DNA from: Acidimicrobiales bacterium
GTDB lineage: Bacteria; Actinomycetota; Acidimicrobiia; Acidimicrobiales; RAAP-2
DNA length: 64,000 bases
NCBI GenBank assembly: GCA_038210245.1
Contig: JBBQWW010000009.1
Location: 2,037 to 66,036, forward strand
Direction: 5' to 3'
Below are positions 1 to 64,000 of the stretch, piece by piece (position 1 is the first letter of the stretch; every line of letters begins with the position of its first letter). A model generated the notes under the pieces. The model was not told where the DNA came from, searched no databases, and saw only the letters and a program-made list of their open reading frames with translations. The position numbers were made by a program, and so were the translations under genes.

Positions 1-2
1 AT

Positions 3-428
3 GAGCTTGATCGAACGGAGGTCGACCTGGCGAGCGACGCCCGGCTCTTCCCCACGGAGACCGGCCCGGGCTTCGACCTCTTATCATCCGAAGAACTCGC
101 CGCCGACAAGGTACTCGCCGTGTTCGGTAGGGCGGAGGCCCGCGACTACGTCGATCTCATGTCCATCGAACCTCGCTTTGGCCTTACACGTCTCTTCGAA
201 TTGGCTCGCGAAAAGGACCGTGGCTTCAGTCCAGTCGTTTTTATCGAGATGTTGGATCGCTTCCCACGTCTTCGCCGGGACGAGTTCCCCATCGACGACG
301 TTCGGTTCGAAGAACTCCAGCATCGGGTTCGGGTGTGGCGAGTGGGTGCACTCGAACTGAGTTCGCCAGAGGAACGATCAGCGCAGAGGAGTGGGGCTCG
401 AGATACTGGAATGGACCTCGGGCACTGA
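3..428 (+). CDS. AbiEii/AbiGii-family nucleotidyltransferase toxin, C-terminal part (5' end lies outside the window)
   Basis: Frame 3 is open from the window edge. The translation ...ELAADKVLAVFGRAEARDYVDLMSIEPRFGLTRLFELAREKD... carries the conserved K-x(n)-GR-x3-RD-x-x-DL block of DUF1814/AbiEii toxins. Stop codon at 426-428. Confidence 0.7.
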   Translation, partial: ELDRTEVDLASDARLFPTETGPGFDLLSSEELAADKVLAVFGRAEARDYVDLMSIEPRFGLTRLFELAREKDRGFSPVVFIEMLDRFPRLRRDEFPIDDVRFEELQHRVRVWRVGALELSSPEERSAQRSGARDTGMDLGH

Positions 429-679
429 GCTCCGGACTCCGGATCTGATCAGCCACTGAGCAGAGCCAGAACCTGCCGGTCCCGATGAGGCATCTGAGTT
501 CTGTTGAGTCCTGAACCCGCCACTTGACCTCGCTCCCGAACCCAGGAGGCCCTGTTGGCCGTTGTCCTGCCGGTTCCTCAGCTCCACCGGTTCAGCTGAA
601 GGTCGCCAGCTACTCCCCTAACGTAACGCTCATCGGCGTTCCGGAGATTCCACTTTATGGCCCTGAAATGGCCTTTTCG

Positions 680-752
680 TGGAGGTGAACGGACTCGAAC
701 CGTCGGCCTCTACATTGCGAACGTAGCGCTCTACCAGCTGAGCTACACCCCC
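680..752 (-). tRNA. tRNA-Ala (anticodon CGC)
   Basis: 73-nt cloverleaf on the minus strand. Acceptor stem GGGGGTG/CACCTCC includes the G3:U70 alanine identity pair. D-arm is GCTC-AGCTGGTA-GAGC, anticodon loop TTCGCAA, T-loop TTCGAGT. CCA is not encoded. Confidence 0.93.
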
Positions 753-838
753 GGGTCCGCCCGAGATTAGCCGCCCGGGGTCCGGGTCCGGCACGACCCG
801 AGAAATCGGGGTCCGACCCATCGGCGGCATCCTGGGAC

Positions 839-3055
839 TCAAGTGGCCGAGGTGGTCGACGACGGGTCGGGCGTGGTGGTCGTCGGGGGTGCGGTCGTGG
901 TGGTGGTGGTCGGAGGCACGGTCGTCGTGGTCGTCGTCGTCGTCGGCGGCGGCACGAAGGTGAACATGCCCTGGACGCAGTTGGCCGGGGACTGGGCCAC
1001 GACGACATAGACCCCCGGCATGTTGGAGAAGGTCCACACGTTGAGTGGCGGGCCTACCTGCAGGCAGGCCAACGCCGAGGAGGTGGTGGCCACGGTGGAC
1101 ACCGTGCCCACGAATTGGGGAGTACCGGGCGAGGCCGGCGGTGTCACCGGGGTAAGGGGAACGGTCACGTAATTCCACACGGCGGTGGTGGCGAATCCGG
1201 AGCCGGGCGGAAGCGTCACCGTCGGACCGGTCTGGTAGTCCTTGGCCGGCGGGGCGTTACCCAGCAGCGCGGCCAGGTTGGCCGGGTCGTTGCCGTCCAT
1301 ACCCAGGGCCCAGATCCCCAGACCGGCGATGTGGAACGAGTTGGCCAGCTGTGCCTTCAGGGCCAGCGATGTCGGATCGTCGAAGAAGGTCTCGTGCCAC
1401 TGGTTCCCGATCTGGTAGGCCGTCCAGGGTGTCTGGGTGGTGGGATCCCAGTACGTCGGATGCCCGGACGAAGAGATCACCCCGTAGCTGAGCGGCGACT
1501 CGCCTCCGGTGGCCTGGGCCGTTCTGGTCCCGTCCGTCGTCGGCCAGTCGTAGCCGTAGTAGGGGACGCCCAGGATGACCTTGCTCGGGGGCACCACCGC
1601 GGTGAACTGCTGGAGGGCCTCGGTGTCGTTGTATCCCCCACCCACCAACGGTGCGGTGGCACTCGGGACCGACCGGCTGTTCATGTCGTAGGCCATGACG
1701 AAGAAGCCGTCCAACGCCGGGGCCAGGGCAGCCACATTGTAGAAACCGGCGTTGTCGGCGGCGGCGCTGGCGTAGGTGGCCATAGTTACCTGCCAGTGGG
1801 GGTTGGCCGCGTGCAGGGCCGCCGACACCTGGGTGATCAAGGAAGTCAGCCCATTGCGGTCAGCACTCCCCTGTCCCTCGAAGTCGAAGTTGATCCCATC
1901 CAGGTTCTTGGCCGAGACGGCGGCGATCAGGGCCGCCGACAGCCGAGCCGGGGCCGTCGGGTCGGAGGTGATGGCGTTGAGCGAACTCTGGCTGAAGCAG
2001 GTCACGGTGAGGACCACGCGGTCCCCAGCGGCATGGGACCGAGTGACCAGGTTCACCAGATCCTGGCTCTCGTAGCCGTTCCAACCGGCGCCACTCTGGT
2101 TGAGCGAGCCGTCGGCATTGGCGTCCACACTGAAGTAAGCCAATGTGGTCAGGTCCTTGACGTCGAACCCCGCCGACTGGGGCAGCGTCCAGTAGGGGGC
2201 GTAGCCGAAGATCTCGTGGGACTGCAGCGGTGCCGCTCCGGCCAACGAGGGCGGAGCCGGCGCCGGCGTCGACGTGGCCGGTGGAAGGCTGACGGCGGGG
2301 TGGGCCCGCGAGGCCTGAACTCCGTTGCCCACGTTCAGGGCGTGGATCGGCGTGGGTTTGGCGTTGGCGGCCGCTCCGCCCGCAGATGCCTCGAAGGCCC
2401 GGCCACTGCCGGCCAACAGCACCAGGGCCAGGACGCCCACCACGATCGGCCCCACCCGTTGTCGGGCGAGACCTCCCGAGCGGTCTCCGTCGGGGTGGCG
2501 GATGGACGTGGCCCACCCGGTGGCCGCGGCCCATGCCCCGGCGGCCCCGGCCGCCAGAGAGGCCGCCGGCCGACCGGACGCCGGGTCTCTACCGGAGCCC
2601 GACTCCGCCTCAGCAGCCGCGGTACCGGCGGACAGCGCATAGAGGAACGGTTCGACATCGAGCATGGGGAGTACAAACCGGGCCCGGGACGCACCGTCAA
2701 GCCCCTCTCCCTCACTCCACTCGATCTCGACGACCCGCCCTACCGCCCCGTCAGGGAGCAGGGCTGGATGGGTGACGCTGGCCCCCACGACCGACGACCA
2801 GGGAATGAAGGACGGCACCGGCCCGGCTGATCCGTCCGACGGTGCCGACGACGACCCCACTGTCATACCCGAGAGGCCGGCCACCAGGTCGACCGGGGCC
2901 GCCGGCACCATGGTCACGGAGTCCGACGGGACGGCACCGGACTCGCCGGCGAACAGTGCCGGCTCCTCAGGGGTGAGGGGGAGCGCTCCGTGGACCACCG
3001 CTCCCTCTCCGGAACCAGGGCGTTCAGGATTGGGAGGACGGCGGAATGGTCTCAT
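839..3055 (-). CDS. Membrane-anchored glycoside hydrolase family 18 (chitinase/YaaH-like) protein with a poly-Thr/Pro tail
   Basis: 738-aa ORF. GH18 catalytic block LDGINFDFEG (a DxxNxDxE variant) and YYGYDWP are present. One TM helix (IVVGVLALVLLAG) follows a ~200-aa N-terminal region. The C-terminus is TTTTTTTTVPPTTTTTTAPPTTTT. Start codon is uncertain. Confidence 0.8.
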   Translation of the reverse strand: MRPFRRPPNPERPGSGEGAVVHGALPLTPEEPALFAGESGAVPSDSVTMVPAAPVDLVAGLSGMTVGSSSAPSDGSAGPVPSFIPWSSVVGASVTHPALLPDGAVGRVVEIEWSEGEGLDGASRARFVLPMLDVEPFLYALSAGTAAAEAESGSGRDPASGRPAASLAAGAAGAWAAATGWATSIRHPDGDRSGGLARQRVGPIVVGVLALVLLAGSGRAFEASAGGAAANAKPTPIHALNVGNGVQASRAHPAVSLPPATSTPAPAPPSLAGAAPLQSHEIFGYAPYWTLPQSAGFDVKDLTTLAYFSVDANADGSLNQSGAGWNGYESQDLVNLVTRSHAAGDRVVLTVTCFSQSSLNAITSDPTAPARLSAALIAAVSAKNLDGINFDFEGQGSADRNGLTSLITQVSAALHAANPHWQVTMATYASAAADNAGFYNVAALAPALDGFFVMAYDMNSRSVPSATAPLVGGGYNDTEALQQFTAVVPPSKVILGVPYYGYDWPTTDGTRTAQATGGESPLSYGVISSSGHPTYWDPTTQTPWTAYQIGNQWHETFFDDPTSLALKAQLANSFHIAGLGIWALGMDGNDPANLAALLGNAPPAKDYQTGPTVTLPPGSGFATTAVWNYVTVPLTPVTPPASPGTPQFVGTVSTVATTSSALACLQVGPPLNVWTFSNMPGVYVVVAQSPANCVQGMFTFVPPPTTTTTTTTVPPTTTTTTAPPTTTTPDPSSTTSAT

Positions 3056-3120
3056 GGGGAAGTTCTTGGGGAGAAGCGGTCGGCGCCTTGGTCCAGTCGG
3101 AATGTCCTAAAGACACTGTA

Positions 3121-3152
3121 AGTAGTTAGAATACTACTCTTCGCAGTATTCT
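3121..3152. promoter_or_regulatory. Nested palindromes in an AT-rich divergent intergenic region
   Basis: AGTAGT-N6-ACTACT (3121-3138) overlaps AGAATACT-N9-AGTATTCT (3128-3152). It lies between the divergent GH18 and PIN/TRAM genes and is locally far more AT-rich than the flanks. Confidence 0.4.
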
Positions 3153-3230
3153 GCCTGGCACAAGGGTGTTCTCACTGCCGCCCTACCCAATCTAGAGGGG
3201 CATGAGGTGGTTGGAAAAGGGGCGTAACTA

Positions 3231-3260
3231 AAGAATTACCTTCTCCTTCCGACAATTACC
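3231..3260 (-). promoter_or_regulatory. Direct repeat GGTAATT x2, spaced 20 bp (minus-strand reading)
   Basis: The minus strand reads GGTAATTGTCggaaggagaaGGTAATTCTT. The 10-mer GGTAATTGTC recurs at 26504-26513. Confidence 0.3.
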
Positions 3261-3346
3261 GTGCAGGCCGTCGTTCCGTGGCGAAATCAGACTGGTCACC
3301 ATGAAGCCGTTCCCCCTACACCGCAGCCGGCCGGGCCGGTAGCCCG

Positions 3347-4420
3347 ATGATCTTCGTCGAGGGCTTCCGCCTGCTCTTCGTCCTGGCCGGATCAGCCGCC
3401 GGATTCGAGATCGGCCGCCACACCGGGTCCAGCCCCCATGCACCGGTCATCGGCCTGCTGCTGGGTGCCGCCATCACCTACGTCCTGGGCGGAGTGGCCG
3501 GACGGCTGGCCGACCGGGGGCTGCAACACGCTGTCTTCCTCTTCCGCAACACGCCCCCCGGGGAGATCTTTGCCGCCTCCATCATCTCCACGACGGGGAT
3601 GCTGCTCGGACTGGTAGTGGGTCTACCCATCCTGTTGCTGGCCCGGTCGGGCTTCACCCTCCTCTTGATGGCCGTGGTGTCCTGGGTGCTGGCCACCCTG
3701 GGTTGGCGGCTGGGATCAGTGAAAGGGCGCCAGATCATCGCCGCCGCCGGCCTGACCCGCATCCTGGCACCCCCCTCCACTCCTCCCCAGGGACACGCTC
3801 TACTGGTGGACGGCTCAGCCATCATGGACCGCTACCTCATGGTGCTGGGTCGGAACGGGCTGCTACCCGGAGGGCTGGTGATCCCCCAGTTCGTGATCGA
3901 CCACTTGCAGGCGGTGGCCGAATCCCCCGACCCGGTCAGTTCACGACGGGCCCGACGCGGTCTGGAGACCATCGAGGCCCTACGCGAACTGTCCGTGCCC
4001 GTGCATGTGGCCCGGGACGAGGTTCCCGAAGTGGACGATCTGGTCATCAAGTTGCTGACCGTGGCCCGCCGGGCAGGACTGCGGATCGGGACCTGTTCCA
4101 GTGCTGTGGTGGACGAGGCCGGGCGATGGGACGTGGCCGTCGTCGACCTGCGCGACGTGGCCCACGGCCTCAGCCCCGAACATCTGCCCGGGGAGCGGTT
4201 CGAGGTGGAACTCATCCGGGAGGGCCGTCAACCCCGCCAGGCCATCGGCTATCTCCCCGACGGCGACATGGTGGTGGTCAACGACGCCACCCACATGGTC
4301 GACCAGGGATCCGTCGAGGTGACCGTACTGTCCACCCGGCCTACCAGCCAGGGTGTCATGGTCTTCGCCAAGCTGGCCACGGATAAGAGGGTGTCGCCCG
4401 AGCTCAGCCACCTCGACTGA
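3347..4420 (+). CDS. PIN/TRAM domain-containing membrane protein (YacL-like)
   Basis: 357 aa. N-terminal TM helices, a PIN-like segment (ALLVDGSAIMDRYL) and a C-terminal TRAM-like beta-rich segment (GERFEVELIREGRQPRQAIGYLPDGDMVVV...VEVTVLST). Confidence 0.8.
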   Translation: MIFVEGFRLLFVLAGSAAGFEIGRHTGSSPHAPVIGLLLGAAITYVLGGVAGRLADRGLQHAVFLFRNTPPGEIFAASIISTTGMLLGLVVGLPILLLARSGFTLLLMAVVSWVLATLGWRLGSVKGRQIIAAAGLTRILAPPSTPPQGHALLVDGSAIMDRYLMVLGRNGLLPGGLVIPQFVIDHLQAVAESPDPVSSRRARRGLETIEALRELSVPVHVARDEVPEVDDLVIKLLTVARRAGLRIGTCSSAVVDEAGRWDVAVVDLRDVAHGLSPEHLPGERFEVELIREGRQPRQAIGYLPDGDMVVVNDATHMVDQGSVEVTVLSTRPTSQGVMVFAKLATDKRVSPELSHLD

Positions 4421-4533
4421 CGGCCTCGTTCGGAACTGACCGGCGCTGTGTCGTGGCGGACGGACCCGTGCGGAACTCTCAAGCACCCTCCATGAAGGGA
4501 GCGATCAACTCGCAGGGATCGGTAGTCGCGTCG

Positions 4534-5745
4534 CTAGGCGCCGATGGCCACGATCGGGGCGTTGAGGTGGGTGCCCCCCTCGGAGCCGTTGAACGTGGCG
4601 TCACCGAAGGTGAAAATGCCGCCGTCGGAGGCCACCATCCGATAGCCGTTGTTGGTCGGTGAGGCCTCCATGCCCACGATGGGTCGATTGAGATGCTTGT
4701 TGCCCATGGACCCCTTGTAGGAGGCGTCCCCGAAGGCGAAGATGCCGCCGTCGGAGGCCACCATCCAGTAGCCGTTGTTGGTCGAGGTGCCAGCCATGCC
4801 CACGATGGGCTGGTTGAGGTGCTTGTTCCCCATCGATCCCCGGTACGAGGCATTCCCGAAGGCGAAGATGCCGCCGTCGGTGGCCACCATCCAGTAGCCG
4901 TTGTTGTTGGACGTGGCCGCCATGCTGATGATGGGCGCATTGAGGTGTTTGCCGCCCATGGACCCCTTGTAGGAGGCGTCCCCGAAGGCGAAGATGCCGC
5001 CGTCGGAGGCCACCAGCCAGTAGCCCTTGTCGTCAGAGGTGGCGGCCATGGCCACGATCGGGGCGTTGAGGTGCTTGCCGCCCATGGACCCCTTGTAGGG
5101 GGCGTCCCCGAAGGCGAAGATGCCGCCGTCGGAGGCCACCAGCCAGTAGCCGTTCCCGGTAGAGGTGGCGGCCATCCCCACGATGGGGGCGTTGAGGTGC
5201 TTGCCACCCATGGACCCCTTGAACGGGGCGCCGCCAAAGGTGAAGATGCCGCCGTCGGAGGCCGACATCACATACGAGCCCCCGGCAGTGAACGGAAGAC
5301 TGATGGGGCCGCCACCGCCACCGCCAGCGCCGCCGCCGCCGGCACCGCCGCCGCTCCCGGTGTAGGTGAAGCGGGCCTTCTTGGCGGTGGTGCTACTGGT
5401 TCCCGCACTGGTGGTGACGGTGATGCTGACCAGGCCGGCCACATGGGCCGGCGTGACCACCGAGATGGCGTCGTGCTTGAGGAAGGTGAACGATGCGGAT
5501 GCTGTGCCGAACCTGACCGCGGACACGCTGCCGAACCGGTAGCCGGTGATGGCCACCACAGTGCCGCCGTTGGCCGGCCCGGTAGCCGGGGTGACCGTGG
5601 CGATGAGCGGCGGGTGCTTCGGAATCGGCGCCGCCGAAGCTGGCGCCGCGGTGACAACAGCCAGTCCGGTAGTGGCCACTACCGACACGATGGCCAGACC
5701 CGTCAGTTGCATCAAGCGGTCAGAAAGCGATCGCAACGTGCCCAT
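4534..5745 (-). CDS. Secreted IPT/TIG-domain protein with about 6 copies of a 42-aa repeat (propeller-like)
   Basis: 403 aa. Signal-like N-terminus (LAIVSVVATTGLAVVTAAPASA), IPT/TIG block (GPANGGTVVAITGYRFGSVSAVRFG), poly-Gly linker, then repeats of SDGGIFAFGDAxYKGSMGGKHLNAPIVGMAATSxxxGYWLVA. Confidence 0.85.
   Translation of the reverse strand: MGTLRSLSDRLMQLTGLAIVSVVATTGLAVVTAAPASAAPIPKHPPLIATVTPATGPANGGTVVAITGYRFGSVSAVRFGTASASFTFLKHDAISVVTPAHVAGLVSITVTTSAGTSSTTAKKARFTYTGSGGGAGGGGAGGGGGGPISLPFTAGGSYVMSASDGGIFTFGGAPFKGSMGGKHLNAPIVGMAATSTGNGYWLVASDGGIFAFGDAPYKGSMGGKHLNAPIVAMAATSDDKGYWLVASDGGIFAFGDASYKGSMGGKHLNAPIISMAATSNNNGYWMVATDGGIFAFGNASYRGSMGNKHLNQPIVGMAGTSTNNGYWMVASDGGIFAFGDASYKGSMGNKHLNRPIVGMEASPTNNGYRMVASDGGIFTFGDATFNGSEGGTHLNAPIVAIGA
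4560..5290 (-). repeat. In-frame tandem DNA repeat, period 126 bp, about 5.5 copies
   Basis: The block GCCGCCGTCGG recurs at exactly 4618, 4744, 4870, 4996, 5122 and 5248. The units are visibly very similar at nucleotide level. The array is entirely inside CDS 4534-5745. Confidence 0.9.
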
Positions 5746-5955
5746 GGTTACTACCCCCCGGAGGACTGCTCCCCCACAACACGGTCAACGGACCCCTCAC
5801 TGCCTGCCCCTGCAACCGGACCACGTTTTGTGGACAGCCGGAAACTAGGTGACGCGTCCGCCTGAATGCAATGGGTTCCACGCAGAGTGTTGGCCCTGTC
5901 ACCTGGGGCGATGGCCCCACGCCTGACCGACCGGCCCGGAACGAAGGGAGCCCGG

Positions 5956-7356
5956 CTAGGCGTCCTTGACCGCGGCCACCAGTTTGGCCAGCGTGTCCTT
6001 GGCGTCACCGAACAGCAGGGTGGTCTTGTTGTCGAAGAGCAGATCGTTGTCGATGCCGGCGAATCCCGGGCGCATCGAACGCTTCAAGAAGACGATGTTC
6101 TCCGCCTCGTCGGCATTGATGATGGGCATGCCGTAGATGGGGCTGCCCGGCGTGTTCTTGGCGGCAGGGTTGACGGTGTCATTGGCTCCGACCACCAGGG
6201 CCACGTCGGCGGTGGCCATCTCGGGGTTGGCCTCGTCCATCTCCTTCAGCTCGTCGTAGGGGACGTTGGCTTCGGCCAGCAGCACGTTCATGTGTCCCGG
6301 CATCCGACCGGCCACTGGATGAATGGCGTAGAACACCTCCACACCCCGCTCCATCAACAGGTCGGCCAGCTCTCGCGCCGTGTGCTGCGCTTGGGCCACA
6401 GCCAGTCCGTAGCCCGGGATGATCACCACCTTGCGGGCGTAGGCCAGCAGCACCCCGATGTCCTCGGGGGTTCCCGACTTCACCGTTCGGGTCTCCCCCG
6501 TGCCGTCTGCCCCTCCGGTGGCCGTGACCACCGAGCCGAACGCGCTGAACAGCACATTGGTGAGCGACCGGCCCATGGCCTTGGACATCATGCGGGTCAG
6601 CAGGATCCCCGATGCGCCCACCAGGGTTCCGGCGATGATCAGGAGGTTGTTGTTGAGGGTGAAGCCGGAGGCGGCCACGGCCAATCCGGTGAACGAGTTG
6701 AGCAGCGAGATCAGGACCGGCACGTCGGCCCCACCGATGGGCAGCACGAAGATCACGCCCAGCACCAGGGAGAGCAGCGCCGTGGCCACCAGCAGGGGCA
6801 CGCTGGCCGTCGCCACCGTGGCCACGGCCAGGACCACGATGGCCAGACCGACAATGGCGTTGATGACCTGTTGGGCCGGATAGGTGACCGGACGTCCGGT
6901 CATCAGCTCCTGCAATTTGGCGAAGGCGATGGCACTTCCAGCGAACGAGACGCAGCCCACGAGCACGCCGAACAACACCTCGACGATGCGGTAGACGGCC
7001 GGTTTGGCCGGAGCCTCGATAAGGAAGACCACCATGGAGATCAGTGCGGCCGCACCACCGCCCACTCCGTTGAAGATGGCCACCATCTGGGGCATCGCCG
7101 TCATCTTGACCTTGCGGGCGGCCGGCACCGCGACGACGGCACCGATGGCCATGGCCACCAACGTCAGAATCAGGTTGAGCGAGTGGGCCCGAACCTCGGG
7201 GTAGGCGAAGGTCATGCCCACAGCGACGGCAGCCGCCGCTGCGGCCAGGAGGTTTCCGTTGCGGGCGTACTTTGGGGAGCCAAGGCCCTTCAGGGCCAGG
7301 ATGAAACCGATGGCGGCCAGCAGGTAGACCAGATCGATCCAGGTGTTGAGAGTCAC
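5956..7356 (-). CDS. pntB: NAD(P) transhydrogenase subunit beta
   Basis: 466 aa. Polytopic N-terminal half plus a C-terminal NADP(H)-binding domain (VIIPGYGLAVAQAQH...ANVPYD...GANDTVNPAA). GTGA overlap with the upstream gene. Confidence 0.92.
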   Translation of the reverse strand: MTLNTWIDLVYLLAAIGFILALKGLGSPKYARNGNLLAAAAAAVAVGMTFAYPEVRAHSLNLILTLVAMAIGAVVAVPAARKVKMTAMPQMVAIFNGVGGGAAALISMVVFLIEAPAKPAVYRIVEVLFGVLVGCVSFAGSAIAFAKLQELMTGRPVTYPAQQVINAIVGLAIVVLAVATVATASVPLLVATALLSLVLGVIFVLPIGGADVPVLISLLNSFTGLAVAASGFTLNNNLLIIAGTLVGASGILLTRMMSKAMGRSLTNVLFSAFGSVVTATGGADGTGETRTVKSGTPEDIGVLLAYARKVVIIPGYGLAVAQAQHTARELADLLMERGVEVFYAIHPVAGRMPGHMNVLLAEANVPYDELKEMDEANPEMATADVALVVGANDTVNPAAKNTPGSPIYGMPIINADEAENIVFLKRSMRPGFAGIDNDLLFDNKTTLLFGDAKDTLAKLVAAVKDA

Positions 7357-7697
7357 TTGGCACCACCCGAGGGGGCGTCGCCGGAACCCTCAGTGGACTT
7401 CGGGGCCCGCTCGGTCGGCTTGGCCTTGAACATCTCCAACATCCGGTCGGTGACCACAAACCCACCCACGATGTTGAGGGTGGCCAGGAGCACGGCGAAG
7501 AAGGCCAGGGTGATCTGCACCGCCCCGTGTGCGCTCCCCATGATGATGATGGTGCCTACCAGCACGATGCCGTGGATGGCGTTGCTCCCGGACATCAGCG
7601 GTGTGTGCAGGATGCTGGGGACGGCGTTGATGACCTCGATCCCCACGAACCCGGCCAGGACAAAGACGGTCAGATACTCGAGAATTCCGGTGCTCAT
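7353..7697 (-). CDS. pntAB: NAD(P) transhydrogenase subunit alpha, part 2 (membrane)
   Basis: 114 aa. Three TM helices (LTVFVLAGFVGIEVI..., HTPLMSGSNAIHGIVLVG). It sits between pntAA and pntB with 4-nt overlaps (ATGA/GTGA). Confidence 0.88.
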   Translation of the reverse strand: MSTGILEYLTVFVLAGFVGIEVINAVPSILHTPLMSGSNAIHGIVLVGTIIIMGSAHGAVQITLAFFAVLLATLNIVGGFVVTDRMLEMFKAKPTERAPKSTEGSGDAPSGGAK

Positions 7698-8926
7698 GAT
7701 TCCGTCTCCTGATCTGCTGGCGGTGGCACTGCGTTCGGTGGCTCTTCTGCCGATGGCTCTGCGGTCGGTGGCTCTGACGGTGACGGCTCGGCCGGAAGCG
7801 CCAGGCCCAGGGCCTCGGCCGTCGGTCCGTGGACCACGGTGCCGGCCCGGACCACACAGGTTCCGGCCACGATCTCGTCCGCGAAGTCAGGGGCCAGGTC
7901 ACCGTCCTTGACCAGCAGGCCCAGGAAGTTGGCGATATTGCGGGAGTAGAGGAAGCTGGCGTGGGTGGGCATGGAGGCCGGCGGATTGGTCAGTCCCACC
8001 ACTGTGACCCCGTGGTACAACACGTCCTCGCCGGCCACTGACAGCTCGCAGTTCCCGCCCGAGTCGGCTGCCATGTCCACGATGACCGATCCTTCGCCCA
8101 TCCCCTCGACCATGGCCGTGGTTACTAGTACCGGCGCCCTGCGCCCGGGGATCTGGGCCGTGGTGATGACCACGTCGGATGCCGCCACCTCGGCGGCCAG
8201 CAACTCTTGCTGCTTGGCCAGGTACTCCGCCGACTGTTCCTTGGCGTAGCCGCCGGCACCGTCCTGGGTCTCGAGGTCGAGCTCGACGAACTTGGCCCCG
8301 AGGCTTTGCACCTCCTCTTTGGCCGCGGCCCGGACGTCGTAGGCCCGGACCACAGCACCGAGGCGCCGGGCCGTGGCGATGGCCTGGAGCCCGGCCACCC
8401 CCGCCCCCATCACCAGCACCTTGGCCGGCGGCACCGTGCCGGCCGCAGTCATGAACATGGGGAAGAACTTGGCCAGGTGTTCGGCGGCTGACAGGCCGGC
8501 CCGATATCCCGACACGGTGGCCTGGGACGAGAGTGCGTCCATGGACTGGGCCCGGCTGATTCGGGGCAGGAGGTCGAGGCTGTAGACCGTGGCCCCACGG
8601 CCAGCCAAAGCCTGGACGATCTCGGCGGAGGCGACCGGTTGAAGAAAGCTGATCAGGGTCACCCCGTCCGGGAGGGAGGCCACCTCGTCGGTGGTCGGAG
8701 GCTGGACTCGGGCCACGATGGCCGCTCCGGACAGCGCCGCTACCGCGCCGGAGACCACCGTGGCACCGGCCGCGGTGTAGGCATCGTCACCGAACCTGGC
8801 CGCCACACCGGCGCCGGACTCCACCACCACCTCGACTCCGGTCTTGGCCAGCTTGGCCGCCACCTCGGGAACGATCGCCACACGATCTTCGCCCGGCCGC
8901 GACTCTTTGACGACAGCGAGTTTCAC
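7694..8926 (-). CDS. pntAA: NAD(P) transhydrogenase subunit alpha, part 1 (alanine-dehydrogenase-like NAD domain)
   Basis: Begins VKLAVVKESRPGEDRVA. Rossmann motif VLVMGAGVAGLQA is present. I prefer the GTG at 8926 over the track's start at 9010, because the 9010 extension runs through an AT-rich promoter-like stretch. The tail is Pro/Glu-rich. Confidence 0.85.
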   Translation of the reverse strand: MKLAVVKESRPGEDRVAIVPEVAAKLAKTGVEVVVESGAGVAARFGDDAYTAAGATVVSGAVAALSGAAIVARVQPPTTDEVASLPDGVTLISFLQPVASAEIVQALAGRGATVYSLDLLPRISRAQSMDALSSQATVSGYRAGLSAAEHLAKFFPMFMTAAGTVPPAKVLVMGAGVAGLQAIATARRLGAVVRAYDVRAAAKEEVQSLGAKFVELDLETQDGAGGYAKEQSAEYLAKQQELLAAEVAASDVVITTAQIPGRRAPVLVTTAMVEGMGEGSVIVDMAADSGGNCELSVAGEDVLYHGVTVVGLTNPPASMPTHASFLYSRNIANFLGLLVKDGDLAPDFADEIVAGTCVVRAGTVVHGPTAEALGLALPAEPSPSEPPTAEPSAEEPPNAVPPPADQETES

Positions 8927-9019
8927 GCCAGAGGTATACAACAAATTAGGAGTGGCGCCTACCGGGAGCCGCTGAATCGGGCTCGCCGGCCTCCGATGCG
9001 CCCCCTTCATGGGTCGGGT

Positions 9020-9044
9020 CGAGGGCGGTCAGCGGCCGCCCTCG
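9020..9044 (-). terminator. GC-rich hairpin downstream of the EAL gene
   Basis: CGAGGGCGG-tcagcgg-CCGCCCTCG, a 9-bp perfect stem. There is no U-tract. Confidence 0.3.
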
Positions 9045-9135
9045 CGTCGAGCAAGGCCCAGCCCAGGCCCTCCTCGCACCCTCGGACCGCACCCGAGGAC
9101 ACCCCGGTGCGAGCCCGGGTCCCCTGGTCGGCGGG

Positions 9136-10242
9136 TCAGTCCCCGGCCGACGCTACGTCCGGGTCGGACCGGTCCGACGTGGCCGGGGCGGAGCGGTCCA
9201 TCCCCTCCTCGATCGGCTCAGCGACCTCGGAGTCAGTGGCGTCGGAATCGGTGGCGTCGGAATCAGTGGTGTCGGAATCAGTGGCGTCGGCAATGGGGGG
9301 ATCGTCCGGAGCACCAGTGGGTTGGGCGGCTTCTGGGGTCACATCGGGAAGCAACACCGTCCGGATCTCCGTGCGGGAGAACTGCGGAACGTCGGTGCCT
9401 CCGGCCAGGGCTGCGGCGTTCTCACTGGACATGGGCCGGGCGAAGAAGAACCCCTGGGCGGCGTCGGCGTTGAACGATCGCACGATCTGGACCTGAGCGG
9501 CTGTCTCCACGGCCTCGACGATGGCCGACATCCCGAGCGAGTGGGCCATGTGGATCACTGTCTCCACCACCAGCCGGTTGATGCCCTGGGTCGGCTCGAG
9601 CCCGGCGATGAACGATCCGTCGATCTTCACGGTGCTGATGGAGTGACGCTTGAAGGGCTCGAACGACGACCAATTGGTGCCGGCATCGTCCACCGACAGT
9701 TGCACCCCCATCTGCGAGAGGTTCTTCAGGTCGGCGGACGCTGCCGGGTCCACGATGGCGTCCTCGGTGACCTCGAGGGTCAGCTGACCGCTGCGGAAGC
9801 CGGTGGCCTCGAGGGCGGCGGCCACGGCGTTGGACACTTCGCCCCTACGCAGCTGGTCGATGGTGCAGTTCACGCCCAACTGGATGCTCGGCGACCAGGT
9901 ACAGGCCTGCTCGCAGGCCTCCATGACGATCCAGCGGGTCAGCGGTCCGATGTCCCCGTTCTGTTCGGCGTAGGGAATCAGCTGGTTGGGCGAGATGAGG
10001 CCCTGGGTGGGGTGCTGCCAGCGGACCAGGGCCTCCATGCCGAGCAGTCGACCGGTGGACAGGTCGATGACCGGTAGATACTCGAGGAAGGGCGTTCCGG
10101 CCAGGGCAAAGGTCGGCTCGGTCTGCGTCAGCACGGGACCATCGTCCCGGCGCCTGACGCGCCATCCCCTCCGTTGCCCCCGTCCGCCGGGGCCGCGAAT
10201 TCTCCTTGCACCTAGGGAGCATCGACCATCTGGTGGTCCCAC
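9136..10242 (-). CDS. Stand-alone EAL-domain c-di-GMP phosphodiesterase with an acidic pentapeptide-repeat tail
   Basis: Motifs EALVRW, LEVTED, DDAGTNWSS, KIDGSFI, EAVET and QGFFFARP. The C-terminal tail is (TDSD[TA])x4. The start codon is uncertain and probably lies downstream of 10242. Confidence 0.85.
   Translation of the reverse strand: MGPPDGRCSLGARRIRGPGGRGQRRGWRVRRRDDGPVLTQTEPTFALAGTPFLEYLPVIDLSTGRLLGMEALVRWQHPTQGLISPNQLIPYAEQNGDIGPLTRWIVMEACEQACTWSPSIQLGVNCTIDQLRRGEVSNAVAAALEATGFRSGQLTLEVTEDAIVDPAASADLKNLSQMGVQLSVDDAGTNWSSFEPFKRHSISTVKIDGSFIAGLEPTQGINRLVVETVIHMAHSLGMSAIVEAVETAAQVQIVRSFNADAAQGFFFARPMSSENAAALAGGTDVPQFSRTEIRTVLLPDVTPEAAQPTGAPDDPPIADATDSDTTDSDATDSDATDSEVAEPIEEGMDRSAPATSDRSDPDVASAGD
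9236..9295 (-). repeat. 15-bp in-frame tandem repeat x4
   Basis: GTGGCGTCGGAATC[G/A] repeated four times. It encodes the TDSDA repeats of the EAL protein. Confidence 0.85.
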
Positions 10243-10254
10243 TTGAGGAGTTTC

Positions 10255-10268
10255 CGATCGATCGATCG
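10255..10268. promoter_or_regulatory. 14-bp perfect palindrome CGATCGATCGATCG
   Basis: (GATC)x3 core, located at or just upstream of the EAL gene's 5' end. Confidence 0.25.
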
Positions 10269-10327
10269 AAGGAGTCCTCCCTGGTTAGAGGCCTGGCAGG
10301 ACCCATCGGCCATCCGTCCACATCGGT

Positions 10328-11164
10328 TCAGCCGGCGGACCCTCCCGATGGCCCCTCGGCGGCGCCCAGGAAAGCGGGCCACTCTCCCCCTCCGTGGGCC
10401 ACCACATTGGCCCCACTGACGTAGCTGGCCAGGGGAGAGGCCAGGAACAGGCAGATCCCGGCCACATCTTCAGGGGTGCCGAACCGGCCGAGGGGAACAG
10501 TGGCCGCCACCCGGACCATCCCCTCGGGGCCCCCGTAGTACTCGTCGGCCGCCTCAGTGGCCACCAGTCCGGCGCTGACCGCATTGACCCGGACCCTCGG
10601 GGCCCACTCGACGGCCAGCGTCTGGGTCAGGTTGATCAGGCCGGCCTTGGCCGCCCCGTAGGCCGACGACCCCGGAGACGGCCGGATACCGCTCACCGAG
10701 GTGATGTTGACGATCGACCCGCCCTCCTCCTGCTCCTGCATGGCGCCGTTGGCCGCTTGGGCGCAGTACAGGGGGGCGAGGAGGTTGAGCGTCACGATGG
10801 AGGCGGCGAACCGGGGTGAGGCCACGGCGGCGTCCACCGAGGGCGAGCCACCGGCGTTGTTGACCAGGGTGTCGATCCGCCCGAACCTCTCCACCGCGGT
10901 GGCGATCACGCCCGAGGCCTGATCGGCCTCCCGCACGTCCCCGACGACGAATACCGCCGTCCGTGCCGTGCCGGCGGCGTCGGTGGCCGTGGGGAGCTGG
11001 TCTTGAGGCACCTCGTGACGGCCGCACACCACCACGTCGGCCCCGGCGGCCAAGAAACCCTCGCTGATGCCCCGCCCGATACCCCTCGCCCCCCCGGTGA
11101 CCACCACCACACGCCCGCGGAAGTCGAGATCCCCCGATGTGCGAGCAGATTCGTATGTGGCCAC
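10328..11164 (-). CDS. SDR-family oxidoreductase (IpdF-position dehydrogenase)
   Basis: GRVVVVTGGARGIGRGI Rossmann motif, NNAG, and the YGAAK active-site motif. The start is a GTG at 11164 preceded by GGAGG plus a 5-nt spacer. The track's longer 5' extension is rejected. Confidence 0.88.
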   Translation of the reverse strand: MATYESARTSGDLDFRGRVVVVTGGARGIGRGISEGFLAAGADVVVCGRHEVPQDQLPTATDAAGTARTAVFVVGDVREADQASGVIATAVERFGRIDTLVNNAGGSPSVDAAVASPRFAASIVTLNLLAPLYCAQAANGAMQEQEEGGSIVNITSVSGIRPSPGSSAYGAAKAGLINLTQTLAVEWAPRVRVNAVSAGLVATEAADEYYGGPEGMVRVAATVPLGRFGTPEDVAGICLFLASPLASYVSGANVVAHGGGEWPAFLGAAEGPSGGSAG

Positions 11165-11194
11165 AGCTGCCTCCCGGTCTCGACTGGTACTGTC

Positions 11195-11209
11195 CTGACG
11201 CTGTATCAG
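11195..11209. promoter_or_regulatory. Operator-like dyad (degenerate copy): CTGACGCTGTATCAG
   Basis: Member of the CTGACG-N3-CGTCAG family (see findings). It lies in the divergent SDR/echA intergenic region. Confidence 0.4.
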
Positions 11210-11354
11210 ATCACGCCGAGTGGGACCCCGCTCTCCGGCTCTGCGGCTCCCGGTGTCCCGGGACCGGGGACCGGCTTCGGGAGTGGGGCCATCCACCGAC
11301 CTTCACCACCCACCGAGTCCCCCGTCGACTCCCACCGACCGCCCGGAGCCCTGT

Positions 11355-12113
11355 ATGCCCATCACCGTCCACCAGAACGCTCCCGGGATCGCCGAGGTGG
11401 TCATCGACCACCCCCCGGTCAACGCTCTCGACGTGGCCGGCTGGTTCGGACTGGCCGACGCGGTGCTGGCCGCCGGACGGGTGCCCGACAACCGGGTGGT
11501 CATCGTGCGGGCCGAGGGGCGGGGCTTCTGTGCCGGAGTGGACATCAAGGAGATCCAGGCCCGAGGCGACGAGGCCCTGATCGGGGCCAACCGGGGCTGC
11601 TTCGCCGCCTTCGCCGCCGTCTACGAGTGCGAGGTTCCGGTCATCGCCGCCGTCCACGGGTTCTGTCTGGGCGGCGGCGTGGGCATCGCCGGCAACGCCG
11701 ACATCGTGGTGGCCTCCGACGATGCCACCTTCGGTCTGCCCGAGGTGGACCGGGGGGCCCTCGGAGCCGCCACCCACCTGTCGCGGCTGGTCCCCCAGCA
11801 CCGGATGCGATCGATGGTCTACACCGCCGAGCCGGCCAGCGCCGCCGAGCTCCACCACTACGGCTCGGTGCTCCGGGTGGTGCCTCGAGACCAGTTGGTA
11901 GCCACGGCCTATGAGGTGGCCGCGACCATCGCCACCAAGTCTCCGACCATTCTCCGTCGGGCCAAGGAGTCGCTCAACGGGATCGACCCGGTGGACGTGA
12001 AGGGCAGCTACCGGCTCGAGCAGGGATTCACCTACGAACTGCACGTGGCCGGTGTGGCCGACGAGCAGCGCGCCGCCTTCGTCGAGAAGCGCGACGCCGA
12101 CACCAGCAGATAG
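11355..12113 (+). CDS. Enoyl-CoA hydratase/isomerase (EchA20-position)
   Basis: Starts MPITVHQNAPGIAEVVIDHPPVNAL. Crotonase oxyanion-hole motifs GRGFCAGVDI and VHGFCLGGG are present. Confidence 0.88.
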   Translation: MPITVHQNAPGIAEVVIDHPPVNALDVAGWFGLADAVLAAGRVPDNRVVIVRAEGRGFCAGVDIKEIQARGDEALIGANRGCFAAFAAVYECEVPVIAAVHGFCLGGGVGIAGNADIVVASDDATFGLPEVDRGALGAATHLSRLVPQHRMRSMVYTAEPASAAELHHYGSVLRVVPRDQLVATAYEVAATIATKSPTILRRAKESLNGIDPVDVKGSYRLEQGFTYELHVAGVADEQRAAFVEKRDADTSR

Positions 12114-12121
12114 GGGCAGGC

Positions 12122-13039
12122 GTGTCTGACAAACGATTGACACTGGACGAGTTCGTCGGCGAGCTCCGCAGCGGGATGACCATCGGGATCGGCGGATGGG
12201 GATCCCGGCGTAAGCCCATGGCCGCCGTCAGGGCCATCCTGCGCAGCGACCTCACCGATCTGACCGTGGTGTCCTACGGAGGACCTGACGTCGGCCTGCT
12301 GTGTGCGGCCGGCAAGGTCAGTACGGCTGTCTACGGCTTCGTCACCCTCGACTCCATCCCGACCGACCCCCACTTCAAGGCGGCCCGCCAGGCCGGCGCC
12401 ATCGAGTGCGTGGAGCTCGATGAAGGCATGTTCTACCTGGGCCTCATGGCCGCCTCGCAACGGGTGCCGTTCCTCCCCACCCGGGCCGGCCTGGGTTCCG
12501 ACGTACTGGTGGTCAACCCGTCGCTGCGCACCGTGGTCTCGCCCTACGACGACGGCGAGGAGCTGGTGGCGGTGCCGGCCCTCCGGCTCGATGCCGCCCT
12601 GGTCCACGTGAATCGGGCCGACACCAAGGGGTCCGGTCAGGTACTCGGACCCGATCCCTTCTTCGACGAGCTGTTCCTTGGAGCGGCCGACCGCCGCTTC
12701 ATGACCACGGAACGCATCGTGGAGACCGACCAGTTCGCCTCCGAGGGCCCCCTCCAGACCATGTGCATCAGCCGGCTGCTCACCGACGGGGTGATCGAGA
12801 CCGAGGGGGGGGCCCACTTCACCGCCTGCGTTCCCGACTACTCGCGGGATGAGGCGTTCCAGAAGGAGTACGTGGCCGCCGCCGGGGATCCCGAGGCCTG
12901 GGCCGCCTTCACCGAGCGGTTCCTGTCCGTGGACGAGCCCGCCTACCAGGTTGCCGTGGGCCAAGCCACCGTGGAGAGGAAGGCCCGGATCGCCGCCGAG
13001 AAGGCCGCAGCTGCGGCCGGCCCAGGGGAGGCCTCATGA
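12122..13039 (+). CDS. ipdA: CoA-transferase subunit A (IpdA-like)
   Basis: The N-terminus LDEFVGELRSGMTIGIGGWGSRRKPMAAVRAILRSDLTDLTVVSYGGPDVG is typical of the glutaconate-CoA-transferase-like alpha subunit. The symbol rests on synteny (echA-A-B-NMO). Confidence 0.75.
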   Translation: MSDKRLTLDEFVGELRSGMTIGIGGWGSRRKPMAAVRAILRSDLTDLTVVSYGGPDVGLLCAAGKVSTAVYGFVTLDSIPTDPHFKAARQAGAIECVELDEGMFYLGLMAASQRVPFLPTRAGLGSDVLVVNPSLRTVVSPYDDGEELVAVPALRLDAALVHVNRADTKGSGQVLGPDPFFDELFLGAADRRFMTTERIVETDQFASEGPLQTMCISRLLTDGVIETEGGAHFTACVPDYSRDEAFQKEYVAAAGDPEAWAAFTERFLSVDEPAYQVAVGQATVERKARIAAEKAAAAAGPGEAS

Positions 13040-13833
13040 GCGCACCGCCACCAGACATCGAGGGTTCGGGAGGATCCGGAGTGACCCGGGCCGAGTACTG
13101 CGCCGTGGCTTGCGCCGAGGTCTTCCGGGGCGACGGCGAGGTCATGGCCAGCGCCTTCGGCACGGCACCGGCCCTGGGGGCCCGGCTAGCCCGGCTGACC
13201 TTCGCTCCCGACCTCGTCCTGACCGACGGTGACGCCGCCCTGGTGGCTGGAGTCCCAGCCCTCGGCGTCGACCCGACCACCCTCCTGCTCGAGTCGCACA
13301 TGCCCTACCGGAAGGTATTCGACACCGTGTGGTCGGGCCGGCGGAACCTGATCATGATGGCCTCCCAGATCGACCGCACCGGCAATCAGAACATCAGTGC
13401 CATCGGGGAGTGGGCCCGGCCCAAGGTCCAGCTGATCGGGGTGCGCGGCGCGCCCGGCAACACGGTCAACCACCCGACGAGCTACTGGGTCCCCAACCAC
13501 TCCACCCGCTCCTTCGTCGAGCAAGTGGACGTGGTCTGCGGTGTCGGCTACGCCCGGGCCGAGGGGGCCGGCCCCGCCGCCACCCGTTTTCACGAGATAC
13601 GCCTGGTCATCTCCAACCTCGGGGTCTTCGACTTCGACACCCCCGATCGGGTGATGCGGCTGCGCTCGGTCCACCCCGGCGTGACCGTGGACGAGGTCGT
13701 CGGGGCCACCGGCTTCGAACTGGCCATCCCCGACCAGGTCGCCGAGACGCGTCAGCCCACCCCCGAAGAGCTCGAACTGCTCCGCAGCGTGCTCGATCCG
13801 CGAGGCCTCCGAGAGCGCGAGATCCGATCATGA
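13036..13833 (+). CDS. ipdB: CoA-transferase subunit B (IpdB-like)
   Basis: 265 aa. ATGA overlap with subunit A and ATGA overlap with the next gene. Family call is by position and size alongside subunit A. Confidence 0.7.
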   Translation: MSAPPPDIEGSGGSGVTRAEYCAVACAEVFRGDGEVMASAFGTAPALGARLARLTFAPDLVLTDGDAALVAGVPALGVDPTTLLLESHMPYRKVFDTVWSGRRNLIMMASQIDRTGNQNISAIGEWARPKVQLIGVRGAPGNTVNHPTSYWVPNHSTRSFVEQVDVVCGVGYARAEGAGPAATRFHEIRLVISNLGVFDFDTPDRVMRLRSVHPGVTVDEVVGATGFELAIPDQVAETRQPTPEELELLRSVLDPRGLREREIRS

Positions 13834-14972
13834 CCCCTCCAGGCCGAGGCGCCGGTGGGGACGGGACGGCCCCGCCGGGAGCCCCGTCGAGCAGTGCCCC
13901 CCTCGTGCACCCGGCCCTGCACACGCCGTTCTGCGACCTGGTCGGCGTCCGGTACCCCATCGTCCAGACGGGCATGGGCTGGGTGGCCGGACCCCGACTG
14001 GTGGCCGCCACCGCCGAGGCCGGAGGACTGGGCATCCTGGCGTCGGCCACCATGACCTTCCCCGAGCTGGTCACCGCCATCGCCGAGGTCCGGTCCCGCA
14101 CCGACCGGCCGTTCGGGGTGAACATGCGGACCGACGTGGCCGACGTCGGGGACCGGGTGGCCCTGATGATCGAGAACGGGGTGCGGGTGGCCAGCTTCGC
14201 CCAGGCCCCGAAGCCCGACCTGGTCACCCGGTGTCGCGACGCCGGGTTGGTGGTCATGCCCACCATCGGCGCCCGTCGCCACGCCGAGAAGGTGGCCGGT
14301 TGGGGTGTCGACGCAGTCATCGCCCAGGGTGGTGAGGGCGGGGGCCACACCGGTACGGTTCCCACCTCGCTGCTCACCCCGGCCGTCGTCGACGCCGTGG
14401 GTGACCGGGTCCAGGTCATTGCGGCCGGGGGCTTCTTCGACGGGCGGGGCCTGGTGGCGGCCCTGGCCTACGGCGCCTCGGGTATCGCCATGGGTACACG
14501 GTTCCTTCTGACCCAGGAGAGCCGGGTGCCCGACGAGGTCAAGCAGGTCTACCTGGGGACGCCGGTGACCGGCACGGTGGTCTCCACCGCCGTGGACGGT
14601 GCTCCCCAGCGGGTCATCCGCACCCAGTTGGTCGATCGGCTCGAGAAGTCCAGCTGGGTGCAGAACCTGCCCAGGGCCCTGGCCAACGCCCACGCCTTTC
14701 GCCGCGAGACCGAGACATCCCTCCCTGCCCTGGTCAAGGAAGGTCGGGCACTCAAGCAGGGCAACGAGCTGTCGTGGCCCCAGGTGGTGATGGCGGCCAA
14801 CGCCCCCATGATGACCAAAGCCGCCCTGGTGGATGGTCGCACCGACGTGGGCATCCTGCCCACCGGCCAGGTGGTGGGTGAGATCGCCGAGCTGCCCACC
14901 GTGGCCGAGCTGATCGCCCGCATGGTGGCGGAAGCCACTGCCGTTCTGGACCGATTGGCTGGGTCGGCCTGA
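13830..14972 (+). CDS. ipdC: Nitronate monooxygenase/enoyl-reductase-type FMN enzyme (IpdC-like)
   Basis: Real start is the ATG at 13830 (MTPPGRG...). YPIVQTGMGWVAGPRLVAATAEAGGLGILAS and IAQGGEGGGHTG are NMO signatures. The track's 13329 start is a shadow extension. Confidence 0.8.
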   Translation: MTPPGRGAGGDGTAPPGAPSSSAPLVHPALHTPFCDLVGVRYPIVQTGMGWVAGPRLVAATAEAGGLGILASATMTFPELVTAIAEVRSRTDRPFGVNMRTDVADVGDRVALMIENGVRVASFAQAPKPDLVTRCRDAGLVVMPTIGARRHAEKVAGWGVDAVIAQGGEGGGHTGTVPTSLLTPAVVDAVGDRVQVIAAGGFFDGRGLVAALAYGASGIAMGTRFLLTQESRVPDEVKQVYLGTPVTGTVVSTAVDGAPQRVIRTQLVDRLEKSSWVQNLPRALANAHAFRRETETSLPALVKEGRALKQGNELSWPQVVMAANAPMMTKAALVDGRTDVGILPTGQVVGEIAELPTVAELIARMVAEATAVLDRLAGSA

Positions 14973-15075
14973 GACGCTTAGGGCGGTCCATGGCCCAGGG
15001 CGACCGTGCCGACCACCTCCCCGTGACCAGCCGATCGCCGGTCCAATCGGGGTCGGTTGCTACTATCCACCTCCA

Positions 15076-16323
15076 GTGAATCCCTCGGCGGCTGCTCCGA
15101 CCAGCTTCCACGCTGACTTCGATCTGCTCGATCCCGAGTGGAATGTCGATCCCTACCCGCACTACCGGGAACTCCGCCGGAACGCCCCGATCCACCGCAG
15201 CCAGATGGGCGACATGGGATTTTGGGTGGTGGCCCGCCACGCCGACTGCCTGGCCATGCTCCGCGACCGTCGCGTGAGCTCCGACACGTTGAACGTCCCC
15301 GAGGGTTTCCGTCGGCCCATCGGTGACGATCCCGTTGCTGCGGCCCGCCTCGATATGCGGCCGTTCCTGTTTCGGGACCCCCCGGACCACACCAGACTGC
15401 GCGGCCTGTTGGTCAAGGCTTTCACCCCCAGGGTCGTCGAGTCGCTCCGGGACCGAACCCAGCAGATGGTCGATGAACTCCTCGATGAGATCCTCGAGGC
15501 CGGGGAGGTCGATCTCCTTGAGGACTTTGCTTCCCCGCTGCCCGTACGGGTCATCTGCGACCTTCTGGGCGTCCCAGCTGCGGACTGGGGCCGATTCCGG
15601 ATCTGGTCGGACGACATGGCTCGGGGGCTCGACCCTGACTTCCTGCTTTCGGATGAGATCGTTGCCGATCGCGATGCCGCCGTGGTACAGTTCGCCGGCT
15701 ACTTCTACGAGTTGTTGGCCCACCGCCGAAAGCACCTCGGGCACGATCTACTGAGCCGGCTCATCGAGGTAGAGGAAGGGGGTTCGGTCCTCACCGAAGC
15801 GGAGATGCTCTCGACCTGCATCCTGCTCCTCGTGGCTGGACACGAGACCACCACCATCCTGCTCTCCGGCGGCACCCTGGCCCTTCTCCGCAACCCGGAC
15901 CAGATGAAGCTGTTCAGTGCCGATCCGGAGGCGCAGCGTGGCGGCATCGAGGAGATGCTCCGGTTCGTCACTCCGGTGCAGATGACAGCGCGAGCCATGA
16001 CCGAGAACTGCGAATTCGGTGGGGTGCGATTCGCCCGGGGGGACTACGCCATCCTACTTCTGGCCTCGGCCAACCGCGACGCCGAGGTGTTCGAGGATCC
16101 CGAACTGTTTGACATCACCCGGACGCCGAACAGCCATCTGGGTCTGGGCTTCGGCATCCACCACTGCCTCGGGGCACCCCTGGCGCGGATGCAGAGCCAT
16201 GTGGCCCTGGCCACCTTGGTCCGTCGCGCTCCCCAGTTGACGCTGGCGACGGACGAAATCACCTACAAATCCAACATCGTCATGCGATGCGTGGAGTCGT
16301 TGCCGGTGTCGATCCACGGCTGA
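15076..16323 (+). CDS. Cytochrome P450
   Basis: 415 aa. I-helix LLLVAGHETT, EMLR (ExxR), and the heme-thiolate loop LGFGIHHCLGAPLAR. Confidence 0.92.
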   Translation: MNPSAAAPTSFHADFDLLDPEWNVDPYPHYRELRRNAPIHRSQMGDMGFWVVARHADCLAMLRDRRVSSDTLNVPEGFRRPIGDDPVAAARLDMRPFLFRDPPDHTRLRGLLVKAFTPRVVESLRDRTQQMVDELLDEILEAGEVDLLEDFASPLPVRVICDLLGVPAADWGRFRIWSDDMARGLDPDFLLSDEIVADRDAAVVQFAGYFYELLAHRRKHLGHDLLSRLIEVEEGGSVLTEAEMLSTCILLLVAGHETTTILLSGGTLALLRNPDQMKLFSADPEAQRGGIEEMLRFVTPVQMTARAMTENCEFGGVRFARGDYAILLLASANRDAEVFEDPELFDITRTPNSHLGLGFGIHHCLGAPLARMQSHVALATLVRRAPQLTLATDEITYKSNIVMRCVESLPVSIHG

Positions 16324-16490
16324 CACTGCCGTCATCTGCGATACAAGACCACGAGATGCCGTGTCGTTCCGAGGCCAGCAAAGTCCCATTCCATTGGGTG
16401 ATTCAGTTTCGGCTCATTTCCGTATAGATGCGAGCGGCGTTAGCACTCTTCGAGGCGTCATTTCGGTCGGGTTAACACTGCCAAGAGCCT

Positions 16491-16513
16491 GATTGGCCAT
16501 TGTGCCGCCAATC
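16491..16513. promoter_or_regulatory. Inverted repeat GATTGGC-N9-GCCAATC
   Basis: Perfect 7-bp arms within the AT-rich 325-bp spacer upstream of the ketosynthase gene. Confidence 0.35.
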
Positions 16514-16546
16514 CAAGTGAGCAATAATCTGGGGCAGCCGTACCTG

Positions 16547-16580
16547 CCACGGTTGCCGTACCTGCCACGGAAGACGATCG
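16547..16580 (+). promoter_or_regulatory. Perfect 16-bp direct repeat x2 (GCCGTACCTGCCACGG), 18-bp period
   Basis: Two identical copies separated by TT. The second copy ends 69 nt before the ketosynthase ATG. Confidence 0.4.
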
Positions 16581-16648
16581 AAGACCTGCCTGCATCTCGC
16601 ACTCCTTGCTTCGGTCGTCGACTCAAAGCATCAGCAAGAGGAGCTCTC

Positions 16649-17869
16649 ATGTCGGAAGGCCTTCCGCAGTCTTCGCCGCCGTCGGTGCCTCTTCGGCGCG
16701 ACCGGGGGTCGGAGATCAGCATCACGGGCGTGGGTGCGGTTACCGGCTACGGGTGGGGACGGAAGCACATGTGGGACGGGTTCCTCCTCGGCGAGAGCGC
16801 GGTGAAGCTGGTCTCCGGGTTGGGCGACTTCGTAGCCGGAGGCGAGGCCTACCTGTCGCTCATCAACGACGAGGGCGACCGACGTGACGGGCCGAGCCGG
16901 TTCATGCAGGCGTTCCGGTTCGCCGCACGCGAGGCCATCATCGATGCCACCGAACGAGGATGGGAACCGGGTCCCGTGGTCGGGGTGGTCCACAGCCTCG
17001 AAAAGGGCGACATGGACATGTGGAGCGACTTCTACCAGCACCCCGAGGTCAGGGTCAGGGCCAAGACCTGGGTGAACATGATGCCGTCCACCGTCATCAC
17101 GCAGATGATGAAGGAACACGACTTCCACGGTCCGGCCATGTCGGTCTCAGCCATGTGCGCCAGCGCCAACGCCGGCATGATCACGGCCAAGTCGTGGATC
17201 GACTCGGGGATCGCCACCGATGTAATCCTGTTGGCGACAGACCTGTCCGGTCTGCCCCAGAACCTCCGTCCGTTCAAGGATCTCGGCGTGGCCGTATTCG
17301 ACGCCCCTCCCTTCGACGCCTGTCGCCCCTTCCAGGAGGGCAGCCGCGGCTTCGTCGGCGGTGAAGCGGCCGTGGCCATGGTGCTGTCCAAGCAGCCGAC
17401 CGGCTCCTACGCGTCGGTGCTCGGGGGGGCCATGACGATGGATGCCTACAACTTGGTGGGTGTGGCCCCCGATCTCACCGAGATGACCCGTTGCTTCCGC
17501 CAGGCTCTGGTCAGCGCCGGCATCAGTGCCGAAGAGGTGGCCTACCTCAATGCCCACGCTCCGGGCACCGCGGCCTGCGATGTCGCCGAGGCCCGGATCA
17601 TGGATGAGCTCTTTCCTAACGCCCACGGCGTCTACTCGGTAAAGCCCCTGGTCGGCCACTGCCAGTCGGCCGCGGCGGGCGTGGAGACCCTGGCCACGCT
17701 GTACGCGTACCAAACCGGCTACATCCCGGCCCCTCCCCGGGTGGCCCCTGGTCACCCCAAGCTGGTCGATGGACGAACTCCCAGCGTGCCGGGGGTAACG
17801 CTCAAGTCCTCGATCGGAATGGGCGGTTACAACACCGTCGTGGTGATGGCCGAACCCGACTACGCCTGA
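16649..17869 (+). CDS. Beta-ketoacyl synthase family protein (orphan, divergent KAS I/II-like)
   Basis: ATG at 16649 is preceded by AAGAGGAG. A Cys-His-His triad is inferable (AMCASANAG, NAHAPGT, VGHCQSAAAG). No ACP or other fab/pks genes are adjacent. Confidence 0.8.
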   Translation: MSEGLPQSSPPSVPLRRDRGSEISITGVGAVTGYGWGRKHMWDGFLLGESAVKLVSGLGDFVAGGEAYLSLINDEGDRRDGPSRFMQAFRFAAREAIIDATERGWEPGPVVGVVHSLEKGDMDMWSDFYQHPEVRVRAKTWVNMMPSTVITQMMKEHDFHGPAMSVSAMCASANAGMITAKSWIDSGIATDVILLATDLSGLPQNLRPFKDLGVAVFDAPPFDACRPFQEGSRGFVGGEAAVAMVLSKQPTGSYASVLGGAMTMDAYNLVGVAPDLTEMTRCFRQALVSAGISAEEVAYLNAHAPGTAACDVAEARIMDELFPNAHGVYSVKPLVGHCQSAAAGVETLATLYAYQTGYIPAPPRVAPGHPKLVDGRTPSVPGVTLKSSIGMGGYNTVVVMAEPDYA

Positions 17870-17972
17870 CCCGTTCGGCCGCAATGTGGCTCGTCGGCCC
17901 CGGCGGAGCGACGCGTGGCTGGCCGAGGCCGCATCCACTCGCCGCAGTCCGTACCTAAAGCCGGACAGGTAA

Positions 17973-20900
17973 ATGCCGATACAAGGGTCTATGGCTAGAA
18001 CGAGCAGCTTTGGTGATCGGCGCTCAAAACTCTCGTTCGATCGAGTAGAGCAGGGTGATTCGGACTTCTCTGACCGCACCCTCGAGATCCCGGCCGAGAT
18101 CGACCTGGCCGCCAAGCAGTTCCGGTCGGTCACCTGGGTCTACGACACCGTCCACGACACCGTGATCTGGTCGCGACCCATCGAGGAGCTGTTCGGGTTC
18201 TCCGAGGGAGTCTCGGGATTCACCATCCTCTACGACCAGCCCCAGCTCGTCGACGCCTCCGCTCCGCTCCACGAGCCCTTCGGCACCGGCGCCTGGTCCA
18301 CCGACCCCATCCAGTTCGCCAGCAGTGACGACCTGGCCACCGCGCTTCTAGCCCCGGTCCTGGCCCCGATCCGGGCCGGTGCGCCTCTGGTCGACATGGA
18401 TCTCCGCATCACCGTGTCTTGCCCCGACGCCTCTGAACACCACCTGGTCGTCCGGGCCTCGTACATGAGCCGGCCGGATGCCCCAGATGACCGCACCGAC
18501 TCGTTCTATGCCGGGGTGGTGGTGGACATCACCGCCCAAGGCCGCTTCGAGCAGGAACTCAGCGAGATGGTCGACCGATACCGGCTGCTCACTGAGGTCT
18601 CGCCCGACGTCGTCTTCGTGCACCAGAACGGCCTCCTCGTCTACGGCAACCGTGCCGCCGCCCGTCTGATGGGTGCCGGGTCTACCGAGGAGGAGTACCG
18701 CCAGACAGTGGCCGAGCACTACGGCCGGCCGGTGACCGACTTCATGCACCCGGCCGACATCCCCGACCTCGTCGACCGCCTGGCCCAGCTGACCGAACAC
18801 GGACAGTTCTTCGAGCATGGTGAAGTCCGCTCGGTGACGCCCAGCGGTGAGGTGGCGTGGATGGAAACCACCAGCATCCGGACCACCTGGGGTGGAGCGC
18901 CCGCCTACCAGGTCATCGCCAGGGACATCTCCGAACGTCGAGCGGCCGAGGCGGCAGACCGGTACCGGGCCAGCCTGGTGGCCCACGTCTCCGACGCCAT
19001 CATCGGCATCGACGCCGAGGGGAAGATCGAGAGCTGGAACGAGGCCGCCCGCACCCTCTACGGCTGGACTGAAGAGGAAGTGTCGGGCCTGTCCATCGCC
19101 GCCGTGGTCACGGCCAACCGCACCGACAGCGCCGCCGTGCTGGAGCGGGGCCAACGCTCCCACCATCGCAAGGACGGGTCCGAGGTCGAGGTGCTCGTCT
19201 CCATCGACCCCCTGATCGACGACGACACCCAGCCCTCGGGCTGGGTGGTGGTGTGCACCGAACTGACCGACGCCCGTCAGGCCGAGGCTGGCCGCCGGGC
19301 CGCTGAGGAGCGGTACGAGGCCGTGGTGGCCTCCCTCAGCGAGGGGATCGTACTATTCGACGAGCACGGCACCGTCTCGGCCCACAACGAGGCCGCCGCC
19401 CGCATCCTCGGGGACCGCCTCGACTCGGGCTCCAGCCACCAGATCTTCACCGGGTCGTCCATCGCCATCGAGGCCAACGGACACCCGATGTCGGCCGCCT
19501 CCTTCCCGCACGCCGTCACCCTGGCCACCGGCGTGTCCCAGGACGACCTGATCATCGGCGTGACCGACGGCAGCGGTCGGCGCCAGTGGCTGTCACTCAG
19601 CTCGCGACTGCTCTCCGGTGCCGGGCAGAACGAGTCCCCCATGGTGGTGTGCTCGTTCACCGACGTCACCGACCGGAAGGCCGCCGAGGCCCAGCTGCAC
19701 TGGCTGGCCTACCACGACTCGCTCACCGGTCTGGGCAACCGCTCCCTGTTCAACGACGAGTTGGAGCGGGAGCTGCTGGTGTCCATGCAGCGCGGCACCA
19801 ACCTGGCCGTCCTCTTCATCGACCTCGACCGGTTCAAGTTGGTCAACGACTCGTTCGGTCACGCCAGCGGCGATGAGGTCCTGCTGGCCCTGGCCCAGCG
19901 GTTCAAGTCGGCGGTCCGCGGGGGCGATGTGGTGAGCCGCTTCTCCGGTGACGAGTTCGTGGTGCTGTGCCGGAATGTCCACGACGTCGATGTGGCCATC
20001 TCTCTGGCCACCGAGTACTCCCGCCTGCTGTCCGACCCGGTGCAGCTGTCCACCGGGCGGAACGTGGTCGTCACCTGCAGCGTGGGCATCGCCTTCGTCA
20101 TGCGGGGCCGTCAGTCGGCCCAGGACATCCTGCAGCAGGCCGATGTGGCCATGTTCCAGGCCAAGAACAAGGGCCGGTCGCGTGTCGAGGTGTTCGACGA
20201 GTCCCTGCGGGCCAAGTCCGTGGCCCGGCTCGAGATCTACGACGACCTGCGCCACTCCATCGACCACGACGAACTGGCCGTGCACTATCAGCCCATCGCC
20301 TCGGTCAAGGACGACCGCATCGTGGCCATGGAGGCCCTGGTCCGTTGGCACCACCCGTCACGGGGGCTGCTCGGACCGATGGAGTTCATCCCCTTCGCCG
20401 AAGAGACCGACCTGATCTTCTCGCTCGGCCGCTGGGTGCTGCGCGAGGCGTGCCAGACCATGGCCCGCTGGCGCCGTGAGCTCCCTGGGGCCGAGGATGC
20501 CTACATCACCGTGAACCTCTCGGCCCACCAGCTGAGTGACACCGAGCTGCTGGACACCATCGAGTCGGCCCTGGCCGACTCAGGCCTTCCTCCCGAAGCC
20601 CTGGTGATGGAGGTCACGGAGAGCATGCTGATGAGCGACACCTCGGCGTCGATCGCCATGTTGGGCGGCATCCACGAGATGGGTGTGGGCCTGGCCATCG
20701 ACGACTTCGGCACCGGGTACTCGTCCCTGGCTCAGCTCAAGCGGTTCCCGGTCAAGATCCTGAAGATCGACAAGTCATTCGTCGACGGACTCGGGGCCTT
20801 CGAGAATGACGAGGCCATCGTGGCCGCCATCGTCCAGCTGTCCAAGGCCCTCGGCCTGGTCGTGCTGGCCGAGGGGGTGGAGCGACCCGTGCAGCTGCAA

Positions 20901-21092
20901 CGGGTGGCCGAGCTGGGCTGCGACCTCTACCAGGGGTATCTGATGTCCCGACCCACCCGGGCCGACAGTGTCGACTTCAACAAGCATGTGAGTTGGAGCG
21001 AGGACGACGAGATCGAGGCCACGGCCACGGTCGCCGAGACGACCAGTGGCACCGAGTCGCACGCCACCGAGTCGCAGGCCGAGTCGGCGTAG
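17973..21092 (+). CDS. Multi-PAS GGDEF-EAL c-di-GMP signalling protein
   Basis: About 1039 aa. Repeated PAS-like modules. The GGDEF domain shows HDSLTGLGNR, an RGGD I-site and an SGDEF variant motif. The EAL domain shows EALVRWHHP, EVTES, DDFGTGYSS, KIDKSF, EGVE and QGYLMSRP. Start is either 17973 or the ATG at 17991. Confidence 0.9.
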   Translation: MPIQGSMARTSSFGDRRSKLSFDRVEQGDSDFSDRTLEIPAEIDLAAKQFRSVTWVYDTVHDTVIWSRPIEELFGFSEGVSGFTILYDQPQLVDASAPLHEPFGTGAWSTDPIQFASSDDLATALLAPVLAPIRAGAPLVDMDLRITVSCPDASEHHLVVRASYMSRPDAPDDRTDSFYAGVVVDITAQGRFEQELSEMVDRYRLLTEVSPDVVFVHQNGLLVYGNRAAARLMGAGSTEEEYRQTVAEHYGRPVTDFMHPADIPDLVDRLAQLTEHGQFFEHGEVRSVTPSGEVAWMETTSIRTTWGGAPAYQVIARDISERRAAEAADRYRASLVAHVSDAIIGIDAEGKIESWNEAARTLYGWTEEEVSGLSIAAVVTANRTDSAAVLERGQRSHHRKDGSEVEVLVSIDPLIDDDTQPSGWVVVCTELTDARQAEAGRRAAEERYEAVVASLSEGIVLFDEHGTVSAHNEAAARILGDRLDSGSSHQIFTGSSIAIEANGHPMSAASFPHAVTLATGVSQDDLIIGVTDGSGRRQWLSLSSRLLSGAGQNESPMVVCSFTDVTDRKAAEAQLHWLAYHDSLTGLGNRSLFNDELERELLVSMQRGTNLAVLFIDLDRFKLVNDSFGHASGDEVLLALAQRFKSAVRGGDVVSRFSGDEFVVLCRNVHDVDVAISLATEYSRLLSDPVQLSTGRNVVVTCSVGIAFVMRGRQSAQDILQQADVAMFQAKNKGRSRVEVFDESLRAKSVARLEIYDDLRHSIDHDELAVHYQPIASVKDDRIVAMEALVRWHHPSRGLLGPMEFIPFAEETDLIFSLGRWVLREACQTMARWRRELPGAEDAYITVNLSAHQLSDTELLDTIESALADSGLPPEALVMEVTESMLMSDTSASIAMLGGIHEMGVGLAIDDFGTGYSSLAQLKRFPVKILKIDKSFVDGLGAFENDEAIVAAIVQLSKALGLVVLAEGVERPVQLQRVAELGCDLYQGYLMSRPTRADSVDFNKHVSWSEDDEIEATATVAETTSGTESHATESQAESA

Positions 21093-21117
21093 ATCCGGCC
21101 GCTCCGGAAGCCGTCGA

Positions 21118-22323
21118 CTACCCCAGCCGTTCGATGATGGTGGCGTTGGCCTGGCCACCGCCTTCGCACATGGTCTGGAGTCCGTAGCGGGCTCCGGTGC
21201 GCTCCATCTCGTTGAGCAGTGTGGACAGCAGGCGGGCCCCCGAGCCTCCGGTGGGATGGCCGATGGCGATGGCCCCTCCGTTGACATTGACCTTGTCCAT
21301 GTCCGGGTGGTGCTCCTTCTCCCAGGCCAGTACCACGGAGGCGAAGGCCTCGTTGATCTCGACGAGGTCGATGTCGTCCAGGGACAGCTTCGACTTCTCC
21401 AACACCAGGGTGGTGGCCGGGATGGGTGCGGTCAGCATGATGACGGGGTCGTTGGCGGCCACGGCGAAGGTGTGGAACCGGGCACGAGGGGTGAGACCCA
21501 ACTGCCCGGCCCTCTCCTCGGACATGACCAGGACGGCGGCGGCCCCGTCGGAGATCTGCGAAGAGCTGGCCGCGGTGATCAGGCCGTTCTCGATGAACGC
21601 CGGGGGCAGGCTGGCCAGCTTCTCGTAGGTGGAGCCGGCCCGTACCCCTTCGTCGAAGGTCAGGGGACCCTCGTCGGCCGGATCGCCCTCGTCGGTGCCG
21701 GCCACCGCCACCTTGTCCACGATCTGGGCGCGGCGGGTGGCCAGGGGGATGATCTCATTGTCGAACCGCCCCTCGGCGATGGCCCGCGCCGCCCGGTCGT
21801 GGGACTGGAGGGCGTAGCGGTCCATGGCTTCCCGGGTAATCCCCCACCGGCGGGCGATCTCCTCGGCGCTGAGCCCTTGGTGGATGAAGTCGAAGCGGTC
21901 GTGGACGGTGGGTCCGTAGGCCTCTCCGGGTCCATGGTCGGTGGTGGCCCCGATGGGCACCCGACTCATCGACTCCACGCCGCCTCCGATCACGATGTCC
22001 ATCGCACCCGACATCACGGCCTGGGCGGCGAAGTGCACGGCCTGCTGGGCCGACCCGCACTGCCGGTCCACGGTGGTGCCGGGCACGGTGTCGGGGAAGC
22101 CGGCGGCCAGAGCGGCGTTGCGCCCGATGTTCATGGCCTGCTCGCCCACCGTCATGGTGCACCCGTAGATGACGTCCTCCACCTGGGCCGGATCGAGACC
22201 GTTCCGCTCCACCAGGGCCCGGAGGGGCTGAGCGGCCAGATCCACCGCGTGCCACCCGGACAGGCGACCGTTCTTCCTCCCCACCGGGGTCCGGACGACG
22301 TCGACGATCACAGCGTTGGGCAT
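21118..22323 (-). CDS. Acetyl-CoA C-acyltransferase (thiolase, FadA-like)
   Basis: 401 aa. Active-site Cys context VDRQCGSAQQA. C-terminal NVNGGAIAIGHPTGGSG and QTMCEGGGQA. Confidence 0.92.
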   Translation of the reverse strand: MPNAVIVDVVRTPVGRKNGRLSGWHAVDLAAQPLRALVERNGLDPAQVEDVIYGCTMTVGEQAMNIGRNAALAAGFPDTVPGTTVDRQCGSAQQAVHFAAQAVMSGAMDIVIGGGVESMSRVPIGATTDHGPGEAYGPTVHDRFDFIHQGLSAEEIARRWGITREAMDRYALQSHDRAARAIAEGRFDNEIIPLATRRAQIVDKVAVAGTDEGDPADEGPLTFDEGVRAGSTYEKLASLPPAFIENGLITAASSSQISDGAAAVLVMSEERAGQLGLTPRARFHTFAVAANDPVIMLTAPIPATTLVLEKSKLSLDDIDLVEINEAFASVVLAWEKEHHPDMDKVNVNGGAIAIGHPTGGSGARLLSTLLNEMERTGARYGLQTMCEGGGQANATIIERLG

Positions 22324-22355
22324 GGGTCCATTGTGACCGATAGGCCGTGGTTGCC

Positions 22356-22382
22356 GGAAATCTGGCGGTGTGTCAGATTTCC
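22356..22382. promoter_or_regulatory. Operator-like perfect inverted repeat GGAAATCTG-N9-CAGATTTCC containing the dyad CTGGCGGTGTGTCAG
   Basis: Located in the divergent thiolase/ACAD intergenic region. The 15-bp core is at 22362-22376. Confidence 0.55.
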
Positions 22383-22459
22383 CCTACCCTTGCCCCCGGC
22401 CCCAACCGGCCCAGCACCAGCCCAGCCCGAAACCGATGGACCCCACCATGGACACTCCG

Positions 22460-23626
22460 ATGGACCTGCGCTTCACCGCCGCCCATGAGGCCTTCCGGGC
22501 CGAGGCGCGCTCATGGCTGGCCGACCACGTCCCGCCGCCCCGGTCGCTGCCCTCCCTCGACACCGCCGAGGGGTTCGAGGCCCACCGGGCCTGGGAGCAG
22601 ACCATGTTCGAGGACCGGTGGTCGGTGGTGTCGTGGCCCGAGGCGTTCGGTGGCCGGGGCGTGGGCATCCTCGAGTGGCTCATCTTCGAGGAGGAGTACT
22701 GGCGGGCGGAGGCCCCCCTTCGGGTCAGTCAGAACGGCGTGTTCCTGCTGGCCCCCACCATGTTCGAGTTCGGCACCCCCTCCCAGCAGGAGCGCTACCT
22801 GCCGGCCATGGCCTCGGCCCGCCAGATCTGGTGCCAGGGCTGGTCCGAGCCCGACGCCGGATCGGACCTGGCCGGCATCCGCAGCCGGGCGGTTCGGGCC
22901 CCGGGCGACGACGGCTGGCTACTGACCGGCCAAAAGACCTGGGCCTCTCGCGGGGCCTTCGCCGAATGGTGCTTCGGACTGTTCCGCACCGATCCGGAGG
23001 CCGAGCGCCACCGAGGGCTCACCTACTTCCTCGTGGACATGAGCACCCCCGGGGTCACCGTGCGGCCCATTCCCCAGATCGACGGGGAGACCGGCTTCGC
23101 CGAGCTGTTCTTCGAGGAGGTCTTCGTCCCCGACGACCAGGTACTCGGGGGCGTGGGCCAGGGTTGGAGCGTGGCCATGGCCACGGCCGGCTCGGAACGG
23201 GGGCTCAGCCTGCGGAGCCCAGCCCGGTACAGCGAGGCCGCCGGTCGGCTGGTGGCGCTCTACGGCGACAAGCTGGCCGAGGACCCGGTGCGGGCCTCCC
23301 GCACCGCCGATGCCGTGGCCCAGGCCTGGATGGACGCTGAGGCCTACCGGCTCAACACGCTGTGGACGGCCACCCGGGTCCTCGGCGGCGGTTCGGTCGG
23401 GCCCGAGGCCAGCGCCAACAAGATCCACTGGTCGGAGACCGACCTGGCCATCCACCGGGCCGCCCTGGCCCTGCTGGGCCCCGAAGCCGAGTGGCACGGC
23501 GACGGCGTGGACGCCCCCTGGCTCGACGGGTACCTCTTTGCCCTGGCCGGCCCGATCTATGCCGGGACCAACGAGATCCAACGCAACGTGGTGGCCGAGC
23601 GCATGCTCGGGCTGCCCCGGGCCTGA
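22460..23626 (+). CDS. Acyl-CoA dehydrogenase (long subunit of a pair)
   Basis: Start chosen at MDLRFTAAHEAFRAEARSWL, parallel to the paralogue at 30277 (MDLRYTDAEQAF). Motifs WCQGWSEPDAGSD and YAGTNEIQRNVVAERMLGLP are present. Confidence 0.88.
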   Translation: MDLRFTAAHEAFRAEARSWLADHVPPPRSLPSLDTAEGFEAHRAWEQTMFEDRWSVVSWPEAFGGRGVGILEWLIFEEEYWRAEAPLRVSQNGVFLLAPTMFEFGTPSQQERYLPAMASARQIWCQGWSEPDAGSDLAGIRSRAVRAPGDDGWLLTGQKTWASRGAFAEWCFGLFRTDPEAERHRGLTYFLVDMSTPGVTVRPIPQIDGETGFAELFFEEVFVPDDQVLGGVGQGWSVAMATAGSERGLSLRSPARYSEAAGRLVALYGDKLAEDPVRASRTADAVAQAWMDAEAYRLNTLWTATRVLGGGSVGPEASANKIHWSETDLAIHRAALALLGPEAEWHGDGVDAPWLDGYLFALAGPIYAGTNEIQRNVVAERMLGLPRA

Positions 23627-23645
23627 GCGGGACGGATCGGGCACG

Positions 23646-24686
23646 GTGCACTTCGCCTTCTCCGAACAGCAGACCGAGTTCCGTGACGCCGTGCGCCAGG
23701 TGCTGGCCAAGGAGTGCACCACCGGCCATCTCCGGGCCGCCTTCGAGCATCCAGAGGCCCGGGGCCCGAGGTGGAGCACCCTCACCGAGCTGGGCGTGGT
23801 CCCCCTGACCGTCCCGGAAGCCCAGGGCGGCCTCGGCCTCGGCCTGGTGGACCTCGTCCTGGTGTTGGAGGAGGCCGGTCAGGTGGCCCTCCCCGAGCCG
23901 TTGCTCGAGACCACCGCCCTGGTCGCGCCACTCCTGGCTGGGTTGGACGCCGGTGCCGGCACCGGCAGTTTGGAGGCCCTGGCGGCCGGCCGGGTGGCGG
24001 CGGCCGTGGCCCCGACCTCGGCGGCACAGGCCCCGGTGCCCGGTGCGGACGGGGCCGACCTGTTGGTCCTCGCCACCGGAACCGAGGCCGACGGGAACCT
24101 CGAACTCCACCTGGTGGACGCGGCCTCCACGACCGTCGACCCGGTCTCCTCCCTCGACCCCACCCGGCGCCTCGGGATCCCCCGGTGGACTCCCACGCCG
24201 GCCACCCGGGTGGCGTCCGGACCGGCGGCGGCCCGGGCCATGGCCGTCACCGCCGACCGGGCAGCCACCGCCACCGCCGCCGAGCTGCTCGGTCTGACCG
24301 GGCGGATGATCACCATGACCGCCGAGTACGCCAGGGAGCGCCAGCAGTTCGGGAAGCCCATCGGCAGCTTTCAGGCCGTGAAGCACCTCTTGGCCGGTGC
24401 CCAGGTGCGGTTGGAGTTCGCCCGGCCCGTGGTCTACGGCGCAGCGTGGGCCCTCGACAATGGCACCCGGGACTCGTCGCGCGCCGCCTCGGTGGCCAAG
24501 GCCTACGCCTCCGATGCCGCCACCGAGGCCGCCCGGGTGTCCCTGCAGGTGCACGGAGCCATCGGCTACACCTGGGAGTGCGACCTGCAGCTCTTCTTGA
24601 AGCGGGCGTGGGCGTTGGCCGAGGCGTGGGGCTCGGCCGCCGACCACCGCGCCCGGGTGCTCGACAGCCTGGTCACCGGAAGCTGA
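23646..24686 (+). CDS. Acyl-CoA dehydrogenase family protein (short subunit of a pair)
   Basis: GTG start, VHFAFSEQQTEFRDAV.... C-terminal ACAD block QFGKPIGSFQAVKHLLA...GAIGYTWE. Confidence 0.85.
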   Translation: MHFAFSEQQTEFRDAVRQVLAKECTTGHLRAAFEHPEARGPRWSTLTELGVVPLTVPEAQGGLGLGLVDLVLVLEEAGQVALPEPLLETTALVAPLLAGLDAGAGTGSLEALAAGRVAAAVAPTSAAQAPVPGADGADLLVLATGTEADGNLELHLVDAASTTVDPVSSLDPTRRLGIPRWTPTPATRVASGPAAARAMAVTADRAATATAAELLGLTGRMITMTAEYARERQQFGKPIGSFQAVKHLLAGAQVRLEFARPVVYGAAWALDNGTRDSSRAASVAKAYASDAATEAARVSLQVHGAIGYTWECDLQLFLKRAWALAEAWGSAADHRARVLDSLVTGS

Positions 24687-24738
24687 GCCCGGGCCGGCGA
24701 CCGGTCAGCGTGCCCAGGGCCGGACCCGGGGCCGGACG

Positions 24739-26259
24739 TCAGGGCCGGGCGAAGGCGTAGATGGGCACCCCGTTGTAGGACACCGACTGCGACGGCAGGT
24801 ACGGACCGTTCACCACCACGGCCAGCGACCCGGACGGAGCCGGGCCGGCATCGCCCTCGATGGTCACCACGGCCCCGTCCGGCCACACCTGGACGACCAG
24901 GCCCACATGGACCGAGGTGGCCGTGGAGTAGGGACTGGTCCCGTAGAGGACGGCATCGCCCGGCTGCGGCACGGCCGTCGGGGGCAGCACGGCGGTGTGG
25001 GCCGCGGCCCAGTGGTAGATGTTCCCGGTGAACGGATACGACGGGATAGGCACGCCGGCGTGCTGCCACACCCAGGTGGCGAACAGGGCACACCATTCCT
25101 CGCACGGACCGTAGGGGTTGCAGAACCGACCCCGCACCGGGTCGCTGTTGACCTGGCTGTTGGCCACCGACACGATGGCCGAGGTGGTGGCGATCGGCGC
25201 CGGGCTGGGTGGGTTGGTGAATCCGTAGGACCAGCCGTCCGGCTCCAGCAGCCAGTAGCCCTGACCGTCGGGTGACAGGGCGATCTCGGCGATGGGGGGC
25301 ACATTGGTCGGGTCGCCCCCGTACCCCCCGGCCAGGGACCCGTAGAAGCCCGCCGACCCGAAGTGGAACACCTCACCGTCGGTGGCCACCATCAGGTAGC
25401 CGTTGTCGTTGCGGGTGGCCACCATGTCGACCACCGGATCGTTGAGTACGGCGCCGCCCATCGAGCCGTAGAAGGTGGCGTTCCCGAACGTGAAGATTCC
25501 GCCGTCGGCCGCCACCATCCAGTAGCCGTGACCGGTGGACGTGGCCGCCATGCCGGTGACCGGCTGGTTGAGCCGGACGCCACCCTCGGAGCCCAAGAAG
25601 GTGGCGTCTCCGAACGTGAAGATCCCGCCGTCCTGGGCCACCAGCCAGTAGCCCTTGCCGTCGGGGGTGGCGGCCATGCCCACCACCGGCTGATTGAGGT
25701 GGCTCCCCCCCATGGACCCGTAGAAGGCGGCGTCCCCGAACGAGAAGATGCCGCCATCCAGGGCCACCAGCCAGTAGCCCTTGCCGTCGGGCGTGGCCGC
25801 CATGCCCACCACCGGTGCGTTCAGATGGAGGGCGCCGGTGGAGCCGTAGAAGGCAGCGCTCCCCTCGGCGAACACCCCGCCGTCGGCGGCGGCCAGCCAG
25901 TAGCCCTGCTGGCCGGCGGTGGCGGCCGGGTCGACGGCCATGGCCACCATCACCGAGCTCAGCGACGAGCCCAGGGGGGCGTTGATCGACTGGGCGTCCC
26001 CGAACCCGATGACCCCGCCGCCCGGGTAGACGTGAGGAGCGATCTGGGCCTCAGCGGCACCCGATGCCGGGCCGATCGGCACCAGGACGGCCATGGCGAT
26101 CAGTGCCGTGCCCAGTACCCCGGCTGCGGCTAGGAGCGGCCGTTGCCGCCGGCGGAGGTTGGAGGAAGGGCCGTCAGACCGTGTGGGCGCCGGTCGAGCG
26201 GCTGAAAAACCACGCTCCGTCGCTTTCGGTGAGCCACGGCCCCATCGCTCCCTGCGCAC
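24739..26259 (-). CDS. Secreted 42-aa-repeat (propeller-like) protein with a C-terminal CHAP/NlpC-P60-like amidase domain
   Basis: 506 aa. N-terminus is RRRQRPLLAAAGVLGTALIAMAVLV. Repeats are of the form DGGIFSFGDAAFYGSMGGSHLNQPVVGMAATPDGKGYWLVA. The C-terminus carries GPCEEWCALFATWVWQHAG...GDAVLYG...HVGLVVQV (Cys/His). Start codon is uncertain. Confidence 0.85.
   Translation of the reverse strand: MRRERWGRGSPKATERGFSAARPAPTRSDGPSSNLRRRQRPLLAAAGVLGTALIAMAVLVPIGPASGAAEAQIAPHVYPGGGVIGFGDAQSINAPLGSSLSSVMVAMAVDPAATAGQQGYWLAAADGGVFAEGSAAFYGSTGALHLNAPVVGMAATPDGKGYWLVALDGGIFSFGDAAFYGSMGGSHLNQPVVGMAATPDGKGYWLVAQDGGIFTFGDATFLGSEGGVRLNQPVTGMAATSTGHGYWMVAADGGIFTFGNATFYGSMGGAVLNDPVVDMVATRNDNGYLMVATDGEVFHFGSAGFYGSLAGGYGGDPTNVPPIAEIALSPDGQGYWLLEPDGWSYGFTNPPSPAPIATTSAIVSVANSQVNSDPVRGRFCNPYGPCEEWCALFATWVWQHAGVPIPSYPFTGNIYHWAAAHTAVLPPTAVPQPGDAVLYGTSPYSTATSVHVGLVVQVWPDGAVVTIEGDAGPAPSGSLAVVVNGPYLPSQSVSYNGVPIYAFARP
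25216..26022 (-). repeat. Protein-level repeat region (about 6 units of 41-45 aa), diverged at DNA level
   Basis: Same repeat family as 4560-5290, but much less nucleotide identity between units. Confidence 0.7.
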
Positions 26260-26471
26260 CCAGCCATGCTACGCAACCCCGATCACGAGGGGAAGCACCC
26301 CCACCCCGCGCCACGATCTCCAAGGGTTCTCCCAGTTAAACGCGGGTGCCTGGGCCCGGTTCCGGTGATGACCCCCTTCCCGGGCGGCCGCCCAGTGTCC
26401 TCCGGCCCGACCCACCGGTCCCTCCCGCCACCGATCCGTAACAAATCTCCCGGTGCGAGAAAACCATGCTG

Positions 26472-26513
26472 GGTGGTAATGTGATCAAGCCACCACTTTC
26501 GGTGGTAATTGTC
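26472..26513 (+). promoter_or_regulatory. Direct repeat GGTGGTAAT x2 (29-bp spacing) flanking a CCACC that can pair with either copy
   Basis: GGTGGTAATgtgatcaagCCACCactttcGGTGGTAATTGTC. It ends 37 nt before the GTG of the SGNH hydrolase gene. Confidence 0.35.
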
Positions 26514-26549
26514 TGCTGAAGGGGCGCAAGTGATGGAAGCAAACGACCG

Positions 26550-27695
26550 GTGACGCCGCGTCCGGTGCAGCCCGAGCCCTTCGTCCGGGGGGCTCCTTAC
26601 CCGGCCGCCGGGGAGGTTCCCTACCCCCGGGCCAATCCCACCGACACCGCCCGACTCCCCTCGGACACCTGGCACGCCGCCGTGGTCCCGGCCGGGGTGC
26701 GCCTCGAGCTGGTGGGCGACGCCGAGGCCATCGACATCGCCTACCGCACCACGTCGGGAAACCTCGGCTACCGGGGTGACGGCGCCGGGATCACCTTTTC
26801 GGTGTGGCGGGCCGGCCGGAAGGTCTGCGAAGAGGAGGCGGTGCTGGGCGACGGTCTGATTCGCCTCTCGCTCGGATCGGCCGGCGGCGACAAACCGGCC
26901 ACCATCTACCTCCCCGAGGGCATGCAGCCGGTGATCCAGTCCCTCACCGCGGTGAAGGGCGAGATCAGCCCGGCCCCCGACCTGCCCCGTTGGATCGCCT
27001 ACGGCGACTCCATCACGCAGGGCTGGATGGCCTCGGGACCGGCCCAGGGATGGGCGGCCATCGCGGCCCGCAAAGCCGGCCTCGACTTGGCCAACCTGGG
27101 CTACGCCGCCGCCGGCCGGGGTGAGATCGTCTCCGCCGAGCACATCGCCGCCCTCCCCGCCGACATCATCTCCATCTCCTACGGGGCCAGCTGCTGGACC
27201 CGGGTCCCCCACAGCGTCGGGATGGTGACCGAGGGCTTCATCGGGTTCCTGGACGTGGTCCGGGACGGGCACCCCGACGTGCCCATCGTCGTCATCAGCC
27301 CGGTGCTTCGGCCCGACGCCGAAGACGAGCCCAACCGACTGGGCGCCACCCTGGCTGATATCCGCCAGGCCCTCGAGTCGGTCACCCGGGACCGCATCGT
27401 GGAGGGCGACCACACCCTGGCCCTGGTGGCCGGAGAGGCCATCATCAACGCCGACCACCTGGGCGACGGGATCCATCCTGACGACGAAGGTCACAAGCGG
27501 ATCGCAGCCGCCGTGTCCAAGGCCCTCACTCTGGCCATCAAGACGGCCAAGGAGTCCCCCAGTCCCGAGGCCCTGAAGGCCGCGGCCAAGACGTTCAAGG
27601 GCGGTGGCAGTGGCGTCCGAGACGGTGGCGGCCGGGAGGACGACTCCGACGTTCGCCAGGGTCAGGGCGTGGGGGCCGCATCCGGCGCCCACTGA
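26550..27695 (+). CDS. SGNH/GDSL-family hydrolase
   Basis: 381 aa. Block I is IAYGDSITQGW (catalytic Ser). Block V is DGIHPDDEGHKRIA (DxxH). Confidence 0.82.
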   Translation: MTPRPVQPEPFVRGAPYPAAGEVPYPRANPTDTARLPSDTWHAAVVPAGVRLELVGDAEAIDIAYRTTSGNLGYRGDGAGITFSVWRAGRKVCEEEAVLGDGLIRLSLGSAGGDKPATIYLPEGMQPVIQSLTAVKGEISPAPDLPRWIAYGDSITQGWMASGPAQGWAAIAARKAGLDLANLGYAAAGRGEIVSAEHIAALPADIISISYGASCWTRVPHSVGMVTEGFIGFLDVVRDGHPDVPIVVISPVLRPDAEDEPNRLGATLADIRQALESVTRDRIVEGDHTLALVAGEAIINADHLGDGIHPDDEGHKRIAAAVSKALTLAIKTAKESPSPEALKAAAKTFKGGGSGVRDGGGREDDSDVRQGQGVGAASGAH

Positions 27696-27838
27696 CCGGG
27701 GCGGTGGCCCAGGTCACCGGCGGTGGGACGGGGGTGCCGGTGGGCAGGGGGCGTGCCGATGGATAGGGTCTCCGACGGTGGGTGCCGCGCCCACGACGGG
27801 GGCTCCCGTCCTCCAACCCGAAGAGGTCTGCACACGCC

Positions 27839-28648
27839 ATGGACGCCAGCACACTGATCGAATCGTTCCGGGTCGACGGGAAGGTGGCCGTGGTCACCGG
27901 GGCCGGCAGCGGCATCGCCAGGTCCAGTGCCCTGTCGCTGGCCGGAGCAGGGGCCACGGTGGTGTGCGCCGACATCCACGAGGACACCGCCCGGGCCACC
28001 GCCGAGGAGATCGTGGCCGCCGGAGGCACGGCCGAAGCGGCCGCGCTCGACGTGTCGCAGAAGGCGGACGTGGAGGCGCTGGCCCAGCGGGTGGCGGCCC
28101 AGCACGGCGGCATCCAGGTGTGGTGCAACATCGCCGGCATCATGCTGGGTGGGCCGTTCCTCGACGAGCCGGAAGAGGACCTCGACAAGATCATGGCCGT
28201 CAACCTGAAGGGGGTCTTCTTCGGGTGCCAGGCCGCCGGTCGGATCATGGTCGGTCAGCCCGAGGGCGGCAGCATCATCAACTGCTCGTCGGCCGCCGCC
28301 GACACCCCGAGCCCCAACATCGTGAGCTACGCCATCTGCAAGGCGGGGGTCAACCAGATGACCAAGACCCTGGCCGTGGAGGTGGGCAAGAAGCACGTCC
28401 GGGTGAACGCCGTGGCCCCGGGGTTCGTGATCACCGGCATGACCACCGGGCACTTCAACCTCCCCGACGGGAGCCCCGACGAGGCCATGGAGAACTCACT
28501 GGTGGCGGCCATGGCCAAGGGCGCCCCGCTCCGCACGGTGGGCGAGCCCGAGGACATCGCCGCCGCCGTGCTCTACCTGGCCTCCGATGCCTCGCGGTTC
28601 ATGACCGGGCAGGTCCTCCGGCCCAACGGCGGGGTGGCCATGATCTGA
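27839..28648 (+). CDS. SDR-family oxidoreductase
   Basis: Starts MDASTLIESFRVDGKVAVVTGAGSGIARS. YAICKAG (YxxxK) is present. The track's 27782 start is rejected. Confidence 0.88.
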   Translation: MDASTLIESFRVDGKVAVVTGAGSGIARSSALSLAGAGATVVCADIHEDTARATAEEIVAAGGTAEAAALDVSQKADVEALAQRVAAQHGGIQVWCNIAGIMLGGPFLDEPEEDLDKIMAVNLKGVFFGCQAAGRIMVGQPEGGSIINCSSAAADTPSPNIVSYAICKAGVNQMTKTLAVEVGKKHVRVNAVAPGFVITGMTTGHFNLPDGSPDEAMENSLVAAMAKGAPLRTVGEPEDIAAAVLYLASDASRFMTGQVLRPNGGVAMI

Positions 28649-28989
28649 GCGACCGGGGGGCCGTTCGGCTTGCGTGGGCTGTGAGCTGGGCCTTCTCGGT
28701 GATGGGGGGCGATCCCTTCCCCGGGCGCCCCTGACCCCGGCTCGTTGTCCCACCCTCCTGACTCACTGTCCGGACGTCGGCTCTGCGGCTCCACGCCCGC
28801 TGGTACCAACAGACCGGACGGCACCACGGGACGGACCAACCCGGCGAGTGGCACCGACCGCCTCCCGATGAGCGACCCGACCCCGGCGGAAGAGGGGCGG
28901 GCCCGACCCACAGCGCCCGCAGCACCCACCGGACAGATCTCGGATCGCTCGGAACGACCCACTCGGGCCCCTTTGGTGCGCCTGGTTTC

Positions 28990-29004
28990 CTGACGGACCG
29001 TCAG
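28990..29004. promoter_or_regulatory. Operator-like perfect palindrome CTGACGGACCGTCAG (7-1-7)
   Basis: Lies 23 nt upstream of the amidohydrolase ATG. Outer arms CCTGGT/ACCAGG flank it. Confidence 0.55.
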
Positions 29005-29026
29005 ACCAGGCTGTAGACTCGGCTCC

Positions 29027-30226
29027 ATGGCCGACATGCCCTGGATCATCTCCGTAGACGACCACGTGGTGGAACCACCCAATGTGTGGATGGACCGCCT
29101 CCCGAAGAAGTACCACGACGTGGGTCCGAGGATCGTGCGCGCCCCGATGGGGGAGATCACCTTCGTCGGGGGCAAGCTCACCGTGGTACCCGGGTCGGAG
29201 GGCTTCCCCACCGACTGGTGGTACTACGAGGACCTGAAGCGTCCCCTGCTTCGTGTCGACTCTGCCGTGGGCGTACCCCGGGACGAGGTGACCATGCGGG
29301 GCGTGACCTACGGGGACATGCGCCCCGGCTCCTACGAGGTCAAGCCCCGGCTCGAGGACATGGACCTGAACCACCTCGAGGCCTCGCTGTGCTTCCCGAC
29401 CTTCCCCCGATTCTGCGGGCAGACCTTCACCGAGGCCAGCGACAAGGAGCTCGGCCTCCTGTGCGTCAAGGCCTACAACGACTGGATGGTCGACGAGTGG
29501 TGCGGCCCCGAAGCCAAGGGCCGGCTCATTCCGCTGTGCCTGGTCCCGCTGTGGGATGCTGAGCTGGCCGCCGCCGAGGTGCGTCGCAACGCCGCCCGCG
29601 GCGTACGGGCGGTCTGTTTCAGTGAGATCCCGCCGTTCCTCGGACTGCCCTCGGTCCACGATCCCGACCACTACTGGGACCCGTTCTTCCGGGCCTGCGA
29701 GGAGACCGGCACCGTCGTCAACATGCACATCGGCTCGTCGTCCAAGATGCCATCCACGTCGGCCGACGCCCCACCGGCCGTGGGGTCGACGCTGACCCAC
29801 TCCAACGCCACGTACTCCATGGTCGACTTCATGTTCTCCGGCGTGCTGGTGCGGTTTCCCGAACTCAAGCTGGCCTACGCCGAGGGGCAGATCGGATGGA
29901 TCCCGTACATCCTCGAGCGGGCCGACACCGTCTGGGAGGAGAACCGGGGGTGGGGAGGAGTGGCCGACATCGTGCCCGAGCCTCCCTCGACCTACTTCTA
30001 CCGCCAGATCTACGGCTGCTTCTTCAGCGACGCCTTCGGCCTGAAGAACATCGACTCCATCGGGGTGGACAACATCACCTACGAGTCCGACTACCCCCAC
30101 TCCGACAGCACATGGCCCGAGACCCGCCAGATCGCCGAAAAGCAGATGAAGGACCTCACCGAGGAGCAGATCTACAAGATCGTCCGGGGCAACGCCATCA
30201 AGCTCTACGGCCTCGACTTCAAGTGA
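29027..30226 (+). CDS. Amidohydrolase-2 (ACMSD/LigW-type metal-dependent hydrolase or decarboxylase)
   Basis: 399 aa. IISVDDHVVEPP near the N-terminus (metal His). YESDYPHSDSTWP near the C-terminus. Confidence 0.8.
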   Translation: MADMPWIISVDDHVVEPPNVWMDRLPKKYHDVGPRIVRAPMGEITFVGGKLTVVPGSEGFPTDWWYYEDLKRPLLRVDSAVGVPRDEVTMRGVTYGDMRPGSYEVKPRLEDMDLNHLEASLCFPTFPRFCGQTFTEASDKELGLLCVKAYNDWMVDEWCGPEAKGRLIPLCLVPLWDAELAAAEVRRNAARGVRAVCFSEIPPFLGLPSVHDPDHYWDPFFRACEETGTVVNMHIGSSSKMPSTSADAPPAVGSTLTHSNATYSMVDFMFSGVLVRFPELKLAYAEGQIGWIPYILERADTVWEENRGWGGVADIVPEPPSTYFYRQIYGCFFSDAFGLKNIDSIGVDNITYESDYPHSDSTWPETRQIAEKQMKDLTEEQIYKIVRGNAIKLYGLDFK

Positions 30227-30276
30227 TCCGGCTGGTGGACCACTCCTCGGTCCTGCGGGCTTAGGGGCCCGCTCCC

Positions 30277-31506
30277 ATGGACCTCCGCTACACCGACGCC
30301 GAGCAGGCGTTCCGGGGAGAGCTGCGCCACTGGCTGGCCACCACCCTCCCCGGCCTGCCGCCCAAGCCCGCTCCCACCGACTGGCCCGGCCGCCGCGCCT
30401 ACGACACCCACTGGCAGCGCCTGCTGTTCGACGCCGGCTACGCCGGGGTCGATTGGCCCGTCGAAGGAGGCGGCCGGGGCTCTTCCCCCGTCGAGGAACT
30501 GGTGTTCAAGGAGGAGTTGGAACGGGCCCACGCTCCCTACGTGGGGGTCAACTTCGTCGGTCTCCTGCACGCCGGTCCCACCATCATCGCCGAGGGCACC
30601 CCCGAGCAGCGACAGCGCTACCTTCCGGCCATCCTCAACGGTGACGAGGTCTGGTGCCAGGGCTTCTCCGAGCCCGATGCCGGATCCGACCTGGCCTCCA
30701 TGCGCACCCGTGCCGTCCGCGACGGCGACCACTACGTCGTCACCGGATCGAAGATCTGGACCTCGCACGCCGAAGTGGCCGACCACTGTGAGCTCCTGGT
30801 CCGGACGGGCGAGGACGACAGCCGACACCGTGGCATCTCGTGGCTGATCCTGCCCATGGACACACCGGGGGTGGAGATCCGCCCGTTGACCACCATCGCC
30901 GGCTCCACCGAGTTCGCCGAGCTCTTCCTCGACGAGGTCCGGGTCCCCGTGGCCAACCGGGTCGGCGACGAGAACGACGGTTGGCGCGTGACCATGGTCA
31001 CACTGAGCTTCGAGCGCGGCACGGCCTTCGTGGGCGACCTGCTCGAGGCCTTCGAGCTCCTGTCGGCCACGGTGGCCTTGGCCCGACGGACCGGGGCGTG
31101 GGACGACGCCGGCATTCGTCGCCAGGCCGGGCACCTGCGGGCCGAGCTGGACGCACTGTGGGCCCTCACCAAACGCAACGTGTCCCAGGCCGCCCGGACC
31201 GGTATCCCCGGTGTGGGCGGGACGTTCTTCAAGCTGGCCTACACCGAGACCCGCTCCAAGCTCGGCGAGTACTCCCTCTCCCTCCTCGGGCGGGCCGCTC
31301 TGGCCGCCGACGACGTCGAGGGAGCGGACGGGCTGGGACCCCTGCCGTCGGCCACCATGGTGGAGGACTGGCTGCGGGGCATCTCCCTGACCATTGCCGC
31401 CGGCACCTCCCAGATCCAGCGGAACATCGTCGGCGAGCGCATTCTCGGGCTCCCGAAGGAGCCGTCCGGGCCGCCCAAGCCGGCCGCGGCCCGAGTCCCG
31501 TCATGA
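30277..31506 (+). CDS. Acyl-CoA dehydrogenase (long subunit of a pair)
   Basis: 409 aa. WCQGFSEPDAGSDLAS and AAGTSQIQRNIVGERILGLP are present. Confidence 0.88.
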   Translation: MDLRYTDAEQAFRGELRHWLATTLPGLPPKPAPTDWPGRRAYDTHWQRLLFDAGYAGVDWPVEGGGRGSSPVEELVFKEELERAHAPYVGVNFVGLLHAGPTIIAEGTPEQRQRYLPAILNGDEVWCQGFSEPDAGSDLASMRTRAVRDGDHYVVTGSKIWTSHAEVADHCELLVRTGEDDSRHRGISWLILPMDTPGVEIRPLTTIAGSTEFAELFLDEVRVPVANRVGDENDGWRVTMVTLSFERGTAFVGDLLEAFELLSATVALARRTGAWDDAGIRRQAGHLRAELDALWALTKRNVSQAARTGIPGVGGTFFKLAYTETRSKLGEYSLSLLGRAALAADDVEGADGLGPLPSATMVEDWLRGISLTIAAGTSQIQRNIVGERILGLPKEPSGPPKPAAARVPS

Positions 31507-31600
31507 GCGGTGGGCGGCGCCGGGCGACCTTCCATCCGACGATGACGAACCAAGCCGGGCACCCCCCCGACGAACGGCCCGCGGACCACGAGGAGCGACG

Positions 31601-32617
31601 GTGGACTTCGAACTGACCGAGGTCCAGTCCGAGCTGGCCGACGGCGTGCGTCGCCTGGGCGAAGGCCAGTTCCGACTCGACCATCTCCGTACCCTCGAGT
31701 CGGAAGGCCAGGTGGTCGACCGGCAGGGCTGGCGGCAGCTGGGGGAGGCGGGCGTGTTCAACCTGTGCCGGCCCGAGTCGGAGGGTGGGGTGGGCCTGGG
31801 CCTGGCCGAAGCGGCCCTGGTCTTCGAGGAACTGGGGCGGGCACTGGTCCCCGGACCTCTGGTGGCCACGCACCTGGCGGCCGGATCGGTCGACGGCGCT
31901 GATGACGGCTCCGTGGTGGTGGGGCTGCTCGAAGCCGACCGAACTGGCGACCGCGCCGCCCTGCCCCTGATCGTCGAAGGACTCGATGATCTCGACGTGC
32001 TGATGGTGCTGTCCGACGACGGCGTGACGGCCATCGACCCCGCCGCTGTGGACGCCACCCGGCTGCAGCGGCCCATGGACCCCCTGACCCCGGTGTGGGC
32101 CATCCCCTCCCCGTCCACCCTTCCCCGGGGCACCCCGGTGGCCGGACCCGACGTGGCCGCCCGCTGGCGTCGGGACGGAGCCGTGCTCACCGCCGCCCTG
32201 CAGGTCGGCGCGGCGACGTGGGTGACCGACCTGGCCGTCGAGTACGCCAAGCAGCGCCGGCAGTTCGGTCGGCCCATCGGTGGGTTCCAAGCCGTCAAGC
32301 ACCTCTGCGCCGACATGGCCGTACGAGCCGAGGTGGCCCGCTGTGCCGTGCACGCCGCGGCGGTCACCGCCGACCAGCCCGATGTCGGCGACGCCGCCTC
32401 GGCGGCGGCGGGGGCCAAACTGCTGGCCGACGAGGCCGCCATTGCCAATGGCCGGTCCTGCATCCAGGTTCACGGGGGGATGGGGTTCACCTGGGAGGTG
32501 CCGGCCCATCTGGCCTACAAGCGGGCCCGAGTACTAGCCACCCGTTTCGGGACGGACGATCAGTTGGCCGAGCAGCTGGCCCTGTCCATCCCCGTCCCCA
32601 CCGGCGACGTACGCTGA
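31601..32617 (+). CDS. Acyl-CoA dehydrogenase family protein (short subunit of a pair)
   Basis: GTG at 31601 after AGGAG plus 5 nt; starts VDFELTEVQSELADGV. QFGRPIGGFQAVKHLCADM...GGMGFTWE is present. The track's 31394 start is rejected. Confidence 0.85.
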   Translation: MDFELTEVQSELADGVRRLGEGQFRLDHLRTLESEGQVVDRQGWRQLGEAGVFNLCRPESEGGVGLGLAEAALVFEELGRALVPGPLVATHLAAGSVDGADDGSVVVGLLEADRTGDRAALPLIVEGLDDLDVLMVLSDDGVTAIDPAAVDATRLQRPMDPLTPVWAIPSPSTLPRGTPVAGPDVAARWRRDGAVLTAALQVGAATWVTDLAVEYAKQRRQFGRPIGGFQAVKHLCADMAVRAEVARCAVHAAAVTADQPDVGDAASAAAGAKLLADEAAIANGRSCIQVHGGMGFTWEVPAHLAYKRARVLATRFGTDDQLAEQLALSIPVPTGDVR

Positions 32618-32621
32618 GCCG

Positions 32622-33602
32622 GTGAGCGCCTCCCCGGTCCCCCTGCCCTCCAACGTGGTGCCCGTGCTCCCCTCTGGTCGCACCGTCTTCGGGATGCAGC
32701 TCCCCATCCAGTCGCAGTCCACCATCTACACCCAGGCCTGGGAGACAGCGGCGGGACCGGACGAACTGGCCACCGTGGCCCTGGCCTGTGAGGCGGCCGG
32801 CTTCTTCTACGTGGGCGTCTGCGATCACACCTTCATTCCCGAGCGGCTGGCCGGGGCCATGAGCACCACCTGGTACGACACGGTGGCCACCCTCGGTTGG
32901 CTGGCCGGGGTCACCACCACGGTCCGGCTCCTCTCCCACATCTACGTGGTGGCCCTCCGCCATCCGCTCCGGGCGGCCAAGGAGTTCACCACCCTCGACG
33001 CCCTGTCCAAGGGCCGGGTCATCTGCGGCGTGGGCGCCGGCCACGTCACCGAGGAGTTCGACCAGATGGGACCGCCGTTCGACCACCGGGGCCCGGCCAC
33101 CGACGAAGCCATCGCCGGGCTGGTCGCCGGGCTGGAGAACGAGTTCCCCGTCCTCGACGGTCCCACCTGGAAGGCGTCGGGCCTCGGCCTCAGGCCCCGG
33201 CCGGTGCAGTCCCCCCGTCCTCCCATCTGGACCGGGGGCTCGTCGCCCGCCGCCCTGAGACGGACGGCCCGGTTCGCCGATGGCTGGCTGCCCCAATCGC
33301 TCGGGCCCAACGTCGAGTTACTCGTCGACCTGCACCGGATGCGTGAGGAGTACCGACCCGGGGCCCCTCTCGACATCGGTGCCATCGCCGCCCCGTTCCA
33401 CGTCGGCCCACCCCCATCCGGCTTCGACCTCCCGCCGGGAACGGTGTCGGGTACCCCCGAGGAGATCGCCGAGTACCTGCGTCCGTTCTCGGCCGCCGGC
33501 GTCGGTCAGGTGCAGGTCCGCTTCCCCACCGGGTCGGTGGAGGAGCAGTGCGAACAGATCGCCGGCTTCGGTGAAACAGTCATCCCGCTGATCGACGCCT
33601 GA
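32622..33602 (+). CDS. LLM-class (luciferase-like) flavin/F420-dependent oxidoreductase
   Basis: 326 aa. FFYVGVCDHTF, VVALRHPL and ...TGGSSPAALRRTARFADGWLP are typical of LLM-class enzymes. Confidence 0.78.
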   Translation: MSASPVPLPSNVVPVLPSGRTVFGMQLPIQSQSTIYTQAWETAAGPDELATVALACEAAGFFYVGVCDHTFIPERLAGAMSTTWYDTVATLGWLAGVTTTVRLLSHIYVVALRHPLRAAKEFTTLDALSKGRVICGVGAGHVTEEFDQMGPPFDHRGPATDEAIAGLVAGLENEFPVLDGPTWKASGLGLRPRPVQSPRPPIWTGGSSPAALRRTARFADGWLPQSLGPNVELLVDLHRMREEYRPGAPLDIGAIAAPFHVGPPPSGFDLPPGTVSGTPEEIAEYLRPFSAAGVGQVQVRFPTGSVEEQCEQIAGFGETVIPLIDA

Positions 33603-33630
33603 CCGTCGGTCGGTGACTTCCCCGGCCCGG

Positions 33631-34236
33631 TCAGTGCGATGTCGACGTGGTCGACGTAGAGGACGCACCGCCGAACGGACCGGCCGCCACTGACGTCGTC
33701 GTTGTCCCTGCGCCACCGGAGCCGCCCGAGCTCCCCGCTGTGGTGGTGGTCGAACTCGTGGAGGTCGTCGAACTCCCGGGCGACGAGGTCGCCGTGGTGG
33801 ACGTCGGGACCGACGTTGACCGGGTGGTCGTGGTGGTGGCTACCGACGTGGTGGTCGACGGCACCACCTTCGTGGCCCCCGGGATGACAAAGTCCCCCTG
33901 CGGCGTGTGGATGACCGCGCCGGTCCCCGCTGTCGGGACCTGGGGTGGGTTGAAGTAGAGCAGCGTCGCCAGTCCAGCGAAGGCCACCACCATGAACAGG
34001 GTCGAACGACGCACGGGGAATCCCCGGCTCACCGGCACGGACATGAATCCCACCAGGGCGCTGTGCCGGACCTCATGCTCCTGGCTCGGGTCCTTCCGCT
34101 CCCACGGCGCCCGGGTCCGGGGCGTTCGCAGACCGTCTCGACCATCGGCGGTGGCTCCCCCGCCGTCCTCGTCGTCTCTCCCACCGTTGCCGTCGTCGCT
34201 CCCGCCTGGTCCCGAAGTGGACTGATCGCCGGTCAT
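33631..34236 (-). CDS. Single-pass membrane protein with a Ser/Thr-rich ectodomain (hypothetical)
   Basis: The ATG overlaps the MscS stop (ATGA). It has an acidic/Gly-rich N-terminus, a TM helix (LFMVVAFAGLATLLYF), then a TTTSVATTTTTRSTSVPTSTTATSS... tail. The track's 34431 start is rejected. Confidence 0.6.
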   Translation of the reverse strand: MTGDQSTSGPGGSDDGNGGRDDEDGGGATADGRDGLRTPRTRAPWERKDPSQEHEVRHSALVGFMSVPVSRGFPVRRSTLFMVVAFAGLATLLYFNPPQVPTAGTGAVIHTPQGDFVIPGATKVVPSTTTSVATTTTTRSTSVPTSTTATSSPGSSTTSTSSTTTTAGSSGGSGGAGTTTTSVAAGPFGGASSTSTTSTSH

Positions 34237-35039
34237 GAGTGGCCGTCTCCGATCGACGGGGAACTGACACCGGCGGCACGGAGTGCGGTGGTGGCCCGCA
34301 GCCGGATCTCGCGGGCCACTTCGAACTGACGTCCGGGCAGGGTCCGGGCGATCAGTCGGAGTTGCACATAGCCCACGTCGATGGTCTCCACACCGGCCAC
34401 CACCGGATCGCCGAGGAGGAGCCCCTGCCATTCGGGGTCAGCGGCCATGTCGGAGAACATGTCCTTTAACAGCCCCGTGACCCGTTCGAGATCCTCGGTC
34501 ACCGACACGGGGATGTCGATCACCGCCCGGGACCAGTCCTTGGACAGGTTGGTCACCTGGCGGAGCGCACTGTTGGGCACCACCACCAGCTCTCCCTGGG
34601 CGGTCCTCACCTTGGTGACCCTCAGGGTGAGCTCCTCCACCGTGCCGGTGATACCCGTGGCCTGGCCGGGGATCGACAGCCGGATGACGTCACCGAAGGC
34701 GAACTGGTGCTCGGCGAAGAGGAAGAAGCCGGCCAGCAGGTCGCCCACCATCTGTTGAGCCCCGAAGCCGAGTCCGATGCCGATCACGGTGGCCGGGGCC
34801 ACGAGGGTGGTGAGGGGTATCCCCAACCGGCCCAGGGCCAGGATGGCCGTGACGAAGCCCACCAAGGCCACCGCCACCCACTCCACGGCCTCGCTCACCG
34901 CCCGGGACCGCTTCAGACTCTCGGAGGCCACCTCGCCCGACTCGATCTGGGCCCGGATCTGACCGTCGACCCAGCTGCGGCGGCGGGCCCCCACCCAGTG
35001 GGCGAACCGGATGAAGAGTCCGGCTCCGAGTACGAGCAC
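34233..35039 (-). CDS. MscS-family mechanosensitive ion channel
   Basis: 268 aa. Pore-lining helix IGIGLGFGAQQMVGDLLAGFFLFAEHQFAFGDVI and a beta-domain follow. Confidence 0.88.
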   Translation of the reverse strand: MLVLGAGLFIRFAHWVGARRRSWVDGQIRAQIESGEVASESLKRSRAVSEAVEWVAVALVGFVTAILALGRLGIPLTTLVAPATVIGIGLGFGAQQMVGDLLAGFFLFAEHQFAFGDVIRLSIPGQATGITGTVEELTLRVTKVRTAQGELVVVPNSALRQVTNLSKDWSRAVIDIPVSVTEDLERVTGLLKDMFSDMAADPEWQGLLLGDPVVAGVETIDVGYVQLRLIARTLPGRQFEVAREIRLRATTALRAAGVSSPSIGDGHS

Positions 35040-35196
35040 GACGGCAGGGAGCAGGTGGTTCTGTAACCAAGCGTGGGTGATCCCCGGAAAATACCATCCA
35101 GGTGGCCGTGGGCCCCGTCCCCCACCCGCGGGCTCCGGTGGAACCGGGCCATCGGCCGGTGCCGCCCTTGAGCGGGAACCCCGGGCGTACCGTAAA

Positions 35197-35211
35197 CTGA
35201 CGGTCTGTCAG
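35197..35211. promoter_or_regulatory. Operator-like dyad CTGACGGTCTGTCAG (within AACTGAC-N5-GTCAGTT)
   Basis: Lies 76 nt upstream of the ATG at 35287. Confidence 0.55.
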
Positions 35212-35286
35212 TTCTGGACAGGACCTCGTACCTCGACGTCGCGGCCCGGTCCCACGATCCTCACCACCCCACGGAGGCACTACACC

Positions 35287-37020
35287 ATGCTCGACTACGT
35301 GATCCGCAACGGCTTGGTCGTGGACGGCACCGGGGCGCCCGGGCGTCGGGCCGACGTGGGGGTCCGCCACGGCCGGATCGTGGCCGTGGGCGAGATCGAC
35401 GAACGGGGCACCACCGAGCTGGATGCCGAAGGGCTGGTGGTGGCGCCGGGGATCATCGACCCCCATACCCACTACGACGCCCAGCTGTTCTGGGACCCTA
35501 CGGCGTCCCCGTCCAACCTCCACGGCGTGACCACGGTGATCGGGGGGAACTGCGGCTTCACCCTGGCCCCCATCAAGGCTGAGGACCACGACTACATCCG
35601 CCGGATGATGGCCAAGGTGGAGGGCATGCCCCTGGTGGCCCTGGAGGACGGCCTCCCGTGGGACTGGACCAGCTTCGGCGACTACCTGGGCAAGCTCGAA
35701 GGCAACCTCGGGGTCAACGCCGGCTTTCTGGTCGGCCACTGCGCCCTCCGGCGATGGGTGATGGGCGACGAGCGGGGCGCCGATGTTGCCACCGACGAAG
35801 AGGTGGCCGAGATGGCCGGGCTGCTGGCCGAGTCCCTCGAGGCGGGTGGTCTGGGCTTCTCGTCCTCGCAGTCCCGGACCCACTCCGACGGTGACGGGAA
35901 CCCCATCTCGTCCCGCCACGCCGACCGGCGTGAGATGTTGGCCTTCTGCGAGGTGGTGCGGGACCATCCCGGGACCACCCTCGAGTACATCACCAACGGT
36001 TGCCTGGACACCTTCACCGAGGAGGAGATCGACCTCATGGTGGCCATGACCACCACGGCGCGCCGCCCACTCAACTGGAACCTGCTCACCATCGACTCAC
36101 GTACCCCGGACAAGACCACCCGCCAGCTCGAGGCATCGGTCAGAGCCGCCGAGGCCGGGGGGCGCATCGTGGCGCTGACCATGCCCACCCTGGTGCCGAT
36201 GAACATGAGCTTCCGTACCCACTGCGCCCTCTTCCTCATCCCCGGCTGGGGTGACGTGATGGGCCTGCCGGTGGAACAGAGGATCGAGAAGCTGTCCGAC
36301 CCGGCCGTGCGGGAGCAGCTCGACGAGTTGGCCCACTCCGAAGGGGCCGGGGTGTTCCGTCGGCTGTCCCACTGGGCCAACTACATCATCGGCGACACCT
36401 TCGCCCCGGAGAACGAGGGCCTCAGCTGGAGGGATGTTGGCTCCATCGCCGAGGAGCAGGGCAAGCCCCCCTTCGACGCCCTGCTCGACCTGGTCATCGC
36501 CGACGAGCTCCGCACGGTGCTGTGGCCCAAGGCCTCCGACGGGGACGACGCCTCGTGGCAGGCACGGGTCGACGTGTGGAACGACCCCGGCGCCATGGTG
36601 GGTGGCTCCGATGCCGGCGCCCACCTCGACCGGATGTGCGGCTCCAACTACCCCACCTCCTTCTTGGGTGACTGCCTCCGGAAGCGGAAGTTGGTCCCAC
36701 TGGAGCGCGCCATCCAGCTGATGACCGAGGCACCGGCGGAGCTCTTCGGCCTGCACGACCGGGGCCGGATCGCCGAGGGCCTGTGCGCCGACCTCTTCGT
36801 CTTCGACCCCGAGACGGTGGGATCGGAGCCGGCCACACTGGTCCACGACCTCCCCGGCGGGAGCCCCCGCCTCATCGCCGACGCCATCGGCGTGGTACGG
36901 GTCCTGGTCAACGGCGTCGAGACCATCGCCGACGGAAAGCCCACCGGCCACCTTCCCGGCACCCTGCTCAAGTCCGGTCAAGACACCGTCACCGTCGACC
37001 CCTCGCCGGCCGGGGTCTGA
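35287..37020 (+). CDS. N-acyl-D-amino-acid deacylase (D-aminoacylase)-family amidohydrolase
   Basis: Starts MLDYVIRNGLVVDGTGAPGRRADVGVRHGRIVAVGEI...VAPGIIDPHTHYD. 577 aa. The track's 35011 start is rejected. Confidence 0.82.
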   Translation: MLDYVIRNGLVVDGTGAPGRRADVGVRHGRIVAVGEIDERGTTELDAEGLVVAPGIIDPHTHYDAQLFWDPTASPSNLHGVTTVIGGNCGFTLAPIKAEDHDYIRRMMAKVEGMPLVALEDGLPWDWTSFGDYLGKLEGNLGVNAGFLVGHCALRRWVMGDERGADVATDEEVAEMAGLLAESLEAGGLGFSSSQSRTHSDGDGNPISSRHADRREMLAFCEVVRDHPGTTLEYITNGCLDTFTEEEIDLMVAMTTTARRPLNWNLLTIDSRTPDKTTRQLEASVRAAEAGGRIVALTMPTLVPMNMSFRTHCALFLIPGWGDVMGLPVEQRIEKLSDPAVREQLDELAHSEGAGVFRRLSHWANYIIGDTFAPENEGLSWRDVGSIAEEQGKPPFDALLDLVIADELRTVLWPKASDGDDASWQARVDVWNDPGAMVGGSDAGAHLDRMCGSNYPTSFLGDCLRKRKLVPLERAIQLMTEAPAELFGLHDRGRIAEGLCADLFVFDPETVGSEPATLVHDLPGGSPRLIADAIGVVRVLVNGVETIADGKPTGHLPGTLLKSGQDTVTVDPSPAGV

Positions 37021-37131
37021 CCGCCAGCCCACCCCGGCTCCCGACGGCAGCCGTCCACCGCCGGCCCCTCCGCCCACCGCGGGGTAGGACCGGCCCTCGA
37101 TCTGCCGGGTCTGCACCCACGGCCTACACTG

Positions 37132-37146
37132 CTGACGAGGCGTCAG
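37132..37146. promoter_or_regulatory. Operator-like perfect palindrome CTGACGAGGCGTCAG (6-3-6)
   Basis: Lies 81 nt upstream of the ATG at 37227. Confidence 0.55.
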
Positions 37147-37226
37147 ATTCACACCTCGCCGGCCGGTCGCCAGGGGATCCTTCGCCGATCCGCGAGCCCG
37201 ACACCACCCACGAAAGGGGACCCACC

Positions 37227-38696
37227 ATGGCAGTTCAGATCACCAAGGACGAGACGAGGGTGCTCATCGGGGGCACGTGGGTGGAGGCCGGTAACGGCAC
37301 CTACGACATCATCAATCCGGCCACCGAGCAGGTGGTGGGTCAGGCCCCCAACGCCTCGGTGGCCGATGCCAACGCCGCCGCCGCCGCGGCCAGGGAGGCC
37401 TTTCCGGCCTGGTCGGCCACGCCGGTCGAGGAACGGCTGGCCCTGCTGAAGAAGGCCGCCGCCGCCATCCGGGCCAAGGGCGACGAACTGGTGCCCCTGG
37501 TCATCGCCGAGACGGGGGCCACGGCCTCGGTCGGCTCCCGCATGCAGGTACCGGTGAGTGCCGCCCGGTTCGACCGCTACGCGCGCGACATCAGCCACGT
37601 CCAGGAGCACATGCTGCCCCCCATCGTCTCCGAGGCCACGCCGCTGGCCCCGGGCGGCCTGATCAGTGCCCTGGCCTACCGCCAGCCCGTCGGCGTCGTC
37701 ACGGCCATCGCCAGCTACAACTTCCCCATGACCAACATGGCCGGCAAGGTCGCCCCGGCCCTGGCCATGGGGAACACCGTGGTGATGAAGCCGGCGCCCC
37801 AGGATCCCCTGGCCGTCATCGCGCTGGCGCGGGTGCTCGACGAGGTCGGGTTCCCGCCCGGCGTGATCAACATCATCAACTCGCAGGGACCCGAGCCGGC
37901 CTCCGCCCTCACCACCTCCCCCGACGTGGACATGGTGTCCTTTACCGGTTCGACGGCCGTGGGCCAGCGCATCGCCTCGGCCGGGGCCCCGACCATGAAG
38001 CGCATGCTCATGGAGTTGGGTGGGAAGGGCGCGGCCGTGGTGTTCGAGGACGCCGACATCAAGTCGGTGGTCACCGCCATCGGCTCGGTGTGGGCCTTCC
38101 ACTCCGGTCAGATCTGCACCGCCCCCACCCGGGCCATCGTCCACCGGAGCATCTTCGACCAGGTGGTGGCCGGCCTCACCCAGTTCGCCGGCGTACTGAA
38201 GGTGGGCGACCCCACCGAAGCCTCCACCGTCGTCGGTCCGCTCATCTCGGGTGCCCAGCAGCAGCGGGTCCTCGACTACATCGAGACCGGGCGCAAGGAG
38301 GGTGAGGTGGTGGCCGGCGGTGGCCGTCCCGAGCACATGGCCACGGGCTACTACGTCGAGCCCACCCTCATCTCCGGGACCAACGACATCACCGTGGCCC
38401 GGGAGGAGATCTTCGGCCCGGTGGTGGTGGCCATCCCCTTCGACGACGAGGAGGAGGGCATCGCCATCGCCAACGACTCGGAGTTCGGCCTCTACGACTA
38501 CGTGTTCTCGGGCGACACCCCCCGGGCCTTCCGGGTGGCCAAGCGGCTCCGGGCCGGCCACGTCGGCATCAACACCGCCCAGCGCAACATGGATGCACCC
38601 TTCGGCGGGTTCAAGATGAGCGGCATCGGCCGGGACGGTGGCGACACCGGACTCGAGGCCTACTCGGAGATGCAGTCCATCATCTGGTCCAGCTGA
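37227..38696 (+). CDS. NAD(P)-dependent aldehyde dehydrogenase
   Basis: 489 aa. LMELGGKGAAVVF (catalytic Glu), FHSGQICTAPTR (catalytic Cys) and EEIFGPVV are present. Confidence 0.92.
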   Translation: MAVQITKDETRVLIGGTWVEAGNGTYDIINPATEQVVGQAPNASVADANAAAAAAREAFPAWSATPVEERLALLKKAAAAIRAKGDELVPLVIAETGATASVGSRMQVPVSAARFDRYARDISHVQEHMLPPIVSEATPLAPGGLISALAYRQPVGVVTAIASYNFPMTNMAGKVAPALAMGNTVVMKPAPQDPLAVIALARVLDEVGFPPGVINIINSQGPEPASALTTSPDVDMVSFTGSTAVGQRIASAGAPTMKRMLMELGGKGAAVVFEDADIKSVVTAIGSVWAFHSGQICTAPTRAIVHRSIFDQVVAGLTQFAGVLKVGDPTEASTVVGPLISGAQQQRVLDYIETGRKEGEVVAGGGRPEHMATGYYVEPTLISGTNDITVAREEIFGPVVVAIPFDDEEEGIAIANDSEFGLYDYVFSGDTPRAFRVAKRLRAGHVGINTAQRNMDAPFGGFKMSGIGRDGGDTGLEAYSEMQSIIWSS

Positions 38697-38700
38697 GGGC

Positions 38701-40278
38701 TCACCCGGCCCCGAGGAACGGCGCCCCGTAGGAGAAGACGCCGCCGTCGGCACCCACCAGCCAGTACCCGCCGGTGGCCGAGTCGCCGGCCATGCCCACC
38801 ACCGGGGCGTTGAGCGGGGTGGCGCCGGCGCTACCCCGGAAGATGGCGTCGCCGAAGGCGAAGATGCCGCCATCGGCGGCCACGAACCAGTAGCCCCGTC
38901 CGTCGGCGGTGGTCGCCATGCCATTCACCGGCCGGTTGAGGTGGAGGTTTCCGGTAGAGCCGTAGAAGGGGGCCCCGAAGGCGAACACCCCTCCGTCACT
39001 GGCCACCATCCAGTAGCCGCCGGTGGCCGTATCGGCGGCCAGGCCCACCACCGGGGCGTTGAGGTGACTACCACCCATGGAACCGTGGAAACCGGCGTCG
39101 CCGAAGGCGAACACCCCTCCGTCGCTGGCCACCAGCCAGTAACCGTGTCCGCTGGCCGTCGGCGCGATGCCCACCACCGGCGCATTGAGGTGCTTCCCAC
39201 CCATGGAGCCGTAGAAGCCGGCGTCGCCGAAGCTGAAGATGCCACCGTCGGAAGCCACCATCCAGTAGCCGCGGCCGTCACTGGTGGCCACGATGTGGGA
39301 GATGGGGGCGTTGAGCGCGGTGCCGGCCATCGAGCCGTAGCTGACCGCATCGCCGTGGGCCGAGACCGAGCCGTCGGAGTGGGCCAACCAGTACCCGTTG
39401 GCATCGGCCGTGGCCGCCATGCCGACGGTGGGGGCCGGCAGGTTGGGCTCCCCGGCGATCGACGACACTCGGAACGGGTAGGGGAACTGCCCCCCGGTGG
39501 GGGTCACGGACCCACCGGCGCCGATGGTCTGGCCGGGGCAGTAGACGGGGGCGCCCGTGGGCGCTCCGGCCACCACCGGCGCGGCGGCTACCGGCTGTCC
39601 CTGCATGAAGTTCTGCCCGCTCTGTCGGGCCAGGGCTGAAGGGATGGCGCCGTAGGAGTAGCCGAACACCTCGACGGTCCAGGCCCGGCCGCCACTGCAG
39701 GTGACCCCGACGCCGACATCGGTGTAGGCGGCGCCCAGCATGTTCTGACGGTGGGGGGCGGAGGCCATGTAGAGCCCGTCCATGCCGTCCGAGCCGTCGC
39801 CGGGCCAGTAGCCGTTTCCGGTGTTTCCGGCGTTGGCGGCCATGGTGCACAGCTGGGTGGCCGGACCGGAGCAGGACGAGAGGGGAGGATCGGCCACCGT
39901 GCCCGTCGCAGCCAGATGGGCCGACCATCCCTGGGCGTAGGCGGCCAGGGATGGATCCACCTGCAGCGCCGGGACGATCACCCCGAACGAGGCCCGGGCG
40001 GCCCGCTCGGCGTTGATCCGGGCCACCAGATCCTGGGCGTAGAGCGCCTGGACTCCAGTGACACCGGTGGCGACGGCGGGTGCGGGGCTGGTGGCCGCGG
40101 CGGCCCGGGACGAGGCGGCCACCCCTTCCATCACCGAGAACACCGCCACCGCCACCACCACGGCGGCGGCTACCGCCGCCCCGAAGGAGGCCCACGAGTG
40201 GTGGGCGCCCGGGCCGGTGCGGCCCCGCGGGACCACGGGCTGGCGGTGGTGTCGGTGAGCTTTCTCTACTGCGGTCAT
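38701..40278 (-). CDS. Membrane-anchored or secreted CAP/SCP (PR-1-like) domain protein with a C-terminal 42-aa-repeat (propeller-like) region
   Basis: 525 aa. TM or signal anchor (AAVAAAVVVAVAVFSV). CAP block INAERAAR...AYAQGWSAHL...HRQNMLGAAYTDVGVGV. Then about 6 repeats of the form DGGVFAFGDAGFHGSMGGSHLNAPVVGLAADTATGGYWMVA. Confidence 0.85.
   Translation of the reverse strand: MTAVEKAHRHHRQPVVPRGRTGPGAHHSWASFGAAVAAAVVVAVAVFSVMEGVAASSRAAAATSPAPAVATGVTGVQALYAQDLVARINAERAARASFGVIVPALQVDPSLAAYAQGWSAHLAATGTVADPPLSSCSGPATQLCTMAANAGNTGNGYWPGDGSDGMDGLYMASAPHRQNMLGAAYTDVGVGVTCSGGRAWTVEVFGYSYGAIPSALARQSGQNFMQGQPVAAAPVVAGAPTGAPVYCPGQTIGAGGSVTPTGGQFPYPFRVSSIAGEPNLPAPTVGMAATADANGYWLAHSDGSVSAHGDAVSYGSMAGTALNAPISHIVATSDGRGYWMVASDGGIFSFGDAGFYGSMGGKHLNAPVVGIAPTASGHGYWLVASDGGVFAFGDAGFHGSMGGSHLNAPVVGLAADTATGGYWMVASDGGVFAFGAPFYGSTGNLHLNRPVNGMATTADGRGYWFVAADGGIFAFGDAIFRGSAGATPLNAPVVGMAGDSATGGYWLVGADGGVFSYGAPFLGAG
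38704..39441 (-). repeat. Protein-level repeat region (about 6 units)
   Basis: Same repeat family as in CDS 4534-5745 and CDS 24739-26259. Confidence 0.7.
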
Positions 40279-40372
40279 GGCGCTGATCCCTCACACGTCG
40301 GTCGGCGCCCCTCCCTGGTCCTATCGGCGCATACCGGCGAAAACTGTTGCCCACTTGGGGTACAACTGGGCC

Positions 40373-41371
40373 ATGCCCGTGCCCGTTCCCCCCTCGATTC
40401 CCCCGTCGTTCACCCAGTCGGCCGCCCGGGTGTCCAACTGGGGCCGGTGGGGAGCCGACGACCAGCTGGGCACGCTCAACCTCATCGATCGGGCCGCCCG
40501 GAAACGGGGACTGGCGGCGGTCCAGGACGGTGATGCCTTCGCCCTGGCCCTCCCGCTGTCGGCTGAGGAGGGGATCCAGATGGGGTTCATCCCCGGACGG
40601 GTCAACCCCACCCGCAGCATGATCTCGGTCAACGAGTCCATGGGCCCCGGGCCGGGGTGGATCGCCTTCTCGGAGGACGTGGTGACCATGGCCATGCAGT
40701 GCGCCACCCACTGGGACGGCCTGGCCCACGCCTCGTACGGCGACGGGGCCGACGGCGGTCGGATCTACAACGGCTTCCCCGCTTCCAGCACCACCGAGGC
40801 CGGTGCCGCCCGACTGGGGATCCACCTGGTGGGATCCCTGGTGTCCCGGGGGGTGCTGCTCGACGTGGCCCGGGCCAAAGGCGTCGAGATCCTCGAGGCG
40901 GGTTATCCGATCACTCCCGCCGACCTCGACGCGGCCTGCGCCCTCGGGGGCCTCGAGCTCGAGCCGGGCGACGTGGTGCTGGTCCGCACGGGCCAGATGG
41001 CCCACCTGGCGCTGGCCGGCCGGCCTGGTCTGGCCGGAGCGGAGCCGGTACGCGATCTGCTGGCCTACACCTGGCCCACCCCGGGTCTCACCGTGGCCAC
41101 CGCCGAGTGGTTCCACGCCCGCGACGTGGCCGCCGTGGCCATCGACACCCTGGTACTGGAGGTGTATCCGTCCGAGGATCCCGACCTCCCGTTGCCGGTG
41201 CACGCCCTGCACCTCGTGGAGATGGGTATGACCCAGGGCCAGAATTGGTTCCTCGACGAGTTGGCCGAAGCCTGTGCCGCCGATGGCCGCTACCAGTTCC
41301 TCCTCGACGCCACCCCGCTGCCGTTCACCAACGCCCTGGGCTCACCGGTGGCCCCGGTGGCCATCCGCTGA
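40373..41371 (+). CDS. Cyclase-family protein (kynurenine-formamidase-like fold)
   Basis: Starts MPVPVPPSIP...SNWGRWGADDQLGTLNLI. ...QCATHWDGLAHA... (HxxD metal motif) is present. The track's 40277 start is rejected. Confidence 0.75.
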   Translation: MPVPVPPSIPPSFTQSAARVSNWGRWGADDQLGTLNLIDRAARKRGLAAVQDGDAFALALPLSAEEGIQMGFIPGRVNPTRSMISVNESMGPGPGWIAFSEDVVTMAMQCATHWDGLAHASYGDGADGGRIYNGFPASSTTEAGAARLGIHLVGSLVSRGVLLDVARAKGVEILEAGYPITPADLDAACALGGLELEPGDVVLVRTGQMAHLALAGRPGLAGAEPVRDLLAYTWPTPGLTVATAEWFHARDVAAVAIDTLVLEVYPSEDPDLPLPVHALHLVEMGMTQGQNWFLDELAEACAADGRYQFLLDATPLPFTNALGSPVAPVAIR

Positions 41372-41444
41372 CCCCTCCGGGGGCCCGGCCGGTCACGGTC
41401 GGCGGCGAGCCAGGGGCTGCGCCCGTGCGCCCACCGGGCGCGGC

Positions 41445-42243
41445 CTAGGCGCGGTCGGTGGGCCGCTTCGATGCGGCGTTGGCCGAGGCCGCCTTGACCT
41501 GGGCGGTGCGGGAGGAGGCGGCACCTCCACCGACCACCGGCCCGGTACGGGGCAGAGGGACCTCGGCCCCGGCCACCTTGGCTCCGACCGGGGCGGGTCG
41601 TCCGGTGACCGACCAGTGGAGCAGCCGGGCCTGGCTGTCGACCAGGGAGGCGGTGCGGATGCCCCAGAACTCGAAGCCGTAGCGATGGCCGGCCACCTGG
41701 GCCAGCATGGCGATCAGGGTGCCCGCCGCGGCCATGGGATCGGCACCGGCCGGCGACCCCGAGACGTCCCCATGGGTGGCGATGACCCGGGCCAGGGTCA
41801 CAGTGACGGCGTTGAGGGCCCGCACCCGCAGCCCCTGGAACCGCAGGTCGCCCTCCACCGTGGTCAGCTCCACCACCCGGAACACGGCCCGGTTGCGTTC
41901 CCAGTAGTCCATGAAGCCCTCGACCACGGCCACTGCGGTAGTCCAGCTGGACCCTTCCGACCAGTCCCCGTCCACCACGCCGGCCAGCACCCCCACCCCT
42001 TCGACCAGTTCCTCGGCCAGCACGGTGATGGCGGCCTCCACGTTCTCGAAGTACTGGTAGAAGGTGGCCGGCGACGTGCCGGCCTGGCGGGCGATGTCGA
42101 TGACCTTGATCGAACGCCAGGGAGTGGCCACCAGCAGTTCGGCGGTGCACTCCAGCAGACGCTGGCGGGTGGCCCGGCCGCGCCGTCCGGGGACCCGCCC
42201 ATCGGTGGTGGCGATCAGCTCCGGATCCTCGACGGGTGGCATG
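41445..42243 (-). CDS. TetR/AcrR-family transcriptional regulator with a long C-terminal tail
   Basis: ATG at 42243. HTH segment is IKVIDIARQAGTSPATFYQYFENVEAAI. 266 aa. Confidence 0.85.
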
Positions 42244-42365
42244 GCGGCCCATGGTACCGACGCCGGGCCGCCGCCAGGGTGTGGGGACCCCTCCCTCCCC
42301 CGGGGCCACCGCCACTCCCGGTCCCGATTCCGGGTCAGAAAACCCTGGCGAGTAGGGTAAACCCC

Positions 42366-42968
42366 ATGGCGAACCGTCCGGTGCCACGCACCTTGACGCG
42401 AGCCCAGCAAGCCCGACGCCAACGTGTCGTCGACGCCGCCATGACGCTGGGGCTCGATGGGGGCTACGAAGCCGTGCAGATGCGCGACGTGGCGGCGCGG
42501 GCCGACGTGGCCATGGGCACCGTCTACCGGTACTTCACCAGCAAGGACCACCTGTTGGCCGCCGCTCTGGTCCACTGGGTCGAACAGCTGGACAGCCGCC
42601 TGGCCCAGCAGCCGGCCCAGGGCGAGACGGCCGCCGCACGGGTCATCGAGGCCCTCGACCGGGCCCTCCGGGCCATGGGGCGCCAGCCCCAGCTGGTAGG
42701 GGCGGTCTTCACCGCGCTGGCCTCGCCCGATCCTGCCGCCGTCGAGTGTCAGCAGCAGGTGTCGGTGCTGATGGAACGGATCATCACCCGGGCCATCGGG
42801 GAGCCCCAACCGCCCAGCCTCGGGGACCGGGCCCGCATCCTCGGTCACGTCTGGTACTCGGCCCTGGTCGGCTGGGTCAACGGATGGAGCAACATGGGTC
42901 GGGTGCACGACGAGCTGGTGGTGGCCATCGGGCTCCTGCTGCCCTCCGACATCTACGCCGAAGTCTGA
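42366..42968 (+). CDS. TetR/AcrR-family transcriptional regulator
   Basis: 200 aa. HTH segment is VQMRDVAARADVAMGTVYRYFTSKDHLL. It is divergent from the other TetR gene. Confidence 0.88.
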   Translation: MANRPVPRTLTRAQQARRQRVVDAAMTLGLDGGYEAVQMRDVAARADVAMGTVYRYFTSKDHLLAAALVHWVEQLDSRLAQQPAQGETAAARVIEALDRALRAMGRQPQLVGAVFTALASPDPAAVECQQQVSVLMERIITRAIGEPQPPSLGDRARILGHVWYSALVGWVNGWSNMGRVHDELVVAIGLLLPSDIYAEV

Positions 42969-42971
42969 CCG

Positions 42972-43036
42972 GAGTCACCGCGGAGCAGAGTCACCGCATG
43001 AGCCGGGTCACCGCCCGATCGGTCACGGGATGAGCC
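42972..43036 (+). promoter_or_regulatory. Four direct GTCAC(C/G)G(C/G) repeats at 15-17-bp spacing
   Basis: GAGTCACCGC (42972), GAGTCACCGC (42988), GGTCACCGC (43006) and GGTCACGGG (43021). Two copies extend to GTCACnGnATGAGCC. The array lies between the TetR stop and the ABC ATPase start. Confidence 0.35.
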
Positions 43037-43082
43037 TCCAGGCATGCCGCAGAATTCGTAGACGGCCGGGGTACCGTCTGGC

Positions 43083-44057
43083 ATGCCGTCGGCCATCGAA
43101 GTACACGGACTGTCCAAGCAGTTCGGACCCTTGCGGGCCGTGGACCAACTCACCTTCGAGGTGGCGGCGGGCCGGGTGACCGGATTCCTTGGTCCGAACG
43201 GTTCGGGCAAGACCACCACGCTCCGGATGCTCCTGGGCCTGGTCTCCATCACCGAGGGAACGGCCACGTTCGGAGGCCGTCGCTACCTTGAGTTCGACCA
43301 GCCGATCCGGCACGTCGGGGCGGTCCTCGAGGCCACCAGCTTCCACCCCTCCCGTCGGGCCGAGGACCACCTGAAGGCGGTGGCCCTGGGAGCCGGGCTC
43401 CCACTGTCCCGGGTGGACGAGACGCTCGACCTGGTGGGACTGTCCGACGTGGCCCGGCGCCGGGTGGGCAAGTTCTCGTTGGGCATGCGCCAACGGCTGC
43501 AGCTGGCCACCGCCCTGCTCGGGGATCCCGAGATCCTCATTCTGGACGAGCCGTCCAACGGCCTCGACCCCCAGGGCATCCAGTGGCTCCGCACCTTCAT
43601 CCGCCATCAGGCCTCTGTCGGCCATGCCGTGCTGGTCTCTTCCCACCTGCTGTCCGAGATGGAGGAGACCGTCGACGACGTGGTCATCGTGTCCCACGGG
43701 AAGCTGGTGCTCCAGACCACCCTGGCCGATCTGGCCCAGCAGGCCGGCACCAGCACCGGGCTGCGCGTCCGGACGCCCGAGATGGCCCGCCTGAGGGCCG
43801 TCCTTGACGCCGTCCCCGTGTACTACCGCCAGACCGCCGACGACGGCCTGACCATCGATGGCGCCACCCCGGAGTGGTTCGGCCCGCTGGCCGCCCAGCA
43901 CCAGATCGTCCTGTATGAACTGGTGCACGAACGGGGCAGCCTCGAGGAGGTCTTCCTCAGCCTGACCCACGGCTTCGACGCCGCCGACCCCTCCCTGATG
44001 GGCGGTCCGTCGGCCACTCCGGCCGGCCTCGGCCCCATGCCCGGAGGTGCGCAGTGA
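43083..44057 (+). CDS. ABC transporter ATP-binding protein (ABC-2/DrrA-like)
   Basis: Walker A GPNGSGKTT, signature FSLGMRQRL, Walker B ILILDEP. Confidence 0.92.
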   Translation: MPSAIEVHGLSKQFGPLRAVDQLTFEVAAGRVTGFLGPNGSGKTTTLRMLLGLVSITEGTATFGGRRYLEFDQPIRHVGAVLEATSFHPSRRAEDHLKAVALGAGLPLSRVDETLDLVGLSDVARRRVGKFSLGMRQRLQLATALLGDPEILILDEPSNGLDPQGIQWLRTFIRHQASVGHAVLVSSHLLSEMEETVDDVVIVSHGKLVLQTTLADLAQQAGTSTGLRVRTPEMARLRAVLDAVPVYYRQTADDGLTIDGATPEWFGPLAAQHQIVLYELVHERGSLEEVFLSLTHGFDAADPSLMGGPSATPAGLGPMPGGAQ

Positions 44058-44845
44058 TCACCCTGATGCGCTCGGAGTGGCTGAAGCTCCGCACCACCGC
44101 CGTCCCGTGGGTCCTGACCGGGATCGCCCTGACCATCAACGCCCTCCTCATCCTGGTCATCTTCCTCACCCGCCCCGACGTCGGTGGAGGTGGGGGTGGC
44201 ACGCTGGTCTCGCCGGGCTACACCGTGCCCCACACCACCCAGCAGCTGCGCAACCTGGTGGGGGCGGGGTTCCAGGGCTACCTCTTCGCCCTGCTGCTGG
44301 GGACGCTCATCGTCACCACCGAGTTCCGCCACAAGACCGTGACCACGTCCTTCCTGGTCACACCGGTCCGCCCGAAACTGGTGGCCGCCAAGATGCTCAC
44401 CGCCGCCGTCCTCGGGGCCGGGCTGGCCGTGATCCTGCTGGTGGGCACCGTCATCGGGGGTGGCCTGACCCTGTCGGCCCGGGGCGGCTCCTTCACCGAC
44501 ATGGTCCACCAGATCCCGTCGGTGGCTCCCGGCTTCGTCCTGGTCTTCGCCCTGTTTGCCATCCTCGGCGTCGGGGTGGGATCGGTCCTGACCAATCAGG
44601 TGGCCGCCATCGTCGTGGTCCTGGGCTGGTTCATCATCCTGGAGGGCATCCTGACCGGCCTGGTCCACAGTGCCTTCAAGTGGGTCCCCACCGGGGCCGC
44701 CGTGGCCGCCTCCAACCTCACCCGCGACCGGGGCAGTGACTTCGGCCTGTTCCACTGGTGGCAGGGTGCCCTGCTGATGTTGTTCTACGGGCTGGCCTTC
44801 GCCGCCATCGGCTCACTGATCCTGACTCGCCGCGACATCACCTGA
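44054..44845 (+). CDS. ABC-2-type transporter permease
   Basis: 263 aa with about 6 TM helices. GTGA overlap with the ATPase gene. Confidence 0.8.
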   Translation: MITLMRSEWLKLRTTAVPWVLTGIALTINALLILVIFLTRPDVGGGGGGTLVSPGYTVPHTTQQLRNLVGAGFQGYLFALLLGTLIVTTEFRHKTVTTSFLVTPVRPKLVAAKMLTAAVLGAGLAVILLVGTVIGGGLTLSARGGSFTDMVHQIPSVAPGFVLVFALFAILGVGVGSVLTNQVAAIVVVLGWFIILEGILTGLVHSAFKWVPTGAAVAASNLTRDRGSDFGLFHWWQGALLMLFYGLAFAAIGSLILTRRDIT

Positions 44846-44873
44846 CCCGGGTCGCCCCCCGTAGGCTGGCCCG

Positions 44874-46211
44874 ATGGCCGTCCATCCCGCCACCCCTCCC
44901 GCCACCCGCCTGCCCGCCCACGGCGTCGACGCCGAACAGGTGCTGGCCACCATGGCCGGGCTCCGGGTCGACGACCGTGACTGGCGGGGCGGCCGCGTGT
45001 TCAGCCTCGTCTACTCGGCCGGTGAGGACGTCCACCGTCTCCTCGAGCAGGCGGCCACCCTCTACTCGGCGGAGAACGCCCTCAACACCGCCGTCTTCCC
45101 CAGCCTGGGCCGGATGCAACAGGACATCGTCTCCATCGCCACCGGGCTGCTGGGCGGGGACCACCTCCCCGCCGGCGAGTCGGACGGGGTCCGCGGCTTC
45201 CTCACCTCGGGGGGTACCGAGTCCCTGCTGCAGGCGACCAAGACGGCCCGGGACTGGGGACGGCAACGACGCCGGGTCGAGCAGCCCAACATGGTGCTGG
45301 CCACCAGTGCCCACGCCGCCTTCGAGAAGGCCGCCCACTACTTCGACGTGGAGTCCCGACGCGTGGCCGTCCGCCCCGACTTCTCCGCCGACGTGGACGC
45401 CATGGCCGACGCCGTCGACGACCAGACCGTGCTGGTGGTGGCGTCGGCCCCCTCGTACCCCCAAGGGGTGATCGACCCGGTGACCGAGCTGGCCGCCATG
45501 GCCGCCGAACGGGGCGTCCTCTGCCACGTCGATGCCTGCCTCGGGGGCTTCCTCCTGCCCTTCCTGCAGCGGCTGGGGCACGTGGCCACGCCGTGGGACC
45601 TCTCCGTGCCCGGGGTCACCTCGATCTCCGCAGACCTGCACAAGTACGGCTACGCCTCCAAGGGCATCTCGGTGATCCTCTACCGGGACAAGGAGCTGGC
45701 CCGGCTCCAGCCCTTCGTCACCACCAACTGGCTGGGGGGCCTGTACGGTTCGCCCTCGATGGCCGGCACCCGGCCGGCCGGGCCCATCGCCGCCGGCTGG
45801 GCCGTCCTCCACCACCTGGGGGAGGACGGCTATCTCCGCCTGGCCGACGAGGCTTTCCACGCCGCCGCAGCCATCAAGGCGACCATCGTCGACACCCCGG
45901 GACTGGCCCTTCGGGGCGCGCCCGACGCCACCGTGTTCGCCTTCGGTGGTGACCTCGGCGGTGACGGTGGGCCCGGTCGCGACAGCGGACCGGTTCGGAT
46001 CGACAGCTTCGCCCTCGGCGACGCCCTGGCCGAACGGGGAGGGTGGTTCTTCGACCGCCAAAACCACCCCGACAGCCTTCACGCCACCGTCCAGGCCGGT
46101 CATCTGCGGGTGGTGGACGAGCTCGGTGCGGATCTGGTCTCCGTGGCCGACCAGCTCCTCGGGACCGGGACTCGGGCTGAGGACCGGAGCACCACCTACG
46201 GCACCGTGTGA
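44874..46211 (+). CDS. PLP-dependent group II decarboxylase-fold enzyme, sphingosine-1-phosphate-lyase-like
   Basis: 445 aa. The block GVTSISADLHKYGYASKGISVILYRDKE...WLGGLYGSPSMAGTRPAGPIAAGWAVLHHLGEDGY closely parallels the PLP-lysine region of the SPL/Dpl1 family as I remember it. Confidence 0.75.
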   Translation: MAVHPATPPATRLPAHGVDAEQVLATMAGLRVDDRDWRGGRVFSLVYSAGEDVHRLLEQAATLYSAENALNTAVFPSLGRMQQDIVSIATGLLGGDHLPAGESDGVRGFLTSGGTESLLQATKTARDWGRQRRRVEQPNMVLATSAHAAFEKAAHYFDVESRRVAVRPDFSADVDAMADAVDDQTVLVVASAPSYPQGVIDPVTELAAMAAERGVLCHVDACLGGFLLPFLQRLGHVATPWDLSVPGVTSISADLHKYGYASKGISVILYRDKELARLQPFVTTNWLGGLYGSPSMAGTRPAGPIAAGWAVLHHLGEDGYLRLADEAFHAAAAIKATIVDTPGLALRGAPDATVFAFGGDLGGDGGPGRDSGPVRIDSFALGDALAERGGWFFDRQNHPDSLHATVQAGHLRVVDELGADLVSVADQLLGTGTRAEDRSTTYGTV

Positions 46212-46306
46212 CCATCCGGAGCGACCCCGAGGGGGTCCGCGTGGACGGTGTCGGCGACGGGAAGATGCCGGGCGGACCTATTGCCTGGCCGATCTTCATC
46301 GTCTAG

Positions 46307-46337
46307 AACTGCCGGGGTCAGGGCAGACCTCCGGCAG
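46307..46337. promoter_or_regulatory. Inverted repeat ACTGCCGG-N15-CCGGCAGT with a competing inner GGCAG
   Basis: Perfect 8-bp arms, located 65 nt upstream of the MFS ATG. Confidence 0.3.
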
Positions 46338-46401
46338 TGGGGGTGGAATCGGTGGCCTCGGTGGCCGTCGGGCCCGTGGGGCCGATCGGGAGAAGGTGGC
46401 A

Positions 46402-48084
46402 ATGGACCGGAAGTGGTGGACGCTGATCGCCGTCTGCACCGGGACCTTCATGCTGCTGTTGGACATCACCGTGGTCAATGTGGCCCTGCCGGACATCCAG
46501 AAGTCGCTCCACGGGTCGTTCGCCGACCTCCAGTGGGTGGTCGATGCCTACGCCTTGACCCTGGCCGCCTTCCTGCTCACCGCCGGGGTGGTCGGCGACA
46601 TGTTCGGACGGCGCCGCGTCTATGCCACCGGGGTCATCATCTTTTCGGTCTCGTCCCTGGTCTGTGGGGTGTCCACCACTCCGCTGATGCTCAACCTGTC
46701 CCGGGGCGTGCAGGGGGTCGGGGCCGCTGTCATGTTCGCCACCTCACTGGCGCTGATCGCCCAGGCATTCTCGGGCCGGGAACGGGGGACGGCCTTCGGC
46801 ATCTACGGGGCGGTCCTCGGTGGGGCGGTGGCCATCGGACCGCTGTTGGGTGGAGCCATCACCAGCGGGATCGGCTGGCGCTGGATCTTCTTCCTCAACC
46901 TGCCCCTCGGCGTGGTGGCCATCGTGATCTGCCTGGCCAAGGTGCAGGACTCGCGGGACCCGACCACCCGTCGCATCGACTGGATCGGTTTCTTCACCTT
47001 CTCCGTGTCCCTGTTCATGCTGGTCTACGCCCTGGTGCAGGGGAACGCCAAGGGATGGCACAGCCGAACCATCGTCGGGCTGTTGGTGGGCTCGGCCGTC
47101 CTGATGGTGGTGTTCCTGCTGGCCGAGTGGCTCCAAAAGGACCCCATGCTCGACCTGACCCTGTTCAAGCGACCAGCCATGGTCGGGGTCTCGCTGGCCT
47201 CGTTCAGCTTGGCCGCGTCGATCTTCGCCATGTTCCTGTACCTCTCCCTCTACCTCCAAGAGGTGCTCGGCTACGGTCCCTTCCAGGCCGGCCTGCGCTT
47301 TCTCCCGGTGACCGTGCTGGCCTTCCTGGTGGCCCCGGTGGCCGGCAAGCTGAGCGTGCGGGTGCAGTCTCGGTACCTGTTGGGGCTCGGCCTCTTTCTG
47401 GTGGCGCTGGGGTGCGAGCTGATGACCCGGGTCCATGCCGACTCCCCCTGGACGGTACTGCTCCCCGGCTTCGTGGCTGCCGGCATCGGCGTGGGCATCG
47501 TGAATCCGGTGCTCGCCGGGGCCACCGTGGCGGTGGTCCCTCCCGAGCGGAGCGGCATGGCCACCGGGTCCTCCACCACCTTCCGACAGGTCGGCTTCGC
47601 CACCGGCATCGCCGGACTGGGGGCGGTCTTCTTGCACCAGATCCGCCCCAACACGGTGGCCGCTCTGGCGTCCAGCCCCGCCGGCCAGACCGTCCTGGCC
47701 CACGGGGGTGGGCGCCTGAATACCGCCATCAATGGGGGTGGGATCCGTGAGGCGGCCGCCTCCATTCCCACCGCCGGGGCCCGGAACGCCCTCATCGGTG
47801 CCTACAAGGTCGGGTTCACCTCCACCTTCGACCATCTCATGGCCATCGCCACGGCCATCGCCTTCGTCGGGGCGGTGGGCTCTCTGCTCTTCGTTCGCCA
47901 ACGCGACTTCGTCCCCAGCGTGTCCCCGGACGAACCGGGGCCGACCGAACCGGTGCCCCCAGCGCTGCGGCCCCGCTATGCCCACTCCAAGCGGCGCCGG
48001 CGCCGGCGCGACCCGGGGCGACCGGCCCGACCCCCGTCGGGCCGGTCACGACCGCCGGCGGGGGCCTCCTCCGACGTGGGCTGA
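46402..48084 (+). CDS. MFS transporter, DHA2/EmrB-like (14-TM type)
   Basis: Starts MDRKWWTLIAVCTGTFMLLLDITVVNVALPDIQ. GDMFGRRRV is present. The C-terminal tail is Arg/Pro-rich. The track's 45946 start is rejected. Confidence 0.88.
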   Translation: MDRKWWTLIAVCTGTFMLLLDITVVNVALPDIQKSLHGSFADLQWVVDAYALTLAAFLLTAGVVGDMFGRRRVYATGVIIFSVSSLVCGVSTTPLMLNLSRGVQGVGAAVMFATSLALIAQAFSGRERGTAFGIYGAVLGGAVAIGPLLGGAITSGIGWRWIFFLNLPLGVVAIVICLAKVQDSRDPTTRRIDWIGFFTFSVSLFMLVYALVQGNAKGWHSRTIVGLLVGSAVLMVVFLLAEWLQKDPMLDLTLFKRPAMVGVSLASFSLAASIFAMFLYLSLYLQEVLGYGPFQAGLRFLPVTVLAFLVAPVAGKLSVRVQSRYLLGLGLFLVALGCELMTRVHADSPWTVLLPGFVAAGIGVGIVNPVLAGATVAVVPPERSGMATGSSTTFRQVGFATGIAGLGAVFLHQIRPNTVAALASSPAGQTVLAHGGGRLNTAINGGGIREAAASIPTAGARNALIGAYKVGFTSTFDHLMAIATAIAFVGAVGSLLFVRQRDFVPSVSPDEPGPTEPVPPALRPRYAHSKRRRRRRDPGRPARPPSGRSRPPAGASSDVG

Positions 48085-48093
48085 CCCCGGCCC

Positions 48094-48339
48094 GTGAGCA
48101 CTGAACGGCCCTCGGACATCCCGGCCGACCGCCCGCTGACCGAGCCCCACCCCCTCCGGCTCCCCCTCGACCATCCCGATCGGAAGCGCATCCTGGCCGC
48201 CCACGTCGCGGCCATGGACCGGGGCGAGCCCGGCTACCTCGACCCGGGCACCGGTCTCTTCGTCCTCACCGCCTCGTACCTGCTGGACCGGTCGACATGC
48301 TGTCACTCCGGGTGCCGGCACTGTCCCTACCTGGTGTGA
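48094..48339 (+). CDS. Small Cys-rich protein (DUF5522-like, C-terminal CCHSGCRHCPY)
   Basis: 81 aa. ...GYLDPGTGLFVLTASYLLDRSTCCHSGCRHCPYLV matches my recollection of that small conserved family. Confidence 0.6.
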   Translation: MSTERPSDIPADRPLTEPHPLRLPLDHPDRKRILAAHVAAMDRGEPGYLDPGTGLFVLTASYLLDRSTCCHSGCRHCPYLV

Positions 48340-48448
48340 GCGGCCCGGCCGGCGCCGGGCCCCTGGGCGTCCGCCTAGGGTTCCACCCGGGTGCCGACAC
48401 GGCCGACGCCGGCGTCATCGCTGCGGCCCACCACCAGAGGAGACGGGT

Positions 48449-49420
48449 ATGAAGACGAGGCTCACCGACATCCTGAGGATCGAACACCCGGTCATGTTGG
48501 CCGGCATGGGAGGCGTCTCCTACGCGCCCCTGGTCACCGCAGTGTCCGAGGCGGGCGGGTTCGGCTGCCTCGGGGCCTCGACCATGAGCGATGAGCGCAT
48601 GGTGGCCGAGATCGCCGAGGTGAAGGCGGCCACCGACAAGCCCTTCGGCGTCGACCTGCTCACGGCCATGCCCGGGAACCTGGTCGGCCAGGTGGAGCAG
48701 ATCATCGCCGGCGGTGCGTCGGTGTTCGTGGCCGGGCTCGGGGTTCCGGCCGAGGTGGTCGAGCTCTGTCACCGGAATGACGTGCTGGTCATCAACATGT
48801 GCGGGAAGGTCGACCATGCCCGCCGGGCCCTGGAGGCCGGATGCGACATCGTGGTGGCCCAGGGCACTGAGGCCGGAGGCCACACCGGCCAGGTCGCCAC
48901 GCTGCCCCTGGTCCCTCAGATCGTCGATGCCGTCGGTGCCCACATCCCGGTGGTGGCGGCCGGCGGGATCTTCGACGGGAGGGGCCTGGCCGCGGCACTG
49001 GCCCTGGGGGCAGATGGGGTGTGGGTGGGCACCCGGTTCATCGCCACGCCCGAGGCCCGCGGGGTGGCCGGCTACAAGGACGCCCTCATCCGGACCAAGG
49101 AGGACGGCACCACCATCAGCCGGGCCTTCTCCGGGAAGACCATGCGAGTGGTGCGCAACGAGACCACCCGGTTCTACGAGGAGCACCCGACCGAGCTCAG
49201 CCCGTTCCCGGCCCAGTTGGGCAAGGCCATGGAGGAGGGCTCGTTCCACCTGGGCGGGGACGAGGAGACGCCGGGTGTCGATCCCGATCGCGAGTGCTAC
49301 CCGACCGGCCAGGGGGTCGGGGGCATCCAGACGGTGATGCCGGCGGCCAGCATCGTGGCCCAGATGGTGGAGCAGGCCGAGCACATCCTGGGTCAGCTGG
49401 GTACGGCCGCGCCCGCCTGA
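48449..49420 (+). CDS. Nitronate monooxygenase / FabK-like FMN oxidoreductase
   Basis: 323 aa. HPVMLAGMGGVSYAPLVTAVSEAGGFG and VAQGTEAGGHTG are present. Confidence 0.88.
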   Translation: MKTRLTDILRIEHPVMLAGMGGVSYAPLVTAVSEAGGFGCLGASTMSDERMVAEIAEVKAATDKPFGVDLLTAMPGNLVGQVEQIIAGGASVFVAGLGVPAEVVELCHRNDVLVINMCGKVDHARRALEAGCDIVVAQGTEAGGHTGQVATLPLVPQIVDAVGAHIPVVAAGGIFDGRGLAAALALGADGVWVGTRFIATPEARGVAGYKDALIRTKEDGTTISRAFSGKTMRVVRNETTRFYEEHPTELSPFPAQLGKAMEEGSFHLGGDEETPGVDPDRECYPTGQGVGGIQTVMPAASIVAQMVEQAEHILGQLGTAAPA

Positions 49421-49468
49421 CCCAACCGCCTACACCGCCGGAGCCCGGTCGGCCCAGGCGCCAGCGCC

Positions 49469-51010
49469 TCAGTCCGACCGGAGGACGTCACGGTCGCCGG
49501 CCCGCACTCCGGCGATGATGTCCCGGTAGGCACCGGCCGAGTCGTCGCCGAGGGCGTCGGTGTCCATCCAACGCATCCCCGGCGCGCCGCGCTGGCGGTC
49601 GGCCCCGTAAAGGCCGAAACGGGGCTCGTAGGACCCCCACTCGTAGTTGTCCACCAGCGACCAGTGCCAGTAGCCGGTCACCGGCACTCCGTCGTCGACC
49701 GCCGCCATCACCGCGGCCACGTTCTCCCGCAGGTAGCGGGGCCGGTCCCAACCGTCGAGCCGGGGCCACGAGTCCCCGCTGGTGACCCGGTTGCACAGAC
49801 CGTTCTCGACCACCCACAACGGCAGCCCCGGGGCCAGGTCCCGCTGAGCGCCCAACCACCGGGTGAGGGCGGCGGGATCGGGCACGTCGTCCCAGAGCTC
49901 CCGGGTGGGCCGCGGGTTGCGGCCACCCGCCGTCCGGTGGCCGGGCCGTCGGAAGTGCCGGGACACCGTCGGGTCGTACCAGTCGATGCCGAGGACGTCG
50001 AGCGTCCGATCGAAGGGGCTGTCGTAGACCGCGTCCACCGCCCGTCGGGGCACCGGCGATCGGCGGTGGATCACTCCACGGCCGAACGACCCCGTTCCCG
50101 ACCCGGTGCCGGTGCCGCGCCGCTGTCCGTAGGGCGAGGTGGAGGCCCCGAGCCGCCGGACCATGCGCTCGAGCACCCCCGAAGGCGGCACCAACGAGTC
50201 GTGCTGGCGGGCCCGGTCGGCCAGCCAGGTGTCGACCTGCCCCCGTTCCACCCCCGCGCTGCGGGCCAGGAGCACGTCGGTCAGCATGCGGTCGTAGGCA
50301 TAGGCGCTCATGGAGGAGTTGTTGGTGGTCACCACGGCGTCGGGTCGGGCCCGGTGGATGACCTCGTAGCCCAGGACGTGGGCGGTCAACAGGTGGTCGA
50401 CGGCGATGGCGGCATCGTCGAACGCCAGCGTCCTGCCGGGGGGAAACATGCCCAAGAGCCATGACCCGATGGCCAGGACGTTGATCTCGTTGATGGTGAC
50501 CCACCACCGCACCCAGGGCGCCAACGTCTCGACGGCGACCTCCACCCACTCGCGATACCGGGACGGCGCGTCCGGCCGGAGCCAGAGGTCCTCGCCCAGC
50601 CAGGCCGGATGGGTGAAGTGGTGCAGGGTCACCAGCGGCTCGAGCCCGCGGTCGAGGCACCCGCCCACGATGGCCACATAGGCGTCGAGGGCGGCCACGT
50701 CCGGACCACGATCATCGGGGAACACCCGGGCCCACTCCACCCCCAGCCGGAAGCTGGTGCACCCGATGGCGGCAGCACGGTCGAGGGCCTCCTCGGGGTG
50801 CTCCCAGAAACCAACGGCGTTCCCCGAGGGCTCCACCCGGCCGACCTGCTCCCAGGGCAGCCAGTTGTTGGCCGGTTCCCCCGGCCCGTTGAAGCCCCCC
50901 TCGACCTGGAACCCGGCCGTGGCCACCCCGAAGACGAAGTCGTCGGGCCGGCCGGGTCGGCCCGGGCCGCCCGACCCCGTCGCTTCCACGCTGGAGGACA
51001 ACGTCCCCAC
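49469..51010 (-). CDS. Glycoside hydrolase family 1 (beta-glucosidase-like)
   Basis: FVFGVATAGFQVEGG, TINEINV (acid/base Glu) and VVENGL (nucleophile Glu) are present. An internal Gly/Thr-rich insertion occurs. The start is ambiguous (GTG at 51010 or TTG at 51001). The track's 51760 start would overlap the divergent gene and is rejected. Confidence 0.8.
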   Translation of the reverse strand: MGTLSSSVEATGSGGPGRPGRPDDFVFGVATAGFQVEGGFNGPGEPANNWLPWEQVGRVEPSGNAVGFWEHPEEALDRAAAIGCTSFRLGVEWARVFPDDRGPDVAALDAYVAIVGGCLDRGLEPLVTLHHFTHPAWLGEDLWLRPDAPSRYREWVEVAVETLAPWVRWWVTINEINVLAIGSWLLGMFPPGRTLAFDDAAIAVDHLLTAHVLGYEVIHRARPDAVVTTNNSSMSAYAYDRMLTDVLLARSAGVERGQVDTWLADRARQHDSLVPPSGVLERMVRRLGASTSPYGQRRGTGTGSGTGSFGRGVIHRRSPVPRRAVDAVYDSPFDRTLDVLGIDWYDPTVSRHFRRPGHRTAGGRNPRPTRELWDDVPDPAALTRWLGAQRDLAPGLPLWVVENGLCNRVTSGDSWPRLDGWDRPRYLRENVAAVMAAVDDGVPVTGYWHWSLVDNYEWGSYEPRFGLYGADRQRGAPGMRWMDTDALGDDSAGAYRDIIAGVRAGDRDVLRSD

Positions 51011-51154
51011 CTTTCCACTCCGTGCCGGCCGTCCGGAGTCCTGGGTTCCGTCGATGCCGCCCGTGTCGGATGGCGATGGTAGCTTGCGGCCGAAGGTGCC
51101 CCGTGTCCCCTCCCACTCCGACGACCGACCGCTGCCCGTGAGCGGACCGAGCCG

Positions 51155-52681
51155 GTGACCGGCCCCTCGCCCGAGCGGGTGCCGGTGGTGGTGGCTGCCG
51201 GCCAGTCCATCGAACGGGACGCCGTGGTGAACCCGGTCGACCTGATGGAGCGGGCCTGTGAGCAGGCCCTGGCCCTGGCGCCCGCCCTGCGGGGGGCGAT
51301 CGACCGGCTCTCGGTGGTGGACGTCATGACCCGTACCGGACCGGCCCCCGCCACCGAGCTGGCCCGGCGGATCGGGGCGGGGAGCGCGGCCTGCGAGGTC
51401 TCGACCATCGGCGGCAACACCCCCCAGGGGCTGGTCAACCGGGCGGCCACCGACATCGCCGAGGGCCGCCTGTCGGTGACGGTCATCGCCGGAGCTGAGG
51501 CCATCCGCTCCTCGCGGGCCCGACGGGCCGCCGGCCTGCCCAGGGACGACGGCGACACCGGGCTTCCGGCCGATCCGGTGGTCGGCGACGACCTCCCCGG
51601 CGTGGGGCCGGCCGAGCTGGCCATCAGCCTGTTGATCCCGGTCCACGTGTATCCGCTGTTCGAGAGCGTGGTGGCGGCGCGGGCCGGGCACGACACCGAC
51701 ACCCACCGCCGGGCCATGGGCCGCCTGTTCGCCCCGTTCACCCGGGTGGCCGCCGACCATCCCTACGCCTGGTTCCCCATCGCCCGCACCGCCGACGAGA
51801 TCGCCACACCGTCAGCCCAGAACCGGATCGTGGCCGAGCCGTACACCAAGCTCATGACAGCGTTCCTCGGTTCGGATCAGGGGGCGGCGCTGGTGGTGTG
51901 CTCCCTGGCTGCCGCCCGTCGGGCTGGGGTGGCCGACCGGGCCGTGTTCGTCTGGTCCGGGGCAGAGGCCACCGACGTGCGGTTCCCGACCGCCCGCCCC
52001 GACCTCGGTCGGTCCCCGGCCATCGCCGCCGCCGGCCGGGCGCTGTTCGATGCCGCATCCGTGGCCGCCGGGGCCGGGGCGGACGTCGGGGTGGACGATC
52101 TCCGGTGGCTCGACCTCTACTCGTGCTTCCCCTCGGCGGTGGGGCTGGCCACCGAGGCACTGGGGCTGGCTTCCGACGACCGGCGGGGACTGACCGTCAC
52201 CGGCGGTCTCCCCTACTTCGGGGGACCGGGCAACAACTACACCACCCACGGCATCGGGACCGTGACCGACTTGGTCCGTGGGTCCGATACCGGCACGCTG
52301 GGAATGGCCACCGGGCTGGGTTGGTTCGTCACCAAGCACGCCTTGGGCCTCTACGGCTCCACCCCCCCGCCGGCCGGCTTCCGTCGTGGGGACACCGCCG
52401 TCGCCCAGGCCCGGATCGACGGCTCGGCCGTCGAGACGGCGGCGGAGGTGGACCAGGCCACGGTGGCCACGGTGGTGGCGGCCACCGTGATCCGGGACGG
52501 CCAGGGAGCCGCCACCGGCGCGCCGGTGATCGCCCGGCTGCCTGACGGGCGCCAGATGGCCCTGGCCCCGGCCGACCTGGAGGTCACCGAGGCCATGGGC
52601 ACCCTGGACGCCCCCGGACTGGTCGGAGGGTCCGTGGTCGTCCAGTCCGGTCCGGCGCGCTACCGTCTGGCGGCAGGCTGA
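51155..52681 (+). CDS. Thiolase-like protein (long ~500-aa acetyl-CoA acetyltransferase-like family)
   Basis: 508 aa. DLYSCFPSAV and GGLPYFGGPGNNY are present, with an extra ~100-aa C-terminal domain. Confidence 0.7.
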   Translation: MTGPSPERVPVVVAAGQSIERDAVVNPVDLMERACEQALALAPALRGAIDRLSVVDVMTRTGPAPATELARRIGAGSAACEVSTIGGNTPQGLVNRAATDIAEGRLSVTVIAGAEAIRSSRARRAAGLPRDDGDTGLPADPVVGDDLPGVGPAELAISLLIPVHVYPLFESVVAARAGHDTDTHRRAMGRLFAPFTRVAADHPYAWFPIARTADEIATPSAQNRIVAEPYTKLMTAFLGSDQGAALVVCSLAAARRAGVADRAVFVWSGAEATDVRFPTARPDLGRSPAIAAAGRALFDAASVAAGAGADVGVDDLRWLDLYSCFPSAVGLATEALGLASDDRRGLTVTGGLPYFGGPGNNYTTHGIGTVTDLVRGSDTGTLGMATGLGWFVTKHALGLYGSTPPPAGFRRGDTAVAQARIDGSAVETAAEVDQATVATVVAATVIRDGQGAATGAPVIARLPDGRQMALAPADLEVTEAMGTLDAPGLVGGSVVVQSGPARYRLAAG

Positions 52682-52699
52682 CCACACAGGGAGACCGCC

Positions 52700-53470
52700 A
52701 TGTCCGAACTGCTTCGTGAACGCCAGGGTCACATCGAGATCCTCACCATCAACCGGCCCGAGGCCCGCAACGCCATCAACGGTGCCGTGTCCCGCGCCTT
52801 CACCGAAGCCTTCGACGAGCTGGAGGCCGACGACGACTGCTGGGTGGTGATCGTCACCGGCAGCGGGGACAAGGCCTTCAGCGCCGGCATGGACCTCAAG
52901 GCCTTCACCGCCGGGGAGGCCGGCGAGATCATGGGGGCCAAGGGCGGTTTCGGGGGCATCGCCCAACGGGACTTCGCCAAGCCCATGATCGCCGCCGTCA
53001 ACGGGTCGGCCCTGGCCGGCGGGTGCGAGATCATGCTCTCCTGCGATCTGGTGGTGGCCGTCGAGGAGGCCAAGTTCGGGATACCCGAGGTCAAGCGGGG
53101 CCTGATGGCCGGGGCCGGCGGCCTCATCCGGCTCCCCAAGCGCATCCCCCCGGCCATCGCCCTCGAGCTGGCCCTCACCGGCGATCCCATCGACGCCCAA
53201 CGGGCCCTGGCCCTCGGCCTGATCAACCGGGTGGTCCCGGCAGACCGGCTCATGGAGGAGGCGTTGGCCCTGGCCGGCACCATCGCCGACAACGCCCCCC
53301 TCGCCGTCCGGGCCTCCAAGCGGGTCATGAAGCAGGCCGGCGAGCTCCCCGACGCCGAGGGCTGGGCCATCAACAACGCGGCCATGCCCGCGGTGTTCGG
53401 CTCGGCCGACGCCATGGAGGGCCCCACTGCCTTCGCCGAGAAGCGGAAGCCCAACTGGTCCGGCCGGTGA
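52700..53470 (+). CDS. Enoyl-CoA hydratase (crotonase)
   Basis: 256 aa. GDKAFSAGMDLK, VNGSALAGGCE and FGIPEVKRGL are present. Confidence 0.92.
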   Translation: MSELLRERQGHIEILTINRPEARNAINGAVSRAFTEAFDELEADDDCWVVIVTGSGDKAFSAGMDLKAFTAGEAGEIMGAKGGFGGIAQRDFAKPMIAAVNGSALAGGCEIMLSCDLVVAVEEAKFGIPEVKRGLMAGAGGLIRLPKRIPPAIALELALTGDPIDAQRALALGLINRVVPADRLMEEALALAGTIADNAPLAVRASKRVMKQAGELPDAEGWAINNAAMPAVFGSADAMEGPTAFAEKRKPNWSGR

Positions 53471-53901
53471 CCGGCCTGCTCGGCACCGACGTCCCCTCCC
53501 TCGCCGACGGCCTGGGCGGGTTCCGGCTGATCCTGCACGTGCTCGCCGCCACCATCTGGGTGGGCGGGCAGTTCACCGTGGTGGGCCTGCTCCCTACGGT
53601 CCGCACGTTCGGCGAGGAGGCCCCCCGAGCGGTGGGTCGGGCCCTCGGGCGCCTGCTCTGGCCGGCCTACGCCCTCCTGGTGGTCACCGGGTTCTGGAAT
53701 ATCGGTGCCCTCACCGTCAAGGACGCCTCGTCGGCCTGGAAGGCCGTGCTCATGGTCAAGATCGCCGTGGTGGTGGTGGCCGGGGTGGCCGTGTTCCTCC
53801 ATCAGCGGGCCTCGAGCAGGCGGGCCACGGCCGTCTGGGGGGCCATCGGAGCCCTGGCCTCCGTGGCTGCCCTGGGCCTGGGAGTGTTTCTGGCGGGCTG
53901 A
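53467..53901 (+). CDS. Small 4-TM membrane protein (CopD-like helices; hypothetical)
   Basis: The GTG overlaps the crotonase stop (GTGA). FRLILHVLAATIWVGGQFTVVGLL is present. 144 aa. Confidence 0.6.
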   Translation: MTGLLGTDVPSLADGLGGFRLILHVLAATIWVGGQFTVVGLLPTVRTFGEEAPRAVGRALGRLLWPAYALLVVTGFWNIGALTVKDASSAWKAVLMVKIAVVVVAGVAVFLHQRASSRRATAVWGAIGALASVAALGLGVFLAG

Positions 53902-54035
53902 CCAGGACATCCGTCCAGAGCGCCGGCGCCGAAGACCCGGGAGCGCCCCGTGGCGCCGCTGCGCAGCGAACCAGGTCGGACAGGTCTAACCTGGATACCG
54001 CAGCCCCTAGGCAGCTCAGAGAAGGAGACACACCC

Positions 54036-54317
54036 GTGCACTTCGGCCCACCCTCAGAGATCTTCGGCGTAGACGGCATCATCATCCTGGTCGTCGTGGT
54101 ACTGGTCCTGTTCGGATCCACTCAGATCCCCAAGCTGGCCCGCTCGCTGGGCTCGGCCCAGAAGGAGTTCAAGAAGGGGCTGGACGAGGGCTCCACCGAC
54201 GACGGGAAGGGCAACGCCGCCGTGGTCCAGGCCACGCCGCCCGCCGCGGTCAGCCCGCCGGTGGCTCCTCCGGCCGTCCAGGTGAACGTCGAGGGCCAGC
54301 CGGGCTCGGCGTCCTGA
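54036..54317 (+). CDS. tatA: Twin-arginine translocase subunit TatA/E
   Basis: GAAGGAG RBS upstream. TM plus hinge IIILVVVVLVLFGSTQIPKLARSLGSAQKEFKKG. Confidence 0.88.
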   Translation: MHFGPPSEIFGVDGIIILVVVVLVLFGSTQIPKLARSLGSAQKEFKKGLDEGSTDDGKGNAAVVQATPPAAVSPPVAPPAVQVNVEGQPGSAS

Positions 54318-54349
54318 CGACCCTCGCGGTCACCCGTCGCTAGGTCGTC

Positions 54350-55111
54350 ATGAGCGAGGGTCCCGCATCCGGCACGAATCCGCCGGCACCTACCACGACC
54401 GGGCGTCGTCGCTGGATCCCCTTCTGGGTGCTCCAGCTCACCGAACTGGTGGTGGCCTTCATCTTCGTGGACATCTCCGTCCACGTGTCCAACAGTGGCC
54501 TGATGGTGGCGGCGGCCATGGCCTTCGCCACCCTGGCCATCACCGCCCACGGCCCACTGGGGATCGTCCGGATCTGTCGTCCCCTGCTCCACCTGACCCT
54601 GTTGATCGCCGCCGCCGCCCTGGTGGCCGTAGCCCCCATCGTCCCGGCCCTGCGCCCGGACATCGAAGGGATCATCGTGGTGGAGTTCGGCGCCATCGGG
54701 CTCATCCGACTGGCTACCCTCACTGACATGCAACCGTCATCCCGCTCCCGCCGTGCGGTCGGATCCCTGAGGTCTGACCCCACCGTCATCGAGGCCACCG
54801 CCGTCGAGGCCACCCGCAACCCGGCCCGGCCCGGCCCGTCGGGCGAGGGCCCGTCCGACCCACCGTCGTCTACCGGGGCCGCCGCTCGCTGGGCCGGACG
54901 GGCCGCCGGGACCGCCTCGGCCTCGAGCCGCCGGGCCATGGCCAAGCACCGTCCCGTCGCTGAGGCCAAGGCGAAGAAGGCCATCCGGGGGGCCGGTCGA
55001 CTCACCGGGAAGGTCACCTCACCGGCCCACGGCGCTCGGTCCGGGGCTCCGGACGACCTCCCGTCCGGCGGCGTGTCGGGCCCCCCTTCCGGCACCACGC
55101 CGGGCAGCTGA
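54350..55111 (+). CDS. Hypothetical membrane protein with a basic disordered C-terminal half
   Basis: 253 aa. 3-4 predicted TM helices in the first 125 aa. High third-position GC. Confidence 0.55.
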   Translation: MSEGPASGTNPPAPTTTGRRRWIPFWVLQLTELVVAFIFVDISVHVSNSGLMVAAAMAFATLAITAHGPLGIVRICRPLLHLTLLIAAAALVAVAPIVPALRPDIEGIIVVEFGAIGLIRLATLTDMQPSSRSRRAVGSLRSDPTVIEATAVEATRNPARPGPSGEGPSDPPSSTGAAARWAGRAAGTASASSRRAMAKHRPVAEAKAKKAIRGAGRLTGKVTSPAHGARSGAPDDLPSGGVSGPPSGTTPGS

Positions 55112-55114
55112 CCG

Positions 55115-56473
55115 GTGGCCCAATCCGCCGGGCCGCCCACCTCGGCCGACGTGCTGGCTCTGGCCGACCGCCTCTGGAACGGTGAGGTCAGCACCGCCGA
55201 CGTCCACCCTTTGCGCCCCGCCGCGGGTATGGCCGAGGTGGCCGACGGCGTGGGGTTCGTCCCGTCCTTCGCCAACGTCTCGGCGGTGAGCACCGACGAC
55301 GGGCTCGTGCTGGTGGACACCGGGAGTGCGTTGATGGCCGCCGACATCCACACCACACTCCGCCGCTGGAACCCCGGTCGCCTGCACACGGCCATCTACT
55401 CCCACGGTCACATCGACCACGTGTTCGGTGTTCCGGTGTGGGCGGCGGAGTCGGCGGTGCAGGGCTGGCCCGACCCGGTGGTGGTGGCCCACGAGGACCT
55501 TCCTGCCCGCTTCGACCGGTACATCAGGACCGCCGGCTACAACGGCATCATCAACCGGCGGCAGTTCAACATCGACTCCCTCCAGTGGCCCACCGAGTAC
55601 CGCTATCCGGACCGTACCTACCGGGACCACCTCGACCTCGACATCGGCGGCACACGGGCCGAACTCCATCACGCCAAGGGGGAGACGGACGACCACACCT
55701 GGACGTGGTTCCCCGAGTCGAAGGTGCTGTGCTGCGGCGACCTGTTCATCTGGGCGTCGCCCAACGCCGGGAACCCCCAGAAGGTCCAGCGCTATCCCCT
55801 GGAGTGGGCCGATGCCCTCCGCCAGATGCTGGCCCTCTACGACGGCCCGGCTGGTGCCGCCGCCGGTCCCGAGGTGCTCCTGCCCGGACACGGCTTTCCC
55901 GTGGTGGGGCGGGATCGTGTCACCCAGGTGCTCACCGACACGGCCGATCTCCTCGAGTCCCTGGTGAACCAGACCCTGGCCCTCATGAACGGCGGAGCCA
56001 GGCTGGACGAGGTCATCCACACGGTGACCCCGCCAGCCCACCTGATGGAGCGCCCCTATCTGCAGCCGGTCTACGACGAGCCCGAGTTCGTGGTCCGCAC
56101 CGTGTGGCGGCTCTACGGCGGATGGTGGGACGGCAATCCGGCCACCCTCAAGCCGGCCCCGGAGCGGGCCCTGGCCCTCGAACTGGCCGAACTGGCCGGG
56201 GGGGCAGGCGCCCTGGCCGACCGGGCGCTGGCGCTGCTAGGCCGCGGCGACCCCGGATCTGCCCCCGAGACCGCCACGGAGACCGCCCTCCGGCTGGCTG
56301 GACACCTGGCCGAGCTGGCCTGGCTGGCCGCTCCCGACGATCCGGGGGTACAGGAGGTACGGCGCACCGTGTTCACCCAACGGGCCGACGCGGCGTCGTC
56401 CACCATGGCCAACGGGGTGTTCTCGTGGGCCGCACGGGAGTCCGGGGAGGGGCGGTCCCGGCCCGCCGGCTGA
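55115..56473 (+). CDS. MBL-fold metallo-hydrolase, alkyl/aryl-sulfatase-like (no SCP-2 domain)
   Basis: 452 aa. HGHIDHVFG (HxHxDH) is present, followed by a dimerisation-like helical region. Confidence 0.7.
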   Translation: MAQSAGPPTSADVLALADRLWNGEVSTADVHPLRPAAGMAEVADGVGFVPSFANVSAVSTDDGLVLVDTGSALMAADIHTTLRRWNPGRLHTAIYSHGHIDHVFGVPVWAAESAVQGWPDPVVVAHEDLPARFDRYIRTAGYNGIINRRQFNIDSLQWPTEYRYPDRTYRDHLDLDIGGTRAELHHAKGETDDHTWTWFPESKVLCCGDLFIWASPNAGNPQKVQRYPLEWADALRQMLALYDGPAGAAAGPEVLLPGHGFPVVGRDRVTQVLTDTADLLESLVNQTLALMNGGARLDEVIHTVTPPAHLMERPYLQPVYDEPEFVVRTVWRLYGGWWDGNPATLKPAPERALALELAELAGGAGALADRALALLGRGDPGSAPETATETALRLAGHLAELAWLAAPDDPGVQEVRRTVFTQRADAASSTMANGVFSWAARESGEGRSRPAG

Positions 56474-56564
56474 ACGCCGGGCCCGGGTGGTCGTGGCCAC
56501 CCTTCTGAACTGGGAGTTCGTGGCGCCCGAAACAAGTCGGATCTGAACTTCTACTTCCGGCTCC

Positions 56565-57557
56565 GTGCCCACTAGTGTCATCGCCGTGAACGCATTCACA
56601 ACCCGGTCCCGACGTCCCGCACAGGGAGACCACCCGCCCGTGCCCACCACCGGATCCGGGAGCACCGGCCCGACCCCCAGGCGACACTGGGGCCACTGGG
56701 CCGCCGGCCTGGCCGTGGCCGCTCCCCTCGTCCTCGGCGGCTGTGACTTCTACCCCACCTACGGCGCCAGCCGGGGCGTGACCAAGCAGGGCCAGGACAC
56801 CTTCAAGCTCTACTCGGGGATGATGACCATAGGCGTCATCGTGGGCGGCCTGGTCTGCCTCCTGATCCTCTGGACCATCTTCCGGTACCGGAGGCGCTCC
56901 GACGAGATGCCCCGTCAATTCAACGAGAGCATCCCCCTCGAGGTCATCTACACGATGGTACCGATCCTGATCGTGGCCGTCCTCTTCCTGTTCACCGTGC
57001 TCACGGAGAACAACGTCGACGCCACGGTGTCACCGAGCGCCAGGTTTACCTCGACCGGGACCCCGGTGGTGCAGGTCCGGGTGACCGCCTTCCAGTGGGG
57101 CTGGCGCTTCGACTATCCCGGACTCAATGTCGGCGTGGCCGGCGAGACCACCAACGGCCCCAACAACCACGGACCCCAGATGGTGGTGCCGGTCGGCCAG
57201 ACCGTGCAGATCACCCTGGTGTCCGAAGATGTCATCCACGGCTTCTACCTGCGGGACTTCAACTTCAGCCGGTACGCCCTGCCCGGGGTGACCAACTACT
57301 TTGACTTCAATGTGCTCCACGCCGGCACCTACGACGGGCAGTGCACCCAGATCTGCGGGCTCTACCACTCCGAGATGCTGTTCAGCGTGCGGGCGGTGAG
57401 CCCGTTGGCCTTCCACGCCTGGGCCAGCGCCCAGGTAGCGTCGGGCCACACCCTGCAGCGGAGCGGCACGTCGGCTTCCAACATCCCGCCCAGGGACACC
57501 ACCGTCTACCCCTCTGATGCACTTCCCTCGCCCTCCTCGGCCAAAGGATCCGCATGA
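56565..57557 (+). CDS. ctaC: Cytochrome c oxidase subunit II
   Basis: Lipobox-like LVLGGCDF and two TM helices. CuA site HGFY...[12 protein letters not shown]. The start is uncertain (alternative GTG at 56640). Confidence 0.9.
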
Positions 57558-59323
57558 CCACCACCATCGAGCCACCTGACCTGGTCACCCCCGAAGAGCC
57601 CAGAGGCCCCGACGGTCACACCCCGGGCCTCGACCACGAGCACGGGGACCACGACCACCACCAGGGCCCGACCGGACTGCTCAACTGGCTGACCTCCACC
57701 GACCACAAAGTGATCGGCAAGAGCTACATGATCACCTCGCTGGTGATCTTCTTCATCGCCGGCATCATGGCCCTGGTCCTCCGGACCCAGCTGGCCGATC
57801 CCACCTCGTCACTGGTCTCGTTCCAGACCTACAACGAGCTGTTCACCATGCACGGCAGCCTGATGCTCTACCTGTTCGCCGGACCGTTCGCTTTCGGTGG
57901 CCTGGCCAACTTCATCGTGCCGCTCCAGGTGGGCGCCCCCGACATGGCCTTCCCCCGCCTCAACGCCCTCTCCTACTGGCTGTACCTGAGCGGGTCCATC
58001 GTGATGCTGTCGGGCTTTCTGGTGGCCGGCGGAGCGGCCAGCTACGGATGGGTGGCCTACGCACCACTGTCCAACGCCATCAACTCCCCGGGCGCCGGCG
58101 CCGACCTGTGGCTGATGGCCCTGGGCCTCACCGGGTTCTCGGCCATCTTCACCGGGGTGAATCTGGCCGCCACCATCTTCTACCTAAGGGCCCCGGGCAT
58201 GACCATGTTCCGGGTGCCCATCTTCTCGTGGAACATGCTGGTGACCGGCATCCTGATCCTCATCGCCTTCCCCGTGCTGTTCGGAGCGGTGGTCATGCTG
58301 TTCTGCGACCGCCACTTCGGCACCCATATCTTCACCGTGCAGGGCGGCGGGGTGCCCGTACTGTGGCAGCACCTGTTCTGGTTCTTCGGGCACCCGGAGG
58401 TGTACATCCTGGCCCTGCCCTTCTTCGGCATAGTCACCGACATCATCCCGGTGTTCTCCCGCAAGCCCCTGTTCGGCTACAAGGGCATGGTCTTCGCCAC
58501 CATGTCCATCGCCGCTCTGTCCACCGGGGTGTGGGCTCACCATATGTTCACTACGGGCGTGGTGCTGCTGCCCTTCTTCTCCCTGCTCTCCTACCTGATC
58601 GCTGTGCCCACCGGCATCAAGTTCTTCAACTGGATCGGGACGATGTGGGGCGGCCAGCTGAGCTTCCAGACCCCGATGCTCTTCTCCATCGGCTTTCTTT
58701 TCGCCTTCCTGATGGGTGGCGTGACCGGGGTGCTCCTGGCTTCGCCGCCGGTGGACTTCATGACCCATGACACCTACTACGTGGTGGCCCACTTCCACCA
58801 GGTGCTCATCGGCACCACGGTGTTCGGCGGGTTTGCCGGGTTCTACTTCTGGTATCCGAAGATGTTCGGCCGCATGCTCAACGAACGACTGGGCAAACTT
58901 CACTTCTGGGGTCTGTTCATCGGATTCTGGGTGACCTTCATGCCCCAGTACCTGGTGGGCCTGTACGGGATGCCCCGCCGGGTGGCCGACTACCTGCCCT
59001 CCAACGGATGGACCACCCTCAACGTGATCTCGACGGTGGGGGCTTTCATCATCGCGGTCTCGTTCCTCTTCTTCCTGGCCAACCTGTGGATCTCGTGGCG
59101 CAAGCCGATCCCGGCCGGGGACAATCCGTGGGACGGCCACGCCCTGGAGTGGTTCACCTCGTCACCGCCGCCGCACCACAACTACACCCACCTTCCCCCC
59201 ATCCGGTCGGAACGGCCGACGTGGGACGCCAACCACCCTGAGCACCGCACCATCCACCGGCCGCCGAAGCACCGCCCGGCCGCCCCGGCGGACGAGGCCG
59301 AGACCGTGGGAGCCAGCTCGTGA
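57554..59323 (+). CDS. ctaD: Cytochrome c oxidase subunit I
   Basis: 589 aa. [15 protein letters not shown] and the 12-TM pattern are present. ATGA overlap with ctaC. Confidence 0.95.
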
Positions 59324-59712
59324 GGGTCGACGGGTGGTTCCTGGCCGCCATCGGCGTGTTCTTCGGCGTCATCGGGATCGTCTACTGGTTCACCAGCTAC
59401 GAGGATGCCGGCTTCCTGATGCTGATGGGCGCAATGCTGCTGGGCATCCTCCCCGGCTCGTACTACCTGTGGTGGTCGTTCAAGATGAAGCCGCAGCCCG
59501 ACGACGACCCCAACGCCGAGATGTCCGAGGGGGCGGGAACCATCGACTCCTTCCCGGGCTCCAGCATCTGGCCGTTCGTCCTGGGCATGGGGGCCATGTT
59601 CACCGTGCTGACCTTCGTGTTCGGTCTCTGGCTGGCCCCGATCGGCGGTGCCCTGATCCTGTCGGCGGCCATCGGGGGCACCATGGAGAGCCGTCGCGGC
59701 GGGGCCGTCTGA
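59320..59712 (+). CDS. ctaF: Cytochrome c oxidase subunit IV (actinobacterial CtaF type)
   Basis: 130 aa with 4 TM helices. GTGA overlap with ctaD. Confidence 0.75.
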
Positions 59713-59727
59713 ACGGTCCTCCCCGGT

Positions 59728-59742
59728 CGGCCCGTTGGGCCG
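59728..59742 (+). terminator. Short GC hairpin after ctaF
   Basis: CGGCCC-gtt-GGGCCG, 16 nt after the stop codon, in a convergent gap with the DegV gene. No U-tract. Confidence 0.3.
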
Positions 59743-59804
59743 GCCTGAGCCCCATTCCGGCCCCCCCGGCCGACCTCGGGGCTGACCGGAGCCTGGCTAC
59801 GGGG

Positions 59805-60647
59805 CTAGCCGGCGTCGACCCACGTCACCCCGATGATCCCAGCCCCACCGTGGGAGCCGATGACCGCACCCAGCTCCCCGACCCGGATGGCGGTACGGGG
59901 AAAGCGGGAGGCGATCAGGCCGAGGAACTGATCGAGATCGGACGCTCCCCCGTGCATCACGGCCACCAGCTCGATGTCGCCGGCCCCGAGGAGGCGTTCG
60001 GCCAAGAGCTGGAGGACCTTGGTCCGGGTCCGGGCCCGACCGGCCTCGGACACCACTCCCCCGGTGACGTCGATGAGGGGCTTGATGGACAGTACCGACG
60101 CCATCAGGGCCTTGGCCCCGCCGATCCGGCCACCCTTCTTCAGGTTCTCCAACGTGTTGAGGGCAGCCAGGACGTGGGTCCGGTCCACCAGCCGGTGGAC
60201 CCGGTCGAGCACGGCATCCACATCGGCGCCGTCCCGGGCCCGTCGGGCCGCCTCCAACACCATGGTGCCCAACCCGCTCGAGACCGACTTGCTGTCGACC
60301 ACGTGCACCGGCACCCGGCCGTCGAAGCCGGCCGCCGCCGTGAGCGCCGACTGGGCGGTGTTGGACAGGTCGCCGGAGATGGTGACGCACACCACCGCCT
60401 CGGCACCGGCCTCCTCGGCCCTCCGGAAGGCCCCGGCGAAGGCCCCGGGCGACGGGCAGGCCGTCTGGGGCAGCTCCTCCTCGGTGGCCATCCGGGCGTA
60501 GAACTCCTCGACGCTCAGATTCTTCCGGTCGGTGAACTCCTCGTCCCCGAACCGGATGGTGAGGGGCACGATCTCGACGTCGTAGGGCTCGATCTCGTCG
60601 GCGACCAGGTCACTCGAGCTGTCGGTCACTAGGAAGACGCCAGGCAT
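59805..60647 (-). CDS. DegV-family fatty-acid-binding protein
   Basis: 280 aa. VTDSSSDL at the N-terminus, SGDLSNT, and GAGIIGV near the C-terminus. Confidence 0.88.
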   Translation of the reverse strand: MPGVFLVTDSSSDLVADEIEPYDVEIVPLTIRFGDEEFTDRKNLSVEEFYARMATEEELPQTACPSPGAFAGAFRRAEEAGAEAVVCVTISGDLSNTAQSALTAAAGFDGRVPVHVVDSKSVSSGLGTMVLEAARRARDGADVDAVLDRVHRLVDRTHVLAALNTLENLKKGGRIGGAKALMASVLSIKPLIDVTGGVVSEAGRARTRTKVLQLLAERLLGAGDIELVAVMHGGASDLDQFLGLIASRFPRTAIRVGELGAVIGSHGGAGIIGVTWVDAG

Positions 60648-60850
60648 GAGTAGATGCTCCTCGCACGTAGAGGCCCGGGGAGCTCCGCCCCTGGGTTCGG
60701 ACCCACAAAATCTGACACCGCTGGAGCGTCCACGCCAATCGGACGGCCGGAGGCGATTGACCCTACCGCAGGGCCTCCCCTACAGTCTTCCCCTGATGAA
60801 GGGGTACGGGGTCCGCGGTCTCACCCCGTTCTCCCCCTGCCCCTGATTCC

Positions 60851-62746
60851 GTGTCGATCGTCGACCAGGCTCCGGCCACCGCTCCCGAGGTGCCCCGACG
60901 GGACCAGCCGGCCCACCGAGCCGATCGCCGCCGGCGGTGGCCCGCCGTGGCCGCAGCCGTGGCCGTCACCCTGGTGGCCCTGGCTCCCATCATCTGCGTC
61001 CTGCTCCAGCGATGGGGCCGCGTCTACATACCCGTCGGCGACCAGGCCATCTTGGACCTCCGGGTGCGGGACGTCTGGACCTTCTCGTCCGACACCCCCC
61101 TGACCGGGCCCTACAGCCGGTTCGGATGGAACCACCCCGGACCCACCATGTACTACCTGGTGGCCCTGTTCTCGGGGGTGGCCGGCCAACCGGCCTGGGC
61201 GTCCCTCGTCGGCAACGTGCTGCTGCAGGGCGTGGCCGTGGTGTGGACCGCCCGGCTGTCGTGGAAGTCGGGGGGGCTCCGGTGGATGATCCCCTGGCTG
61301 GCCGTCATCACCCTGTCCTACTGGGCCACCGGGCCGTGGATCTTCCAGCAGCTGTGGAACCCCTACCTACCCTTCCCGTTCTTCACCCTCCTCCTCCTGC
61401 AGGCCTGGGTGGTGGGCTCGGGGGACGGGAGGCGACTGGTGGGCATGGCCTTCGTCGGATCGTTCCTGGTCCAGACCCACGTGGGCTACGCCCTGCCGGT
61501 GGTGGCCGTCACCCTGTGGGCCGTGGCCCGGCTGCTGGTGGCCGAGCACCGGTCCGATCGGAGCGCCCGACGCTGGTCGCTGTGGTGGCCGCCCCTGCTG
61601 GTCCTGGCCGGGCTGTGGTTCGTCCCCCTGGTGGTCGACACCGTCCGGCACTGGCCGGGCAACACCGTCCGGCTCGTCCAGTTCTACCTCGGTCTGGGCC
61701 CCGACCCGCACCTCCCCTACCTGGGCCTCCACCACGCCCTCGGCTATCTGGGCACCGAGTTCCGCTGGCGGCCCCCGTGGCTCGGCGGGCCCGATCCCGT
61801 GGACCGGTTCAGCGCCCTGACCTCGCCCTCGTCCCTGGCCTGGCTGGCGGTCCCGGTGGTCCTCATCGGAGCCAGTTGGGGGCTGGCCCGCTGGCGGCGC
61901 CGTCCCGAGCTGACCGCCCTGGCCGAGCTGCTGGCCGTGGCCGTGGTGGCCGGGGCGCTGACCTTGGCCGTGCTCACCGGGCCGGCCTTTCCCTACCTCT
62001 TCTTCTGGCGCATCCCCATCGGAAGCGCCACCGTGGTGCTGAGCGTGGTGGTGCTGGTGGAGACGCTGCCGGGAAGGGGCCGACGGGCCACGGTCATCGT
62101 GGGCTGCGTCCTGGCCGCCATCACCGCCCTGGCCTCGGTCAGCTTCACCCGGACGGTGGCGGCCGCCAATGGACCGGTGGCCCCCATGGAGCCGTCGGCG
62201 GCATCCATCCTCGGCCAGCTGCAACGGGAGGGCCAGCCCCACGGACCGGTGTTGGTGCGCTTCTCCGGCTCTCCCCTGGGTGGGCTCCATGCCGCCGTGG
62301 TCGACCAGTTGGCCCGCCAGGGAAGGCCCGTCTACGTGGACCGGGGCCTGGGCTACCAGTTCGGGTACACCCGGACAGCGGTACCGGCCGACGTCGGGGA
62401 GGTCTGGTACGTCACCGAGGAGAGCGAGCTCTACAGCCTCATCTCCCGGGCCCCGGGCGCCCAGGTGCTGGCCGTGACCCATCCCCTGCCCCCGGGCCCA
62501 CAGGCCGAGCTGGTGGCCCTCCAGCGCAAGCTCTCGGACCAGATGACCGCGGCCGGCCACGCCGACGACGTGGGCTACCTGTTCAGCGAGTACGTGGTCA
62601 CCGCCCTGTCCGGGATCCCCGGACTGTCCCGGGCCGACCTCGAACGACTGCAGGCCCTCAACACGGTCGTGGTCGACCACACCTGCCTGTGCTCGGTCAT
62701 CGCCTTCCCCTCCGACCGGATCCCGTCCTTCCTCACGTCCAAGTAG
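60851..62746 (+). CDS. Large polytopic membrane protein (possible GT-C-type glycosyltransferase; function uncertain)
   Basis: 631 aa with at least 10 TM helices. There is an acidic first loop (GDQAILDLRVRD) and a C-terminal soluble domain of about 170 aa. Confidence 0.6.
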   Translation: MSIVDQAPATAPEVPRRDQPAHRADRRRRWPAVAAAVAVTLVALAPIICVLLQRWGRVYIPVGDQAILDLRVRDVWTFSSDTPLTGPYSRFGWNHPGPTMYYLVALFSGVAGQPAWASLVGNVLLQGVAVVWTARLSWKSGGLRWMIPWLAVITLSYWATGPWIFQQLWNPYLPFPFFTLLLLQAWVVGSGDGRRLVGMAFVGSFLVQTHVGYALPVVAVTLWAVARLLVAEHRSDRSARRWSLWWPPLLVLAGLWFVPLVVDTVRHWPGNTVRLVQFYLGLGPDPHLPYLGLHHALGYLGTEFRWRPPWLGGPDPVDRFSALTSPSSLAWLAVPVVLIGASWGLARWRRRPELTALAELLAVAVVAGALTLAVLTGPAFPYLFFWRIPIGSATVVLSVVVLVETLPGRGRRATVIVGCVLAAITALASVSFTRTVAAANGPVAPMEPSAASILGQLQREGQPHGPVLVRFSGSPLGGLHAAVVDQLARQGRPVYVDRGLGYQFGYTRTAVPADVGEVWYVTEESELYSLISRAPGAQVLAVTHPLPPGPQAELVALQRKLSDQMTAAGHADDVGYLFSEYVVTALSGIPGLSRADLERLQALNTVVVDHTCLCSVIAFPSDRIPSFLTSK

Positions 62747-62781
62747 GGCCGGGGCCCACCCCCGGCCGGGACGAGGCCACG

Positions 62782-64000
62782 CTACGCAGGGCGGGAGCCG
62801 GTGGTGATGTCGACGTCGCCCGGTGTTTGGGCCTGGGCGTGAGCGTCGATCAGCAGGGCCAGGGAGGCGGTGACCCGCTCAGCCGTGGGCAGGTGGAGCC
62901 CTTCGTCGGGACCGTGGGCATTGGCACCCGGGCCGAGCACGCCCAGGGCCAGCAGGTGGGCCTCGGGAAACCGGTCGGCCAGCCAGCCCATGAAGGGGAT
63001 GGTCCCGCCCTCGCCCAACTGGCCGTAGGACGGACCGAAGCAGGCGGTCGAGGCGCGGTCGAGGGCGGCGTCCATCCATGGGGCCGGCGGTCGGGCCGCC
63101 CATCCGGCCGCCGGTGGCTCGGCCTCCCAGGTCACCGAGGCCCCATAGGGCGGATCGGAGGTGAAGGCCCGGGCCACCGCGGCGGCGGCCGCTCCGGCGT
63201 CGGCGGTGGGCGGGAGACGGATGGCCAACTTCACCGAGGTGAGGGGGCGCAGGACCGCCCCGGCCTCGGCCGTGGGGGGCAGGCCGTCGGCCCCCACCAC
63301 GGCCACCGAGGCCCGCCAGGCCTGGCGCAAGGCCTGCTCAGCGGCGTCCCTGCCCTGGAGCTGGAGTCGGCCGACCACAGGAAAGGGCGGTCCGCTGGAG
63401 CCGGCGGCCCCGAGCGCCCCGGCCAAGTGGTCGGCGGCGGCGGCCGCACCGGGCGGAAGGTCGACCACGAGCTCGGGGAGCCGGAGGTCGCCGGTGGCGA
63501 CGTCCTCGATCCGGTCCAGCAGCAGCCGGAGGATCCGGAAGGACGAGGGCACCACCGCCCCGGCCGAGCCGCTGTGCACCCCGTGGTCCAGCACCCGCAC
63601 GGTGAGGGTGCCCACCAGGGCTCCACGGAGCGAGGTGGTCACCCACAGGCGGTCGTAGGTGGCACAGCCCGAATCGAGGGCCAGCACCACGTCGGGCGTG
63701 CCGATCCGGTCGGCCAGATGGGACAGGACGGCCTGCAGGTGGGGGCTGCCGCTCTCCTCCGACCCTTCGGCCACCACCAGACAGCGGGCATGCCGGCCGC
63801 CCCCGGCCCGGACCGCCTCCAGGGCCAGCAGGGCCGAGGGCAGGGCGTACCCGTCGTCGGCCACTCCCCGGGCGTAGAGCCACTCCCCTTCGACCACCGG
63901 GGCCCAGGGCCCTCGGCCGGCGGTCCATCCCTCGAACGGTGGCTGCTTGTCGTAGTGGCCGTAGATGAGGACGGTCCCGGTGGCGTCGGGATCGGTGGCG
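62782..64000 (-). CDS. M20/M25/M40-family metallopeptidase (dipeptidase-like), 5' end outside the window
   Basis: The frame stays open past the track's GTG at 63897 to the window edge (...TVLIYGHYDKQPPFEGW...GEWLYARG). Motifs EGSEESGSP and GPGANAHGPDE are present. Confidence 0.85.
   Translation of the reverse strand, partial: ATDPDATGTVLIYGHYDKQPPFEGWTAGRGPWAPVVEGEWLYARGVADDGYALPSALLALEAVRAGGGRHARCLVVAEGSEESGSPHLQAVLSHLADRIGTPDVVLALDSGCATYDRLWVTTSLRGALVGTLTVRVLDHGVHSGSAGAVVPSSFRILRLLLDRIEDVATGDLRLPELVVDLPPGAAAAADHLAGALGAAGSSGPPFPVVGRLQLQGRDAAEQALRQAWRASVAVVGADGLPPTAEAGAVLRPLTSVKLAIRLPPTADAGAAAAAVARAFTSDPPYGASVTWEAEPPAAGWAARPPAPWMDAALDRASTACFGPSYGQLGEGGTIPFMGWLADRFPEAHLLALGVLGPGANAHGPDEGLHLPTAERVTASLALLIDAHAQAQTPGDVDITTGSRPA

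What the first reader, a model, noticed from the sequence alone, without database searches (positions are those of the whole stretch)
11195..37146. Recurrent 15-bp dyad CTGACG-N3-CGTCAG marks five promoters of scattered catabolic genes, suggesting an undescribed regulon
Five intergenic sites share one palindromic frame. They are 11195 CTGACGCTGTATCAG (degenerate), 22362 CTGGCGGTGTGTCAG, 28990 CTGACGGACCGTCAG (perfect 7-1-7), 35197 CTGACGGTCTGTCAG and 37132 CTGACGAGGCGTCAG (perfect 6-3-6). The 22362 site sits inside the perfect repeat GGAAATCTG-N9-CAGATTTCC. The sites precede the SDR/echA-ipdABC-like divergon, the thiolase/ACAD-pair divergon, the amidohydrolase-ACAD-ACAD-LLM operon, the aminoacylase-like amidohydrolase and the aldehyde dehydrogenase. 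Three of them lie 76-84 nt before the start codon. The other CTGACG hexamers I noticed inside coding sequence have no dyad partner. A rough base-composition estimate gives well under one chance match to CTGNCG-N4-GTCAG in 64 kb. The motif does not resemble the KstR or KstR2 operators as I remember them. The two divergent TetR genes at 41445-42968 are the nearest candidate regulators.
Basis: partly seen in the sequence, partly recalled or inferred. Interest (0 to 1): 0.7.

Follow-up and report, generated by a model that had tools for sequence, protein, structure and literature searches.

The report
Operator sites of a TetR catabolic regulon
The 15-base palindrome CTGAC-N5-GTCAG on five promoters in this window is a real, deeply conserved binding site for a repressor, most likely the uncharacterised TetR-family regulator encoded nearby; it switches a ring-degrading (steroid- or terpenoid-type) gene set in uncultured soil Acidimicrobiales, which is a new example of a familiar kind of switch.

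Summary
Sites 11195 and 22362 are not above chance within the window alone.

Footprinting across about 80 species of uncultured Acidimicrobiales shows that all five are conserved upstream of the same orthologous genes, while the flanking DNA is not. Each box overlaps a core promoter element: the -35 region at two promoters, and the -10/+1 region at three. The half-sites CTGAC and GTCAG never co-vary, so this is a protein-binding DNA operator and not an RNA hairpin.

The target genes form one pathway. It resembles the mycobacterial KstR2 (steroid ring C/D) regulon, with a DitZ-like diiron oxygenase added.

One of the two local TetR genes, TetR-B (42366-42968), is a KstR paralogue. Its helix-turn-helix is nearly identical to that of KstR, so it should bind a different box.

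The other, TetR-A (41445-42242, Pfam TetR_C_38), is the likely regulator:
- About 43 of 79 orthologues carry the box on their own promoter.
- The gene stays linked to box-bearing promoters in three different gene arrangements.
- A collinear lineage that lacks the gene has lost the boxes.

Verdict: an undescribed but conventional TetR repressor regulon.

The parts
11195..11209 (.). Box 1, CTGACGCTGTATCAG (10/12). It lies in the SDR / enoyl-CoA hydratase divergent region, directly after a TACTGT -10-like hexamer (11188-11193).
   Evidence: Orthologous boxes are present in L039, L062, L165, L167 and L168, and absent in L166, L169 and L170.
22356..22382 (.). Box 2, core CTGGCGGTGTGTCAG (22362-22376), inside the 9-9-9 inverted repeat GGAAATCTG...CAGATTTCC. 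It lies in the thiolase / acyl-CoA dehydrogenase divergent region. TACCCT (22385-22390) follows it on the + strand. CACAAT (22335-22330) precedes the thiolase ATG on the - strand.
   Evidence: The box is conserved nearly letter for letter: 44 of 59 orthologous regions match at 10/12 or better.
28990..29004 (.). Box 3, CTGACGGACCGTCAG (12/12, a 7-1-7 palindrome). It is followed by 9 nt, TAGACT (29014-29019), 7 nt and the ATG at 29027. The box covers the -35 region of an apparently leaderless promoter.
   Evidence: 76 of 77 orthologous promoters match at 11/12 or better, at a fixed 20-29 nt from the start codon. Information content is about 2.0 bits per position in the half-sites and 0.13 in the upstream flank.
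35197..35211 (.). Box 4, CTGACGGTCTGTCAG (11/12). It overlaps the 3' end of the TAAACT -10-like hexamer (35193-35198), 76 nt before the ATG at 35287.
   Evidence: 49 of 49 orthologous promoters carry it, with the context gTAAACTGACGGTCTGTCAG conserved.
37132..37146 (.). Box 5, CTGACGAGGCGTCAG (12/12). It starts 1 nt after the TACACT -10-like hexamer (37125-37130), 81 nt before the ATG at 37227.
   Evidence: 38 of 47 orthologous promoters carry it, with the context cTACACTgCTGACG...CGTCAGat conserved. In L042 the hexamer is displaced by 6 nt and the box is kept.
41445..42242 (-). TetR-A, the predicted cognate repressor (265 aa; TetR_N + TetR_C_38; recognition region TPWRSIKVIDIARQAGTSPATFYQYFENVE).
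   Evidence: Pfam. No NCBIfam model matches. PDB hits reach only the helix-turn-helix. Orthologue promoters carry the box.
42366..42968 (+). TetR-B, a KstR paralogue (200 aa; TetR_N + TetR_C_20). It is divergent from TetR-A and is not expected to bind the CTGAC box.
   Evidence: PDB KstR 5cw8 matches at E 1.7e-30 over the full length, with a nearly identical helix-turn-helix. NF033703 scores 157 bits, below the 280-bit cut-off. KstR-type boxes lie at its promoter in L070 and L138-L159.
10328..11164 (-). Target gene: short-chain dehydrogenase, in the position of Rv3549c.
   Evidence: gene order compared with PMC3068626.
11355..14972 (+). Target operon: enoyl-CoA hydratase (PRK07938 type), CoA-transferase alpha and beta subunits (IpdAB-like) and an NMO-family oxidoreductase (IpdC-like). 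A P450 gene (15076-16323) and a ketosynthase-like gene (16493-17869) follow.
21118..22323 (-). Target gene: thiolase. 'Steroid 3-ketoacyl-CoA thiolase' is among its NCBIfam hits, below that model's cut-off.
22448..24686 (+). Target operon: a pair of acyl-CoA dehydrogenase genes. The second (about 23640-24686) has no hit to the middle domain.
29027..33602 (+). Target operon: DitZ-like amidohydrolase-related diiron oxygenase (29027-30226), an acyl-CoA dehydrogenase pair (30277-31506 and about 31510-32617) and an F420-type LLM oxidoreductase (32622-33602).
35287..37020 (+). Target gene: Amidohydro_3 protein, D-aminoacylase-like.
37227..38696 (+). Target gene: aldehyde dehydrogenase.

Best explanation
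The dyad, core CTGAC-N5-GTCAG with optimum aCTGACGnnCCGTCAGa, is the DNA operator of a dimeric transcriptional repressor. The repressor shuts off at least five promoters of one catabolic pathway, and it is most likely TetR-A (41445-42242, Pfam TetR_C_38).

Mechanism, with each step marked:
1. Shown from sequence and conservation: at the oxygenase operon, at the thiolase gene in the short-spacer lineages, and at TetR-A orthologues, the box covers the -35 position, 9-10 nt (17 nt in one TetR-A group) upstream of a TAnnnT -10 hexamer that sits 6-9 nt before the start codon. At the hydratase operon, the aminoacylase-like gene and the aldehyde dehydrogenase gene, the box abuts or overlaps the 3' side of the -10 hexamer, that is, the transcription start.
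2. Inferred: a bound dimer excludes RNA polymerase.
3. Inferred by analogy with KstR, KstR2 and FadR-type TetR repressors: a pathway intermediate, probably a CoA thioester of a polycyclic acid, binds the C-terminal domain and releases the repressor.
4. Inferred from gene content: the regulon degrades the last rings of a steroid- or terpenoid-type compound.

Sub-confidences: operator of a transcription factor, about 0.95; acts as a repressor, about 0.8; the factor is TetR-A, about 0.65-0.7. The overall confidence given is for the whole statement, including the TetR-A assignment.
For: Enrichment: 4 exact sites against 0.31 strand hits expected, and 3 sites at 11/12 or better against 0.27 expected.

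Footprints in 80 species-level genomes:
- 76/77 oxygenase promoters, 49/49 aminoacylase-like, 38/47 aldehyde dehydrogenase and 44/59 thiolase/ACAD promoters carry the box.
- The hydratase promoter carries it in 5 of 8 orthologues examined (L039, L062, L165, L167, L168); L166, L169 and L170 lack it.
- Conservation drops sharply outside the box: 2.0 against 0.13 bits per position.
- Of 178 hits at 11/12 or better in 1.58 Mb, all but about four are at these promoters. About 6.7 such hits are expected by chance.

No covariation: CTGAC and GTCAG are invariant, and changes at positions 6/10 are uncompensated (A-C in 18 oxygenase promoters).

Position: the box sits upstream of the -10 in some promoters and downstream of it in others.

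TetR-A link:
- A box matching at 10/12 or better lies on the promoter of about 43 of 79 TetR-A orthologues, where about 4 are expected by chance. It lies on the TetR-A side of the intergenic region, while a KstR-type box lies on the TetR-B side.
- The TetR-A recognition region is invariant at 71-95% identity, and GTSPATFYQYFENVE is kept at 57-62%.
- The gene lies next to box-bearing promoters in three different arrangements: the window type, L171 and L172.
- The collinear loci L161-L164 lack the TetR_C_38 gene and have lost both boxes. L172 keeps the gene and both boxes.
Against: - No binding or expression data exist.
- In the window's own lineage (W, L081, L083-L086) the TetR-A promoter has no box, so autoregulation is not universal. 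L070 and L172 also lack it.
- One subgroup has a different palindrome, TGCGAYC-N3-GRTCGCA, in the TetR-A/TetR-B spacer.
- The presence/absence test rests on one lineage. A TetR_C_38 copy elsewhere in that genome cannot be excluded.
- Linkage of TetR-A with the aldehyde dehydrogenase gene in close relatives is partly inherited synteny.
- The -10 hexamers and leaderless starts are inferred from conservation. The E. coli-type promoter scan found nothing.
- Many metagenome loci are near-duplicates, so 43/79 overstates the number of independent cases.
Confidence: 0.68

Rival explanations
1. The box is a genuine operator, but its regulator is encoded elsewhere in the genome. It could be another TetR or a factor of a different family, and TetR-A would regulate something else.
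For: The window lineage has no box at the TetR-A promoter. Only about 20-64 kb per genome could be inspected. The box on TetR-A promoters could mean that TetR-A is a target rather than the binder.
Against: No other regulator gene is found next to any box in 2.4 Mb of related loci. TetR_C_38 stays within 5 kb of boxes in three different arrangements, and its loss coincides with loss of the boxes.
Confidence: 0.2
2. The KstR-like TetR-B (42366-42968) binds the CTGAC box.
For: It is adjacent, belongs to a family that controls this type of pathway, and remains in L161-L164.
Against: - Its DNA-reading region (QMRDVAARADVAMGTVYRYFTSKDHL) is almost identical to that of M. tuberculosis KstR.
- KstR-type boxes (TAGAACGGGTTCCG, TGGAACCGGTTCTA) lie at the -35 of its own promoter in L138-L159 and L070.
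- L161-L164 keep TetR-B but have no CTGAC boxes.
Confidence: 0.05
3. The palindrome acts as an RNA hairpin in the 5' leader (an attenuator or stability element), or as a promoter -35 element for an alternative sigma factor.
For: Boxes 1, 4 and 5 lie downstream of the putative -10 and would be transcribed. CTGACG resembles TTGACA, and in two promoters it sits 18 nt from the -10.
Against: - There is not one compensatory change in about 240 sites, and mismatches are uncompensated.
- Boxes 2 and 3 and the TetR-A boxes lie upstream of the start.
- Both half-sites are equally conserved, and the distance to the -10 varies from overlap to 17 nt.
- No Rfam family matches.
Confidence: 0.03
4. The five matches are chance occurrences of a G+C-rich palindrome.
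For: Boxes 1 and 2 are at background frequency within the window.
Against: (enrichment). (conservation in up to 76 of 77 species at the same promoters).
Confidence: 0.01

Closest known systems
KstR2 regulon of Mycobacterium and Rhodococcus: a TetR repressor with operator AnCAAGnnCTTGnT that controls the HIP / steroid ring C-D genes Rv3548c-Rv3565 (PMC3068626)
   Same: - A TetR-type palindromic operator lies in divergent intergenic regions of a small local regulon.
- The SDR <> enoyl-CoA hydratase, CoA-transferase alpha and beta, oxidoreductase divergon has the same gene order as Rv3549c <> Rv3550-Rv3553, with the operator in the same intergenic region.
- A thiolase and acyl-CoA dehydrogenase pairs are also members.
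- A KstR homologue is encoded alongside.
   Different: - The operator sequence and geometry differ: 15 bp CTGAC-N5-GTCAG against 14 bp AnCAAGnnCTTGnT. There are no KstR2 boxes in the window.
- The candidate regulator belongs to another TetR subfamily (TetR_C_38). It has no PDB relative beyond the helix-turn-helix.
- The regulon also holds a DitZ-like oxygenase, an F420-type LLM, a D-aminoacylase-like protein and an aldehyde dehydrogenase.
- The host is uncultured Acidimicrobiales.
KstR (Rv3574) regulon, operator TnnAACnnGTTnnA (motif as I recall it; the KstR operator is described only as a 14-bp palindrome in PMC3068626)
   Same: A KstR paralogue (TetR-B) sits in the locus, and KstR-type boxes precede it in related genomes.
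   Different: The CTGAC box is unrelated in sequence. No KstR box lies at any promoter of the window. TetR-B scores below the NCBIfam KstR cut-off: 157 against 280 bits.
FadR-type TetR repressors of fatty-acid degradation (Bacillus FadR/YsiA, Thermus FadR) and PaaR (from my own knowledge)
   Same: They are acyl-CoA-responsive TetR dimers with operators of about 15 bp that overlap promoters of dehydrogenase, hydratase and thiolase genes. Bacillus FadR is among the weak PDB hits of TetR-A (3whb).
   Different: Similarity is confined to the helix-turn-helix. The operator consensus is different. The ligand here is unknown.
Diterpenoid (abietane) catabolic dit cluster with the DitZ hydroxylase, and PtmU3 of platensimycin biosynthesis (PMC13154177)
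   Same: The first gene of the box-3 operon matches DitZ (8uyr) at E 5e-63. It has the D-x-H and D-x-P-H-x-D motifs that define amidohydrolase-related dinuclear oxygenases.
   Different: The remaining genes here are of the steroid ring C/D type, not dit genes. Substrate and regulation are unknown.

Membership tests
TetR-family repressor with palindromic operator | Short (about 15 bp) inverted-repeat operator with sequence-specific half-sites | tested here: met
   CTGAC-N5-GTCAG. The half-sites are invariant in about 240 orthologous sites and show no covariation.
TetR-family repressor with palindromic operator | Operator overlaps the core promoter (-35, -10 or +1) of the regulated genes | tested here: inconclusive
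   Conserved TAnnnT hexamers lie 9-10 nt downstream of the box, or abut or overlap its 5' end, and starts look leaderless. No transcription start data exist, and the sigma-70 consensus scan found no promoter.
TetR-family repressor with palindromic operator | A TetR-family gene genetically linked to the operators | tested here: met
   TetR-A lies 4.3 kb from box 5. Linkage is kept in L018, L020, L023, L052, L070, L081-L160, L171 and L172.
TetR-family repressor with palindromic operator | Autoregulation: the operator lies on the regulator's own promoter | tested here: inconclusive
   Met in about 43 of 79 orthologues. Not met in the window itself, nor in L070 or L172.
TetR-family repressor with palindromic operator | Direct binding of the protein to the operator, and release by a ligand | not testable with these tools
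   This needs EMSA or DAP-seq and ligand titration.
KstR2 regulon | Operator AnCAAGnnCTTGnT | tested here: not met
   0 matches with <=1 mismatch in the window. Motif taken from PMC3068626.
KstR2 regulon | Regulator orthologous to KstR2 | tested here: not met
   Sequence and profile searches of TetR-A against the PDB give only helix-turn-helix-level hits (EthR, FadR and others), and no NCBIfam model matches. That KstR2 structures are present in the PDB is from my own knowledge.
KstR2 regulon | Gene content: SDR <> echA20-ipdA-ipdB-ipdC, thiolase, fadE pairs | tested here: met
   Same order and families, compared with Table 4 of PMC3068626. Orthology was not tested by phylogeny.
KstR regulon | Operator TnnAACnnGTTnnA at the regulated promoters | tested here: not met
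   5 matches with <=1 mismatch against 3.0 expected, none at a cluster promoter. There are only 2 exact matches in 1.58 Mb of related loci.
cis-acting RNA hairpin / Rfam family | Base pairing maintained through compensatory changes; match to a curated model | tested here: not met
   No change on both sides at any pair, and uncompensated A-C and G-A combinations occur. Rfam reports only a tRNA at 680-752.

The most novel reading that the evidence does not exclude
The CTGAC-box regulon outlines a previously unrecognised pathway in widespread, uncultured peat and soil Acidimicrobiales for degrading polycyclic plant or microbial lipids (diterpenoid resin acids, steroids or hopanoids). The pathway would combine a DitZ-type diiron oxygenase with IpdAB-type hydrolytic ring opening and heteromeric acyl-CoA dehydrogenases. 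A new TetR subfamily (TetR_C_38, with a conserved C-terminal tail) would govern it by sensing a CoA-thioester intermediate. That subfamily would act alongside a KstR paralogue as the functional replacement for KstR2.
Probability: 0.3. Interest if true: 0.55.

Novelty: new member of a known kind. Interest (0 to 1): 0.36.

Why it matters
Almost no transcription factor of the class Acidimicrobiia has a known binding site. Here the comparative signal is strong enough to design probes directly. The data supply an operator consensus, five or six target promoters, a named candidate repressor, and a built-in negative control in the neighbouring KstR paralogue.

The regulon also groups genes annotated as unrelated 'amidohydrolases', dehydrogenases and CoA-transferases into one pathway. 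That pathway resembles degradation of the last steroid or terpenoid rings, in organisms abundant in peat, palsa and bog metagenomes. This bears on the turnover of recalcitrant plant lipids.

In kind, however, it is a conventional TetR repressor and operator arrangement, not a new mechanism.

Tried and rejected
- Literature text searches for the motif string (CTGACGN, CTGAC-N, CTGACnnn and similar) returned only primers and barcodes. This is weak evidence that the box is undescribed.
- The E. coli-type promoter scan over 22200-37400 found no promoter. It is unsuited to 70% G+C Actinomycetota, so the -10 assignments rest on conservation.
- KstR and KstR2 box searches in the window were negative.
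- I looked for any other regulator next to the boxes in 80 genome loci. The neighbours without a window homologue turned out to be a DUF35/ChsH2-OB protein, an Ltp-type thiolase, an FtsH-like ATPase, membrane proteins and a two-component system. None is a plausible dedicated regulator.
- NCBIfam gave nothing for TetR-A. PDB sequence and profile searches gave only helix-turn-helix-level similarity.
- The 10/12 match at 26550 (GTGACGCCGCGTCCG) is conserved, but as the N-terminal coding sequence of the GDSL gene. The match at 34326 is inside the MscS gene. Both were rejected as operators.
- My first scripts were imperfect. One timed out. The crude G+C-at-third-position gene caller misplaced some start codons, so a number of promoter hits were flagged 'coding'. 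These were re-assigned using tblastn-anchored start codons.
- One look-up returned a locus without DNA; only its gene list was used.
- I did not predict a structure for TetR-A. Fold comparison among TetR proteins would not identify DNA specificity.

Full report
**Provenance.** The window has 69.6% G+C. Its genes are 93-97% identical to those of soil MAGs labelled uncultured Acidimicrobiaceae or Acidimicrobiales.

**The observation.** All five sites are at the stated coordinates.
No shuffle of 100 reaches 6.
- Scored against CTGACG-N3-CGTCAG, three sites (28990, 35197, 37132) match at 11/12 or better, against 0.27 expected.
- Sites 11195 and 22362 match 10/12. That class is as frequent as chance: 7 observed against 5.4 expected. 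The window alone therefore supports three sites. The other two need outside evidence.

**Gene context** (Pfam and NCBIfam).
- Box 1 lies between a short-chain dehydrogenase (10328-11164, minus strand) and an operon. The operon encodes an enoyl-CoA hydratase (true start 11355, because homologues are uniformly 252 aa), two CoA-transferase subunits and an NMO-family oxidoreductase.
- Box 2 lies between a thiolase (21118-22323, minus strand) and a pair of acyl-CoA dehydrogenase genes.
- Box 3 precedes an Amidohydro_2 gene, a second dehydrogenase pair and an F420-type LLM oxidoreductase.
- Box 4 precedes an Amidohydro_3 gene whose closest solved relative is D-aminoacylase.
- Box 5 precedes an aldehyde dehydrogenase.
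- The only regulator genes found in the 64 kb are two divergent TetR genes: TetR-A (41445-42242, minus strand, TetR_C_38) and TetR-B (42366-42968, plus strand, TetR_C_20).

**Phylogenetic footprinting.** A scan of one genome per species returned 80 loci with the Amidohydro_2 orthologue (82-97% identity) and 10 kb on each side.
- Upstream of that gene the sequence is unalignable, except for CTGACGnnCCGTCAG, then 9 nt, a TACACT or TAnnCT hexamer, 6-7 nt and the start codon.
- 76 of 77 usable loci have a box at 11/12 or better, always 20-29 nt from the start.
- Information content is about 2.0 bits per position in the half-sites, 1.6 in the hexamer and 0.13 in the 37 positions further upstream.
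- Box 4 is present in 49 of 49 orthologous promoters, with the context gTAAACTGACGGTCTGTCAG.
- Box 5 is present in 38 of 47, with the context cTACACTgCTGACG...CGTCAGat.
- Box 2 is kept almost letter for letter (ttgccggaaatCTGGCGGTGTGTCAGatttcc). It matches at 10/12 or better in 44 of 59 thiolase promoters, including distant species where only the right half TGTGTCAGATT and a degenerate left half survive.
- Box 1 could be checked in eight other genomes. It is present in L039, L062 (as a perfect CTGACGCTGCGTCAG), L165, L167 and L168. It is absent in L166, L169 and L170.
- In 1.58 Mb of these loci there are 178 hits at 11/12 or better, where about 6.7 are expected by chance. All but about four lie at these promoters.

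**A protein-binding DNA site.** Across about 240 orthologous sites the outer five positions of each arm are essentially invariant. There is no compensatory double change at any pair. Changes at positions 6/10 are uncompensated, for example A opposite C in 18 oxygenase promoters and G opposite A in 7 aminoacylase-like promoters.
- An RNA hairpin would tolerate covarying pairs, so this argues against one. Rfam finds nothing but a tRNA.
- The box is not a fixed-distance promoter element. It is 9-10 nt upstream of the -10-like hexamer at the oxygenase promoter. It overlaps or directly follows the hexamer at boxes 1, 4 and 5 (TACTGTc-CTGACG, TAAACTGACG, TACACTg-CTGACG).
- In L042 the hexamer is displaced by six bases while both elements are retained.
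- A site that covers the -35 position in some promoters and the start point in others is the classic layout of a repressor.
- The hexamers and the leaderless starts are inferred from conservation and from the TAnnnT consensus of Actinomycetota (my own knowledge). The E. coli-type scan found no promoters.

**The two TetR genes are not equivalent.**
- TetR-B matches M. tuberculosis KstR over its full length (E 1.7e-30). Its DNA-reading region is nearly identical: QMRDVAARADVAMGTVYRYFTSKDHL against QMRAVADRADVAVGTLYRYFPSKVHL. It scores 157 bits on the NCBIfam KstR model, below the 280-bit cut-off.
- TetR-A has no NCBIfam match. It shows only helix-turn-helix-level similarity to any solved structure, even when searched with a profile.

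**Evidence linking TetR-A to the box.** A metagenome scan returned 80 loci centred on TetR-A orthologues (71-95% identity). In nearly all of them TetR-B is the divergent neighbour, and the cyclase and aldehyde dehydrogenase genes follow.
- In the most distant group (L138-L159) the spacer holds two boxes. One is a KstR-type box (TAGAACGGGTTCCG) at the -35 of the TetR-B promoter. The other is gaatCTGACAtgGCGTCAGc, followed by 9-10 nt, TAGCCT and the TetR-A start. This is the same geometry as the oxygenase promoter.
- A closer group has tttCTGACGcCCCGTCAT 17 nt upstream of the TetR-A -10. L128 and L131 have two boxes in tandem. L160 has a perfect CTGACGGACCGTCAG.
- About 43 of 79 orthologues carry a box at 10/12 or better just upstream of TetR-A, where about 4 are expected by chance. 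Several contigs are near-duplicates, so the number of independent cases is smaller.
- The recognition regions of both proteins are invariant throughout. Each box type can therefore be assigned to the regulator whose promoter it occupies, and the TetR-B assignment agrees with the known KstR operator.
- An exact KstR-type box occurs only twice in 1.58 Mb. One of the two lies in front of the TetR-B orthologue of L070.

**Independent support from more distant relatives.**
- L171 (oxygenase 79% identical) has a different arrangement: a P450 gene divergent from oxygenase-LLM. It has a perfect box, and a TetR_C_38 gene lies 5 kb away.
- L172 is a 58% G+C relative with a compact cluster. It encodes TetR_C_38 and TetR_C_20 directly after the aldehyde dehydrogenase. 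It keeps CTGACGGTGCGTCAG at the oxygenase promoter and CTGATGGTGTGTCAG at the thiolase/dehydrogenase spacer.
- L161-L164 are collinear with L172 but lack the TetR_C_38 gene. Both boxes have decayed, although the adjoining TTTCCCGCTACGCT promoter sequence is retained.
- The TetR_C_38 proteins of L171 and L172 are only 57-62% identical to TetR-A, yet they keep GTSPATFYQYFENVE exactly.

**Evidence against the TetR-A assignment.**
- The window's own lineage (W, L081, L083-L086), L070 and L172 have no box at the TetR-A promoter.
- One subgroup carries an unrelated palindrome there.
- The loss experiment is a single lineage, and only 21 kb of that genome was seen.
- I put the TetR-A assignment at about 0.65-0.7. 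I put the existence of a repressor operator regulon at about 0.95.

**What the regulon does** (inferred from gene content).
- The dehydrogenase <> hydratase, CoA-transferase alpha and beta, oxidoreductase divergon has the gene order of Rv3549c <> Rv3550-Rv3553 in M. tuberculosis. There, the same intergenic region carries a KstR2 operator (PMC3068626).
- The thiolase and the two dehydrogenase pairs also recall the steroid ring C/D (HIP) genes. In each pair the second member has no middle-domain hit.
- In more distant genomes all these genes, together with an Ltp-type thiolase and a DUF35/ChsH2-OB protein, form one contiguous cluster. The 'scattered' genes are therefore one pathway.
- The Amidohydro_2 protein is probably not a hydrolase. 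Its closest solved relative is the diterpenoid hydroxylase DitZ (8uyr, E 5e-63), followed by PtmU3. It has the D-x-H (DDH, residues 11-13) and D-x-P-H-x-D (DYPHSD, residues 355-360) motifs that define amidohydrolase-related dinuclear oxygenases (PMC13154177).
- A polycyclic terpenoid or steroid acid, handled as a CoA thioester, is the most plausible substrate class. Such a thioester is the most plausible inducer, by analogy with KstR, KstR2 and FadR-type regulators (my own knowledge).

**Comparison with known systems.** The system works like the KstR2 regulon. It is not a member of it.
- The operator is different: 15 bp CTGAC-N5-GTCAG against 14 bp AnCAAGnnCTTGnT. No KstR2 or KstR boxes lie at these promoters.
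- The candidate regulator belongs to another TetR subfamily.
- Text searches of the held literature for the motif found nothing relevant.
- I classify it as a new member of a known kind. It is an undescribed TetR-type operator and regulon in an uncultured lineage, well supported by comparative evidence and mechanistically conventional.

Noticed in passing
window 29027-30226: The 'amidohydrolase' that heads the box-3 operon matches the diterpenoid hydroxylase DitZ (PDB 8uyr, E 5e-63). It carries the DDH (residues 11-13) and DYPHSD (residues 355-360) motifs of amidohydrolase-related diiron oxygenases, so it is probably an oxygenase and not a hydrolase. It is unusually conserved: 76-97% identity across Acidimicrobiales.
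   Followed up: partly
window 42366-42968; L070:20742; L138-L159 TetR-A/TetR-B spacers: TetR-B is a KstR paralogue with a near-identical helix-turn-helix. KstR-type boxes (TGGAACCGGTTCTA, TAGAACGGGTTCCG) sit at the -35 of its promoter in distant relatives. In the window lineage they are replaced by a conserved GAAAnCCCTGGCGAG-TAGGGT promoter with no recognisable KstR box.
   Followed up: partly
L095:9916, L101:1602, L102:9926, L106:5759, L107:9808, L110:833, L119:9916, L121:969, L136:2532: One subgroup of TetR-A/TetR-B spacers carries a different 17-bp palindrome, TGCGAYC-N3-GRTCGCA, about 70 nt upstream of TetR-A and in place of the CTGAC box. With one shorter look-alike excepted (L102:19572, TGCGATCTGGTCGCA), it occurs nowhere else in 2.4 Mb of fetched loci. 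Its binder is unknown.
   Followed up: partly
L170 about 5870-5890; L161 about 9955-9985 and 4975-5005: Operators turn over in relatives that lack the CTGAC box. L170 has the perfect palindrome ACTAGTGGCCACTAGT upstream of the hydratase gene. L161 has CTGGGC-N10-GCCCAG at the oxygenase promoter and TCACGC-N8-GCGAGA at the thiolase spacer.
   Followed up: no
window 41445-41600 (C-terminal end of TetR-A): TetR-A has a tail of about 50 residues beyond the TetR fold. It includes a conserved PRTGP-x(2)-G motif that is kept even at 57% identity. Its function is unknown.
   Followed up: no
L062:15886-17634, L063:17584-19325, L073:18128-19288, L157, L159: In distant relatives the aldehyde dehydrogenase is divergent from an Ltp-type thiolase and a DUF35/ChsH2-OB protein, with the box in the shared spacer; two boxes are seen there in L142, L154, L157 and L159 only. 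This pair is typical of retro-aldol side-chain cleavage and could supply the aldehyde substrate.
   Followed up: partly
window 29014-29029, 22321-22335; many loci: Several genes of the cluster appear to be leaderless: a TAnnnT hexamer lies 6-9 nt before the start codon with no Shine-Dalgarno sequence. These are the oxygenase, thiolase, TetR-A and TetR-B genes. The aminoacylase-like and aldehyde dehydrogenase genes instead have leaders of 76-81 nt with GGAGG- or AGGGG-type ribosome-binding sites.
   Followed up: no
window 33599-33613 and 28758-28772: Two further one-mismatch matches to CTGAC-N5-GTCAG lie in intergenic DNA. CTGACCGTCGGTCGG overlaps the stop codon of the LLM gene, and CTGACTCACTGTCCG lies 230 nt upstream of box 3. 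Their conservation was not examined, and they are probably chance matches.
   Followed up: no
window 680-752 (minus strand): A tRNA gene is the only Rfam match in the window.
   Followed up: no
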